In this document: positions 1 through 64,000 of the stretch, one piece after another | Layout of the letters: every line of letters begins with the position of its first letter | Position numbering within the stretch: the first letter of the stretch is position 1 | NCBI RefSeq assembly: GCF_004010195.1 | Contig: NC_057719.1 | Span: 21,040,979-21,104,978 of the forward strand | Source: Chiloscyllium plagiosum | Lineage: Eukaryota | Reading direction: 5' to 3' | DNA length: 64,000 nt | The notes under the pieces: model-generated | What the model was told of the DNA's origin: nothing | Seen by the model: the letters and a program-made list of their open reading frames with translations, nothing else | The model's database searches: none | Made by a program: the position numbers and the translations under genes

Positions 1-108
1 CATTCCCAGTCTGCCTCAAGTTTAAATCCGCCTGCACACATGCTATCCTGCTGCTTATCTTTCCATTTAACTCCATACTCCCTGTCACTTTCACTTTCCC
101 TTCCCAAC

Positions 109-1209
109 TCAGAAGTTTAAAGTCCTACTGACCACCCTATTTATCCTCTTCGCTAGGACATTGGTACCTGATTGGTTCAGGTGGAGACCGTCCCAACGGT
201 ACAGATCCCCCCGGTTCCAAAACTGATGCCAATGCCCCATGAAGTGGAATCCCTCTTTCCCACACCAATCCCTTAGCCACATGTTTACTTCCCTAATTTT
301 CTTATCCCCATGCCAATTGATACGTGGCTTGGGCACTAATCCAGAGATTATGACCCTTGAGGACCTGTACTTCAATTTCCTTCCTAGTGCTTGATAATCC
401 CCAAACAGGTCCTCCACCCTAGCTTTGCCTATGTTGTTAGTCCCAACGTGGACCACAACAACTGGATCCTCCCCCTCCCGCTCCAATATCCTTTCAAGCC
501 GGTTGGAGATGTCCCGCACCCTGGCACGGGGCAGGCAAACACCATGCGGAGACCCCCGATCCGGCTTGCAAAGGATACTATCTGTCCCCCTAATTATAGA
601 ATCCCCTATAACAACTACTTGTCTTTTTGCTCCCCCCTCTTGAATGGCCTTCTGCACCATGGTGCCGTGGTCAGTTGGCTTATCCTGTCCAGAGCCCTTT
701 TGCTCATCCGTACCATGAACAAGAATCTCATACCTGTTGGACAAGGTCAAGGGCTGAGGTACTTGTCTATTAGCTCCCCTCTCTTGAATGCCCTTCTGCA
801 CCATGGTGCCGTGGTCAGTTGGCTCATCCTGTCCAGAGCCCTTTTACTCATCTGTACAGGGAGCAAGAATCTCATACCTGTTGGACAAGGAGTGCTGAGG
901 CTCCTCCACTCCTGAACTCCGGTTCCCCCTACCTGCCTCACTTACAGTCACACTCTGATGTCCCTGATCACTAACTGAATGTGAATTACTTAATCTCCCA
1001 GGTGTGACTGCCTCCTGAAACAAAGTGTCCAGGTAACTCTCCCCCTCCCGGATGTGCCGCAGCATTTGAAGCTCAGATTCCAGATCATCAACTCTGATCC
1101 GGGTTTCTTCCAGCAACCAACACTTGCTGCAGATGTGGGCACTGCAGTTCACAATGGAATCAGCCAGCTCCCACATCATACAGTTCCAGCACATCACCTG
1201 CCCAGCCAT
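109..1209 (-). pseudogene. CR1 ORF1 (zinc finger/leucine zipper + SGNH/GDSL esterase), frameshifted
   Basis: 844..1209 CWNC..ICSKC plus heptad coil; 109..804 has VIGDSIIRG, VHVGTNN and DGLHLN esterase blocks; the two halves are in different frames. Confidence 0.88.
629..900. repeat. Tandem duplication (~144-bp period) inside CR1 ORF1
   Basis: ttgaatg.ccttctgcaccatggtgccgtggtcagttggct...caagaatctcatacctgttggacaagg occurs at ~640-748 and ~784-889. Confidence 0.92.
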
Positions 1210-1657
1210 CTCTGCTTAGTTAATTACTTTATTACTTTGTATAAATTTGAGTTAAAATACTTTCTCATACCTCTCTGCTATAGTCTTTCTAAAAATCAAT
1301 TAATAGATAAACCAAAAAAGAAAATTTTTAACCAGTCACTGATAAAGAAATAGAAATAGAAAATACTTACCCTAACAAACCAGAGTCCTTATTAACTAGG
1401 TTAGAGGAGGAGGGCGGGTGGGAGACACCACAGTTGTAGAGTCTTGGGTTTAGCCGCCTTCCTGATTTATATACTCACTGCTTTCCTTCCCGGCTGCCCC
1501 TCTGGTCATCGTCACTTCCCCCTGCTGCTTCCCACTCCTTCTGTGAAGGAGAAAAAAAAACACCACTGCCCGCTACCGGTAAGTAATTTTAAAACAAACT
1601 GTCTTACCTTAGCTGCAGTCTTCCGGGTTCGTTTAACCTTAGCTGCTGCTCGCACTC

Positions 1658-2712
1658 AAAAGTGTACAAGTCCTGCTAAGATTTGCTTTCCCAAAATGCA
1701 GTACCTCGCATTTATCTGAATTATACTCCATCTGCCACTTCTCAGCACATTGCCCATCTGGTCCAGATCCTGTTGTAATCTGAGGTAACCCTCTTCGCTG
1801 TCCACTACACCTCTAATTTTGGTGTCATTTGCAAACTTACTAACTGTGCCTCTTATGCTCACATCCAAATCATTTACGTAAATGACAAAAAGTAGAGGGC
1901 CCAGCACCGATCCTTGTGGCACTCCACCTGATCCTACCAACTAAGGACCTTTCATGTCCCCTCCTTGCTTCTCTTAGCTCTCTCTTCAGGTCCTTCCTGG
2001 CTACCTTATAACTCTCAATCGCCCCAATTGAACCTTCACGTCTCATCTTGAGATAGGCCGCCCTCTTCCATTTAACAAGGGATTCCAATTCCTTATTAAA
2101 CCACGGCTCCCTCACACGACCCTTTCCTCCCTGCCTGACGGGCACATACTTATCAAGGACACTCAATAGTTGCTCCTTGAACAAGCTCCACATATCAATT
2201 ACACCCTTGCCTCGAAGCTTACTTTTCCAGGCCACACATCCTAAGTCATGCCTCAATATCTCCCCCATTTTCTGTGGCTCCACACAAAGGCCGCCTTGCT
2301 GATCTTCGAGGGGCCCAATTCTCTCCCTAGTTACCCTTTTGTCCTTAATATATTTGTAAAAACCCTTTGGATTCTCCTTAATTCTATTTGCCAAAGCTAT
2401 CTCATGTCCCCGTTTTGCCCTCCTGATTTCCCTCTTAAGTATACTCCTACTTTCTTTATACTCTTCTAAGAATTCACTCGATCTATCCTGTCTACACCTG
2501 ACATGTGCATCCTTCTTTTTCTTAACCAAGCCCTCAATTTCTTTAGTCATCCAGCATGCCCTATACCTACCAGCCTTCCCTTTCACCCTGACAGGAATAT
2601 ACTTTCTCTGGATTCTTGTTATCTCATTTCTGAAGGCTTCCCATTTTCCAGCCGTCCCTTTACCTGCGAACATGCCTCCAATCAGCATTTCGAAAGTTCT
2701 TGCCTAATACCG
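1658..2712 (-). mobile_element. Mosaic of three CR1 ORF2 fragments
   Basis: 1658-1927 is RT ([18 protein letters not shown]) matching 51342-51610 in reverse; 1928-2248 and 2249-2712 encode the same EN-RT linker region from two different subfamilies. Confidence 0.85.
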
Positions 2713-2814
2713 TCCTAACCAATAGAGCACAGAGAGGGGCCTGGGGATATACTCTAGGCAGTGCCCCAAGGAACAGTGTTGGAATTTTTACTCCTCTTGA
2801 TGGACATAATTACC

Positions 2815-2848
2815 TTCCTGAAGAAGGGCTTATGCCCGAAACGTCGAT
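2815..2848 (+). ncRNA. Minimal type-I hammerhead ribozyme (family A)
   Basis: CUGAAGA-A-GGGC-uuau-GCCC-GAAA-CG-UC; intact core. Confidence 0.85.
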
Positions 2849-2941
2849 TCTCCTGCACCTTGGATGCTGCCTGACCTGCTGCGCTTTTCCAGCAACACAT
2901 TTTTCAGCTCTGATCTCCAGCATCTGCAGTCCTCACTTTCT
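2818..2941 (+). mobile_element. PLE family A mini-element (pLTR 3' end with tail)
   Basis: Matches the 3' end of GIY-YIG-bearing PLE copies (5221, 52840); imperfect TSD cataattaccttcc 2805-2818 / cataattgctttcc 2942-2955. Confidence 0.85.
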
Positions 2942-3309
2942 CATAATTGCTTTCCCTTCAAAGACAAAAACCAACTGTAGCTATTTGTACTTGATAGTTT
3001 AAGCAACAGCAAGAACTCAGGACCTTTTTGGAATTGCAAAATTGTCTGGAGTAATCGAATGTAGCATTCAATGTCAAAAAACAGTCTAGATTGTTCTGTT
3101 ATGACGCATGCTTCATCGTCACAATTGGTGAACTGGGGGTGTTGTTTCTACAGCGTGAACTTTTAAAACACATGTAACGCGATTACATCACCAACACCTT
3201 AAGTGCTGTTTCTAAAGCATGATTCTTCTGTAGCACATAGTTGCACAAGAATGGAACCATCGCATTTCAGAAGAACTACCTTTATCTCACTTATTACAAA
3301 CAAACTAAT

Positions 3310-3680
3310 AGATATAAAATCAGAATTGCTGAAAAAGCTCAGCAGAACTAGCAGTATCTATGCAGAAAAATCAAAGTTAATATTTTGGTTTGAGTAACCC
3401 CCTCCTCAGAACTGATGGTAGCTAGGAAAATGTCAGTTTAAATGCAGAAGAGAGGATGGAGGGCAGGGGGTAAGGAGTAAATGATATGTGGGGAGTGAGA
3501 CCAAAGAGAGAACAGTTGGACATTCAAAGGAGTGCATAACATTCTGGCTAGCAGGTGAATAACTAACTATTCATGGGGACTTTTAGAGGGCCAACGATAG
3601 GTTGCATGTAGTAGAAAACTATGTGGTAACAAGGGCTGGTATGTGGTGGTTGGGGTAAGGACATGGGAGAGCTCAACCCC
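3310..3680 (-). mobile_element. Old PLE pLTR remnant (family E) with decayed hammerhead
   Basis: Reverse complement near 3375-3410 reads ctgaggag-ggggttac..aaccaaaa-tattaac, similar to the better-preserved copies at 35095-35127 and 63033-63065. Confidence 0.55.
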
Positions 3681-4613
3681 CATTAGTAGGAATGGAATCT
3701 TATCAGGACCAGAATGCTATAGTGTGAAATGTGGCAAAATCATATGAGAAGTCAAGCGAGGCATTCCACGTCGTTGGGCCTAAATTGTTGCATTTCCAAC
3801 AGAGTTTAAGCATCGAGATGTGATTCTCCCCGGGGAATCGTGAGATGCTGCCTAGTGGGATTATTGTTTATTAACAGTCTCAATAACATAGAATCTTGCT
3901 TCATTAATATGCATTCCACCTTATGCTGTGAGGAACTGGACATTGCCAATTACTGACATGGAAGTCAGTACCTGGCAGTATTAGCTTGCTGCGTGGTCCT
4001 CCAGACTGTTATTGTGGACACCAAGCAACAATGTCTCAAGGTTCAATTCAGGGCACCAGCTTTATATGCCACATGTCCATGGACATCGGTATCTGACAAT
4101 TGCCTTGCGGCACTTGTTCCACTTACAGAGCTCTTCTTCCTTTTAAAACTACACTTGTGGCACACCAGCAATTACCATGGATATGCTGCTGTAAGGATTC
4201 TTTGCCCGGAGGCTTGTGTGTCATAACAGGCTGCAGCTCAATGTTGCTCGCTTGCTCTCTTAGTGGACACTCACTTAGCACCTACCTCAATGGTCACAGT
4301 GTCTCTATTTTGCCTTGCCTTTCTGTGTCAGCAGTCCTCAGTGAAGGGAGCGGACAGTTGCTGTATGATACATTGCTGCGGCAGTCTCTCACCTGAACAA
4401 TGTGGCCAGCAACTGCAAACAGAATGCATGTATTGCAAGCAAACGGCCAAGGCTCAAAGTCTGGTTTTCAGTGCAATCTAAGGAGTCCAAGACTCAATGA
4501 ATCGATGGCAGTGTCTGAGGCCAGTACGTGGGCTTGGTCACGATCAGGCATCCAGTCGGGTGCTATCGACCCAGGGTCCATGGTTCTGCAGTTTGGGGAG
4601 TGGGTCATGGTCA

Positions 4614-5312
4614 GGCATTCACCTGCACCTCCACACATCATTTACTGCATCCATTTCACCCGATGTGGCCTCCTCTTCATTGGGGAGACAGGCCGCCTAC
4701 TTTCGGAACATTTCAGAAAAAACCTCTGGGACACCCGCACCAACCAACCCAACCGCCCCGTGGCTGAACACTTTAACTCCCCCTCCCACTCCACCAAGGA
4801 CATGCAGGTCCTTGGCCTCCTCCATCGCCAGACCATGGCAACACGATGCCTGGAGGAAGAGCACCTCATGTGTCTGCGTGGGTTTCCTCCGGGTGCTCCG
4901 GTTTCCTCCCACAGTCCAAAGATGTGCAGGTCAGGTGAATTGGCCATGCTAAATTGTCCGTAGTGTTAGGTAAGGGGCAAATGTAGGGGTATGGGTGGGT
5001 TGCGCTTCGGCGGGGTGGTGTGGACTTGTTGGGCCGAAGGGCCTGTTTCCACACTGTAAGTAATCTAATCTAATCTAATCTAATCTCTCCGCCCCCACCC
5101 CCTCTCTGGCCTATCACCCTCACCTTAACCTCCTTCCACCTATCGCATTCCCAATGCCCCTCCCCCAAGTCCCTCCTCCCTACCTTTTATCTTAGCCTAC
5201 TTGGCACACCCTCCGCATTCCTGAAGAAGGGCTTATGCCTGAAATGTCAATTTTCCTGTTCCTTTGATGCTGCCTGACCTGCTGCGCGTTTCCAGCAGCA
5301 CATTTTTAAGCT
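4614..5312 (+). mobile_element. PLE family A 3' fragment (GIY-YIG + pLTR), interrupted by a SINE
   Basis: IIYCIHFTRCGLLFIGETGR...VAEHFN GIY-YIG motif; pLTR with CpG-decayed hammerhead at 5221-5248. Confidence 0.85.
4869..5085 (+). mobile_element. HE1-type V-SINE, 5'-truncated
   Basis: gtctgcgtgggtttcctccgggtgctccggtttcctcccacagtccaaagatgtgc core; (taatc)n tail. Confidence 0.9.
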
Positions 5313-5632
5313 CCTTAATAACCAGTCTCGGGGTCTGGGCACTTTTTCCAGCTAGAGTGAGGCTTTAGAATTTGACAAGTGTAATGTCAAATGGACATGT
5401 TAAGTAATTGAGGAGGATATTTGGGACAATACAGCGAGAAATCTCCCTCAGCTTCATGGAGATAAATGCTTCATGAAACTCAATAAAATGGACACAACCA
5501 AATTATTATAATATTCAACCCATAACTGTTAGCCTATAGTGAAATTCTCCAATTAGTAGATTCATAGATTTCTGAACAATGATCTCTATTATGTCAATAA
5601 GAAATATCAGATTTGTAGTTGACCAAATATTT

Positions 5633-5980
5633 GGGGTGACATGGTGTCTCAGTGGTTAGCACTGCTGTCTCACAGTTCCAAAGACCTTGGTTCAATTCCA
5701 ACTTGTGTGACTGTTTATGTGGAGTTTTCACATTCTCCTTGTGCATCCTGGGTTTTCTTTGGGTGCACTAGTTTGCTCTCACAACCCAAAGATGCGTTGG
5801 TTAGATGAACTGGCAATGCTAAGTTGTTCTGTGGGTCCAAGTGTGTGTCGGTTAGGTGGATTAGCATTGGGAATTGCAGGGTGACAGAGATCGGGTGGGA
5901 CTGGGTAGAATGCCCTTCAGAGGGTCAGTGTAGACTTGAAGTACTGAATGGCTGCCTTCTACAATATAGGGATTTGAAGA
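5633..5980 (+). mobile_element. HE1-type V-SINE, diverged
   Basis: tRNA-like head (tggtgtctcagtggttagcact..ggttcaattcc) plus V-domain remnant. Confidence 0.8.
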
Positions 5981-6606
5981 TTTGTTCTTCCAACCCTGAC
6001 ATATGCAAGTTATATGTAGGATCCTTCTACATCAAGAATTGAAGTGATTCAGAGATACCATGATTCCAATGAATTATTTTGGAAGACACACATCCTGGAC
6101 CAATGTTTTGGAATGGGAATTACAGCAGCAAAGCATTGAGTGAAGTGGACCAACCATGGTTTGTACAATGTGGAAGTGACCAAAATAAAAGTGCTTGTAC
6201 CATCGGGCAAGGACAAAACATGAGGCCTTCACCTGTATATGTCAAGGGCCATTTGCCTCCAGGGCTGTATATTAATCTTTCTTGTTTCTCAAAGAAAGTC
6301 CCAAAGTGGAACAAATTGCTTTTGTAGAACCGTATTTTATATGAAAACTTGTTTTTTGAACTTGTTCACGAGAAGCATCTATTTGGTATTGTTGTTGTTT
6401 GTTTTTAAATGCCTAAACTGACATTCAAGTGACTTTGAGTAATTGTCATTGATGACTACAAATTTGCAATATTATATCTTCTACAATCAAATACTATTGA
6501 AATGAACCTGCCTGTAAAGCCTCACTAAGGAACAATTGGTTGAAGATAAACCATTGGAAATAATTACTTGGACCATAGGACCCTGGAGGAGAGAGGCATC
6601 TAAATC

Positions 6607-6876
6607 ATGAACTTTTCTACAACCTCTACCATCGGGGAGAAGGAACAGAGCATAGACACACGCACCAGCCAGTTTCAAAACATTTTCCAGCCTACTGTTG
6701 TTAGAATACTGAATGGACTCACGAACTCCTAATATTTGCCTGTACCTGCCTTTTAGTTTTTGCTTCTGTTTACCTATTATTTACTTATTTATGCCACTTA
6801 ACTCTGTGATCTGCCTGTATTGCTCGCAAGACAAAGCTTTTCACTGTGTCTCGGTGAATAACTTCAATTAAATTCA
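6607..6876 (+). mobile_element. Rex1/Babar-like LINE 3' end
   Basis: Encodes QPLPSGRR and ends aaagcttttcactgt..caattaaattca, similar to the minus-strand copy at 34215-34510. Confidence 0.6.
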
Positions 6877-7279
6877 AGTTACAAATGAAATATACTAGCA
6901 TTGTCCATATTTGTGTTAATGGATAGCTGAATACAAATTCCAAATGACAAGGCAAGCCTTTATTTGAGGCACCTTTGTTTTTCTCTGCAGAAGAGGACAA
7001 ATAACTGAGACACGAAGAAAGCACCCTGCGTAGATTCTTTCCCACTTTCTTTCTTTACCTTCAGCTAACTTTCAACTTCTGAACTCTACCTGCTGATTTT
7101 CACTTGCAGTTGCTGCAGTCAGAGATTTTTAAATAGCACTCTGCCCAGTGCTACTGTCTCCAGGAGAACTGTTGAAATCATCCATCTGCAACATTAAATT
7201 GCCTTGATCCTGAAGGTGACAAGAGAAAGGTATCTGTCCTGAAAACATCCAAAGCCACATCTCACATTAATTTTAACTG

Positions 7280-7552
7280 GGCTCCCTGGTTAGCACTGCT
7301 GCCTCACCATGCCAGAGACCTGGGTTCAATTGGGTGACTATCTGTGTTGAGTTTACACATTTTCTTCTGGTATAGGTTTCCACTTGGCTCTGGTTTCCTC
7401 CCACAGTCCAGATGTGTAGGTTAGGTGGATTAGCCATGGTAAAATTTGGAGTCATGGGGTGGGCAGGGGTGGTCTGGGTGAGCAGCTCTTCAGAGGGTCA
7501 GTGCAGACACTATGGGCCAAATGGTCTCTTTCCACACTGTAGGGGTTCTATT
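7280..7552 (+). mobile_element. HE1-type V-SINE, diverged
   Basis: ggttagcactgctgcctcac..gggttcaatt head, ggtttcctcccacagtcca core. Confidence 0.8.
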
Positions 7553-7839
7553 TCCATTTATACGTTTTTCAATTAATAGGATGACCATATTGGCATGTCC
7601 TATCTGATTTAGCCAGAACTAACCATGTTAACACTGAGAGACCACAGGTGTTTGTAATGCCAACACAACCATAACAGAAGCAGAAACATGCAGCTCCATG
7701 AAAATTGTGTTAAATCCATTTTATCTAATTATATTAATGGAATGGTCACGTAGACAATTCAGATAGTGGTCTATTACACTGATTTGCCCCAGAGAATGGA
7801 CATTGTTATTGATGGCATTGCTTTTCAAGCAAATTACTC

Positions 7840-8090
7840 CATCCCTACTCCAGGAGCTCAAAGCAAAATCTCAGCTGATGTCATGAGACAACACCAAAGG
7901 TGCTCCTTTTCATGAGATCCCTGTCTGACTGCGGTAACAAGAGAAAAATACACCATGGGACTGGCATAAGTTAAGTAATTCTCTCAGTGCTTTTGTCAAC
8001 CATCCTCTCTCACCTAACACCATCAAAATGTAAATTAATTGGTGAATTAGCCATTTGCTACATGTGAAAATTTACATGCATACAAATTTA
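7840..8090 (+). mobile_element. Ancient Deu-domain SINE-like remnant (SacSINE1/AmnSINE-like)
   Basis: ccctactccagg..gcaaaatctcagctga..aggtgctccttttcatgaga resembles the Deu-domain SINE core as I recall it; heavily decayed. Confidence 0.45.
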
Positions 8091-9375
8091 TTAATTAGGA
8101 AATGTAGGTTATTCTGGCCTTCGAATTGTTCTGTAATTCAATAAAATCTTGGCTGATTGGCTTATATTTCAAATCTCTCATTCCCATCTACACTGATAAC
8201 TTTGATTCACTGCCAAACAAAAATGCATCGACTATCACCTTCAAAATATTCAATGTCCCTGCCTTCCTGGGGCAGAGAGTTCCAAAGTCATACAACCCTC
8301 TGAGAAAAAAAAACCTTCTCATCTCTATCCCGAAAAGGTGCCTCCCAATTTTTAATCCCAGTTCTGTACTCACACAAGAAGATACATCACTTCCATGAGT
8401 CATCCTGCCAAGACAGTTCAGAATCTTATATATTTCAATGAACTAGCCAACAGTTTTATAAACAGCATTGAATACCAGCCTACTCCATCCAACCTTTCCT
8501 CAAAACATAACCCACACATTGCCATCCTTCATTGAATAAGGAAAGCAAATCTACATGAAATATTCAAGAAGTGGTCTCAACAAACCCTACAAAACTGAAG
8601 CATAATGTCCATAAGTTAAATTTCAAACCTAAGTTAAATTTTTCTCGTATTAAAAAATAGTATTCCATTAACATTTTGATTAGATACTGTGCCTGAATGC
8701 TAATTTATTTGTAAATTTAGATACCATTCCTTTGCTAACCTTATTTAAGTCACTCATATCAATTATAAAAGATTTGAGGCCCTAGCACAGTCAATTGCAA
8801 GACCTATTTGTCAGATCCCACTAATCACAGCAGGATCCATTTGTGCATTCTGTCTTTTTTCTGATGGCCAGTCAAACTTCTATCCATATTAATATGTTCC
8901 CTCCTCGCTCATGTACTTCAACCTTGTGCAATAACATTTTATGTGGCAGCTTGACTTCTGGAAATTCAAGTACAGTCTGACAATAGGCTTCCCCTGTCCA
9001 CGGTGCATATTGATTTTTCAAAGAACAACAAAAAATTGGTTAAAGGTTATTTACCTTTCGTAAAACATGCTCACTCTTCCCAATTACCATGAATGTTTCT
9101 ACCTTGTCGAGCTATAACCTTCTTAATGTTCCATTCCTTGACAGATATCACACTAACTGAACTATGGTTTACGGTTTCTTACATCCTTCCATTATTAAAT
9201 GTAGAGTCATGTTTGCAAATATTAGTCTCGTCTTTTCCAGAATCTGGCATACTTTGGAAAATTTATATCTACACCTCTACTATCTCATTAGCTACCTCTT
9301 TTAAGATTCTAGAATGAAGTCTGTCAGGATTGAATGTCTTGCATCCAGCAGCTCCATCTGTTTGCTCAGTATTGT

Positions 9376-9409
9376 TTCCTGAAGAAGGGCCTGTGCCCGA
9401 AACGTCGAA
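9376..9409 (+). ncRNA. Minimal type-I hammerhead ribozyme (family A)
   Basis: uuc-CUGAAGA-A-GGGC-cugu-GCCC-GAAA-CG-UC-gaa; stem I uuc/gaa. Confidence 0.88.
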
Positions 9410-9503
9410 TCTCCTGTTCCCTGGATGCTGCCTGACCTGCTGTGCTGTTCCAGCAATAAAGTTTCAACTTTGATCTCCAGCATCTGCAGACCTCACTTTC
9501 TCC
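9379..9503 (+). mobile_element. PLE family A mini-element, 125 bp
   Basis: Perfect 12-bp TSD cagtattgtttc 9367-9378 / 9504-9515; insert begins at CTGAAGA. Confidence 0.92.
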
Positions 9504-9877
9504 CAGTATTGTTTCATTAATGATTGTAATTTCACCAAGTTCTTCTAGTCCTTCCACATTTTGATTTAAAGCTATTATTCCGAGTTTGTCTCCTCTATCA
9601 CAGAGACAAGAGCTTAGCTTAGTATTTGCTAATTTCTTCCATTATTTCCTTCTTATTAACCCATTATTTCCTAACTGTTAACTCTCATTTCTCACCGACT
9701 AGAGGACAAAAATTAAAATTAATTGCTGTGTAAATGCCTGTAAAAACATTTGATGTCCACTTTGACATTTTGAGTTAGCTTCCTCTCATTAATTAACTTT
9801 TTCCTCCTTGTATTTTCATAAAAACGTTTGAAGGGAATCGATTGCTGTAAATGATATTGGGGTATCCTGACAACATG

Positions 9878-10172
9878 AGGAGGTGATGGCCTCATGGTAT
9901 TATCACTGGACTGTTAACCCAGAGTCCAAGATAATGTGGAATTTGAATCCAATAAAAATCCGGAATTAAGATGGCAATGAATTGATTGTCAGGAAAATAT
10001 CCATCTATTTCACAAATGTCCTTTAGCAAGTCAAATCGCCATCATTACCAGATCTGGCCTATGTGTGACTGTAGACCCACGTGTTGACTCTCAAGTACCT
10101 CTGACTAATTAGGGATGGGCAACAAATCCTGGCCTAGCCAAAGACATCCTCATCCTTTGAATGAATAAAAAA
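9878..10172 (+). mobile_element. tRNA-like SINE of a second family, with LINE-shared 3' tail
   Basis: A-box-like tggcctcatggt head; body similar to 42750-42995; tail aattagggatgggcaa..gaatgaataaaaaa. Confidence 0.65.
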
Positions 10173-10267
10173 ATCCTAATCAATAATAATAATCAAAGTT
10201 TGTGCGAAGATTTGTAGCTCGGGTGCTCGTTGCTGTGGTTCTGTTCGCCGAGCTGGAAGTTTTTGTT

Positions 10268-10306
10268 GCAAGCGTTTCGTCCCTGGCTAAGCGACATCAT
10301 CAGTGC
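10268..10306 (-). ncRNA. Hammerhead motif (family B), cleavage-site U mutated to C
   Basis: Reverse complement gca-CUGAUGA-U-GUC...GAC-GAAA-CG-CU-ugc. Confidence 0.7.
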
Positions 10307-10853
10307 TTGGGAGCCTCCTGCGAAGCACTTCTTTGATGTTTCCTCCGGTGTTTATAGTGGTCTGTCCCTGCCGCTTCCAGTTGTCAGTTTCACCTGTCCG
10401 CTGTAGTGGTTGGTATATTGGGTCCAGGTCGATGTGTTTGTTGATGGAGTTTGTGGATGAATGCCATGCCTCTAGGAATTCCCTGGCTGTTCTCTGTCTG
10501 GCTTGCCCTATGATAGTAGTGTTGTCCCAGTCGAATTCATGTTGTTTATCCCTGGGCACTATGGGTAATTTAGCATGACCAGCTATCCTTAGTAGCCACA
10601 CGCGCAGACAACAAGCAACATGAATTCGACTGGGACAACACTACTATCATAGGGCAAGTCAGACAGAGAACAGCCAGGGAATTCCTAGAGGCATGGCATT
10701 CATCCACAAACTCCATCAACAAACACATCGACCTGGACCCAATATACCAACCACTACAGCGGACAGCTGAAACTGACAACCGGAAGCGGCAGGGACAGAC
10801 CACTATAAACACCGGAGGAAACATCAAAGAAGCGCTTCCCAGGAGGCTTCCAA

Positions 10854-10893
10854 GCACTGATGATGTCGCCTAGCCAGGGGACGAAACGTTTGC
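10854..10893 (+). ncRNA. Minimal type-I hammerhead ribozyme (family B)
   Basis: gca-CUGAUGA-U-GUC-g-CCU-agcc-AGG-g-GAC-GAAA-CG-UU-ugc; stem I gca/ugc. Confidence 0.88.
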
Positions 10894-10943
10894 AACAAAA
10901 ACTTCCAGCTCGGCGAACAGAACCACAGCAATAATAATAATCA

Positions 10944-11063
10944 GATGATGAAGAAGCAGCGCTCTGAAAGCTAGTGCTTCCAATTAAACTTGTTGGACTA
11001 TAACCTGGTGTGGTGTGATTTTTAACTTTGTACACTCCAGCCCAACACTGGCATCTCCAAATC
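10944..11063 (+). mobile_element. PLE family C mini-fragment (decayed hammerhead to tail)
   Basis: tgatgaagaagcagcgctctgaaagctagtg..cactggcatctccaaatc, matching the pLTR at 31588-31672. Confidence 0.85.
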
Positions 11064-11692
11064 TGTGGATGTAGGTTTGCTCACTGAGCTGGAAGGTTTC
11101 TTTTCAGACATCTTGTCATCATACGATGTAACATCACCAATGAGCCTCTGGATAAAGCACTGGTGGTATGTCCCCCTTCTATTTATGCATTTAAGTTTCC
11201 TTGTGTTGGTGATGTCATTTCCTATCATGATGTCATTTTCTGTGGTGGTGTCTTTTTCTCAAGGGATAGTAAATGGGATCCAAATTAATGTGTTTGTTGA
11301 TAGAGTTCTGGTTGGAATGCCATGCTTCTAGGAATTCTTGTGCATGTCTCTGTTTGGCTTGTCCAAGGATGGATGTGTCCCAGTCAAAGTGGTGTCCTTC
11401 CTCATCTATATGTAAAGATACTAGTGAGAGTGGGTCATGTCTTTTTGTGGTTAGTTGATGTTCATGTATCCTGATGGCTAGCTTTCTGCCCGGTTTGTCC
11501 AATATAGTATTTGTTACAGTTCTTTCACGGTATTTTGTAAACGACATTAGTTTTGCTTGTTGTCTGTACAGGGTCTCTCAAGTTCATTAGCTGCTGTTTT
11601 AGTGCGATGGTGGGTTTATGGGCTATGATGATGCCAAGAGATCTGAGTAGTCTGGCAGTCATTTCCGAGTTGTCTTTGATATAGGGGAGAGT
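11064..11692 (-). mobile_element. PLE family D (Poseidon-like) 3' fragment, GIY-YIG + pLTR
   Basis: GRKLAIRIHEHQL..HFDWD..EFLEAWHS; inverted homolog of 11868-12383. Confidence 0.85.
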
Positions 11693-11867
11693 TTGGGTTT
11701 GGGTTTAGTTTGCAGCGAAATCAGCAGACAATGCTCATCGGGTACTTGTCCTTTTTGGATACACTGTATAAGTGATTTTCCTCTGCTCCTCGTAGTTCCT
11801 CTGCTGCATTGTGTGGTGGCTCATTGAAATAATATTGTAATGCAGTTTCAATTGTGCATGTTGGGAT

Positions 11868-12383
11868 GACAGCAACCAACCCCAACAAGCAGATAAAACA
11901 TGTCCAGAAACCCTAGCCACTCTCCCCTGCGTCAAGGACATCTCGGAAATGACTACTAGAGTAGTCAGACCTCTTGGCATCATGGTAGCCCAAAAACCCA
12001 CCAACACTCTAAAACAGCAGCTAAGGAACTTGAAAGACCCTATACAGACAACAAGCAGAACTAATGTAATTTACAAAATACCTTGCAAGAACTGTAACAA
12101 ACACTCCATTAGACAATCAGGCAGAAAACTAGCCACCAGGATGCATGAACATCAGCTAGCCACAAAACGACATGACCCATTCTCACGAGTATCCTTACAT
12201 ACAGATGAAGAAGGACACCAACTTGACTGGGACAACACATCCATCCTAGGACAAGCCAAACAGAGACATGCACAATAATTCCTAGAAGCATGGCATTCCA
12301 ACCAGAACTCTATCAACAAACACATTGCCACATCCCATTTACCACCCCCTGAGAAAAAGCACAGGAAATTATATCACTACAGA
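11868..12383 (+). mobile_element. PLE family D fragment, GIY-YIG
   Basis: NVIYKIPCKNCNKHSIRQSGRKLATRMHEH (degenerate GIY-YIG). Confidence 0.85.
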
Positions 12384-14243
12384 AAATAGACAATAGACAA
12401 TAGACAATAGGTGCAGGAGTAGGCCATTCTGCCCTTCGAGCCTGCACCACCATTCAATATGATCATGGCTGATCATCCTTAATCAGTATCCTGTTCCTGC
12501 CTTATCTCCATAACCCTTGATTCCACTATCCTTGAGAGCTCTATCCAACTCTTTCTTAAATGAATCCAGAGACTGGGCCTCCACTGACCTCTGGGGCACA
12601 GCATTCCACACAGCCACCACTCTCTGGGTGAAGACATTTCTCCTCATCTCTGTCCTAAATGGTCTACCTCATATTTTTAAGCTGTGTCCTCTAATTCGGC
12701 ACTCACCCTTCAGCGGAAACATGTTTCCTGCCTCCAGAGTGTCCAATCCTTTAATAATCTTATGTGTCTCAATCAGATCCCCTCTCAGTCTTCGAAACTC
12801 AAGGGTATACAAGCCCAGTCGCTCCAGTCTTTCAGCGTAAGGTAGTCCCTGCCATTCCAGGAATTGACCTCGTGAACCTACACTGCGCTCCCTCAGTAGC
12901 CAGAATGTCTTTCCTCAAATTTGGAGACCAGAACTGCACACAGTACTCCAGGTGTGGTCTCACTAGGACCCTGTACAGCTGCCGAAGAAGCTCTTTGCTT
13001 CTATACTCAATTCCTCTTGTTATGAAGGCCAGCATGCTATTAGCCTTCTTCACTATCTGATGTACCTGCATGCTTACCTTCATTGACTAGTGTACAAGAA
13101 CACCCAGATCTCTTTGTACTGCCCTTTTACCTAACTTGATTCCATTTAGGTAGTAATCTGCCTTCCTGTTCTTGCCACCAAAGTGGATAACTATACAATT
13201 ATCCACATTAAACTGTATCTGCCATGCATCTGACCACTCACCTAACCTGTCCAAGTCACCCTGTAATCTCCTAACATCCTCCTCACATTTCATCCTGCCA
13301 CCTAGCTTAGTATCATCAGCAAATTTGCTCATGTTATTACTAATACCATCTTCTATATCATTANNNNNNNNNNNNNNNNNNNNNNNNNNNNNNNNNNNNN
13401 NNNNNNNNNNNNNNNNNNNNNNNNNNNNNNNNNNNNNNNNNNNNNNNNNNNNNNNNNNNNNNNNNNNNNNNNNNNNNNNNNNNNNNNNNNNNNNNNNNNN
13501 NNNNNNNNNNNNNNNNNNNNNNNNNNNNNNNNNNNNNNNNNNNNNNNNNNNNNNNNNNNNNNNNNNNNNNNNNNNNNNNNNNNNNNNNNNNNNNNNNNNN
13601 NNNNNNNNNNNNNNNNNNNNNNNNNNNNNNNNNNNNNNNNNNNNNNNNNNNNNNNNNNNNNNNNNNNNNNNNNNNNNNNNNNNNNNNNNNNNNNNNNNNN
13701 NNNNNNNNNNNNNNNNNNNNNNNNNNNNNNNNNNNNNNNNNNNNNNNNNNNNNNNNNNNNNNNNNNNNNNNNNNNNNNNNNNNNNNNNNNNNNNNNNNNN
13801 NNNNNNNNNNNNNNNNNNNNNNNNNNNNNNNNNNNNNNNNNNNNNNNNNNNNNNNNNNNNNNNNNNNNNNNNNNNNNNNNNNNNNNNNNNNNNNNNNNNN
13901 NNNNNNNNNNNNNNNNNNNNNNNNNNNNNNNNNNNNNNNNNNNNNNNNNNNNNNNNNNNNNNNNNNNNNNNNNNNNNNNNNNNNNNNNNNNNNNNNNNNN
14001 NNNNNNNNNNNNNNNNNNNNNNNNNNNNNNNNNNNNNNNNNNNNNNNNNNNAAAGCTTTTACTATCCTCCTTTATATTTTTGGCCAGTTTACCTTCGTAC
14101 CTCATTTTTTCTCTGCGTATTTCCTTCTTAGTAATCCTCTGTTGTTCTTTAAAAGCTTCCCAGTCCTCCATTTTCCCACTCATCTTTGCTATGTTATACT
14201 TTTGCTCTTTTAACTTTATATGTTTCTTCACTTCCCTCGTCAC
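12384..14243 (-). mobile_element. Young 5'-truncated CR1 (ORF2 RT), (ctattgt)n tail; spans a gap
   Basis: FADDTKLGG, LVRPHLEYCVQFWSP; atagacaatagacaatagac tail; closely similar to 20540-22344. Confidence 0.92.
13364..14051. other. Assembly gap (others: 19460-20025, 21809-22073, 32649-32977, 48963-49212, 51862-52644)
   Basis: Runs of N, all within or between young repeats. Confidence 0.99.
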
Positions 14244-14257
14244 CACAGGAATGAAAT

Positions 14258-14348
14258 CATTTCTTATGAAGGGCTTATGCCCAAAACATTGATTCTCCTG
14301 CTCCTCGGTTGCTGCCTGACCTGCTGTGCTTTTCCAGCACCACACTCT
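14258..14348 (+). mobile_element. PLE family A pLTR fragment, decayed hammerhead, no tail
   Basis: ttatgaagggcttatgcccaaaacattgattctcctgctcctcgg. Confidence 0.75.
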
Positions 14349-14469
14349 AATTTGTTCAATTAGTCCTGACTAATATGATCTTTCGAGAGCTTATGGCATA
14401 GAAATTTTAAGCCTAAAAGTTTAACATACTCGTCAGTTTTTAACTCAGAATTCCTTGAAAGCATGTTGC

Positions 14470-15290
14470 TTTTCATTCATGTGATGTGGGCATCTTTGGA
14501 TAGGTCAGCCCATTGCATTGCCCGTCTTAATTTCTCTTGAGAAGCTGGAGATGAGCTTCATATTGAAGGAACGGTGACATAGTTCCACATTCATGATGGT
14601 GAGTGGCTTGGCTGGGAACATGCAGTGGTGCTGTTCCCATATCTGCAAACCTGTCCTTCTAGATGGAAGATGTGACAAGTTTGGTGGACGCTGTTGAAGG
14701 ATTTTTGGTGAGTTGATGTAGCACAACTTGTAGATGCTACACACAGCTGCCACTATGTGTCAGCTATCGAGGAAGTGAATTTTGACAGTGTGGACACAAC
14801 ACCAATCAAGCAGATGGCTTTGTTCTTGGTAATGGTGAGCTTCTTGAGTGATTTTGGAGCACCCATCCAGGAGAGTGGAGAGTATTTCACCGGGTACCTA
14901 CCTTGTACCTTGTAAATTGTAGTTAGTCATTGAGGAGACAGGTGATGAATTAAGCACTGCAGAATTCCTAACCCCAGATCAATGCTTGTAGATCTTGAAT
15001 TTCTATGGCTTGTTTAGTTCAGTTTCTGGTCAATGGTAACCCCATGCAGGTTGTTGACAATGGGAGGTTTGGCAATGATGATATAATTTAGTGTTAACTG
15101 AGTATTGTTATATTCTAATTTGTTTAAGAGGGTCATTGCCTGGCACTTGCGGAATTTCCAACTTATCAGCTAAAACCTAAATGGTTTCCAGGACTTGCTG
15201 CACACGGACAAAGATTGATTCAGTATCTGAGGGTGATGAAAATAGTACTTAACATTGCATTATGTGAACATTTGTGAATATATCCACTTC
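14470..15290 (-). mobile_element. Old LINE 3' portion whose tail is shared with the SINE at 9878
   Basis: ttcattcatgtgatgtgggcatc..gcccgtcttaatt is the reverse complement of the tail at 10106-10170; plus-strand copies at 15540-15955 and 23886-24005. Confidence 0.55.
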
Positions 15291-16599
15291 TGTCAATATT
15301 ATTGAGGGTGGATGTTGAATGAGAATTCTGCTCTGGTTTTACTCTGCATAGTCCAGGCAGCTGAAACCAATAGCTTCAACCAGTCAAGATCAACCAATAT
15401 AGCTTTGGCATTAACCTGTCAAATAAACAGCCTGGCTACTAGAGAAGCCCAGTGTTTAGGTGTTCTGTCTTATGGACCTTACCTCTGGAAACTCCAAAAC
15501 ATCTCTCTAAACGCACAAGTTGAAATGTAATGGAAAACTCTCTTTTTTGTCAGATGGTATGGCTGCATCTACATCCAAGGGCCTTACATCACCCAGAACA
15601 AAACCGTTTTCTTGCTCAACAGTTCATTCACCAAATTAAACTTGCAAATCTTCTATTGCTGGAACACACTGGGTGAACAATAGTAAATTGTTCATGCTTT
15701 TGCAATAGCCCTATCCAAACATGTGGCTTTCATCTAGAATGGCTATGGCAGCAAACACATGGGAAGATCTTCACACTGACTAAGAAGCATAGATTGATCC
15801 CTTCATCATCGCTAGACAGTACTGCTGAAATGCCATAACCACCTGGACTGCAACAGTATAAGAAGCACTCTTCAACATTTTTAATATACAATTAAGAATG
15901 TGCAAACTTTGGCCTTGCTTGTGACACCATATCCCAAGAAGTCATTCAAGAAAATAGAAATTAAACCTACTTGGTCAAAATGGCTCTACTCCAAACCTAT
16001 TTTTAATTCTTCCTTTGAAGATTCCTGTGATCCACAATAAATTCCTAATTCAATATTTGTGTTCCCATTCCATCTGTTTCCATTCGCTTTGTATCTCGGT
16101 CTTGCATTCATCATATCATTAATCATAAACCTTTTGATGTGGATGATACAAAAGATTAAACTGTAGGTCAACATTCTTAAGAAGAAGAATCTTCTCACTA
16201 CTTTATCAGGTCAAGCCAGGTTGCAACTGCAAGCTTGTTATGGTCTTTATCCTCTTTCATGTTATTACTCATTAACTTGTAAATTATCATCTGAAAATGA
16301 AAATATTTTAAATACATTTATCAAATAAGTAAATTAATTTAACAACAAACCTAAATATTTGACATAGATCTTATCCAAACACATTGAGGAAAATAGATGA
16401 TTGAAGCATTAGTTATTCTTGGCCCAGGAATGAAACACAATTTGTAATTTAAGTATATCATCAATTCTAAACAAGCAATATAAATTTTAATGCAAAACTG
16501 GTGCAAAAGAATTTTATTGCCATTTAATGGGTTGGGTTTAACTGACTGCCTCCAAACCTTCTTAACTTTGGCCACGGGGGGTAGGGGAGGAATCAAAGG

Positions 16600-17290
16600 G
16601 TTCAACAGTAGTACTGTTGGCCCTTGCGCAAGATTGGGCGATATGTTGCAAATAACGATCTGATCTGGATACCCATTGTACAGGAAGATAGCTCTGATGT
16701 GCTTTATCTTCTGCATCAGGCTTGCATCATGAACAAATGTCAAGAGCATCATTTACCAGATGTCTGATTAAACCAATCTTATATAGCGCGGAATTATACA
16801 AATCCTAATGTTTGTGATCTACCTCAAATTATAAAGGAAAGTCAAAAATACATTTCTCAAAAAACTGAATTGTATCACACTGATACTATACATAGGCTGC
16901 ATAAATGGTATGTTCCACTAACAGGATGTTGTGGGATGTTTGAAGAATACATTCTTTCTGCCACACAGTTGAGCAGAATTGTCTATGAATTTCAGTGCTA
17001 CTGTGATGCCTGATGCAGAGGTTGGGTTTCCCAATGATAAGCTGACTGAAACAAACAACCAGTTCCTTTAGTTGTTTATACCAGATGGATTATAGATGGT
17101 ACTTAACGATCTCATGCTTACAAAGCCCAAAATACCTATCATTAGATCCGATACCACAATGATGCTGCACTTTGCAGCATCATTGTGTATCTACTCAATC
17201 CTGAGTAGATACACAAATAACCAATTTAATAACCAAGCTCAAAACATGGCTGTTTGTACCTCATAGAGATGCCATTTACTACATATACAA
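16600..17290. mobile_element. Very old PLE remnants in opposite orientations
   Basis: Minus strand IFLYNGYPDQIV (PLE RT thumb NGYP); plus strand VYEFQCYCDA at 16981 (GIY-YIG-like). Confidence 0.45.
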
Positions 17291-17315
17291 TGGTCACTCA
17301 TTGTAAATAAAAGAA

Positions 17316-17636
17316 GGGGCGGCACGGTGGCACAGTGGCACAGTGGTTAGCACTGCTGCCTCACAGCGCCTGAGACCCGGGTTCAATTCCCGCCTCAGGC
17401 GACTGACTGTGTGGAGTTTGCACGTTCTCCCTGTGTCTGCGTGGGTTTCCTCCGGGTGCTCCGGTTTCCTCCCACAGTCCAAAAGATGTGCAGGGTCAGG
17501 TGAATTGGCCATGCTAAATTGCCCGTGGTGTTAGGTGGGGGGTAAATGTAGGGGTATGGGTGGGTTTCGCTTCGGCGGGTCGGTGTGGACTTGTTGGGCC
17601 GAAGGGCCTGTTTCCATATTGTAATGTAATCTAATC
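17316..17636 (+). mobile_element. Full-length HE1-type V-SINE
   Basis: A box tggcacagtgg (locally duplicated), B box ggttcaattcc, V-domain, CR1-like 3' end ttgggccgaagggcctgtttcc and taatc tail. Confidence 0.93.
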
Positions 17637-18899
17637 AAAAAAAAAGTATGTTCAAGCTTTTCCAACAATTCATATACAGGGACTAATTCAGTGCAAATAA
17701 AATAAAAATGTTCAAGACTTTCCCTTTTTTGCAATGATCTAGGAGTGTTGGGAAGCCTCATTACTTTCTCCATGGAAGTGTCTCAGCCAATCAACTCGCC
17801 ACGAGTGCAAGATGCTTCAGCAACACATTGCTGTGCGCTCAGCAATGTCTTTATTTTACTGGCGAGGAGGGGAGTTACTTCAGCTATTGACCATATGCTC
17901 AGCGTTATGAGGCTTGAATATAGAGCTCGCTTCAGTATTGAATTCCAAAATTGATTGCTGGCATCCAGACCAATGTTTCATGCAGGCTCATAGTACATAT
18001 TACCCAAATATTCTGATCGACACTTTCTGTGCTCTTGCTAATGCCCAAAGGAGGACTCATCACGGCCTCTATCAGAAAGGCATGTGCATAGCATACTTTG
18101 CCATCTCAATAAATGAACAGCACATTACTATCAAAGAAAATCAGATAATACATAACTAAATTTTGCAGCAAAGGTCTGAAACAGCATTCTCTAGGCATTT
18201 GCAAAACGGGTTGATTATTTGAATGTGCAAATCAAGGTAAATGGGTATGATTTGATTGAAATTATAGAGCTGTTGCTACAGGTTGACCAAGACTTGGAAC
18301 TGAAAATCTAAGGAAATTCAGCATCCAGGAAGACAGGCAAAATAGTGAAGAATGTTGAGTAGCACTCATAATAAGAAATTAGATCAGTATGAGAGGCACC
18401 GGGATCAAAGGTTCAAAACGTAGAATTGGTTTGGGTAGCAGAAGTAAACTTGAGATAAGTTGCTAGTAGGCCACGAAAATATGGTGATGATATCTAGCAT
18501 TATATAAATCAAGAAAATAGAGGTGCATGTACTGTGGGTAAAATAGAAAGAATGTGTGACTTCGATATCCATGTAGACTGGGGAGACCAAATCAGCACAA
18601 ATGCTGTTGAGTGTGAAATCCTGGACTGTATATGACATGGAGTTTTGGAGAAGCATGTTGAGAAACCAACATAGGGGATTGGGCTATATTGGATTTAATG
18701 TTGTGTCATAAGAAAGGGCTAATCAATTAACTTATGGAAAGAATACTTTGGGATCCTCTAACCTAAATTAAGAGTCCACGGACTTGCCACGAAAAGAGGG
18801 TCGAAGGAAGTTTGGATTGAAGAGTGAGGCTTCAGCTCAGGAATCTTTGACAAGGAGGTTGAGTGAAGTGATTACGCCACAGTTGAAGAGGGTGAAGAC

Positions 18900-19459
18900 A
18901 TGACTGCCCAGCTGGTTCAGTGCGCTACGTGCTTGATGTGGGAGGTCAACGACTCTGGTGTGTCTGGCTCGTATATGTGTGGAAAGTGTGTGCACATTCA
19001 GCTATTGACCGAGCATATTGCAGCACTGATGAAAGAACTCGAGGACCTTAGGCTCATTCGAGAGAACGAGATCTTTCTGGACAAGACCTTCAGCAAGGTC
19101 ATTACACCAATCATGCCAGAAGAGAGCAGAAGAGTGCAGATGATGAGGAAGGCAGAGAGGAGGCAGGTGCAAGAGACCCCGGGAGAAGTACCTGTCAGGA
19201 ACAAGTTGAAGCTTTTGGAAACAGTAGAGACTGATGACACTGCCAGTTCACAAGGCGGACAGGTCTGTCAATCAAAAGTAGGCGCAGAGGCAGAGCAGAA
19301 GAGTCGGACATCACACAGAGCCGTGGTAATAGGGGACTCCATCGTAAGAGGAACTGACCGCGGTTTTTGTGGCAGCAGACGGGATTTAAGGATGGTGTGT
19401 TGCCTTCCTGGTGCCAGGGTGAAAGACATCGCGGACAGAGTGCAGGAAATCCTCAAGGA
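18900..19459 (+). CDS. CR1 ORF1 (zinc finger/coiled coil + start of SGNH esterase), open until the gap
   Basis: CATC..MCGKC, coil, VVIGDSIVRG..CCLPGARV. Confidence 0.8.
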
Positions 19460-20025
19460 NNNNNNNNNNNNNNNNNNNNNNNNNNNNNNNNNNNNNNNNN
19501 NNNNNNNNNNNNNNNNNNNNNNNNNNNNNNNNNNNNNNNNNNNNNNNNNNNNNNNNNNNNNNNNNNNNNNNNNNNNNNNNNNNNNNNNNNNNNNNNNNNN
19601 NNNNNNNNNNNNNNNNNNNNNNNNNNNNNNNNNNNNNNNNNNNNNNNNNNNNNNNNNNNNNNNNNNNNNNNNNNNNNNNNNNNNNNNNNNNNNNNNNNNN
19701 NNNNNNNNNNNNNNNNNNNNNNNNNNNNNNNNNNNNNNNNNNNNNNNNNNNNNNNNNNNNNNNNNNNNNNNNNNNNNNNNNNNNNNNNNNNNNNNNNNNN
19801 NNNNNNNNNNNNNNNNNNNNNNNNNNNNNNNNNNNNNNNNNNNNNNNNNNNNNNNNNNNNNNNNNNNNNNNNNNNNNNNNNNNNNNNNNNNNNNNNNNNN
19901 NNNNNNNNNNNNNNNNNNNNNNNNNNNNNNNNNNNNNNNNNNNNNNNNNNNNNNNNNNNNNNNNNNNNNNNNNNNNNNNNNNNNNNNNNNNNNNNNNNNN
20001 NNNNNNNNNNNNNNNNNNNNNNNNN

Positions 20026-22247
20026 AATCAGGAGCTGAAATTGGTCTGTCGCAAAGATGTCACTACAGTTGTTATGTGGGATTTTAACATGCAGGCAGAC
20101 TGAGAGAATCAGGATGGTACTGGGTCACAAGAAAGAGACTTTGTGGAGTGCCTCAGGGATGGATTCTTTGAGCAGCTGGTGCTGGAGCCGACCAGGTAGA
20201 AGGCAATTCTGGATCTGGTATTGTGTAATGAACCAAAATTGATCAGAGACCTCGAAGTGAAGGAGCCATTAGGAAGTAGTGACCATAATACATTAAGCTT
20301 CAATCTGCAATTTGAGAGGGAGAGGGTACAGTCGGAAGTGACAGTACTTCTGTTGAATAAAGGGAACTATGGAGCTATGAGGGAGGAGCTGGCCAAAGTT
20401 CAATGGTGCAATACCTTAGCAGGGATGACCGTGGAGGAACAATGGCGGATATTTCTGTGTATAATGCAGAAGTTGCAGGATCAGTTCATTCCTGAAAGGA
20501 AGAAAGATCAAAGGAGGAGGCATGAACGGCTGTGGCTGACGACGGAAGTTAAGAAACATATAAAGTTAAAAGAGCAAAAGTATAACATAGCAAAGATAAG
20601 TGGGAAAACTGAGGACTGGGAGGCTTTTAAAAAGCAACAGAGGATTACTAAGAAGGAAATACGCAGAGGAAAAATGAGGTACGAAGGTAAACTGGCCAAT
20701 AATATAAAGGAGGATAGTAAGACCTTTTTTAGGGATGTGCAAGGCAAAAAAATGGTTAGGACTAAAATTGGGCCCTTGAAGACAGAAACAGGGGAATATA
20801 TTACGGGGAACAAAGAAATGGCAGAAGAATTAAATGGGTACTTCAGATTTATGTTCACTGGGGAAGACACAAGCAATCTCCCTGAGGTAACAGTGGCTGA
20901 AGGACCTAAACGTAAGGGAATTTATATTTGCCAGGATTTGGTGTTGGAGAGACTGTTAGGTCTGAAGGTTGATAAGTCTCTGGGGCCTGATGGTCTGCAT
21001 CCCAGGGTACTGAAGGAGGTGGCTCGGGAAATCGTGGATGCGTTGGTGATTATTTTCCAGAGTTCCATAGATTCGGGGTCGGTTCCTGAGGATTTGAGGG
21101 TGGCTAATGTTATACCACTTTGTAAGAAAGGTGGGAGAGAGAAAGCAGGAAATTATAGACCAGTTAGTTTGACCTCAGTGGTGGGAAAGATGCTGGAGTC
21201 TATTATAAAGGATGAAATTATGGCACCGCTGAATAGTAGCAACAGGATAGGTCAGAGTCAGCGTGGATTTATGAAGGGGAAATCATGCTTGACTAACCTT
21301 CTGGAATTTTTTGAGGATGTAACTCTGAAGATGGACGAGGGAGATCCAGTAGATGTAGTATACCTGGACTTTCAGAAACCTTTTGATAAAGTCCCACACA
21401 GGAGGTTAGTGAGTAAAATTAGGGCAAAGTACTAGATTGGATTGAAAATTGGTTGGCTAATAGGAAACAAAGAGTAGTGATAAACGGCTCCATTTCGGAA
21501 TGGCAGGCAGTGACCAGTGGGGTACCGCAGGGATCCGTGCTGGGACCACAGCTTTTTACAAAATATGTTGATGATATAGAAGATGGTATCGGCAATAACA
21601 TTAGCATATTTGCTGATAATACAAATCTGGGTGGCAGGGTGAAATGTGAGGAGGATGTTAGGAGATTACAGGGTGACCAGGACAAGTTAGGTGAGTGGGC
21701 AGTTGCATGGCAGATGCAGTATAATGAGGATAAATGTATGGTTATCCACTTTGGTGGCAAGAACAGGAAGGCAGATTACTACCTCAATGGAATCAATTTA
21801 GGTAAAGGNNNNNNNNNNNNNNNNNNNNNNNNNNNNNNNNNNNNNNNNNNNNNNNNNNNNNNNNNNNNNNNNNNNNNNNNNNNNNNNNNNNNNNNNNNNN
21901 NNNNNNNNNNNNNNNNNNNNNNNNNNNNNNNNNNNNNNNNNNNNNNNNNNNNNNNNNNNNNNNNNNNNNNNNNNNNNNNNNNNNNNNNNNNNNNNNNNNN
22001 NNNNNNNNNNNNNNNNNNNNNNNNNNNNNNNNNNNNNNNNNNNNNNNNNNNNNNNNNNNNNNNNNNNNNNNNNAGAAACTTCTTCATCCAGAGAGTGGTG
22101 GCTGTGTGGAATGCTCTGTCCCAGAGGGCAGTGGAGGCCCAGCCTCTGGATTGGGCCTCTCTGGATTCATTTAAGAAAGAGTTGGATAGAGCTCTCAAGG
22201 ATAGTGGAATCAAGGGTTATGGAGATAAGGCAGGAACAGGATACTGA
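20026..22247 (+). pseudogene. CR1 ORF2 (APE endonuclease end + reverse transcriptase), disrupted
   Basis: [45 protein letters not shown]; stops near 20100/20197 and a deletion/frameshift at ~21430. Confidence 0.9.
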
Positions 22248-22344
22248 TTAGGAATGATCAGCCATGATCATGTTGAATGGCAGTGCAGGCTCGAAGGGCT
22301 GAATGGCCTACTCCTGCACCTATTGTCTATTGTCTATTGTCTAT

Positions 22345-22988
22345 AAATAGATAAGATAGGGCAGAAGGCATTGGGTATGCTTTCCTTTATTGTTCAGAGT
22401 ATTGAGTACAGGAGTTCGGAGGTCATGTTGTGGCTGTACAGGACATTGGTTAGGCCACTTTTGGAATATTGTGTGCAATTCTGGTCTCCTTCCTATTGGA
22501 AGAATGTTGTGTAACTTGAAAGGGTTCAGAAAGTTTTACAGGGGTATTATCACAGTTGGATCATTTGAACAATAGGGAGGGTTTGAATAGGCTGGGGCTG
22601 TTTGCCCTGGAGCATCAGAGGCTGAGGGATGACCTTATAGAAGTTTATAAAACCATGAGGGGCAGGATGGGATGAATAGACAAGGTATTTTGCCAGAACT
22701 AGAGGGCACAGGTTTAAGGTGAGAGCGGAAAGATATAAAAGAGACCTAAGGTGCAACTTTTTCATGCAGACCTGGCACTTGTATGGAACGAGATGCCAGA
22801 GGAAGTGGTGGAGGCTGGTACAATTGCAGCATTTAAAAGACATCTGGATGGGTATATGAATAGGAAAGGTTTGGAGAGAAATGGGCCGGGTGCTGCCAGG
22901 TGGGACTAGATTGAGTTGGGATATCTAGTCGACATGGACGGGTTAGACCAAAGGGTCGATTTCCATGCTGTACATCTCTATGACTCTA
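22345..22988 (+). mobile_element. CR1 3' fragment (second subfamily)
   Basis: LVRPLLEYCVQFWSP region and 3'UTR ending catctctatgactcta; same subfamily as 33546-34050 and 50953-51861. Confidence 0.85.
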
Positions 22989-25900
22989 AATACTGACCAT
23001 AATATGATAGAATTTCACAATAAGTTTGAACGAGACAAAAGTAATTCTGAAATTAAGGTCTTAAACATGACGATAGGAAATTATGAAGGGATCGTTTGAT
23101 AATTGTGGATTAGGAAATGCATTTTAAGATTGATAGTTGACTGACAATGGCTAGTATTTCTTTTTAAGAAATGCTACATGATCTGCAACAGATATTAAAT
23201 TCTCAAAGGTTCAAATATTCAGAGGGAAAGGGAAATCAACTGATGTCAATGAAAGAAATTACCAATTTCTTTAGATCAAGGGAATTCCCTCATAAGAATG
23301 AAAGAAAAAGTGGTAATCCTGAGGACTGGAAGCATTTTAAAACCCAACAAAGGAGATCCAAGCAAGTGATTAAGAAAAGGAAAAGAGAATATGAATGTAA
23401 ACCTGAGAGGAACATAAAGACAGACTGGGAAAGCTTCTTTAGGTATATAAAATGGGAAAATAAAAGTTTAGGGCAAATGTGGGACTATTGCAAATTTGAA
23501 CAGGGGAATTTACAGGGAAGAAGTCTGAAAAGGTGAAAAAACTAAATAGTTACATCAGTCTGTCTTTATGGAAAATGGTAAAAGTAAAAACTAAGAATCA
23601 TGAGACAAACAAGTGACTTGCAAAACTGATGAACAAATCAAAATTAGTGTCAGCAATGAGGAAGTACTCGTAAAGTTAACTGGATTGAGAGTTGATAAAT
23701 CCTTTGCATTCGATGGACTTCATCCCAGAATGTTCAAGCACATAGCTCGAGAGATAATGGATGCATTGGTGACTGTCTTTGAAAGTTCTATTGATTCTGG
23801 AAGGGTTTGTGCAGACTGAAAAGTAGCAAATGTGACCCCACTGTTTAAAAAGGGAAGGAAAGGAAGAATGGAGAACTGCAAACCTACAACAATTGACTGC
23901 GGCAGTTCAAGAAAGCAGCACACCATCACCTCCTCAAAAACAATTAGGGATGGGCAAGAAATGGCTCACCTAGCTAGTGATGACTACATCCTATAAATGA
24001 ATAAGAATGGGCTGTAACCTGACCACTCAAAAGTCTTAATTGGTGGCAAGTCAAAAATGTCACCCATTGACCTTCTTGCCCAGCACTTAATTGCTGATGT
24101 CCTGTATATCACAATGATTCTTTGCCCTTCTCACCACCTCCAGGGAGGGAAAAACAGTGTCCAAAAAGGCCATGGTGGGGCTTTCGCTGGTTATTGATAC
24201 AGACAAATCTCATCTGGCAATATGTAACCATGAAATGACTGTAGTAAATCACTATAGTTTTCACTCCCTAAATATGCTATTCAGGCACAATTTATTTCAA
24301 TGACAACTCACAATGTACAGTAGTATGCATGTTGACTTTGTCAGTCCAGGCCTACTTTAATATCAGCCGCCAAACAAAAGCTAACTGCTTGGTGGTAAGA
24401 GATATTCAATACTCCACCAACTCATTACTTTTTTTTGTGGAACCCCTAGTTCTGCAGAGGATTGTTGCACTGAAGGACTTGAAATAGATGTGAAAAAGAA
24501 AGGCAGTACCTGCTGTAATGTGCAAGAGTAGATTTGGAATAATCTGAGGGTGTTTTGAAAAGCACACTTGGATCTTGGTATTGTAGCACCTGCTGTGCAA
24601 CTTTGCATTCAAGAAAGAACTAATGATCAATGTTCCATGTAATGCCAGAAGTTCAATGGAAAGTCAAGATGTTTTTATAACTTTAGTCAACATACAACCC
24701 CAAATTGTTGCTCCATGATAAATTGAAAATGACACTGTCTACGACCCTGCTATATGATGTGGATGCACTTTGGTTTCAGCAGGAGTACTCGGAACAGGAT
24801 TCTTAGGACCAGACATTGCAGGAACAGACCTGAAAAAATCAAATCATGGAACACTTGAGAGAGTCCGTAAATCTTTTGGATATAATGGCCATTATATTGT
24901 AATGGAGTTGAAATAGGGAGTGCACCATTAACACAGACCATTGAGATATGTGATACAATGTCAAGCAGCACAATATATGTATAATTTAAATATCAAGTAA
25001 GCAGAAACTGTCCTGCCCTATTTATTATACTCAATAGAGTGGTGTTATCTTCCAAACCTCCTGTTCATTAAGTTCCTTAACTCTGGGCCTGACCTGGAGT
25101 GCATGGTTCACTCTTCAATTTAACTGTGCAACTTCAGAATTTTGCTTAAGTTCATTATGAAATCATTTTCAAATTAAAAATCAAACTATCTTCCCCAGAC
25201 TTCAGTAGCCACTTCAACTCCACTTAGGAAGGGGATGAAAATCGATCAGAACTAAATGCAGATAACTCATCTGTTGATACTTGGAATCAATTTAACCCAC
25301 AGCTAAAGGAAGGTGCTCAAAACTGATCAACACTAAACGCAGGTAAATCATTTATTAGCTCTTGTAATTAATTGTAACCCACAGCTATTATTACTATAAA
25401 AACAATACCAAAATCTTTTGGTTAACAATTTGAATTTTCTGTTAAAAATGAGAAAGAATTATTTAGGGAATATGAAGATGAAACAACTGTGATTAACAGA
25501 ACAATGAATAAGAACAATGGACCATCCTCTTACTTATGAACAGAATCTTACACTGAAGAAATCTCTTATCATAGATACATAAGTGAAAACTGGTGTCTTG
25601 TGAACATTTTAAAGTCCATAATAAAAATGAATGTTTACAAATGAAATATCGAGGTAATGTATCAAAATAACCTCTGATCTGATGCAAGTAATTAACCATA
25701 ATATAATACAAATATAATTTGAGGGGTACCACCCCATATCAATCAGGATGGCTTTCCTGAACACCACAGGATATTGGGAATGGACCTAGGTCATTGGTCT
25801 CATTCCTCACATACCGGCCACAGATGTCAGAGTAGGAGCCTGGTGTGGGGCACCATCTTCTTTGACGAACATGTATTGACTTATGTTTAAAAAATATTTT

Positions 25901-26749
25901 TGATGTATTTAATTCAGTGACTGTTCACTAAATGGGAACCTCAAATAAAGTGGGCTTATTCACCGTTTCAACTAACTTAAAGTGAGTTGTGAGAGTGGAG
26001 AATGAATACATGAAACATGATGATTATAATTCTTGCTGAAACTACAGTTTTCTCACTCAATGCAAACAATTATTTTCTTCAGAAAGAACACCAGGGAAAT
26101 GAACATAATAATTTAAAGAGGAAAATAATTTAAATGAATGATCTTTATTTGATTTTGGAAAGAGAATTAGGAATTGGCTTCAGAAAGTTGCACTGGTTTC
26201 AAAACTAGGCTTTTTCTTGTTCTTTTGCACTGTTGACTTGATATCTGAATCAAAATTCCATCCCACTCTGATCATCTCATCAAATGGTGCTAATCTGCCC
26301 ACAGGATTTGATTGACAACTTTGATCAATTGACTAGTATCAAAGATTTGTTGCAGCCAATTCCTGAGCTGCATGGCAACAGCTTATAGACAATTGATAGC
26401 ATCATTTGAAAAGCCCAAAAGGGGTTCATTGATTTCTAGTGGCCATACATAAAACATTCTACTTTCCTTGTGAGCTGAAACGTACAGCAGTCTGGACACA
26501 ATCAAGCAATTCAGTTGGATTGAATGACAGCATAAATGATTAACATATTTGTTTTTTGATAACCTTGAATAGCTGTAATTTTATCTCTGCATTTTTTAAT
26601 CTTGTTGCACCACCAATGCAACAGAGCTCAGAAAGCAATAACGACTTGCATTTATATCATACCTTTACAATAGTAAATGGTGTCAAGGCATCATGGTATC
26701 TGCAGCAGTACTTGCTGATGTTAGGGTAACTCCACAAAAATGTGGGGGA

Positions 26750-26930
26750 ACAAGAAAGAAACATTTGTATTTATTTACTTCCTTTCATGAACAAAGGACA
26801 TTTTGCGACAAAGCCCTTCCCAGTTGATGTATTTCAGAATGTTTATTATTGTGGAATCGAGAAATACAGCACCTACATTGTGAACAGCAAGGTCCCCCAA
26901 ACAGCAGTAAGATATTTGACCAAATAATTA
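26750..26930 (-). mobile_element. Ancient SINE/L2-type 3' tail remnant
   Basis: acagcaaggtcccccaaacagcag..gaccaaataat resembles the reverse of the 3' part of the 7840-8090 element. Confidence 0.4.
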
Positions 26931-26944
26931 ATATTCAAGAACTA

Positions 26945-27180
26945 ATACAGAGAATACTGGAAAATCTCAGCATGTCTGAAAGCATCTATGGAAAGAGAAA
27001 CAGTATTAAAGTTTTGAATCTGGTATGGATCTTCTCTAGATTTCTTCAAAACATTTCTCAATATATTGGACTCAAAATGTTAACTCTGCTTTCTCTCCAC
27101 AGTTTCTGCAGCAATTGAGAACTACTGAGACCCACTGAGTTTCTCCAGTTTTCTCCATTTTTTTCAGATTTCCAGCATGT
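26945..27180. mobile_element. Old PLE family E fold-back remnant
   Basis: ctggaaaatctcag..gaaagagaaacag is inverted relative to ctgctttctctcc..ctgagtttctccag; decayed ggactcaaaatgttaac hammerhead 3' half. Confidence 0.5.
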
Positions 27181-27232
27181 GTATTATTTTGCTTTCACTC
27201 AGAGATTCTGGTCAAGAGACATTGCTGACAAA

Positions 27233-27491
27233 GTTAAAAATCACACAACACCAGGTTATAGTCCAACAGGTTTAATTGGAAGCACATTAGCTTTCAGAGC
27301 AACGCTCCTTCATCAGGTGGTATTGGAGGGCTCAATCTTAACACACAATTTATGGCAAAAATTTACAGTGTGATGTAACTGAAATTATACATTGAAAAAT
27401 TTAGCCCTCCACTACCACCTGATGAAGGAGCGTCGCTGCGAAAGCTAGTGTGCTTCCAATTAAACGTGTTGGAATATAATCTGGTGTTGTG
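27233..27491. mobile_element. PLE family C fold-back insertion with two opposed hammerheads
   Basis: Inverted arms 27241-27332 / 27403-27494; hammerheads at 27285-27319 (-) and 27416-27450 (+); possible TSD tgacaaa 27226-27232 / 27492-27498. Confidence 0.88.
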
Positions 27492-27556
27492 TGACAAAAA
27501 GTAGTTATTGAGACAATATAATCCAACACTCATGATTCTGGAATACAGAATTGATG

Positions 27557-27858
27557 ATTAGATTAGATTACTTACAGTGTGGAAACAGGCCCTTCGGCCC
27601 AACAAGTCCACACCGACCCTCCGAAGAGCAACCCACCCAGACCCATTTCCCTACATTTACCCTTTCACGTAACACTACGGGCAATTTAGCATGGCCAATT
27701 CACTCAACCTGCACATTTTTGGACTGTGGGAGCACCCGGAGAAAACCCGCGCAGACGTGGGGAGAACGTGCAAACTCCACACAGACAGTTGCCTGAGGTA
27801 GGAAATGAACGCGGGTCTCTGGCGCTGTGAGGCAGCAGTGCTAACCACTGTGCCACCG
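27557..27858 (-). mobile_element. HE1-type V-SINE
   Basis: Reverse complement of the 17316 element, with (gatta)n tail. Confidence 0.92.
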
Positions 27859-28269
27859 ATTTATGACTATCTACTCCATTGCTTTGAAAATGGTGATAAT
27901 ACAATTTTAATATCTGAAGGCATGAGAGAGGATTGCAACTCTCCCCTGTGGAGTAATGCGTTAACAGCATCAGTCAAAAGATCATGATACAAGGATGATA
28001 TAAGATCAAACAGCTAAAACAAAGTCTGTAGTGGGCTCTCATAGAAGAAACACTCTGAGGCACTGCTGATACAACAGCAGTGTACCAGGCTCTGTACTAG
28101 GAGATCTGTGTTCAAGTCCCACCTCCTCCAGAGGTGTGTCTGATTAAAAAGAACACTCATAGTGTGTCTAGAAATATAGTGTGCAGAAAGTCTGTAAAAA
28201 GGTTATTTTAAAATGATTTCTGATGACAGCTTGAAACACAACCAGGTCCCTGACCTTGAGATAATAGCC

Positions 28270-28530
28270 ACGGAGTTTAAGACTGAGAGAAGGAGGAATT
28301 TGCTTTCACTCAGAGGGAGGGGACTTTTAGGAATTCTCTTCCCTAGTGAGTTGTGAAAACTCAATCATCAAGCACTTCAAGAGAAAAAAGATCAACTTGT
28401 GGAGGCTAATGGCCTCAAGGGATTGAAGACAATGTGGGAAAGTGGCACTGAGGTAAATGATCAGCCATGATCTAACTGAAAGTCTGAGCAAGCTTGTCAT
28501 GCTGACTGTCTTACTCCTATTCCTATGTGC
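28270..28530 (+). mobile_element. Old CR1 3' end
   Basis: aggaggaattt..tcagaggg..ggaattctct..atgatcagccatgatcta..tactcctattcctatg. Confidence 0.6.
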
Positions 28531-29407
28531 CTATCACCCTAATTACAAGACAAAACATAGTGGCAGTTCGAAAAAAATACTCAATACCAGTAATCTTTGA
28601 AGAAAAGGCTACAAAGGTAGCAAAGCACACAACCAAGTGAAAAAGAAATGATTTAAACTCACCAGGGAGAAGTCAAGGCCAGCTAGGAAGCTTAAAATGT
28701 ATAAAAACAGAAAAGAACAATAGCTTCCAGTAGGCACCTTTCCAGGTTTCCAAGACTTGGAATCAACACGAGTGCTTTATCAGCTATTGAAAAGCCTCAA
28801 GGTTAAACAGAAAGGAATCAGGGACTGCTCTGTTCTATGCAATCAGAACCATCACAGAAGATGTGTTGACCAGATAAGGTGTAACTGAGACTTTTCTTTT
28901 TATAAGGAGGCCCTGCAAGCTTTGCATGCATATTTTAGTAGCTATAAAATGTTGATCACCGAACAGGTTAAATTGAACTAATGGATTCAGAGACCAAGGA
29001 AGTTCACTTATTCATTTGTAGAATAATAGAATATTTAGTAAACAAAATAAGCCATTTAGCCCATCATGTCTGGACCAACTGGAAAATAAGCCTAATTTGA
29101 TTTTCCATAACTTCATCATGCACCTGCAGGTTTCAGCATTTGAGGTGCATATCCAGACACAATATAAATGAATAGATTTGGAGATGCTAGTGGTGAAGTG
29201 TACCATTTCCCCAATGTACCATGCCTCAGGGCATCCTTGCCTGCAACGTATAAGATAGACAACATTGGCTGACTCACATGAGTACCTGCCACGTACATGG
29301 TGGGAAGTGTCCCCACGTGTAATGATGATATCCATGTCCACACTCTGACACATCTTGCAGCGCCTACCATGACAGGGTTGCATGGAGTTGTCCCGAAAGC
29401 CGGGCAG

Positions 29408-29822
29408 AGTTGAAAAATGTGGTGCTGGAAAAACACAGCAGGCCAGGCAGCATCCGAGGAGCAGGAGAATCGACTTTTCAGGCATAAGCCCTTCTTCAGG
29501 AATGAGGCTGGTGTACCAAGCAGGCTGAAATAAAAGGTAGAGGTGAGGGAATTTGGGGGAGGGGTGTTGGGAATACGATAGGTGGAAGGAGGTGAGGGTG
29601 AAGGTGATAGGCCGGAGAGGGGGGGGGGGCGGAGAGGTTGGGAAGAAGATTGCAGGTCAAGGTCGTGTGGCCAGGGTCTGGCGATGGAGGAGGCCAAGGA
29701 CCTGCATGTCATTGGCGGAGTGGGAGGGGGAGCTAAAGTGTTCAGCCACGGGGCGGTTGGGTTGGTTGGTGCAGGTGTCCCAGAGGTGTTCCCTGAAACG
29801 TTCCGCAAGTAGGCAGCCTGTC
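29408..29822 (-). mobile_element. PLE family A fragment nested in family C
   Basis: 10-bp TSD agccgggcag 29398-29407 / 29823-29832; decayed hammerhead ~29468-29503. Confidence 0.9.
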
Positions 29823-29949
29823 AGCCGGGCAGCTTGCTATCAAAAAATGATTTTTTTGAGGTTTGGCGGTTGTTTAAAGGCAAGCAATGGAAGTGTGGGG
29901 AAGGTCTTGGTGAGGTGCTCATCCTCATTGATAATGTGTTGACATTGAT

Positions 29950-31098
29950 AATATGCCAACATCTTTATGCACAGGTTCGAACAAGACCTCTTCTCTATGC
30001 AGGATCTCCAACCAACATTATACACCAGGTACATTGATGACATTTCCTTCCTCTGGACCCATGGCGAGGAGTCACTGATAAAACTACACAGTGACATCGA
30101 CAAGTTTCATCCCACCATCAAACTCACCATGGACTACTCTTGACTATCTGTCTTATTCTTGGACACATACATCTCCATCAAGGATGGACACCTTAGCACC
30201 ACACTCTACCGCAAACCCACAGACAACCTCACAATGCTACACTTCTCCAGCTTCCACCCAAAACATATTAAAACAGCCATTCCATATGGACAAGCCCTAC
30301 GCGTACACCGGATCTGCTCAGATGAGGAGGAACATGACGGGCACCTGGAAGTACTGAGGGATGCCCTCACAAGAACAGGGTGTGTTGCTCAACTCATTGA
30401 CCTCCAGTTCCGATGTGCCCCAGCAAGGAACTGTAATGACCTCCTCAAGAGACAGACACGTGCTGCAACCAACAGGGTACCCTTCATTGTTCAGTATTTC
30501 CCAGGAGCTGAAATACTGCGCCATGTTCTTCGTGACCTGCAACACATTATCGATAAGGATGAGCATCTCGCCAAGACCTTCCCCACACCTCCACGGCTTG
30601 CCTTTAAACAACCATAAAACCTCAAACAGATAGTTGTTCGTAGCAAGCTGCCTGGCTTTCAGGACAACTACATACAATCCTGTCATGGTAGGCGCTGCAA
30701 GACGTGTCAGAGTGTGGACATAGATACCACCATTACATGTGGGGACACCTCCCACCATGTACATGGCAGGTACTCATGTGATTCAGCCAAGTTGTCTATC
30801 TTATACGTTGCAGGCAAGGATGCCCTGAGGCATGGTACATTGGGGAAACTGAGCAAAGGCTATGGCAACGGATGAATGGGCACTGCACAACAATCAACAG
30901 ACAGGAATATTCCCTCCCAGTTGGGGAACAATTCGATGGTCCAGGACATTTGACCTCAGACCTTCGGGTGACCATCCTCCAAGGCGGACTTCGGGACAGG
31001 CAGCAGTGAAAAGTCGCCGAGCAGAGGCTGATAGCTAACTTCCATACCCATAGGGAGGGTCTCAACTGGGACCTTGGGTTCATGTCACACTACAGGTG
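29950..31098 (+). pseudogene. PLE RT C-half + CxxC linker + GIY-YIG endonuclease, disrupted
   Basis: YTRYIDDI, FLDTYI, LYRKPTD, AIPYGQALR, CHGRRCKTC, VYLIRC..WYIGET. Confidence 0.9.
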
Positions 31099-31112
31099 AC
31101 CACCATTGCACT

Positions 31113-31290
31113 ATACACACACACACACAGACCCTCCTATTGACACACATACACATGGACACACATATACACAGACATGCACACAAACACTCACACACAC
31201 ACCCTTACAGACACACATACTCCCACACTCACACAGGCATCCTCTCAGAGGCTTAGACCATTCTACACTCATGCACACGCATATACACTC
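31113..31290 (+). repeat. Degenerate (CA)n tract within the PLE family C 3' region
   Basis: cacacacacacacag..acacacatac runs. Confidence 0.8.
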
Positions 31291-31583
31291 TCTTTTTTAG
31301 ATTAGAATCAATCTAAACATCATGGCATAGACAGAGAACACAGGGGGCTAACACCTTCAACATATTGTCTAGCTAACACCAATTGTTACAGCTAACCTGA
31401 GAATTCAACTTTTTTATAAAAAAGGTTTGTGATTTACACATGAAAGATGTGAAACTATGATGGTATTCGAACAGATGAAAGACTCAACAGACAATCAAGG
31501 TATTTTTCAGTGTATAATTTCAGTTACATCACACTGTAAATTTTTGTTATAAATTCTGTGCCTTACAATTGTGGTCTCCACAA

Positions 31584-31620
31584 TCACCTGATGAAGGAGC
31601 GTCGCTCCGAAAGCTAGTGA
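31584..31620 (+). ncRNA. Minimal type-I hammerhead ribozyme (family C)
   Basis: ucac-CUGAUGA-A-GGAGC-guc-GCUCC-GAAA-GC-UA-guga; perfect stems I and II. Confidence 0.9.
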
Positions 31621-31689
31621 GCTTCCAATTAAACCTGTTGGATTATCACCTGGTGTTGTGTGATTTTTAACTTAAATGAATAGAGGTTT

Positions 31690-33545
31690 CAGCTTCTATT
31701 ACTAACTTAGGCAGTGAGTTCCAGAACCCTACTACTCATAATACCTTAATAATCCTCATCTCCATTCTAATTTTCCTAATAATCTCTTTAACTCTGTGAC
31801 CCCTGGACACTGGCCTCTTTGCTAAAATAGACCCTTCCCATTCACTCTGTCCAGCTCAGTCACAATGTTGTACTTCTCAATGAAATCGTTTCTCAAGCCT
31901 CCTCTGCTCCTGGAAGAGTAACACCAACTATCCAATCAGAGCTGCAATTTTCCAGTCTTAGCAACTACTCATAAATCTTCCTGTACTCTCCCCAGTGTAA
32001 TTATAATCTTTCTGCATTGAAGTGACTAAGATTGTACATAGATTTCAAGTTCTGGCCTATCTAATGATTTATAGAGTTCCAGTAGATCCCCTTTCGTTGC
32101 TATATTCAATATCACAGTTAGAACATAGAACATAGAACATAGAACAATACAGCACAGAACAGGCCCTTCGGCCCACGATGTTGTGCCGAACTTCTAACCT
32201 AGATTAAGTACCCATCCATGTACCTATCCAAATGCCGCTTAAAGGTCGCCAATGATTCCGACTCTACCACACCCACGGGCAGCGCATTCCATGCCCCCAC
32301 CACTCTCTGGGTAAAGAACCCACCCCTGACATCTCCCCTATACCTTCCACCCTTCACCTTAAATTTATGTCCCCTTGTAACACTCTGTTGTACCCGGGGA
32401 AAAAGTCTCTGTCTACTCTATCTCTTCCCCTGATCATCTTATAAACCTCTATCAAGTCACCCCTCATCCTTCGCCGTTCCAACGAGAAAAGGCCGAGAAC
32501 TCTCAACCTATCCTCGTACGACTTCCTCTCCATTCCAGGCAACATCCTGGTAAATCTTCTCTGCACCCTCTCCAAAGCATCCACTTCCTTTTGGTAATGT
32601 GGTGACCAGAACCATACGCAGTATTCCAAATGTGGCCGAACCAAAGTCNNNNNNNNNNNNNNNNNNNNNNNNNNNNNNNNNNNNNNNNNNNNNNNNNNNN
32701 NNNNNNNNNNNNNNNNNNNNNNNNNNNNNNNNNNNNNNNNNNNNNNNNNNNNNNNNNNNNNNNNNNNNNNNNNNNNNNNNNNNNNNNNNNNNNNNNNNNN
32801 NNNNNNNNNNNNNNNNNNNNNNNNNNNNNNNNNNNNNNNNNNNNNNNNNNNNNNNNNNNNNNNNNNNNNNNNNNNNNNNNNNNNNNNNNNNNNNNNNNNN
32901 NNNNNNNNNNNNNNNNNNNNNNNNNNNNNNNNNNNNNNNNNNNNNNNNNNNNNNNNNNNNNNNNNNNNNNNNNNNNNAATTCCTAATCCAAAACTCCAAC
33001 TCACCCTCAATGCCATACCTCCGTATTTTTGAAGTAGCCTACCATGGGGAACCTTATCAAATGCCTTACTGAAATCCATGTACACTACATCCACTGCTCT
33101 TCCCTCATCCACATGCTTGGTCACCTCCTCGAAGAATTCAATAAGACTTGTAAGGCAAGACCTACCCTTCACAAATCCGTGCTGGCTGTCCCTTATCAAG
33201 TTAATGAAGGAAAGGTTCCATATGCCTTCTTAGCCACATTATTGACCTATCCTGCTAACCCCAGAGACATCCAAGGATCCTCATCTCCTCCACACCTCTC
33301 AACATTCTCCCAGTTATTGTTGTCTTGTGAGACGTACTCAAGTGGATCATCTCACACTTCCACAGGTTGAATCCAGTTTAAAACTTTTCTCAGAGATCAA
33401 GTTTCTTGATATCTTGTTGTGGCCTACAGCTATCCGGTCAACCATGTGGTCAATTTTTGTGACGTCAGAAGCTTCTTGATCATGCCCCCTACATTTACTT
33501 CCAAGTTGTTAACATATACCACAAATAGAACAGGACTGCTATTGA
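31690..33545 (-). mobile_element. Old CR1 (pieces ~31690-32118 and ~33200-33545) hosting a younger CR1
   Basis: Decayed RT/3' sequence continuous across the younger insert. Confidence 0.6.
32120..33198 (-). mobile_element. Young 5'-truncated CR1 with (tatgttc)n tail; spans a gap
   Basis: QHGFVKGRSCLT, YMDFSKAFDKV, LVRPHLEYC; agaacatagaacatag tail. Confidence 0.9.
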
Positions 33546-34050
33546 GCCTATCGGAAGGATGTTGTGAAACCTGAAAAGGTTCAGAAAAGGATTACAAGGA
33601 TGTTGCCAGGGTTGGAGGATTTGAGCTATAAGGAGAGGCTGAACAGGCTGGAGCTTTTTTCCCTGGAGCGTCGGAGTGACCTTATAGAGGTTTATAAAAT
33701 CATGAGGGGCTCGGATAGGGTAAATAGACAAAGTCTTTTCCCTGGGGTGGGGGAGTCCAGAACTAGAGAGCACAGGTTTAAGAAGGTGTGAGGGGAAAGA
33801 CATAAAAGAGACCTAAGGAACAACTTTTTCACGCAGAGGGTGGTACGTGTATGGAATGAGCTGCCAGAGGAAGTGGTGGAGGCTCGTGCAACATTTAAAA
33901 GGCATCTGGATGGTATATGAATGGGAAGGGTTTGGAGGGATATGGGTCGGGTACTGGCAGGTGGCGCTAGATTGGGTTGGAATATCTGGTCGGCATGGAC
34001 GAGTTGGATTGAAGGGTCTGTTTCGGTGCCATACATCTCTATGACCCTAT
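33546..34050 (+). mobile_element. CR1 3' fragment
   Basis: EKVQKRITRMLPG..DLIEVYKIM; 3'UTR ending catctctatgac. Confidence 0.88.
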
Positions 34051-34214
34051 GAGCCTGACTGAATTCCATGTGTAACAACCTTCCAGTTGCAAAAACACCT
34101 ATCAACTGACACATAGAAATGAAACAAATAATGAGTGATGCTGGTGATCTGAAACAATCAGATAGAGAAACTCAGCAGATCTGGCAGCATGGTGAAGAGA
34201 AAACCGAGTGAACT

Positions 34215-35088
34215 GATTTGATTTATTGAAGTCATGTGTACCTAAGTACAGTGAAAAGTTTTGTTTTTCAAGCAGTAAAGGCAGATCACAGCAAACAAAG
34301 ACCTAGGGACCAAAGGGTGCTTAGACAGATCGAGACATACAGGTGACACTGCACAGGAGGTGCACAAAGCAAAATCAGCATTAACAATATCAACTTGATT
34401 TGAAGTTAGAGAGGTCCATTCAGCAGTCTAATAATGGCAGGGGAGAAGCTGTTCTTCATCCTGTTGGTGCCATGTTCAGGCTACTGTATCTTCTGCCTGA
34501 TGGAAGAGGTTGCGGGAGAGCATTAGCGGGGTGCAATGGGTCTTTGGTGATGTTGATAGTCTTTCTACAGCAATGAGATATGTAAATAGAGCCCTTGGAT
34601 GGGAGGTTGGCTTCCATGATGGTTTGGGCTGTGAACACAACCTTTTGTAGTTTCTTATGGTCCTGGGCACAGCAGTTGCCATACCAGGCTGTTATGCACC
34701 TGGATAGAATGCTTTATATGGTGCATCTGTAAACATTGGTCAGAGTCCTTATGGACATGCCGAATTTCCTAAAACTCCAGAAGAAGAAGAGGCATTGTGC
34801 CTTCTTGACCATTGCATATACATGGGAGGTCCAGGACAGATTTCGGTTATTGTCATGAGGAACTTCCAACCTTCTCCACCTCAGCTCCATTGATGTAGAT
34901 GAGGCCTTGTCTTCCTCCTTTCTTCTAAAATCAACAATCAGTTCTTTTGCTTTGCCAACATTGAGAGAGAGATTGTCATCATTGCACCACAAAACCAATC
35001 CCTCTATCGCCTTCCTGTATTTTAACTTATCGGTGTTTGATATCCATCCTACCACACTGGTGTGATCTGCAAACATATAGATGGCATC
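34215..35088 (-). mobile_element. Rex1/Babar-clade LINE 3' fragment inserted in an old PLE pLTR
   Basis: FADHTSVVG..WCNDDNLSLNVGKAKELIVDFR, QPLPSGRRY; the host pLTR is split between 34120-34210 and 35090-35127. Confidence 0.75.
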
Positions 35089-35299
35089 CAAAGTTAACAT
35101 TTCAAGTCCAGTGACCCTTCTTCAGATCTCAAAGCAGTTTGGAAATGGAGTTAGGCAGTGGGGGAGAGGAAGGAGTAAGTAGATATGTAGAGACAAATTA
35201 CATCAAACCTAACCCTCTGTGTCTTGCTATTGAGCTAATTTTTGATCCAGTTTTACAACAGTCCTTTGATTTTATTTTAAAACCAGTATTCCGTGTGGA

Positions 35300-38200
35300 A
35301 AGGTTATGGACATGTCGGCAATTTGCCATGTGTTGATCGGAGGAATGAACTACACAGAAAGCTCACTGAAGTAAAAACTATCAAAAATGGCAAAAGCTGG
35401 CCAACTACCAAATGCCTCAGAGGCGACAAGAAGAAACCGCATAAATGTGATGATTGTCCAACAGGTGGAGCTGAATGCTACAACTACACTCAAAAAATGT
35501 TCTCATTCCAAAACAGCATTCAGTGGCAGTAACAGCCAACACATTCATAAAATGCAATTAGATCCAGAAAAATGGGAGAATCACAGTCACAGAAGGTGGA
35601 CCTGTTCTGTCCTGAAGAAAAGTCATACCAGACTTGAAATGTTAATTTGGTTTCTTTCTCCCCAGATCTGTTGAGTGTCTCCAATAGTCTGTGTTTGTTG
35701 GGAATAGTCAGATCTGTGTGGATCTGACCCAACTCACAAAGCAGTACAACTGAAATCCATCCAAAGTCATTAGTGATGATATCCTAGCTAATTGACAGAG
35801 TACATTGTTCCCAAAATTAGATGCTAATAACGAATTTTGGCAAGCAGCTTTGGATCAGGGATCAAGGTTGCTAACTATTTTTATAATACCTTATGGTTGT
35901 TATTGCCTCAACAGACTACCCTTTGGCATAGCATCTGTGCCTGAAATATTCCAGAGGACTTTGCTCAACATATTGCGAGAGAAGGATGGAATAATATGCC
36001 ATATGGATGATATCTAATGCATGGTTCCACAAAGGAGAAGCATAATTGTAGATTATGGGAAGTTATGAGAGCATTCCAAGATGCTGGACTAACATAAATG
36101 ACTAATGTGATTTTGCAAAACATATGATCAAATTCTAAAGTTACAAAGTATGGTCTAGAGTAATAACAGATGATCCTCAGAGAACAAAACTATTAGGAAA
36201 TTTCTGCAAACCAGGAACTTAAGAGAGTGAAAAAAACGCTAAGGATAACAAACCTAGTTAGTCAATTCATACGTAAATTGTAAGCAGTTAGCAAACCATA
36301 TGAACATACAAACTCAGAGCAGGATTAGATCATTTGGTCTTTGAACCAGTTCTGTTATTCAACAAGAACATGGTTGATCTGATTTTCCAATTTTTTATCT
36401 CTCTGTGATAATCCTTCACCGCCTTTGTTTATTAAGGATCTATCTACTTCGGCCTTCTGAAGATTCAAAGACTCTGCCTCCATCTTTTGAGAAAGAGTGT
36501 TCTAAACACTCACAGCCCACTGTGAGAGAAAAGACATTCTGTCTCCACTTTGTTTGAACATATTGACAAACCATCGAGGACACTGTTGAGATAAGGCCAG
36601 AGTGCCACTGGAATTACAATCAGAGAAAGCACTAGGAATTTGTTAACTTCAATTCCAACATTATTTATACATTATGACCCATTATTATTAACTGTAATCG
36701 CTATAAGTGTAGCATTCACAGGTTGTTTACATATGATAAATGCAGGAAGATAGAAAACAAAGGGTTGTTAATCATGCTGCGAAGTCTCTATCAAAAACAG
36801 AGAAAAGTTACTTTACAATCGCAAAAGAAGCACTGGTCACGATGTGCAAGAAATTCTCTGACCTGGGTGATAATGCAAGATTGAAATAAATCACAAACTA
36901 TTGATTACTTTTCTCAACGTGCAGGAAATTGCAAAGATGCTGCCTTACATTCAGTGATCCCAATTATGCTGGATGATGCACAATTCAATCACGAGAACTA
37001 CAAGAGAACTGTCAATCAACAGCAAATAATTAGGGTCGCATAGTTGCTTAGTAGTTAGCACTGTTGCCTCACAGGTACCCTGGTTCAATTCCACCTCAAG
37101 TGACTGTCTATTTGGAGTTTGCACATTCCCGCCATGTCTAACCGTTTTTCTTCTAGGTGCTCTGGTCTCCTCAAGATGCTCTAATTAAGTAGGTTGGCCA
37201 TGCTAAATTGCCCATAGTGTCCAGGGATTTATAATTAGGTGGACTAGCTTTGGGAAATACAGGTCAAGGTAGGGGGTTGGGTTTGGGTCAGATGGTCTTC
37301 AGAGGATCGATGTGGACCCGACGGGCCAATTCTATGAATGTATTAAGTCTACCACTAGAAGAAGTTGAAAACAAGATTTGGAGTTAATTAGGATTGTTAC
37401 TTGAACTGCATTCAGAAATGTTCACAACATCAGGTCCAAAAACCTTATGAGCATTAGATTTTTTAAAAATTGGAAGAGGTTTGAGGACCTCACAATAGTG
37501 ATGAAAAATGTGTCAATGTTAAAGGATATAACCAGGATGGATAGCCAGCATTTTCCACAGGTTCACCATAATAAGACCACCTCTATTGAATAATGAAAGC
37601 ATCTGATGATTCCAGATGACTTATTAGTCATTGATATAAGTTGGTGATGGCTAAACAACTCAAAGTGCTCCAAAAATACATGAAGGTCATCTCAGAATAT
37701 TAACATCTTGTACAAGCACCCAACAATCAATTTCAGGGACTACCCATTTGATTGAGAAATTATATTCAATTGTCAAATTGGTGCTATCAACAACAGGAAC
37801 AGAGAAAAAAAACTTGTACTATTGCCATCAAGGACCTTGGTATAGACTAGGAATAGGCTTATTTGAGTGTAATAGAAAAATATTTGTCAGCATTATCAAA
37901 TATTATTCAAAGGAGAATTTTTGAATTAATGGTACAGATTCACAATGGACACAGTGATAAAATCATCAAAACAAATCTATTCACCTCATGTACTGCTGAC
38001 CTGGTTGCATCCAACAACAGACCACAATTCACAAAGGAGCAATGTAGAGACTATGACAAAGAATCTGGCATGTGGTCAGTTCCCCTTGTTACCCACAAGC
38101 AAACAGTGAAGCACAAAGAAAAGTCAAAACTACAAAAGGAATCCTAATGAAAATAAAGAAAGATATTAATTCTGCCCTGTTTAATCAATGCCATTGTAAA

Positions 38201-38350
38201 GTGGTTATATCCAGCAGAAACTTTAAGAGGTGAAGACTGCAAACATAGCTTCCATCATCATCGGGAAAGTTAAAACCACGTATTATCATGCAAGATATGA
38301 TAGAGTGAGAAAATGTGAGGGAATTTAAAAAGACAAACAAACTAAGAACT
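35300..38350 (+). mobile_element. Decayed Ty3/Gypsy LTR-retrotransposon pol, with nested CR1, SINE and PLE pieces
   Basis: ICVDLTQL (~35712), KLDANNEFWQ..RLPFGIASVPEIFQR..ICHMDD (35805-36017), integrase-like SNNRPQF (~38010). Confidence 0.75.
37033..37340 (+). mobile_element. HE1-type V-SINE, diverged
   Basis: agttagcactgttgcctcacag..ggttcaattcc..ggagtttgcacattc..ggccatgctaaattgccc. Confidence 0.8.
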
Positions 38351-38375
38351 TCATTTCCTGCCATTTGTTGTGATT

Positions 38376-38601
38376 GTAATGAGGTCAGCCCAATGGACCT
38401 CATAGAATATGAGTTCCTTGATTGGGGCTGTTAATCTGGTCCAGTCAGGGAAGCCCTGGCTATCATAGATAACCAGGAGTGTCAGTCATTCTGATACTCT
38501 GAAAGCTGTCTCTGAGGAAGGTGGACTAATGTCAAGGACTTTCCACATGTAAATGAAGGGTCACTTGGTGACAGGATACCGGCCTCTGTTGAGTTATTTC
38601 A
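38376..38601 (+). mobile_element. Possible solo LTR
   Basis: 226-bp TG...CA segment (tgtaat...atttca); no convincing TSD. Confidence 0.3.
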
Positions 38602-39059
38602 CTATTGAGTGACAGAGATGCCAATTATTTAGCTGAAGAAAGAGTATAGATCGAAAACTAATAAAAAGGAGCAACTCCAGAAAAAAAACAGCAACAAAGA
38701 TCTTATTTGGTGGCCTATTATTATCAATAGACGTCAGAGAAGCTAAGTATCCTTGAAAAGAAAACCAATATAAATATCAACATACTAGTCTTGAAGAGAG
38801 GAGACTGACTGAAAACTCTTGTGATGTTGATTTGAATTATGTTGTCATGATTTGGAAACTTGCATTTTAAAATGGAGAAGCACAAAGAAGAGTCAGAACT
38901 ATAAAATAAGTCCCCCTCATTTTGCACCCCACTGATTTTGCTGTGAGCCCCCCAAAATTTTGCACTCAGTCACCTTTTGCAGACTCTGCCCCTCAATGTT
39001 TCAATTCTGTGAAGATGATGTATTTCTTTATAAATAAATGTCTGAATCACACAAAAATA

Positions 39060-39770
39060 ACAAGCATCCAAGTTCAACATATGATAGGGGAGACAAGTGA
39101 AATACTAGATTGGTGCTTCAAACGGATTGGAGTACAAAAGTGGGGAGTTTTTGCAAAAGCTCTTGCAAAACATCCCCATTTTTATACTGCATCCTTTTGA
39201 AGCAAGGTCCAGTATTACATTTGTCTTCCCTATTAGGCACAGGTCAGACCATAGTGGAATACCATGAACAGTTTTGGCTCTGTTATCAATGACACGCTAG
39301 CATTGGAGACAATCCAGAGGAGGTTCCAGAGAAGCATATACCAAATTTGGAGAACTTCTTATAAGAAGAATTTAGAAGAATGACAGACATTTTTGAAACA
39401 TATAATATCCTTAGTACAATTGACAAGGAAGATGCGGAATGGTTGTTTAAGCTTGTGGGATTGTCTAGGAATAGAGAGCACAATCTCAGAATAAGGGGTC
39501 ATAAATATGAGACAGAGACGATAATGAATCTGCGCTATTCTTCACGGTAGAAGGCTGCTGTTGGGTCACTAAGTACATTCAAGACTGAGATTAAAGTAGA
39601 TATAGATTTTTTGTCAGAGCTTTCATCAGTAAAGGAATCAAAGTTTGTAGGGAAAAGTCAGAAAAATGGAGTTGAGCATTACCAGACATGTTCCAAACTT
39701 ATTGAATGGCAAAGCAGACTTAATGAGCAGAATTACTTACTTCTGCCTCATGTATTTATGGTCTTACAGT
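39060..39770 (+). mobile_element. Old CR1 3' fragment
   Basis: gtcagacca..tggaatacc..cagttttggctc (VRP.LEY..QFW) and 3'UTR remnants. Confidence 0.65.
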
Positions 39771-41484
39771 TTTATCATCCTAAAGTCATTTTCAAGCACC
39801 AAACTAAAGACAGCTATTGCAAGAAAGTATGTGACTTGAGTTAAGGGATTGAATTATCTACACGAGTAGTTAATTGCTGAGTCTTTGCAAAGTTGACCTT
39901 GTATGACGTACAGAGAAATAAATGGTCAGGTCAACTCATAGGTTGAGTTCAGAAGAATAGAAGTCATTCTAACAGAATGGGGGGAGATTGAAGTTATGTA
40001 ATAAGTTCCAGGTCAGAACTGGAAAGAGGTTTTCAGGCTGTCAGAGTTGAAAAGCAGATTTAAGTCATTTGTAATCCAGGAAGAAAGGCTGGAAAGAGTC
40101 ATTTTAATAAGAAATCTTCAAGTGAAGGTCGTACTAAAACTTCACTAGGGTTGAGTTGCGAAAAGGATATTGTTGGAAAAGGGTTGAATGTTTATTTTTG
40201 CATTTTATGTTAAGGTGATTCAAAATGATCAGATATATTCTTTTTGTAACCTTGTGTGTCACAAACTTTTGGTTTTTAAAAATGGTCATCAGTAGCCTGC
40301 GAGCATGTGATTTATGATCTGTCCAGTCAGGTTTCAGATTGGGATCTGACTAGTCAGAGCTGATTATCAACTGGGATCATAATACTCTATACATTCCCAA
40401 GAAAGGTACATTCAAACCAAGAGAAGGGGGAATGAAACAAACTATAAACTCAAGTCACAAATCCAAAGGAGATCAGGGAAAGTTGTAAAAACCCCAGACA
40501 CTAACATTTCAGGTAACACTTGAGGTTCTTGAGGGGAGATGGCAGGAAATGCAACCAATGGACCAATGGAGGAGATGTGGAGTATTGGGGTAAAACATGA
40601 ATCGCAGGGATCAACCTCAACCCTGAGCTCTCAGGGGGTGAGTTTACAAACCCATTTTATGGGTATTAGAAGAAGATGATTCATATACAGAAAACTCTGA
40701 CAAAGAGAAAGGCTTGTCTCTTCAGAGGTTCTCTCCTGGATGAGAGTGGTGCATGTTGCAAACGTCTTTTACAGGGGAGCCTCTCCAAATCCCTTTCAAA
40801 AGCAACAAGTATAACGATGATGTAAAATCACGAGTGGAAAAGAAATTGAAGTGGTATTATTTGGAGGAGATTCTGAGATGATGTCAAACTGTCACTGTGT
40901 ATATATAAATTTGTGGAAATAAAAAGTCATTGTTAAGTTATTTCAGACTGAAGCAGTCATCTGAAAGTCAGTTCTTCCCCATCACCCCATCCACAAGATG
41001 AAACATTCCTAGCTGGCGGGAAAGCTACTTGGAAACATTATCTTCCACTTTCCTTGCAGACTCCTCATTTTGCTATATTCCAGCTGAGTCTCATTAAATG
41101 AATGAAAATTTGGTTTCCACAGCAGAGAAAACGACCAAGAAACAAGTGTGGTACATAACAACAGTCAGGGGGACTCCATCTCTTGTGTTAAGAAATCCCA
41201 CACTTTTGCCTCTTAAAGCCCCAACCACATTCGCTCCATTGCCATCTGTGTAGTACCCATTCCTGGACGTTGCTAGGCTCCAGAAGCAAGTGATGGTGGT
41301 CCTTGAGCTTCCGATCTGTCCAATATGTTGCTAAAACCTGTGGCAGTCAGCAGACTTTCTGCCTGAACCAGTGATTTTCAGATCAAGCAAACTGAAAGAA
41401 AAAGATAGCCAGGTGGGATCATTCATTATTCCCAAATAAAAGCAAAATACTAAACCTTCTCCTCTGATTTTTGCTGCACTTCAG

Positions 41485-42012
41485 TCCCATCCTCTTGATC
41501 TTTGGGCACCTGGTGCGGAGGGGGGGAAGGTCGGTCAGAGGACCTCCTCCTAGGTGTGCTTCTGGGCCTGGGCCTAGCTGGCCATGAACAGGTCCAGGCA
41601 GCTGGTTGTGGAGGGGGTCATTAGGGCCGACTGCCTGCCCCTCTTCCGTGGGTACATTCAAGCCTGGATGTCTCTGGAGAAGGAGCACACGGTGTCTACC
41701 AACACCCTTAAGCTGTTCAAGGAGAGATGGGCACCACAGGGAGTGGACTGTATTATTTCCCCGTCCAACTCTATTTTGATTTAATCCCTTCACTGTTTGA
41801 TTACACGGCATTACCCTTTGATGTGAAGGGCACTGCTTGTCACTGGCCACCTGGGTGTTTCCTTTCTTCCTGGTGGTGGAAACTGAATAAAGATTTGTAC
41901 ACCTGTTGTCTTTCACTGTGTCTCACATCTGCACATGCACAACATGAGTGCTGGGGAAAACATAAGCACTACTGCTGTTAGGCGATAGTATGGGGGAGGG
42001 GAATTAAAAAAA
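41485..42012 (+). mobile_element. Tx1/L1-like non-LTR retrotransposon 3' end
   Basis: ORF2-like C-terminus LAMNRSR..LEKEH..FKERWA, followed by AATAAA (41886) and an A-rich end. Confidence 0.5.
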
Positions 42013-42749
42013 AGAAAAATACTGCAATGTGCAGGCTACATGCAGGGCTACAGTGATAGGGTAGGGGTTAGGTCTGGATGGGATGGTCTTCGGACGGTCA
42101 GTATCAACTCAATGATCCGAATGGCCTGCTTCCACACTGTAGGGATTCTATGATTCTGTGCTAGAGGTCTTAAAGAGAATCAAAAAATGTTGTAGAAATT
42201 CAGCAGATGTGACAGCATCAGTGGAGAGCAAAACCGAGCCTAATATGACTCTCCTCTGAAACTTATCATTCTTATTGGCTCCCTCCCAGGAGTGGAACTT
42301 GGCACCCGATCTGCACCCTCAGACAAAATGGGCTAAATTCTATGAGATAGAGGGAGTCCCCAGGTTGTGAATGACTGCTGTTCTTGAGTCCGTTTGTAAG
42401 TTGTTTTGTACACAAGTTGGAACACAGTGTAGTACAATATAAAATAGCCATTCATGCGTTGGATCTTTAAAATTAATATCAATACATCCCAGTAGGGGAT
42501 TATGTTTGTAAGTACTAAGGAAGGCAATAACCTACTGGTATAGTTGTCCAGGATCTGTGATGGAGGCAGGGAGTGATCTGGATGTTTCCTGTTCTTTTGG
42601 CTGTTTTTTAAAAATTTCTGCTTCTGTTTTTATTCCTGTCTTTTGTATACTACGATGGTGCCAGTGAATGGCAACTTTGTACACTTTTCACTGTACTCCT
42701 GTATTCCTGTTGTCGAGCACATGTGACAATAAAATCTAAATCTCTTCAC

Positions 42750-42995
42750 CTAGAAGCTCAGTAATGTTCTGGGTGCCTCGGTTCAATGCCCACAACAGCA
42801 AATTGTGGAGTTTGAATTCAATTTTAAAAATATCTGTAAATAAGAATCTGCAGATGACTATGAAACCATGGCCGATAGTCAGAAAAATCTATCTGGCTCA
42901 TTAAAGTCCTTCAGGGAAGGAAATCTGCCATTTGGTCTGACCTAGATGTGGCTCCAGGCTGACAGCAGTGTGGTTGACTCTCAATGCTCTCTGAA
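42750..42995 (+). mobile_element. SINE of the second family (as at 9878)
   Basis: ggttcaatgccc B box; gtccttcagggaaggaaatctgcca..gtggttgactctcaa. Confidence 0.65.
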
Positions 42996-44447
42996 ATTCA
43001 TAAACCTGACTGTCCCAGTCGACCCATCATCTCAGCCTGCTCCTGCCCCACTGAACTTATCTCCGCATACCTTGACACTGTCCTGTCCGCACTGGTCCAG
43101 GATCTCCCCACATACATTGGGGACACCATCCACGCCCTCCACCTCCTCCACGACTTTCCGTTCCCCAGCCCCCAATGCCCCATCTTCACCATGGACATCC
43201 AGACTCTGTACACATCCACCTGCCATGACAAAGACCTCCAAGCCCTCCATTTATTCCTGTCATGCCGACCCAACCAGTACCCTTCACTGACACACTCATT
43301 CAATTGGCTGAACTGGTCCTCACCCTCAACAATTTTTCCTTGAAATCCTCCCACTTCATTCAGACCAAAGGGGTAGTCATGGGATCCTACATGGGCCTTA
43401 GCTATGCCTGCTTTTTTGTTGCAAACATGGAACAACCCATCTTATGTTGTTTCACTGGCACCATTCCCAACCTTTCCTTCCACTACCTCGATGACTGCAT
43501 CAGCGCCACCTCGTGCTCCCATGAGGAGGTTGAACAGTTCATCAACTTCACAAACACCTTCCACCCTCAAGTTTATCTGGACCACCTCCCTTCCTCTTCT
43601 TGGCCCTCTCCATCTCCATTTCCAGTGACTGACTCAACATGGACATCTAATTCAAACCCACCAACTCCCACAACTACCTAGACTACACCCCTTCCACCTT
43701 GCCTCCTGTCTATCCCTTACTCCTAATTCCTCCTCCTCCGCAGCATCTGCCCCAGAGGGACCAATTCCACTCCAGGACATCCCAGATGACCTCCTACTTC
43801 AAGGACAGCAATTTCCTCTCTCATGTGGTCGATCATGCCTTCCAGCGCATCTCCTTCATTTCCCACACCTCTGCCCTTGAATCCTGCCCTTCCAACCACT
43901 GGTTGTCACCTTCCACCCCATCATCCTCTGCCATTTCTGCCATCTACATTCAAACCCTACTACCAGATCTATATTTCCCTCCCCACCCATTTCAGCATTC
44001 CGCAGAGACAATTCCCTCCGCGACTTTCTTGTTAGGTCCATGCTAACCCACCAACCCACCCTCCACTCCCATCACTCTCCCTTGCCACTGCATGAGGTGT
44101 AAAACCTGTGCTCACCCCAACCCCCTCACCTCCATCTAAGGCTCTAAAGGATCCTTCCACATCCAGCAGAGATTTTCCTGCACATCCAAACATCTCTTGA
44201 TGTGGTTTCCTCTAAACTGGGGGGACAGGACGTCAACTTGCGGAATGTTTCAGCAAACACCTCTGAGACATAGACCCTGTAGCCGATCACTTCAACTCCC
44301 CCTGCCATTCCACCAAGGACATGCAATCCTGAGCCTCCTCCACCGCCAAATCCTAGCCACCCGATGACTGGAGGAGGAACACTTAATCTTCCACTTTGGG
44401 TCCCTCCAATCACATGAAATCAATGTCGATTTCTTGAGTTTCCTCAT
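42996..44447 (+). pseudogene. Decayed PLE family A-like RT + GIY-YIG
   Basis: IHKPDCPSRPIISAC, TMDIQTLYT, GVVMGSYMG.SYA, HYLDDCI, CMRCKTC. Confidence 0.88.
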
Positions 44448-47400
44448 AAGTGAAACTTAAGACTTAAGTGGCCAGTGGCAGGCCTTTATTGGGAGCAAGG
44501 ACGCTGGTGAAGTGCAAGTCCTACCACCAAGAGATGCTGGACAAGCAGAACATTGCAGGTCTTATGAGTGGTACCACTATTGATGAGGCTTTGGATGGTG
44601 CAAGGGCCATAGCTACCAGATGCTCAGGAACAAGGAGCGAGCCAGGTTGCAGGTAGGTAATGACAAAAAGTGTTTCACAGGAAGGGGGTTAAGCAGAGGA
44701 GGGGTGTAAGCTAAATGGGCAGCAGCAAAGGCACGCGTGGCTTTCATGTTGAACACCTAATTCCTGATATCATTTCCCTTGATTAGGCAACAATTTTTTT
44801 TGAACAAGGAATCCCATTCACTGCCAGCCACAGACAGCACAACTTAGCCACACAGTTTTACCCATAATTCATGCCGCATTTCAATAGCACCTAACCCCAC
44901 GCACCCCCACATCACCACCTCCCCAACTTCTGGGCAGCTGGTCACTAGTTGTCCATTCAAGGACTTCAACTGGCAGTAACACAGGAAGTCTAACCACAAA
45001 CTAACCTTTCCCCCTCCCCAACTTAATGCTGGCAGAAGCAGGGAATTGACAGGGCTCCTGAACATACACCATTCCTTCTAAATAAATGCTCTTCCTGCCC
45101 CCCAAAATACCATGAGATGCCATAAAATTCCACCACCTATGGGAAATATAGTTCTCCCCATCTTCAAATGTACTTAAGTTACAAATGTATGGAGTCTCCC
45201 AGCAGAGAAAATTCCAATTGCAAATATGAGTTGTTGGATTGCGTTACAACAGAGAAACATATAACATACATCAACAGACGCATGAATAAAGCTTATATTT
45301 ATCTCCTTTCCAGCCTGTAGTCAAATCTTATCCCATCGATATTTTTCTTGTATGAAGAATAGATCGTCTCACTAAAATTATATACTTGGATGGATGCTAA
45401 CAGTTGGAACTGAGAGCCGAATAGAAAACACAATCTTTGTCCTACTTTCAGCACTGAATATTCCCTTGTTACAACTAAATGCAATATTGGAGTATTAATA
45501 GGCCACTTGCCATTTTGCATTTCATTATTGATTGGCCCTTAAAGCTTCCAGAAAGTAATGAGTCCAACTTAAAAACATTACTTTTGCAATTCTGGTAATA
45601 GAATACTGGGAACCAAAATCAATTTGGAAATATTTGAGAGAGAAACAAGGTTTTTTTTAAAGAATTGAAACATTAATTACAGCCTTTAATGTAGTATTAT
45701 AATAATTCAACTCGAACCACAAAAGACATATGAAATTCAAATGTGTTGACAGCTTTTCTTTTAAAGTACATCCCTTGTCCTTGAGTGATGTGGGCCTTGG
45801 TGAGCCATTAGGGAAGATATGGCAAAATTGACAGAAATGACATCCGCAAAGGTGAAAGCACAAATTCTTATTCTCCAAAAAATGTTTTGTAACAGTGAGA
45901 TGAGAATTGGTTCAAGGCCTATTTACATCCATTTGCATGCAATTATTACCTAATCTCACCTCATTGATAATCAACTTCCTATTCTACCAGCTGCCACAAG
46001 GAAACTAAACATTATCAGTTCCCAACATGAAAGTCAGAGAGGGTCCTGGGTAACTTCAGCTTACTGATTGCCATCTTGGATACCTATCTCCAAGGTCTTA
46101 GGGAACACCCATTGGGCGGTGATCATATGTATCCAGATGCACAAGTGCTAGCATCTGACATGTGCCAGCCTCCCCCCATTATCACAGCACATTTCCAACT
46201 CCATTCCTCTTTCCTTCTGCAGGGCTGTGCTGGATTTCAGAAGGCATCAGCAATTGTCAATGTCATATTGCTGAAAGGATAGTTTTATCCAGGGACAAGC
46301 ACCCAGCTCACAGATTGCACCAGTCTGTATTTCATGGCTGCTTGCTTATTCTGTTTGTGCTCACTCACTTTAAGCTGATCTGGAAGTTCACTGCCTTGTG
46401 ACCTTGTCTTGCCTTGTCTTTCTGCAGTGTGCTCCTGAGCCAGAGCTGTCAGGGTCACAGTACTTCTGTTTTGCATATTATTTAGATACAAAGCCAGCAA
46501 GCTTGCCATGGATGTTAGCAGTCATCAGTCACATCAAGGCAGGAGGTCCAGCACAGTACGTCCAGGGTAAACCCTGGTAGCAGTCCAGGCACTTGGAATC
46601 GGTCAGTTTGCTGGTCGGAGTGATCGTTTCCTTGTGAGGGGTGAAGATCTGAATGACACACGGCCCACATCTCACCTTGACTCTTTCTGCCCTGTTGTGG
46701 ACAGTGTTCTCATGGAATGAGCGAAAAGGGAAATGTTAAGGGAGATGAAAGTGGGTGGCACAACTGTTAGCGCTTTTGCCGAGGAGAAAGATGGTGAGGT
46801 GTTCCAAGGGAATGAGTAGGCAGTACAGCACACCTGCAGAGTTACCAGTCTGTAGGAATTGTTTAGATGAGAGCAAATATGAGAAGATGCTGCATGCCAC
46901 AGTGAGACAGGTAGAGCATGAGCTTTGGTGGGAGGTGGATACAATAACAGAGATAGAGTGTGTGGAAGTAGACAGAAGATAGAGGCACTTACCCTAGTGG
47001 AACAGAGAAGGTCATTGATATTCATTCTACATTTAGCCAAATCTCTAAAACCTCTCTGCCCTGGGTAGTAACCTCAGAGCAGGTTGACATGGTCTGGTGT
47101 TTTGGTTTCCTCTCACTATCCTGTGGGAACAGGAGGTCCCTTGTCTGCAGCAGCACATTCAGCAGGACCCCGAATGCCTGTCCCCACAGCAGGATGCCAC
47201 ATTCTCTTTATTGACCAGGGGAAACGTCAGGAGTCATATCAGACAGCTCCGGGCTGAATGTGATTGTTTGTCTGCACAAGAGTTAACCACAGATGGTGGT
47301 TTCTGCCCTTGTTTTTTGTTTCTTTTTCATTGGAATGCATTTATTCTGTGCATTATGAAATATTCCCTTAAATGTCAGCTACTGTGTCTCTACTCACTAT

Positions 47401-48614
47401 CCCATTACCTAATTTGCCAGTTCACTTCAGCTCTGTTTTCCTGGCCTCATAATTGCCCTTATCTAACATACCGGTCATGGACCTACCCCTTTCTCTCTCA
47501 AACTGAATATAAAATTCCATCCTATTATGGTTACCACTAGTGAGGACAACTTTTCGATGAGGCTATTCCTTTAACCTTGCTTGTTGCACAACACCAGGCT
47601 TGGTGTAGCCTGCTCTCTGGTCAAAACCAGAGTGTGCTGTTCTAAGAAACTATCCTGAAAACATTCTGTGAATGTCTCACCTTGGCTACCTTTGTCCATT
47701 TTTCTTTTGTCTCGAGACAGAGTAAATTTCCCCACATTGATCGCTGTGCTGTTCTGACAAACTTCCATTCTTTATTCTTCTACTCAATTCTATCCATTGG
47801 TTGCCCCTTATCTATTTTAATAGTTACACCCTCTGTTCTCCAGGACCACTGTTCATTTTCTAGGCAGGTGTATAAAACTGATAGGCAAGCTAGAGACAGG
47901 GTTCTGTGCAGCTGGTGCTGAACTACAGCTGCTTGCTTCAGGCAGCTGCAGTGTAATCACATGCACTGATTTGCACACAAAATTGGGTAGAAAACAGACT
48001 GGAAATGTTTGTGGTATTCTGAAACGTTAAAAGTGAACTAAAACACAAGCTTCCAAATTAGATCATTCTCCCAAACAAAATAAAAAGCTTAGCTGACTAC
48101 AAAATGACTGGCAGCTTTTGTTTCAGATTTGACACAGTAACGACAACTTATATACACGTCTTGTGGACTGGAGCGGTTGAACTCCAGTCACATCCATACC
48201 TCACTTTGTCCAGCTCACATAACAATGAGAAAGGAATGGCATTTTCAGTGGATAATAAATAGGTTTACTCTCATGCAACACCCATTGAGCTCAAAACTCT
48301 TCAAATTTCAGCCAGTTTGTTATCTCAGTTGAAGGACATGCAAAGTGAAACCTGAACTTACATTATATTTTCAAGAACCTATCTCTGTTAACAAACAAAA
48401 TTGCTTTGCTGGTAGCAGGGTTTTGAACTGAACATGTAAGTGGTTAGGAAAAATAAATGTGAGCAGGAAACCACTGTTACTGCGCTGTGTAAAAGTACCA
48501 AGCCAAAAACTTATTCTGGTTATGTGCAGGATTGAACATTACAAGGATGGATATTTGCAAGTCAAGACTAATGATATCACTTGATTATTTCTTTTTGCTG
48601 AGGGAATTGCTTTT

Positions 48615-49594
48615 ACAAACCCACTGACTCCCACAGCTACCTGAATTATACCTCTGCCCACCCTAACTCCTGCAAAAATGCCATCCCGCATTCCCAATTC
48701 CTCCGCCTCCACTCTATCTGCTCCCAGGAGGACCAGTTCCACCACAGAACACACCAGATGGCCTCCTTCTTTAGAGACCCGCAATTTCCCTTCCCACATG
48801 GTTAAAGATGCCCTCCAATGCATCTCGTCCACATCCCGCACCTCCGCCCTCAGACCCCACCCCTCCAACCGTAACAAGGACAGAACACCCCGGTGCTCAC
48901 CTTCCACCCTGCCAATCTTCACATAAACCAAATCATCCGCCGACATTTCCGCCACCTCCAAANNNNNNNNNNNNNNNNNNNNNNNNNNNNNNNNNNNNNN
49001 NNNNNNNNNNNNNNNNNNNNNNNNNNNNNNNNNNNNNNNNNNNNNNNNNNNNNNNNNNNNNNNNNNNNNNNNNNNNNNNNNNNNNNNNNNNNNNNNNNNN
49101 NNNNNNNNNNNNNNNNNNNNNNNNNNNNNNNNNNNNNNNNNNNNNNNNNNNNNNNNNNNNNNNNNNNNNNNNNNNNNNNNNNNNNNNNNNNNNNNNNNNN
49201 NNNNNNNNNNNNCCTTGGAACACTTCAACCCCAGGGCATCAATGTGGACTTCAACAGTTTCCTCATTTCCCCTTCCCCCACCTCACCCCAGTTCCAAACT
49301 TCCAGCTCAGCACTGTCCCCATGACTTGTCCTACCTGCCTATCTTCTTTTCTACCTATCCACTCCACCCTTCCCCCCCGCCCCATCACCTTCATCCCCCC
49401 CCCCACTCACAAATTGTACTCTATGCTACTTTCTCTCCACCCTTCAGGCTCTCTGCCTGTATTCCTGATGAAGGGCTTTTGCCCGAAACGTCGATTTTAC
49501 TGCTCCTCGGATGCTGCCTGAACTGCTGTGCTTTTCCAGCACCACTCTAATCTAGAATCTGTGTTCCAGCATCTGCAGTCATTGTGTTTTACCT
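48615..49594 (+). mobile_element. PLE family A-subfamily 5'-truncated copy with tail; spans a gap
   Basis: YKPTDSHSYL RT-thumb motif; 10-bp TSD aattgctttt 48605-48614 / 49595-49604. Confidence 0.9.
49461..49496 (+). ncRNA. Minimal type-I hammerhead ribozyme (family A)
   Basis: auuc-CUGAUGA-A-GGGC-uuuu-GCCC-GAAA-CG-UC-gauu. Confidence 0.88.
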
Positions 49595-50952
49595 AATTGC
49601 TTTTGGAGACCAGCCACTAGCTCACTAGTGAATATGAGCAATAAGGAATAATTATCATTCCATTATCAAAGGAGAGGTGGTCCATCATTCTTAATTAGCA
49701 CAGGCTTTATTTATGTCAGGGCACAAACTGAGCAAAAGAAATGCATTAACCCTTTGGTATGATTTGGATAACTTGCTCTCATTGAATACTCTAGAGTCCA
49801 GGCAGTATTTTAATTTGAATATGGTCCACTTAAACAAATAATGACTTTTACGTATTAGATTATATTTGTTCAACTGTGAAAGGTTTGAGAAACAGTGTAT
49901 GTTAATTAGGTAAAACGTGCATCTTTATTTAAACAAATTGAGCCATTCAACCTTGCTTTGTCTCAGACTATGTGGGTATTGAGTTATTGGCATAACTAAA
50001 GTTAGCCAAGAATTAAGGTAACCATTCAAGATGCAGGTACGCGTCATTTTGGATCAAGCACCATAGGAAATTCTTCCAAGACAACAGGAGAACTGAGAAT
50101 CCCAAAGAAGTCACAAACTCCAACTGCCAATCATCTGACTTCCTTCTATTGAGACACAGTAGTATAGATTTTGCAGTTAGAATAACATTAAGGTGTTAGT
50201 TGCTCACTGTTATCAGTGTACAGATCACACTCTGGCAATTGCACTTGAGTAGTTGAATGCAGAATTCAGTGCATTTTTGCCTTGTTCTTCAGTTGTTTGC
50301 CGTAATAACATCTCATTAAGACATTCAGCATAGAGCCACATAGAACTCCATGAAGTTACTGTATTTGACCAGCAGAATGCACTAGTCTGACTTTAAAAAC
50401 TTTAAACTTATCCACTCGTGTAAGTTAAATTTTAACGACATAATCAGTTTCTGCCCAACAACTACTCTGCTGTTAAAAATGACCTTTTATGCATATTATA
50501 TCTCATTCCTTCTGATTTTACGTATTGTTGGCATTCTTAACATTTTCTTTCTATATCTTACAGCATTTTCCCTCAATCATCTTTCTTTCCCTCTCTTTGT
50601 TTCATTTTCTGTAAGTGACTTGATGTCGAAAACACTGTTCTAGCTGACAATTCCCCATTCAGACTGGGTGCCTCAATAAGTATATTTCAATCTGACTATT
50701 TTAAAATATGCACAGTTACCTGCTTGCCTTGTTTAAATCCGACTCAGATCCTCTGGGGAGAATCCTGTTCCAATGTAGATTTCTAATCATTGAACATTGC
50801 AGTGGAAAGGGTCATAGTATGTTTGTGAGCAAGTGTAAGTGTCATGAATAACTGGTAGTGACTCCATTAATCACTGACTGCAAAATCCAGTAAAACGTGA
50901 ATTGAGAAATGTTCATACAATGAACAGGACTATAATATAGATCTTCTATTAG

Positions 50953-51861
50953 TTGATAGCATTGTTTAACAAGGGTGGTAAGGACAAGCTAGGGAACTAT
51001 AGACCAGTGAGCCTGACCTCGGTGGTGGGCAAGTTGTTGGAGGGAATCCTAAGGGAGAGGATGTACATGTATTTGGAAAGTCAAGGACTGATTAAGGATA
51101 GTCAACATGGCTTTGTGTGTGGGAAATCATATCTCACAAACTTGACTGAGTTTTTTGAACAAGTAACTAAGAGGACTGATGAGGGCAGAGCGGTAGATGT
51201 GATCTATATGGACTTCAGTAAGGAGTTCTTGGAACTCATGGAATACAGGGAGAACGAACCATTTGGATACAGAACTGGCTCAAAGTTAGAAGACAGAGGG
51301 TGGTGGTGGAGGGTTGTTTTTTAGACTGGAGGCCTGTGAGCAGTGGAGAGCCACAAGGGTTGGTGCTGGGTCCACTACTTTTTGACATTTACATAAATGA
51401 TTTGGATGCGAGCATAAGAGGTACAGTTAGTAAGTTTGCAGATGACACCAAAATGGGAGGTGTTGTGGACAGCGAAGAGGGTTACCTCAGTTTACAACAG
51501 GATCTGGACCAGATGGGCCAATGGGCTGAAAAGTGGGAGATGGAGTTTAATTCCGATAAATGCGAGGTGCTGCATTTTGGGAAAGCAAATCTTAGCAGGA
51601 CTTATACACTTAATGGTAAGGTCCTAGGGAGTGTTGCTGAACAAAGAGACCTTGGAGTGCAGGTTCATAGCTCCTTGAAAGTGGAGTTGCAGGTAGATAG
51701 GATCGTGAAGAAGGCATTTGGTATGCTCTCTTTTGTTGGTCAGAGTATTGAGTACAGGATTTGGGAGGTCATGTTGCAGCTGTACAGGACATTGGTTAGG
51801 CCACTATTGGAATATTGTGTGCAATTCTGGTCTCCTTCCTATCGGAAAGATGTTGTGAAAC
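50953..51861 (+). mobile_element. CR1 ORF2 RT fragment with internal deletion, runs into a gap
   Basis: NYRPVSLTS, YMDFSK, PQGLVLGP, FADDTK, LVRPLLEYC. Confidence 0.9.
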
Positions 51862-52644
51862 NNNNNNNNNNNNNNNNNNNNNNNNNNNNNNNNNNNNNNN
51901 NNNNNNNNNNNNNNNNNNNNNNNNNNNNNNNNNNNNNNNNNNNNNNNNNNNNNNNNNNNNNNNNNNNNNNNNNNNNNNNNNNNNNNNNNNNNNNNNNNNN
52001 NNNNNNNNNNNNNNNNNNNNNNNNNNNNNNNNNNNNNNNNNNNNNNNNNNNNNNNNNNNNNNNNNNNNNNNNNNNNNNNNNNNNNNNNNNNNNNNNNNNN
52101 NNNNNNNNNNNNNNNNNNNNNNNNNNNNNNNNNNNNNNNNNNNNNNNNNNNNNNNNNNNNNNNNNNNNNNNNNNNNNNNNNNNNNNNNNNNNNNNNNNNN
52201 NNNNNNNNNNNNNNNNNNNNNNNNNNNNNNNNNNNNNNNNNNNNNNNNNNNNNNNNNNNNNNNNNNNNNNNNNNNNNNNNNNNNNNNNNNNNNNNNNNNN
52301 NNNNNNNNNNNNNNNNNNNNNNNNNNNNNNNNNNNNNNNNNNNNNNNNNNNNNNNNNNNNNNNNNNNNNNNNNNNNNNNNNNNNNNNNNNNNNNNNNNNN
52401 NNNNNNNNNNNNNNNNNNNNNNNNNNNNNNNNNNNNNNNNNNNNNNNNNNNNNNNNNNNNNNNNNNNNNNNNNNNNNNNNNNNNNNNNNNNNNNNNNNNN
52501 NNNNNNNNNNNNNNNNNNNNNNNNNNNNNNNNNNNNNNNNNNNNNNNNNNNNNNNNNNNNNNNNNNNNNNNNNNNNNNNNNNNNNNNNNNNNNNNNNNNN
52601 NNNNNNNNNNNNNNNNNNNNNNNNNNNNNNNNNNNNNNNNNNNN

Positions 52645-52968
52645 TTCTCAGTCCCAACCCTCGGACTCAGCACCGCCTTCTTGACCTGTAATCTTCTTCC
52701 CGACCTCTCCACCCCCCCCCCCTCTCCGGCCTATCACCCTCACCCTCACCTCCTTCCACCTATCGTATTCCTAGTGCCCCTCCCCCAAATCCCCTCTCCC
52801 TTACCTTTTATCTCAGTCCACCTGGCACACCAGCCTCATTCCTGAAGAAGGATTTATGCCCAAAACGTCGATTCTCCTGCTCCTCGGATGCTGCCTGGCC
52901 TGCTGTGTTTTTCCAGCATCACATTTTTCAACTCTGGTCTCCAGCATCTGCAGTCCTCACTTTCTCCT
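52645..52968 (+). mobile_element. PLE family A pLTR with tail; decayed hammerhead ~52842-52869
   Basis: Same sequence as 5086-5312 and 2818-2941. Confidence 0.88.
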
Positions 52969-55189
52969 AGTACAATACTGTGATAAACTTCAACAGTGGC
53001 CACAATCTGACGCCATTTTGAATAGTTTATGAATAGAAATGATAACAGAATTAACTGAAGAAGAGTTCTGTGCACTGAGTTTGCTCATCAATGACATCCG
53101 TACCTCTATCCCTCCATCACCGTTTTGCCACTGCCTAGCCTGGACTCACCAATGTAGGAGTCATCACTCTTTCGATGCCATCTCTTTGCCGCTAGGCCCA
53201 CCCTCTTGATGCAACTGCCAATGCTGAGTCTCATGCTGACCCAACAAACCCCTCACAACCAGGAGTCCCCAGCTCCGCTGTTGCCTCAATGACGCCAGAA
53301 GACCTGGCTTCCGGCATACCAGGCCAACACAACCACAGCCACTGCCTTGCTAATGCCAGACCTCTCCGCTCTGGGTCTACTGCAACCTGGAGTCCCTAGC
53401 TCCTCTGACAGGCCAGGCCACCTGCGCCGTCTTGCTCCGGCCACCCTCCTCCAAGATGGTGCAGTGTTGGCGTTGCCATCTCAAAACGTCCACTCCCACC
53501 TCCAACTACTGGAGAAGTGTTGCTGCCACTGCCTTTGCTGCCACCACCAGCCCCGAATGCCGGGAGGCTGCCTTGACCCAAGAATTATATCCCAAACAAC
53601 GTGATACTCCCCCAGACATAAACTCCCCGATGTTCTTGTGTATACATGAAACTGCAGCTATAAAGCAGGTCCTGATAAATCATACAGGGGGTATTGTAAG
53701 TGAGCATAAATCAGCATGGAATATTGCCTATTGGTGGACCACAAAGATTGAGAAATGGCACAAACTGGAAGATGGCTTTGCATTTTAATCTTGACTGAAA
53801 TGAAGAGACTGAAAGATCTGATCAATCCTCCCAAGAATTTGCACTTTCCTCCAAGTAATTTTCAAGCCTGACTTTAGTGTTTGAGCCTGTAGCCATTGTC
53901 AGCAAAGTCAGAAGAAAATCAAGTTTGGAAATTAACCCATAAATATTATACAATTAGAAAATACTGATGCCAATCAGAAACTAAAGAAAAGTAACCAGGC
54001 CTGAGCCACTGTGTTATGCACAGGCTTTCACCGAAAGCAACTGCTCAATAATACCACAGCACGTGCCTTAGGAGTATTTGTTGGCTCCTTCAGAAATAAT
54101 TACTGCAGTCATGCAAACTGAACGCCAAAGGGGCAGTCAGTAAATTATCTTTTTTATAAAGGTCCTCATGCAGATTTGCCTCCTCTTCTTCAAAGCTGAG
54201 ACTGCAGAAGCAGCCCTGGATTTATGGTCCACTAATTCCCAGGCAGACGGATCAATAAAGCAAGACACAAGACCAGCCTTACCTTGATAACTCTGTCGCT
54301 TCAATAAATCACAAGACGCTGCTGCAGAAAGGCTTCTGTGTCATTCATTTTTCAGCCTGCCCTCTGATATCATTAAGCACTATCCTTATGTGGCAGGTCA
54401 TTTCAGTCTAATGCAGAACTAACCGGATCTGAATTCTTTGAAGCAGCATAACAGATATGTGCAGAGGAAATTGAATTAAAATTTGCCTCCAAGAAATGTG
54501 CATAATGTAAATGTGTGCAATAATCAATCCTATGCTTAATTCTCTACGGTGCTGAGGTCCCATTGCAATATATCAATAGGTGACTTGTGGGGAGGTTATG
54601 CAATGTCAGTCCAGGCACAAAGATCAAATATCTGGATAATATCATACATATCTGAAGGAATCACTTGTTTCCACAACATGTCTCATATCCTAGGTGACTA
54701 ATGTCAAACAAGGGGAGTCATTTTAAGTTGCACTATCCTCTTTGACATTTCATAATATTTAAGGTACAATGGAACGTAGCCACAATATTCTGTCATGACT
54801 GCTGTATTGTGAAACAGAATTGTGTGGGACTAAAGCCTGACCCTTATTATGAAATATTGTAGTAACAAAGACAATAACTTTATTTTGCTATAAGACTCAT
54901 AAACTAATATCTATGGTACAGAGACTGTGGTATTAAAAGCCCATAACTACCATTAATAAGTGCCATTTTCACAGCAAACTAGAGATTTTGGCAAATAGAC
55001 TTTGAAGAAGGTTTATTTGTTATCAAATATTGCATTCATATTCAATATTTGTTCTATTCATACATACATTAAATTTCTCTGGATGCTGCCGGAAGTAATT
55101 ATTTAAAATATAGAATAAGCAATGGCCATTGGAGCATCAGAAACTCACTGATTATTCAATCAATTATATATAGGATATGAAAGACTGGA

Positions 55190-55347
55190 AGAGAAAGTGA
55201 GGTCTGCAGATGCTGGAGATCAGAGATGGAAATGTGTTGCTGGAGAAGCGCAGCAGGTCAGGCAGCATCTAGGGAACAGGAGAATCGACGTTTCGGGCAT
55301 TAGCCCTTCTTCAGGAATGAGGAAAGTTTGTCCAGCAGGCTAAGAAG
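55190..55347 (-). mobile_element. PLE family A short insertion
   Basis: 9-bp TSD aagactgga 55181-55189 / 55348-55356. Confidence 0.9.
55283..55318 (-). ncRNA. Minimal type-I hammerhead ribozyme (family A)
   Basis: Reverse complement auuc-CUGAAGA-A-GGGC-uaau-GCCC-GAAA-CG-UC-gauu. Confidence 0.88.
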
Positions 55348-55609
55348 AAGACTGGAGTTTACTCTTTTTTACCATTTATTTTTTGGGGTACACATGAGAG
55401 GGAAATCAAGCCAGGATTCCCAAAAGCCAGAAAATTTCTTGCTGGGACTGAATGGAGCTGTTAGTAACACTGCCAAGGGATGAGCAGACTGATTAAAATT
55501 ATTGGTTAAGAAACACAAGCAAAAAAATTATGCATAACTGGCATCTAACATTAACTTATGGTGATTGGAATGAAAATTGATATGTGGACCACATAGTGAA
55601 GCAAAGATC

Positions 55610-55866
55610 AGATTAGATTAGATTAGATTACTTACAGTGTGGAAACAGGCCCTTCGGCCCAACAAGTCCACACCGACCCGCCGAAGCACACCCACCCAGA
55701 CCCATTCCCCTACACCTTTCGCTATGGGCAATTTAGCATGGCCAATTCACCTGACCTGCACGTTTTTGGACTGTGGGAGGAAACTGGAGCACCCGGAGGA
55801 AACCCACGCAGACATGGGGAGAACGTGCAAACTCCACACAGACAGTCGCCTGAGGCGGGAATTGAG
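55610..55866 (-). mobile_element. HE1-type V-SINE, 5'-truncated
   Basis: (gatta)n tail and V-domain in reverse. Confidence 0.9.
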
Positions 55867-56245
55867 GCGGATGGTTGGAAGGAATCAGGCAAGGCTAGAA
55901 ATGTAGCAGCCTCACTGATCTTAACAGCACTACCTCCTTTAATTTACCTTCTGCAGACTCCCACTGAAGAGACTATCAAATTATCATTTTAAACAGAGTT
56001 AATGCACGCACATTGAGGTCAGGTTGATGTGGTTTGTGGTTTTCCAGTTTAGTCTGAATAACATAAAGCATAGAGTCATGTCCTTGTTGAGACAGATGTC
56101 TTGCAGTTTATTAACAGTACACCACCTTCTTAGTTACATTATCAGAGACTTAGACATTTATTTTATAGCAAAAGTACACTTTGTTCATAAAAAGTTAACT
56201 TTATGTATTTACTTCTGTATAGTCTTTACATTAAAAAAAACACAG

Positions 56246-56370
56246 GGCGAAAGTGAGTTCTGCAGATGCTGGAGATTAGAGCCAAGAGTGTGGTGCTGGA
56301 AAGACAGAGTAGGTCAGGCAGTATATAAGGAGCAGGAAAATCGGCGTTTCAGGAAGAAGACCTTCATCAG
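56246..56370 (-). mobile_element. PLE family A mini-element, 125 bp
   Basis: TSD aaaaaaacacag 56234-56245 / aaaaaaccacag 56371-56382; the insert's 5' end is CTGATGA. Confidence 0.85.
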
Positions 56371-57339
56371 AAAAAACCACAGCCATTGGAATTTGATATT
56401 CTTTGTATTTGCAACCAGAGACATTTTCTACTCATGCACGACACAATTTCCATACAATTTTAAGCAATGAGAGAGTGTGATAACCGAATGGACCTTTATT
56501 GTATTTTGGCGGGAAGATCTCAACAGCTGCCAACAGCGTCCTTTAGCATGTAGTCCTGATCTTAGATTGTTCAAATCTGCAAGACTCAATTCAGGTCAGT
56601 TCCTTACACTGAAGACCAACAGGCTTTGGGTAACCAAAGAGCATCTTTCACTGAACTGATGGTCTTCCAGACGTAGTCGATATTTGTCTGTGTGTGCATC
56701 ATTGTGGATTGCTGTGCATCATTTGTCATTAATATAATAGTCGTTGTCTGACATATTATCTTCAGTTTCTGAGTCTTCATCCTGTGGTTGATAATAGATA
56801 GTTTGGATATGTTGTCTGTTTTTTTTTCCAGGACTTGACCATTGCCCATTACAATCTTATATGCTGTGTCTGGTCACAAAATGTGGTATCTTTTTATTAA
56901 CCCAACTCAAACTCATAAACTTTGTCTTGGTTCAAGTTGGAATAACTGTATGTTCATTAAACATGCTGTTGTACCATTTTCTCTTTTCTTTTCAATAATA
57001 TGTTATACGCATAAGACCATATGATAAAGAGCAGTGGAAGGACACGTGGTTCATCAAGTCTGCTCCACTAGTCAATGCGATCATGTCTGATCCAACAATC
57101 CTCAATTCCACTTTCCCACCTTAACCCCATAACTTTTACTGATTAAAAATCTATTTCAATCTTGAATATACTCAAAGACCCAGTCTCGACAGTCTCTGTG
57201 GTGAAGGGTTCCACAGATGGTTGTACATGTGACTGTGTGGTAACAGTGAGAGGGGAGAACAGCTCAATCTGTCTCCCAATCATGACAGTTGCTGCTGAGA
57301 GTAACCCACTGTCTTGCAGAGTAGTTCATAGATTTAGCA

Positions 57340-57560
57340 AAGCTATCTGAACAGGGAGTTTGGCAAAAGTGTTTCGGTAAGGCTGGAATGGAAAACAGGT
57401 AATACATTGAACATCCCATTTCCTGCATATATCTTGGAAGCTACACTAGTGTTGAGTGGATCATTATCAGATACAATTTGTTGAGGTACACTGAACATCC
57501 TGAATATGATGGTTAATGTGTCAACAACTATTTCATCTGTGCTACCAGGCAACTCACCAC
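57340..57560 (-). mobile_element. Gypsy-type integrase remnant
   Basis: TLTIIFRMFSVPQQIVSDNDP resembles the integrase F...G.P..IVSDNG motif. Confidence 0.55.
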
Positions 57561-57739
57561 CATGTTCTTAAGAGCAACTAGAGATTTCCCAGCCAGGAAT
57601 ACCTACATTCCATGAATAAAAATAATTAACATTTGCTCATCATCTCATTGTAGGACAACCTTCTCAATTTAATAAGCAAGATAGTGAGTGAACTACTCCA
57701 ATGCAATTATATGCAAGAAATGGACAGATGTGAACCAAG

Positions 57740-57895
57740 TTCTGGATTAGTGGTGCTGGAAGAGCACAGCAGTTCAGGCAGCATCCGAGGAGCAGTAAAA
57801 TCGACGTTTCAGGCAAAAGCCCTTCATCAGGATGCTCTTGCAGCACCACTAATCCAGAATCTGGTTTCCAGCATCTGCAGTCATTGTTTTTACCT
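57740..57895. mobile_element. PLE family A fold-back mini-insertion
   Basis: ttctggattagtggtgctg is inverted to cagcaccactaatccagaa; 14-bp TSD agatgtgaaccaag 57726-57739 / agatgtggaccaag 57896-57909. Confidence 0.9.
57800..57833 (-). ncRNA. Minimal type-I hammerhead ribozyme (family A)
   Basis: Reverse complement auc-CUGAUGA-A-GGGC-uuuu-GCCU-GAAA-CG-UC-gau. Confidence 0.82.
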
Positions 57896-58390
57896 AGATG
57901 TGGACCAAGAGCAGGAAGAAGGATTTAGTTTAATTTGGCATCATGCTCAGCACAACACCATAGGCTGAAGGGCCTATTCCTGTGCTGTACTATGTTCTAT
58001 GTTCTATACGCTTCCTCAAGTATTGAGAGAGAAAAAAAACTGCATTCAATGCTCCAGGATAATCCTTACCTGCGTAATTTTCATAAACTGGGACAGAAAA
58101 TGCTGGAAATCAATAATAGAGTGGTTTTCTTGCTGGGGACAGATAAGGGATAAAGTGGATTCCACAGCCTTCAGATGTGGATTGGAGGTGACCAAAAAGG
58201 TAGCCAGATAGCGAGGTGGGTTATTTCAAAAGTCTGAAACTTCACCCTACCATTTTCTTATGTTTTATGCCCTCTACCTTTTTTCCTTCACACCCAGCAC
58301 AACACCTCCATGTGACCTCCAAGTCATTAGAAAAACTTGATGTGGTGTTTTTTTTATGAAAAGCAGTTTCACAGATACTGTTGCTACTGT

Positions 58391-58608
58391 CAAAAAGTGT
58401 GACGCTGGAAAAGCACAGCAAGTCAGGCAGTATCTGAGGAGCAGGAAAGTCGACGTTTCCAGCATAAGCTCTTAATCAGGAAGGGCTTCATTCTCAAAAC
58501 GTCAATTCTCCTGCTCCTCGGATACTACCTGACCTGCTTGCTTTTTCAAGCGCCACACTTATCAACTCTGACTCTCCAGCATTTGCAGTCCTCACTTTCC
58601 CCTAACCA
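58391..58608. mobile_element. PLE family A fold-back insertion, inversion point at the hammerhead
   Basis: Arms ~58396-58480 (-) and ~58480-58560 (+); TSD-like ttgctactgt 58381-58390 / ttgttactgt 58609-58618. Confidence 0.82.
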
Positions 58609-58879
58609 TTGTTACTGTGTCAGGTTTTTGGGTTCCGTATACTGGGTGAATGTGCAGAGCAGGATTATGAATTGGTAAGGAGGAAATGATCAACGATCGG
58701 AGATGGGTTGTGAACACAAGTTGGCATGGAATATGAGAGGCGTGACAGTTGACCTGACTCCATGAAAATTGTAGTTGCCTGGGGGATGTCGACCTCGCAA
58801 TGAAGACAGCCAGGTCCGGAGGTGCATAATGTACCACTGAAAATTAAGAGTGTTACGAATAAGGCCATAAATCTTGGAA

Positions 58880-59400
58880 TTAGGCCTCACCAACCAAGGG
58901 TCTGTAGCCTGCAACTCCAGAGATGGAATTGCACTGGCGAGGGTGCAGTAAACATTCACCAGGATGTTGCCTGAGCTGGAGAGTTCCAGTTGCAAAAGAG
59001 AGCTTGAGCAGACTAGTCTTGTTTTTCTTAGATTAGAGCAGATTGAGAGGGGACATGATTGAGATGTTTAAAATTATGAGGAAGAACCTTTTCCCCTTGG
59101 TGGACGGGTCAATGGCCAGGGGGCGTAGGTTTAAAGTCATCAGCAGAAGGTTGAGAGTAGATCTGAGGAAAAAAAACTTTCCCAACCAGTGGATGGCAGG
59201 AATTTGGAAGTCACTGCCTGCAAGAGTGGGAGAGACAGACACGCTCAGAACATTTAAGAAGCATTTAGATGTAGACTTTTAATGCCAAGATATACAAGGC
59301 TGGAAAATGGGAACACAATAGTTAGATGACTGTTTCTGACAGGCAGGGACACAATGAGTCAAAAGGTCTTTTACTGTGCTGTAGGTCTCTTTGATTCTGT
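58880..59400 (+). mobile_element. Old CR1 3' fragment
   Basis: RGDMIEMFKIM..RKKNF..GIWKSLP..FKKHLD. Confidence 0.75.
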
Positions 59401-61041
59401 CTCCATGACTCCAAGAAAATCTAATACATTTGAATCATGATGCTATCATGACTGATTTGTTCTGATGAAAGGTTATGACCTGACATGTTATCATTGTTTC
59501 TCTCCAGAAGTTCTGAAATGCTAAATATTTTCAGGTTTTTTTTTGTGTTTTGATTCCATGTTTCCTGCATCTTAACTTTTTTTTAATCCCTGCACTCCAA
59601 ACCTCAGGCCAACATACCAAGTGCCTTCCCAATTGCTTGCTGTGCTTACCTGCTGAGATCTGTGTTCCTTGTTTCCAAGGAAAATCAAATTTGAAAATGC
59701 TTTTGAAGCTCACATGATCATCTTTCCACAGATAATAAGTGAATCGCAGTATTTCGGAAGTGTGACTCAGGAAATCTAACCATGAAGACTATGCTTTCCC
59801 ATATAGATCACAGAACAAATGTCAATATCCATATAATTACATTTCCAAAAATAGTTAATTTTCCTTACAGTATTGTACCATGACTAAGTGGGAGATATTT
59901 TCCACTTCAAGGAGATACTAACACCATCACATCAAGCTGTCATGTCAGTAAGCCACACAATAAGCTTAATACTTTGTTCATTTTGTTCTAGGTACATGGG
60001 TGACAATGTTGTATTTATTGACCATACCTCATTGCTATTGTGATTGCTTTTAAATTGAACAACTTGCTGAGACACTTCAGAGGACAGTATGGGTCAATCT
60101 GTAAACAGGGACAAAAGGATCAAACCATACAGTATTGGACAGCTTGTGTCAAAGGTACATTCCACTTTAAAGGATTTCTTATTAGGTTCCTGCAACAACA
60201 AACACATATACATGTCCTGACATTAGAGGAGATAAAATGAACAAATGACTATATACCGCCAGGAAATCAAGGTAATTATAGCATGTGTAATAATTGCCTG
60301 AAACATTCTAATGATTCACTTTAGAAGTCATTGATGGAATTAATGCATTTACAAAGATGTTGAAACTTAAGTCTATGTATTAGAAACATTATAGTTTAAA
60401 ACTGTGAAATATTTGGACTTAACTGGTACCTTGTAACGATCAGCCCAATGACTGGCACATGGATATTAAGCAAGAGCAATTATGGGTTTTAGATTTGGTT
60501 GGGGATATCCGATACTAAAAGGTTACGGACTTTGAATTTTTATGGATAGTTATTATAGCCATAACTTAAAGACCAACTGGAAGAATAATGTTACTTTCCA
60601 GACAAAACATCAATTACATTGGTATAGGACTCATGTCCATTGAAACCAGTTTCCCACATTCTTTGAACAGTACAACTTTCAGACAGGAAACACTGAAAAG
60701 TGTGTGGGATAATGTATTTTTATTTCTGTTCAATTAACCTCAGCCCTTCAACAAAAGAAGCTGAAAACACAGGAGTTTAAGGTTTAATGAGGGTCTTAGG
60801 GTTAATTGCCAATTACCTCTGGCACTTCACTATTGCAACAAATGAACATGATCAAGCTTTAACTATTGGTTACCATTTTCTTTTTAACGCCAGATCATGA
60901 TTATGTATAATTATTCCTTTAACTTGTACTGCAGTCTTCAGTTATGTCATGTTAACATGAGTTATAAAGTTAGTTACATTTCCTAAATTTTAGAGACTGG
61001 TGTACCTGAAATTACTTTTAGTGATGCTCTTTCAGAGAGAA

Positions 61042-61102
61042 GGGGAGAAAGTGAGGTCTGCAGACGCTGGAGATCAAAGCTGAAACTTTCAATAAAGTTT
61101 CA
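61042..61102. mobile_element. 61-bp PLE family A tail-only fold-back insertion
   Basis: 16-bp TSD gctctttcagagagaa 61026-61041 / 61103-61118; hairpin agctgaaacttt-caat-aaagtttcagct. Confidence 0.88.
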
Positions 61103-61809
61103 GCTCTTTCAGAGAGAAATTAATTGCGGGTATTGTGCCTGTAAAGAGCTTGCAGGATATCTATTTTGCCCTCCTGGCATTCACCTGCAAGAATAGCATA
61201 CAATGGACACTAGGGCATGGAATGTAGCTGCACATCAGGGCCCAACAACTTGGCTGGGAGCTCTAAGAAAGCCCACTTTCTTAGGTCAGAGACAGAGCCA
61301 CTATACTCATGTTGGGGGCGTGGGGGAGGGGGTGAGCTAGCTGTTCTCACGTTGGGCTGGGGTCATTGTGGTCAGGGCAGAGATGGAGTCACTACAAGAG
61401 GGTCAGAGTGGGGCTACTTTGGTTGTGTTAGGGATGGAGCTGATGCGTTCAAGTCAGTGGCAAAGTTGGGGGCCCTATGAGGATTTATGCTGGACCTTGT
61501 GAATCCTGCCCCTCGCTCTGATGGACACCACCAAAAAGAAATTCGAGTGGGATTTCACTCGGGCTGAGGTGATCAGGTTTACAATGGCTTGGAAGTTGTG
61601 ACAGAGTTGAGTTGCCAATTGACCCACACGTAGCCAGAGGAACAAAGTCGAAGTAAATTCACTGCAAAACACTGTCATCAGAGGATCATTCAAGGCAGAG
61701 CAAGCTGAAAAATCAAGGAATTTGGATGAACAAAAAATATAATTGTATTCAAGGAAGCACCTAAATATCTATAAAATTTCAGCTCAACTACAAATGTTTT
61801 TGGTTTTCA

Positions 61810-62062
61810 TTAGATTACTTACAGTGTGGAAACAGGCCCTTCGGCCCAACAAGTCCACACCAAGCTGCTGAATCGCAACCCACCCAGACCCATTCCCCTA
61901 ACACTATGGGCAATTTTAGCATGCCAATTCACCTAATCTGCACATTTTTGGGGGGGATTGTGGGAGGAAACTCCACACAGTCAGTCGCCTGAGGTGGGGA
62001 ATTGAACCTAGGTCTCTGGCGCTGTGAGGCAGCAGTGCTAACCACTGTGTCATCGTACCGCC
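61810..62062 (-). mobile_element. HE1-type V-SINE with internal deletions
   Basis: Reverse tRNA head gcgctgtgaggcagcagtgctaaccactgtg and gatta tail. Confidence 0.88.
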
Positions 62063-62972
62063 AACCTTTTTAGGCTTTTTAGACTTTTTAGTCTTTAATC
62101 TTTTTAGATTAGTTCTTATAGCACAAAAGGAGGTCATTCTGCCAATAGCACACCTCAAATAATTCAATGATTTGAAATTTTTAAACTGTTACAGCCAAAA
62201 TTTGTAAATTGTAAAAATCAAGGAAAACAACAATATAACTGAGGAATGCACTCGGCACAAGAGGCAACTTAAAGCATTGGCTTTAAGCTTTGCATCATTC
62301 TGACAAAATGCTGGAGGAATGCTGGTCAATCAGGCATATTTCAGCTCACAGATCTAACCATTGTGAACAGCAATTGGGAATGCCACAAGCACACTGTGGC
62401 TGCAAGCCTCAAGCTCAATCTTCTACCCAGGAGTCAACAGACATTTGCTAATTGGATCTAGATTCCACCTGTCACAGGTTCCAAACCATTGTAACCCTGA
62501 TCGCCCCAGCCCGAATGGAATCCCACTCAGTGCCACAAGTTCTTTGGTTGCCCTATGTTCAGTTTCCATCTGGACAAGTATGTTGGCATTCCTCTTGTTG
62601 TCACATACAGCAGGATGTTCTCCTTTTAAGTGTCACACTATAACCATATAGAGGAGCATGGGGAAAGAATTAAGAGGCTGTTGCAATTACAGTGTAGGCA
62701 AAATGTATGTTTATTGACATAATATTGCATCTGTAAGTATAGTTTTTAAAAGATTGTTTACAGGATGCAGGCTCTGTTGGTCCAGTATTTATTGGCCAGG
62801 GGGTAATTAAGAGTCAGTCACATTGCTGTGGGTCGGGAGTCCAAACAGGATAAGCATGGCAGATTTCCATCCCTATATGTTAACTCTGGTTCTTCTGAAT
62901 TGTTCAGAACCCTTGCTCCAGGATTTTGTGCACAGATAGATCTAACTGCTGTAAATGAAGCACTAGTGAACC

Positions 62973-63066
62973 AAAACAAAACTTGCTGGAAACATTCAGC
63001 AGGTCTGGCAGCATCTGTGGAAAGCTATCAGAGTTAACATTTCAGTTCAAGTGACCCTTCTTCAGA
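62973..63066 (-). mobile_element. Old PLE family E mini-fragment ending at the hammerhead
   Basis: Reverse complement CUGAAGA-A-GGGUC-acuu-GAACU-GAAA-UG-UU-aac. Confidence 0.65.
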
Positions 63067-64000
63067 TCAGACTTTCATCTATTTGAAAGATCAGCTATGA
63101 GCTGTACGTCAATTCAGCTCCCAGAACCATCAGTTCAGCCAATCTAGAAACAAAAGTATTTACCCTATTCCAATTCACATCAGAACCAAACACCTAGAAA
63201 TTTAGCCACAAAAGGCCTCACAATGTGCTGTGAATCTTGTATTTTACAAGAACCTAATTTTAATTATTTAGCATTGAAACCATTTTAGAAACCATAGTGA
63301 GAATCCCGAAGAACTTAAAATCGGGGTCTGAGACCACTGTGCACTGTAAAATGATTCTATTGTTATCTGTATCCAACATATATACATGTGGATGTGATCA
63401 AAATATGTGTGACATTATCCTTAATTTGGAATAAATCTGTGAAAATAAATAATGATGAACAAACTCATAAAAGTTTGCTACTGAGTAATTGGAATAGGTG
63501 CTCCCAGTCAGAAAAGACAGGTTGCTCTATATTCTAGTGTACTGATCACAGTAAGAGAACATTCACATTCCGTGTGCTGTGGTGTTACCACCACAATTGT
63601 GTCCAGCACACTCCAACCACTGTGGATGATTCCATTGATAAATCAAAAGTTGAAAATTAGGAAAAATTTGTAAACTGCAAATCTAAGAATGGCAGTAATT
63701 TTGCAATTTGGTCTTAAATCTTTAAAGCAACAAAAGATGCAGAGCAGCTTGCAAAGGTTTATAAAGAGTGGCAGCAGATTGTTGGGACAAATAAGAGAAT
63801 ATAAACCAGTTCACCTCAGGCTTCTCAGTCCATTTGTGATATTAGCTGGAGTCAAGAGGTTCTGTCAGATAGTAGCTTTGTCCCATTTCCATTGGTTTCA
63901 TTAATTCATTAGCACAAGTGATCTTTGATTCTCTGAGTGTTTTACTTTTCAAATGGGTTTTCAATGACAAAAAAATGTCTTTTTTAAAATGAAAAAAAAT

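What the first reader, a model, noticed from the sequence alone, without database searches (positions are those of the whole stretch)
2815..63066. Dense set of minimal hammerhead ribozymes from several Penelope-like families, with covarying stems
Seen in sequence: intact cores at 2818, 9379, 49465, 55283(-) and 57800(-) (family A, stem II GGGC/GCCC or GCCU), 10857 (B, GUC.CCU/AGG.GAC) and 31588 (C, GGAGC/GCUCC). Near-intact C copies lie at 27285(-) and 27419. Decayed copies lie at 5221, 10268(-), 10945, 14263, 29470(-), 35095(-), 35612, 52842, 56345(-), 59462 and 63033(-). The families differ in flanking sequence yet keep CUGAnGA + one extra nucleotide + stem II + GAAA. Stem III is reduced to a palindrome, ACGU in A/B and AGCU in C. 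Established: PLE pLTRs carry such minimal type-I hammerheads, thought to cleave as dimers through the palindromic stem III. Inference: one motif every few kb implies a very large genome-wide ribozyme load that standard annotation would miss.
Basis: partly seen in the sequence, partly recalled or inferred. Interest (0 to 1): 0.72.

Follow-up and report, generated by a model that had tools for sequence, protein, structure and literature searches.

The report
Penelope hammerhead relics crowd shark genome
This stretch of shark DNA carries a small hammerhead-ribozyme motif about every 2.7 kb on end-pieces of Penelope-like jumping genes; the kind has been known since 2014, about 70% of the copies are broken, and the intact-looking rest are likely inert relics.

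Summary
Real, but a known kind. All 20 listed sites exist. A strict core-plus-stem scan gives 11 hits against 0.17 in shuffles. I count 23 scorable motifs in five families; 7 are intact. Families A, B, C and a missed family E lie just downstream of Penelope-like GIY-YIG endonuclease remnants whose closest relatives are shark proteins. They match the minimal hammerheads of Cervera and de la Pena 2014. Stems covary between families. Within family A the 'GCCC/GCCU' variation is CpG decay, and core plus stem II is not significantly better conserved than the tail (p=0.30). The load is very large: 91,287 contigs of one DNA run lay on one family-A copy. Nothing shows cleavage. The most useful feature: 9 of 19 copies begin 12 bases before to 5 bases inside the core and none at the predicted cut, which suggests uncut RNA templates whose 5' end lies at the ribozyme's front edge. 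The scan has reported this, including that boundary, on many other pieces of this genome and in another genome.

The parts
2815..2946 (+). Family A solo 132-bp unit; intact motif, C3 2818, predicted cut after 2845; 7-bp flanking duplication
3376..3413 (-).
4634..5313 (+). Family A 3' part: GIY-YIG endonuclease remnant 4634-4864, interrupted by another repeat 4869-5086, then 3' region with decayed motif (C3 5221)
9376..9508 (+). Family A solo unit; intact motif, C3 9379; 12-bp target-site duplication
10198..10925 (.). Family B (Poseidon-type) head-to-head pair: endonuclease C-termini meet at about 10545-10574; motif C3 10303(-) broken at U16.1, motif C3 10857(+) intact, predicted cut after 10890; 15-bp flanking duplication
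10939..11030 (+). Family C short stub with decayed motif (C3 position 10945)
11065..12392 (.).
14257..14344 (+). Family A short copy, decayed motif (C3 14263)
27228..27494 (.). Family C head-to-head pair of stubs: C3 27316(-) (G.U closing pair, first stem I pair lost) and C3 27419(+) (G.G in stem II); 7-bp flanking duplication
29198..31673 (.). Family C (Neptune-type) insertion: inverted arm 29198-29941(-), junction 29941/29952, broken ORF 29952-31093(+) with RT core, thumb, Cys linker and GIY-YIG, then 3' region with intact motif (C3 31588, predicted cut after 31616); 9-bp flanking duplication
29405..29827 (-). Family A copy (endonuclease end, 3' region, motif C3 29499 broken at 15.2) nested in the inverted arm of the C element, 10-bp target-site duplication
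35093..35128 (-). Family D motif, core present, stems decayed (C3 35125)
35609..35646 (+). Family D motif, decayed (C3 35612)
48578..49608 (+). Subfamily A': RT-thumb remnant, assembly gap, 3' region and intact motif (C3 49465, predicted cut after 49492)
52680..52969 (+). Family A long copy with full tail, decayed motif (C3 52842, G12 lost); reference for the read lay
55191..55345 (-). Family A copy, intact motif (C3 55314, predicted cut after 55287); 9-bp flanking duplication
56246..56373 (-). Family A solo unit, decayed motif (C3 56370)
57740..57896 (.). Subfamily A' palindrome: motif C3 57830(-) (core intact, G.U closing pair) joined 2 bases before its core to an inverted tail arm 57833-57896
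58393..58605 (.).
59459..59492 (+). Family D decayed motif (C3 59462)
63033..63068 (-). Family D motif, core present, stems decayed (C3 63065)

Best explanation
These are minimal type-I hammerhead motifs in the terminal repeats of at least five families of Penelope-like retrotransposons in a shark genome, scattered as short, often inverted insertions that are likely inert and decay neutrally after landing. SHOWN: motif anatomy; position downstream of GIY-YIG endonuclease remnants on the same strand for A, A', B, C and E; flanking duplications of 7-15 bp; head-to-head inversions; pairing kept between families; CpG-driven decay within family A; tens of thousands of distinct related contigs in two species; 5' ends piled at the front edge of the motif. 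INFERRED: selection for the fold acted on the active master elements of each family, where two copies could pair through the ACGU or AGCU palindrome and cut after GUC, GUU or CUA, probably only with help from the element's protein (by analogy with the Anolis element). INFERRED: reverse transcription starts about 125-130 bases downstream of the core in family A, passes through an uncut hammerhead and usually ends at its front edge, most simply because the template RNA begins there. That yields the roughly 131-bp unit which dominates the copy number.
For: Enrichment 11 vs 0.17. tblastn places endonuclease ends upstream of the motifs: C ORF ends at 31093 (motif 31588); B at 10335(-) and about 10780(+); E at 11260(-); A at 4864(+) and 29690(-). 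Closest proteins are from Chiloscyllium, Hemiscyllium and Stegostoma, 79-86% identical. Family-majority pairs: 2.1-1.1 Watson-Crick in 5 of 5 families (3 pair types), 2.2-1.2 and 2.3-1.3 in 4 of 5 (3 types each), 2.5-1.5 in 0 of 5; 10.2-11.2 in 5 of 5 (2 types); 15.2-16.2 C-G in A and B, G-C in C. In 11 A/A' copies CpG columns differ in 21 of 88 cells against 46 of 715 elsewhere (p=1.5e-6), 18 of 21 of deamination type; non-CpG core+stem II 9 of 187 against tail 35 of 484 (p=0.30). 9 of 19 copies with an in-window reference start at -12..+5 from C3, none at the cut (+28/+29). Lay on copy 52842: RNA depth 61-113 at 52713-52754 against 1568 at 52860-52880; the only 5'-side RNA loose end listed near the motif is at 52838 (134 reads); 3' loose ends at 52966-52971; 8 of 15 listed joints are strand switches with one side at 52834-52858; a 131-base head-to-tail joint 52968->52838 in 12 and 4 contigs. 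Frangieh 2024: internal RT start 111-118 nt into an ORF that starts at stem II, hammerhead mutants insert normally, cleavage needs the protein, no RNA-seq ends at the cut.
Against: No cleavage was tested. Family D has no neighbouring ORF in the window, so its PLE origin rests on motif and tail likeness. The conservation test has 11 copies and low power (4.8% vs 7.2%). One copy (58479-) shows a two-sided change in stem II. The depth step is inflated by private differences of the reference at 52772-52822, and the loose end at 52838 is one row of 18 shown out of about 1,110. One row table 5c joins the tail (52971) to 52870, exactly the base after the predicted cut, with the highest depth in that table (145.7); it may mark copies made from cut RNA, but it is ambiguous because the natural tail continues with similar letters. 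Copies were found mainly through the motif, though the profiles included 80 bases of tail. A transcription start was not observed; microhomology at an AT-rich target or an RT stop could also set the boundary.
Confidence: 0.8

Rival explanations
1. The 131-bp hammerhead-headed unit is a non-autonomous element of its own (retrozyme- or SINE-like): head-to-tail source loci are cut by dimeric hammerheads into unit-length, possibly circular RNAs that the PLE protein copies.
For: Fixed unit 52838-52968 with a direct head-to-tail joint in 12 contigs (X1) and 4 contigs (X13); short copies far outnumber long ones; clean flanking duplications. Non-LTR retrozymes derive from PLE pLTRs and were found in one chondrichthyan.
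Against: No tandem of hammerhead units in the window. The joint stands in 12 of 91,287 laid contigs. The same sequence continues without a break into the 3' region and endonuclease of long copies. The same front-edge boundary occurs in A, A' and C. Copies do not start at the cut site.
Confidence: 0.1
2. Many dispersed intact copies are working ribozymes in host transcripts, cutting pre-mRNAs through cis or trans dimers.
For: 7 of 23 copies look intact. Family A is present in RNA on both strands: 3,225 reads among 12.96 million records of X21. Two compatible intact copies lie 2.5 kb apart on the minus strand (55314, 57830).
Against: Stem I is 2-4 bp. The double-hammerhead structure is 10.8-14.0 kcal/mol above the homodimer minimum and above two free monomers in all 7 intact copies; in native context the 1.1-2.1 pair has probability below 0.09. 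Close pairs are on opposite strands. Published min-HHRs are inactive as monomers and weak as dimers; 8 of 9 Xenopus dimers did not cut. No sign of selection on single copies.
Confidence: 0.07
3. The motif is a chance or non-catalytic sequence (promoter or protein-binding hairpin) that only resembles a hammerhead.
For: Rfam has no match. Family A stem I is 2 bp followed by U.U. The motif's role in PLEs is still called unclear in print.
Against: Five families with different stems keep the same core, the extra nucleotide, U16.1, the palindrome and 2-3 covarying stem I pairs. A PLE hammerhead of this class cuts RNA and responds to C3/G8 mutation and rescue.
Confidence: 0.03

Closest known systems
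Minimal hammerheads (min-HHR) in pLTRs of metazoan Penelope-like elements (Cervera and de la Pena 2014, PMC4209133; parts 1-2 of 4 read, supplements not seen)
   Same: Type-I layout, unpaired nucleotide between 9 and 10.1, G10.1-C11.1, palindromic 15.2-16.2 with no loop 3, several consensus families per genome, mostly solo copies, opposite-strand pairs 100-700 bp apart.
   Different: Sharks are not named in the text I read. Helix I (2-4 bp) and, in family A, helix II (4 bp) are shorter than the Schistosoma motifs (4-5 and 7-8 bp). The density here implies far more copies than the roughly 4,000 (coelacanth) and 9,000 (Xenopus) reported, though descriptors differ.
Endonuclease-positive PLEs of the Neptune and Penelope/Poseidon clades (Craig et al. 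2021, PMC8557442; Arkhipova et al. 2013, PMC3846280; passages read)
   Same: RT followed by C-terminal GIY-YIG, heavy 5' truncation, adjacent inverted copy in head-to-head arrangement, flanking duplications, hammerhead in the pLTR. Family C has the CX2-5CxxC linker; B and E relatives lack it.
   Different: Here many insertions are cut down to the hammerhead plus tail. No passage I read describes 5' ends piling at the hammerhead's front edge.
Anolis Poseidon element PAc (Frangieh et al. 2024, PMC11167929; parts 1-2 of 4 read)
   Same: Hammerhead about 120 nt upstream of the internal RT start that sets the genomic 3' end; uncut RNA is the main template; no RNA-seq ends at the cut.
   Different: PAc was assayed in vitro; the shark families were not. 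Family A's tail end is 125-129 nt from C3, family C's 86 nt.
Non-LTR retrozymes (Li, Clavereau, Pollet 2026, bioRxiv 10.64898/2026.07.22.740005; parts 1-3 of 5 read, supplements not seen)
   Same: pLTR-derived, protein-free units with type-I hammerheads; present in the one chondrichthyan they sampled.
   Different: Defined by tandem units; the copies in this window are solo or inverted, not tandem.

Membership tests
PLE minimal hammerhead (Cervera 2014) | Catalytic boxes CUGANGA, GAAA and UH | tested here: met
   14 of 23 copies, in families A, B, C and D
PLE minimal hammerhead (Cervera 2014) | [quoted passage not shown] | tested here: met
   11 of 11 strict hits have exactly one, where 0-2 were allowed
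PLE minimal hammerhead (Cervera 2014) | G10.1-C11.1 closing pair | tested here: met
   G-C in 12 of 23, G.U in 8, other in 3; C11.1 is part of a CpG
PLE minimal hammerhead (Cervera 2014) | Palindromic 15.2-16.2 without loop 3 | tested here: met
   Watson-Crick in 15 of 23 (C-G in A and B, G-C in C), U.G in 6, broken in 2
PLE minimal hammerhead (Cervera 2014) | Short helix I (4-5 bp in Schistosoma, 2 bp in D. virilis) | tested here: met
   2-4 bp, covarying between families; at the short end of the published range
PLE minimal hammerhead (Cervera 2014) | Located in the pLTR of a PLE | tested here: met
   A, A', B, C and E follow PLE ORF remnants on the same strand; not shown for D
PLE minimal hammerhead (Cervera 2014) | Self-cleavage as a dimer | not testable with these tools
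   Folding model disfavours the active dimer; no end pile-up in a polyA single-cell library
Neptune clade PLE (families C, A) | CX2-5CxxC linker before a C-terminal GIY-YIG | tested here: inconclusive
   Present in family C (29413-29198 and P0006); the family-A relative P0050 shows only CxxC
Penelope/Poseidon clade PLE (families B, E) | C-terminal GIY-YIG without the Cys linker | tested here: met
   P0046-P0048 and window 11871-12326 run from thumb to endonuclease with no linker
Neptune or Poseidon clade | RT phylogeny with reference elements | not tested
Non-LTR retrozyme | Tandem of two or more units each with a complete hammerhead | tested here: not met
   None among 11 tandem-repeat rows in the window; rare 131-base head-to-tail joints elsewhere in the genome
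Non-LTR retrozyme | Circular RNA intermediates | tested here: inconclusive
   The 131-base back-joint has 0 reads in RNA run X21; a polyA library would largely miss circles
Rfam hammerhead families | Covariance-model match | tested here: not met
   8 matches at E<=10 over the window, none a ribozyme family

The most novel reading that the evidence does not exclude
In these sharks a roughly 131-bp unit that starts at the front edge of an uncut hammerhead has reached hundreds of thousands of copies, far above any min-HHR count I found in print. Its fixed 5' end marks the true start of the PLE template RNA, so the hammerhead works mainly as the 5' boundary or loading signal of the transposition RNA rather than as scissors that free it, and the unit may in part propagate on its own from rare head-to-tail sources.
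Probability: 0.25. Interest if true: 0.6.

Novelty: new member of a known kind. Interest (0 to 1): 0.27.

Why it matters
What PLE hammerheads do is still open in print, and the one reconstituted element does not need the cut to insert. A genome with several families and very many copies lets that question be read from insertion ends: where copies stop relative to the cut tells whether cut or uncut RNA is the template. The motifs also escape Rfam, and their palindromes give false microRNA-like matches. As a list of ribozymes the finding is ordinary.

Tried and rejected
No whole genome is held, so no direct genome-wide count. Metagenome scan anchored on the family A/D tail: 119 loci, none a shark PLE or hammerhead; the best profile matches cover only the anchor. 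Rfam: no ribozyme match; its best hit (mir-196, E 0.00056, below the gathering score) is the palindrome at 58415-58540. Pfam on 17 window ORF fragments gave no GIY-YIG match and only a weak RVT_1 match for one PLE fragment; PLE identity rests on homologous proteins and tblastn. No RNA holder listed for 52660-57700. Run X22 laid 0 reads, no test. X21 has no reads on the flank beyond 53069, so nothing shows this locus transcribed. No place where many RNA molecules begin or end, including the cut site; a polyA single-cell library is a weak test. The MAFFT alignment of 13 motifs put family C one column out of register, so pairs were counted by structural position instead. Lunse et al. 2017 is not held; known only through a review passage and its title. 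No tRNA or tandem array explains the motifs. Six paper searches listed no count of hammerheads in a shark genome; the library lacks most subscription papers, and the supplements of the 2014 paper and the 2026 preprint, not seen, may list chondrichthyan motifs.
Full report
Observation. A strict scan (CUGANGA, 0-2 extra bases, 4-bp stem, GAAA) gives 11 hits against a mean of 0.17 and a maximum of 2 in 60 local dinucleotide shuffles; with a 3-bp stem it gives 15 against 0.4. All 11 strict hits have one extra base and U at 16.1, which the scan did not require. Profile searches raise the list to 23 scorable motifs in 61,119 called bases, one per 2.7 kb: 11 A/A', 2 B, 4 C, 5 D and 1 E. A core-less partial copy at 58478+ and several weak D-like remnants were not scored. 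Rfam finds none of them.

Host and carrier. Window fragments have their closest protein relatives in Chiloscyllium punctatum, Hemiscyllium ocellatum and Stegostoma tigrinum at 79-86% identity, so the host is most likely a carpet shark; the species is not established. P0006 has a PLE-type RT, a Cys linker and a GIY-YIG end (motif names). tblastn with six such proteins puts each family downstream of a PLE remnant on the same strand. C follows a broken ORF at 29952-31093. A follows endonuclease ends at 4634-4864(+) and 29827-29690(-). A' follows an RT-thumb remnant at 48578-48790. B and E follow linker-less, Poseidon-type endonucleases. D has no ORF beside it. Six insertions are head-to-head inversions (B 10198-10925, E 11065-12392, C 27228-27494, C 29198-31673, A' 57740-57896, A 58393-58605). 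The flank comparison of 12 insertions gave a shared word of 7-15 bp in 9, of 6 bp in one and of 4 bp in two; those of 9-15 bp at the boundaries (9376, 55191, 29405, 29198, 10198) are convincing target-site duplications, the 6-7 bp ones less so. Inverted 5' copies and such duplications are standard PLE architecture (passages).

Covariation. Between families it is real. By family majority, pair 2.1-1.1 is Watson-Crick in 5 of 5 families with three pair types, 2.2-1.2 and 2.3-1.3 in 4 of 5 with three types each, and 2.5-1.5 in 0 of 5. Stem II pairs 10.2 to 10.4 are Watson-Crick in 5, 4 and 4 of 5 with 2, 3 and 4 types. Pair 15.2-16.2 is C-G in A and B and G-C in C. Stem I and stem III were not part of the detection pattern. 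Within family A it is not covariation. In 11 copies over 78 columns (5 columns diagnostic of A' left out), CpG columns differ in 21 of 88 cells against 46 of 715 elsewhere (p=1.5e-6), and 18 of the 21 are deamination-type. The G.U closing pair (4 of 11) and the loss of G12 (2 of 11) are the two outcomes at one CpG. Outside CpG, core plus stem II differ in 9 of 187 cells and the tail in 35 of 484 (p=0.30). This is what neutral decay after insertion gives; the test has low power, and one decayed copy has a two-sided change.

Load. Contigs of two DNA runs were laid on copy 52842 at 80% likeness: 91,287 from X1 (organism A) and 78,816 from X13 (organism B). Summed word depth is about 1e7 over the motif and tail against 5-17 in the cleanest flank bins. 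The tool states this is not a copy number, and overlapping short contigs inflate it. Together with 12 A-type copies in 61 kb it points to the order of 1e5-1e6 copies; that is my extrapolation. About 31% (X1) and 37% (X13) of laid depth lacks G12, a figure biased upward because the reference itself lacks it. The 2014 paper reported about 4,000 motifs in coelacanth and 9,000 in Xenopus. PLE expansion in whale-shark introns is in print (passages).

Activity. Nothing here shows cleavage. In the nearest-neighbour model the double-hammerhead fold lies 10.8-14.0 kcal/mol above the homodimer minimum and above two free monomers in 7 of 7 intact copies, and with the native tail the first stem I pair has probability below 0.09 in monomers (the model ignores tertiary contacts and protein). 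The close pairs are on opposite strands, so a read-through RNA would fold as a long hairpin. RNA run X21 holds 3,225 family-A reads among 12.96 million records, on both strands, with no place where many molecules begin or end; X22 laid none. In print, min-HHRs are inactive alone and weak as dimers, the Anolis one cuts only with its protein, and 1 of 9 Xenopus dimers cut.

The 5' boundary. Of 19 copies with an in-window family reference (D has none), 9 begin between 12 bases before and 5 bases after C3, one at -31, one at -86, and 8 are long; none begins at the predicted cut. The lay agrees. RNA depth rises from 61-113 upstream to 1,568 just inside the motif, and DNA depth 5- to 9-fold. The listed 5' loose end of X21 near the motif is at 52838, four bases before C3. 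Two long flanked contig pieces start at 52836. 3' ends fall at 52966-52971. Eight of 15 listed joints are strand switches with one side at 52834-52858, and a head-to-tail joint defines a 131-base unit in 12 and 4 contigs (most rows of these tables were not shown). The distance from C3 to the tail end, 125-129 bases, is close to that between the Anolis hammerhead and its internal RT start. Against this reading: private differences of the reference at 52772-52822 deepen the step, and one row joins the tail to 52870, the base after the cut; I could not resolve it.

Mechanism. Shown: carrier, anatomy, between-family covariation, decay, abundance, boundary. Inferred: the fold was selected in active masters, where it would cut as a protein-assisted dimer; most insertions come from uncut RNA, start at the internal RT site and end at the motif's front edge, most simply the RNA's own 5' end; fold-back during insertion gives the palindromes; afterwards the copies decay. 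Confidence 0.8 for the inert-relic reading; the transcription-start step alone is nearer 0.4.

Comparison and verdict. It meets every sequence-level feature of the 2014 min-HHR class that I could test, and fails the tandem criterion for retrozymes in this window. My six searches listed no count for a shark, but supplements that I did not see may hold one. I noted the boundary idea before looking up earlier findings; those show the same observation, boundary included, on many pieces of this genome (156 notes fit the words). They are unchecked notes and were not used as support. New member of a known kind; interest 0.27.

Noticed in passing
window 52956-52970: The family A tail ends in a branch-point-like word, a pyrimidine run and TAG, i.e. 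it looks like a 3' splice site at the inferred RT start; PLEs are known to keep introns.
   Followed up: no
window 2830-2850 and other family A copies: An ATG in loop II of family A opens a short frame (seen in ORF 2634-3002), as the Anolis ORF starts at stem II; subfamily A' lacks this ATG.
   Followed up: no
table 5c, 52971->52870: A tail-to-cut-site joint with depth 145.7; could be a copy of cut RNA or a misread of the natural tail.
   Followed up: partly
window 29405-29827: A family A copy is nested in the inverted arm of a family C element with a 10-bp duplication, so this A copy is younger than that C insertion.
   Followed up: yes
window 42946-44382: Long A-type PLE body (RT to endonuclease end) that stops before its pLTR, so it has no hammerhead.
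   Followed up: partly
window 109-843(-) and 18867-22344(+): CR1-like LINE pieces; the first carries a GDSL-esterase ORF1 (Pfam E 1.4e-11), the second an RT (E 1.7e-10).
   Followed up: partly
window 4869-5086, 17335-17639, 27556-27858, 55605-55865, 61797-62052 and weaker copies: A SINE-sized repeat family with at least five good copies; one interrupts the family A element at 4634-5313.
   Followed up: no
protein P0049: A Hemiscyllium protein annotated as CUE-domain protein 2 isoform ends in a Poseidon-type PLE endonuclease fragment: exonisation or a gene-model error.
   Followed up: no
window 58415-58540: The family A palindrome scores as mir-196 in Rfam below the gathering threshold; such palindromes may give false microRNA calls and double-stranded RNA.
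   Followed up: partly

Follow-up and report, generated by a model that had tools for sequence, protein, structure and literature searches.

Neptune-type PLE copies in the window

The window, by which we mean the whole stretch of 64,000 nucleotides of the Chiloscyllium plagiosum genome (contig NC_057719.1) that was analysed, contains several short copies, hereafter termed stubs, which on sequence comparison are the 3′ part of the pLTR of a Neptune-type Penelope-like element (PLE) and not a new element. Their coordinates and those of related features are compiled in Table 1; positions within the element are given relative to C3 of the hammerhead motif CUGAnGA, which is set to 0 and corresponds to 9379 in the main copy, and statements on published systems are drawn from excerpts of the papers cited. 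The hammerhead core was assigned by motif against the min-HHR description in PMC4209133, stem II being also present in the computed fold, and an Rfam search of the window returned no hammerhead match.

Table 1. Coordinates and strand of PLE-derived features in the window
Feature	Position	Strand	Remarks
Left TSD, 12 bp	9367..9378	+	last three bases, TTC at 9376-9378, also match native -3 to -1 of the element
Stub, putative run-off product, Neptune-type PLE pLTR, subfamily e	9379..9503	+	no difference over 125 of 125 positions from long, tandem or ORF-linked copies
Minimal type I hammerhead core	9379..9406	+	CUGAAGA 9379-9385, stem II 9387-9398, GAAA 9399-9402; cleavage predicted to follow 9406
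Optional tail between the two 3′ ends (about +90 and about +125), putative RT start sites	9469..9503	+	3′ end histogram; PMC11167929 (excerpts)
Right TSD	9504..9515	+	pairs with 9367..9378
Second stub, subfamily a3, start -3	2815..2941	+	9-bp TSD, one mismatch: 2805-2813 / 2942-2950
Third, older stub, start 0	56246..56370	-	candidate T-rich 12-bp TSD, one mismatch
Longer copy to -33	55190..55347	-	9-bp TSD; in the minority passing the boundary
Long family A copy	52705..52967	+	TTTTATC box about 52806-52812, 30-32 nt before boundary A 52838
Head-to-head pair	57740..57895	.	the first arm runs to about -2 and its partner begins at about +64
Head-to-head pair	58390..58605	.	arms meet at -3 and +5 with common GAA
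Second Neptune family, C	30001..31673	+	broken RT, CxxxxCxxC linker (30690-30710), GIY-YIG, CA-rich UTR, pLTR
Family C pLTR signals	TATAAAT 31548-31554; predicted start A 31580; hammerhead C3 31588	+	

The first-pass annotation had described three family A copies (9379-9503, 2818-2941 and 56246-56370), each flanked by its own TSD and each starting exactly at C3. The three are homologous and have a common tail end, but an exact start at C3 did not hold, as the copy at 2818 retains the TTC so that its real start is 2815, and the genome-wide mode lies at -4/-3, -4 being the A of ATTC 4 nt before C3. The TSD of the main copy is perfect over 12 bp, that of the copy at 2818 extends over 9 bp with one mismatch, and the copy ending at 56370 has only a weak candidate. 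Pairwise identity among the three is only 76-87%, and they represent three subfamilies rather than one young family. The strand switch near the core was seen at about -2/-3 in both inversions (about 57831 and about 58480), and among short pieces of other families, that of family C at 10945 begins at about +1, while those at 35612, 59462 and 63065 are compatible with such a start and too decayed for a base-level call. At 58415-58540 Rfam gave a weak match to mir-196; it corresponds to the hairpin of a head-to-head PLE pair, and such pairs would yield long RNA hairpins inside host transcripts. Much of the window is filled by fragments of another RT-bearing LINE (20200-21435, 21423-22247, 32354-33229 and 51222-51860), which we take from its motifs to be CR1/L2-like.

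The parent element was traced among copies elsewhere in the genome. A GIY-YIG motif lies in frame upstream of stub sequence in locus L051, and a CX4CxxC linker, of the CX2-5CxxC type described for Neptune in PMC8557442, is present in L282 as well as in family C of the window. Pfam matches to RVT_1 (E 1.5e-5, L156) and GIY-YIG (E 8.6e-4, L158) were both below Pfam's cut-off, and two short fragments gave no Pfam match. The copies display the anatomy of a pLTR, with a minimal type I hammerhead (by motif), an optional tail, an inverted 5′ copy and a TSD, and they fall into at least five subfamilies, one succeeding another. A total of 573 exact matches run past the tail into the leader and the ORF, the ATG of which is at +162, and the main stub is letter for letter the pLTR of ORF-linked copies. 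The passage from pLTR to ORF start is seen in L281 and L282, the middle of the element being absent or in N gaps, and no intact full-length family A copy (pLTR-ORF-pLTR) was recovered among the fetched loci, in which assembly N gaps lie inside long or inverted copies. Such gaps are frequent in these copies (L106, L110, L141-L160), so that long copies are undercounted or broken in the assembly. L145 was rejected as a full element starting at -4, its 5′ piece being a separate TSD-flanked pair. The leader between hammerhead and ORF ATG (L245, about 1415-1535; window 9425-9503, inside the stub) contains upstream ATGs, and a possible 3′ splice site is formed at about +131 by an AG that closes a pyrimidine tract; introns are common in PLE leaders. 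The N-terminal region of the ORF in L282 (reverse strand) carries tandem 12-residue proline-rich repeats reaching an assembly gap.

A sharp 5′ boundary across the genome

Exact patterns were counted over the whole 3.56-Gb assembly, and about 1.9 Mb was fetched as 352 loci (L-numbers). A 38-nt core has 27,158 exact matches genome-wide, a number that drops to 16,036 when the 4 native bases upstream are required and to 7,927 when 8 are; as 22 of 25 long copies keep the 8 upstream bases intact, this drop reflects truncation and not decay. The 5′ ends were then placed for 95 young exact-core copies from loci around the first listed core matches (about 90 of the 100 listed), and 64 of them fall in -6 to 0, 4 in -10 to -7 and none in -30 to -11, the remainder ending in -100 to -31 (12 copies), farther upstream (7) or at a gap or edge (8). 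The 68 copies ending in -10 to 0 compare with 10% expected at the background truncation rate (binomial p 4e-45), and the boundary is thus a sharp peak, as the first-pass annotation had supposed, and not a smooth 5′ truncation. Since the exact-core set is blind to ends inside the core, 117 copies were collected by the 3′ part alone (strict seed), whereupon 44 ended in -6 to 0 with a mode at -4/-3, and 19 in +1 to +10, 17 of these being partner arms of inverted pairs. Just one of the 117 starts at the predicted hammerhead cut (+28), which bears out the earlier statement that self-cleavage does not set the boundary. Reads and contigs of other samples (independent runs) exhibit the same step with junctions at -4, one of them with a single G between. 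An apparent 5′ peak at +45 was traced to a cross-match with the old family O, and splicing was rejected as the source of the boundary, there being no AG before -4 and no peak at the AG at -27/-26. The boundary is therefore real and lies 4 nt before C3, at the A of ATTC.

The 3′ ends of simple copies also cluster, at about +90 (26/55) and about +125 (28/55), so that the size of about 125 bp previously regarded as discrete does occur but is one of two. These clusters match the two internal reverse-transcription start sites that define the tail of the Anolis Poseidon element PAc in vitro (PMC11167929), and we read them as putative RT starts. Of 105 peak copies, 50 are one arm of a head-to-head pair within a 13-17-bp TSD, with no target DNA at the junction. 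Inverted junctions were counted within the fetched loci, where family A pairs combine a long with a short arm in 32 of 37 cases, the other five having a long and an unclassified arm, and neither two long nor two short arms were found together; family C pairs are long plus short in all 16 cases with both arms classified, and three more were unclassifiable. In composite copies an end at -4, with a G in some of them, adjoins ORF-side sequence at points between about +170 and +535, and another pLTR follows upstream (L226, L230, L231, L236, L240, L242-L244 and L281), in at least L242 inside one TSD; on this structure we regard the composites as template jumps from the RNA end, and the boundary as a reverse-transcription stop and template-jump site, which is part of one of the two options of the first-pass annotation, is upheld.

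An additional base is frequent at the boundary. The native base at -5 is C, and 5,033 matches carry another base there; in the first 100 of these listed, a hand count gave 68 G, 18 A and 14 T before ATTC, as compared to an expected 27% G (p 7e-18), a p value somewhat inflated because, among the 100, single insertions in some cases contributed both of their arms. In the 95-copy set a G precedes the boundary in 11 of 15 copies at -5, 2 of 16 at -4 and 2 of 10 at -3, the 7 of 15 at -2 reflecting one recurring inverted junction. Seventy G junctions were resolved into a lone extra base (8), a filler end (29), a base shared with the partner (28) and unresolved cases (5), so that in 37 of the 70 neither the target nor the partner arm is the source of the G. 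In eight head-to-head loci chosen for this feature (L288-L295) both arms end in G with a short filler between. In family C, a hand count of the first 100 of 791 listed non-native matches gave 87 G, 5 A and 8 T before A(-8). A jump onto the product of cleavage as the source of the G (GAUUC at +28 resembling G+AUUC) was rejected as inapplicable to family C, which is richer in G. An extra G marks capping in full-length L1-made insertions (PMC11702581), and here it points to a physical, probably capped, RNA end, an option that the first-pass annotation had not raised. The fillers between arms at the L288, L294 and L295 junctions are iterated short copies of arm ends. We presume that these resemble products of polymerase-theta end joining.

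The position of the boundary was compared with that of upstream promoter-like motifs, with Inr and TATA consensus sequences used for comparison. Family A has an AT-rich box, TTTTATC, which is a poor TATA match; in all 24 'a' copies and in 6 of 7 'b' copies its TTATC is placed at -30 relative to the boundary A(-4), and in older family A copies the box, where found, is 28-33 nt before A(-4). The TCATTC at the family A boundary fits, in our estimation, the initiator consensus. Family C has a canonical TATAAAT at -38 in 9 of 10 long copies and at -40 in one, from which a start at A(-8) was predicted prior to counting, and 19 of 30 family C loci have a junction at -9 to 0, with 10 long copies and one ending near -25. 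The old family O has TATAAA followed by TCAGTT at the same spacing in few copies, its decayed stubs often beginning with AGTT or GTT. The boundary thus moves with the box from -4 in family A to -8 in family C, and so follows the box and not the ribozyme, suggesting a start site 4-8 nt before C3 and about 30 nt behind an upstream AT-rich box. The Poseidon-like family B has TATAAA at -53, which 13 of 20 rows keep, and little pile-up at the core. Family B is present in the window at 10303 (- strand) and 10857 (+ strand), with a hammerhead and TATAAA 53 nt upstream, most copies keeping the box and passing the core; the family C copy at 10945 directly abuts the (AAT)n end of the family B copy at 10857.

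Origin of the boundary

We consider it probable, at about three chances in four, that the boundary is a capped transcription start and that reverse transcription begins at internal sites (+90 and +125) and runs off the cap, the stubs then being likely run-off cDNAs which reached the capped start of the element RNA. By this mechanism Pol II would start at A(-4), about 30 nt past the AT-rich box, giving a transcript that opens with helix I of the ribozyme, and the element protein would bind the leader just downstream and nick both target strands 13-17 bp apart. Reverse transcription would be primed at the internal sites near +90 and +125, once at each, as for Anolis Poseidon in vitro, where both strands are extended by a predicted dimer and downstream RNA is needed (PMC11167929). 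Priming in the pLTR at the front of the RNA would leave 94-130 nt to be copied, upon which the enzyme would run off the end and copy the cap as C, and the cDNA end would join the target (a simple stub) or a second cDNA (a head-to-head pair), or would jump along the RNA (a tandem composite). As stubs lack the upstream box, and lack the downstream leader that PAc needs in vitro, they are likely to be dead ends. The one-long-one-short arm rule, if so read, provides genomic support for two-site priming, so far seen only in vitro, and allows specific and cheap tests.

Certain observations count against the cap reading. The G could arise by cap-independent C-tailing at any RNA end, 28 of the 70 G junctions share it with the partner, and the family A box, to judge by its letters, is a poor candidate TATA element. 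Family B shows little core pile-up, and Penelope of D. virilis, to go by the published excerpts, is arranged differently, so that the layout is not general. In a single-cell polyA run there was no pile of read starts at the boundary, this library being unsuited to such a signal and its reads mirroring the genomic copies.

It is improbable that the boundary is instead an RNA end made after transcription, by an unknown nuclease cut or at a branch point, to which the reverse transcriptase adds C without a cap. Such an end accounts for the sharp stop and the untemplated base, and the reads examined, though of an unsuited polyA library, gave no start pile and hence no sign of a capped end; yet such an end gives no account of the spacing of about 30 nt behind an AT-rich box, which families A, C and O have in common despite different sequences around the end. 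The CUCAU at -7 to -3 presumably resembles a branch-point motif, but no such motif lies at -8 in family C.

Rather less probable is a stall of the reverse transcriptase at the ribozyme fold or at a bound protein, with the RNA extending farther upstream, a possibility raised by the first-pass annotation in the form of a stop imposed by the fold. The stop adjoins helix I in family A and the ribozyme is protein-assisted in vitro (PMC11167929), but the ribozyme region of family A folds no better than shuffled sequences (z 0.05 and -0.35), the stop lies behind the ribozyme in the direction of RT travel, and in family C it is at -8, where helix I has only about 3 bp, the boundary following the TATA-position box instead of the fold. 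Moreover, a stall gives no reason for the G.

The other proposal of the first-pass annotation, a self-propagating, non-autonomous 125-bp unit (a SINE or retrozyme monomer) with its own lineage, is largely refuted and is now a very unlikely explanation. Its appeal lies in the very high copy number, the TSDs and the discrete length, and true tandem derivatives which may feed some stubs do exist in the genome (one junction at 39 places listed). Nevertheless, on a tree of 56 long-tailed copies, 22 of them short, built on 122 columns with few supported forks and with the main stub left out by an identity filter, short, long and inverted copies were mixed, with 17 label changes against 17.6 for shuffled labels, and stubs match the long copies of each subfamily. 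From the absence of a short-copy clade and this identity we conclude that stubs are, as judged from their relationships, remade by each subfamily and form no separate lineage. The 5′ ends are furthermore scattered over -6 to 0 and the 3′ ends over two sites, and in place of the tandem units and cleavage-set ends of retrozymes the stubs are single or head-to-head with one hammerhead each and start 28-32 nt before the cut. A 224-bp tandem unit (-20 to +204) of the same subfamily as the main stub recurs with one junction across many contigs (L301-L312; 39 places listed); it retains the leader and is a real non-LTR-retrozyme-like lineage. Other tandem units recur in L221, L247 and L250, with 194-bp units in L311, where the array starts at about -4.

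Finally, that microhomology between target sites (an ATT or TTC preference) and the ATTC or TTC before the core produces the peak hardly merits credence, for although TTC closes the TSD of the main copy, an overlap of 1-4 bases with the target is common at simple junctions and PAc prefers ATT in vitro (PMC11167929), inverted arms, which have no target DNA at the junction, make up about half of the peak copies, the TSDs of inverted pairs have no ATT/AAT excess (15/41 against a background of 43%) and little TTC/GAA excess (21/41 against 42%), and family C peaks on a different sequence. Microhomology shapes the scatter over -4 to 0 and is refuted as the sole cause.

Returning to the capped start, a further and more tentative proposition, which we hold to be possible and on balance doubtful, is that target-primed strong-stop cDNA is the normal first step of PLE copying, the dimer priming at +90 and +125 in the 5′ pLTR, running to the cap and normally transferring to the identical stretch of the 3′ pLTR, from where copying would proceed into the body. 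A possible scar of such strand transfer (G at -5 with native sequence upstream) was present in one of 70 G junctions (L345), which could be an ordinary mutation, and in none of the 22 long copies (of 25) with 8 intact upstream bases. If true, the transfer would account by one mechanism for the regeneration of pLTRs, for partial tandems and inverted ends and, through mis-transfers to the leader, for the birth of retrozymes; stubs would be integrated failed transfers, and their tens of thousands a fossil map of the start site.

Comparison with known systems and implications

The anatomy of PLEs, including pLTR hammerheads, dispersed minimal hammerheads, tails and inverted copies, is already on record (PMC4209133, PMC8557442, PMC3846280, PMC2377424, PMC7761336 and bioRxiv 10.64898/2026.07.22.740005). 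Neptune EN+ PLEs (PMC8557442, PMC3846280) have, as here, an RT with a C-terminal GIY-YIG and a CX2-5CxxC linker, a minimal hammerhead in the pLTR, heavy 5′ truncation, an adjacent inverted copy, an optional 30-40-bp tail and TSDs; truncation is frequent in those accounts, whereas its concentration at one base, the extra G and the long/short arm rule are, with respect to the excerpts, features of the present copies only. PAc of Anolis carolinensis (PMC11167929) likewise has two internal RT starts defining the tail, with extension of both target strands and a predicted dimer, and does not need hammerhead cleavage; it differs in that it was studied in vitro with T7 RNA, the consulted portion of the main text giving no start site, cap or genomic 5′-end peak, and in that its ORF starts inside the ribozyme and not at +162. 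Non-LTR retrozymes (bioRxiv 10.64898/2026.07.22.740005; PMC7761336) resemble stubs in being ORF-less and PLE-derived with a type I hammerhead, dispersed monomers being common, but differ, going by the excerpts, in having tandem units with a hammerhead each, from which processing at the cut site yields circles; stubs, by contrast, occur singly, are not bounded by the cut site and have no lineage of their own, and the 224-bp tandem unit fits the definition better. Full-length L1-made insertions (PMC11702581) arise, as is proposed for the stubs, by run-off at the RNA 5′ end with an extra G. Penelope of D. virilis (PMC2377424, PMC4209133) has its start in the pLTR upstream of the hammerhead, as is proposed here, but differs in its TATA-less internal promoter and in that 46 bp separate the start from a 75-bp intron, the end of which is at helix I. 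The proposed product may also be set beside those of another class of retroelements. The minus-strand strong-stop DNA of LTR elements is a short cDNA made from an internal primer near the RNA 5′ end; here, by contrast, priming would be by nicked target DNA, so that the short product integrates.

In literature searches and in excerpts of the papers cited, no PLE 5′-end peak, cap G or arm rule was found. The stubs constitute a product class that is real and, it appears, undescribed, although the element itself is known, and they make testable a mechanism which is still open, the copying of PLEs and the role of the hammerhead being stated as open questions in PMC8557442 and PMC7761336. If the boundary is a cap, DNA alone would have sufficed to place the start sites in two or three families at base resolution. 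The ribozyme would then lie within the leading 35 nt of the mRNA, so that its cleavage there would take off the cap, and a simple origin would be at hand for the 'dispersed minimal hammerheads' that animal genomes contain in their thousands.
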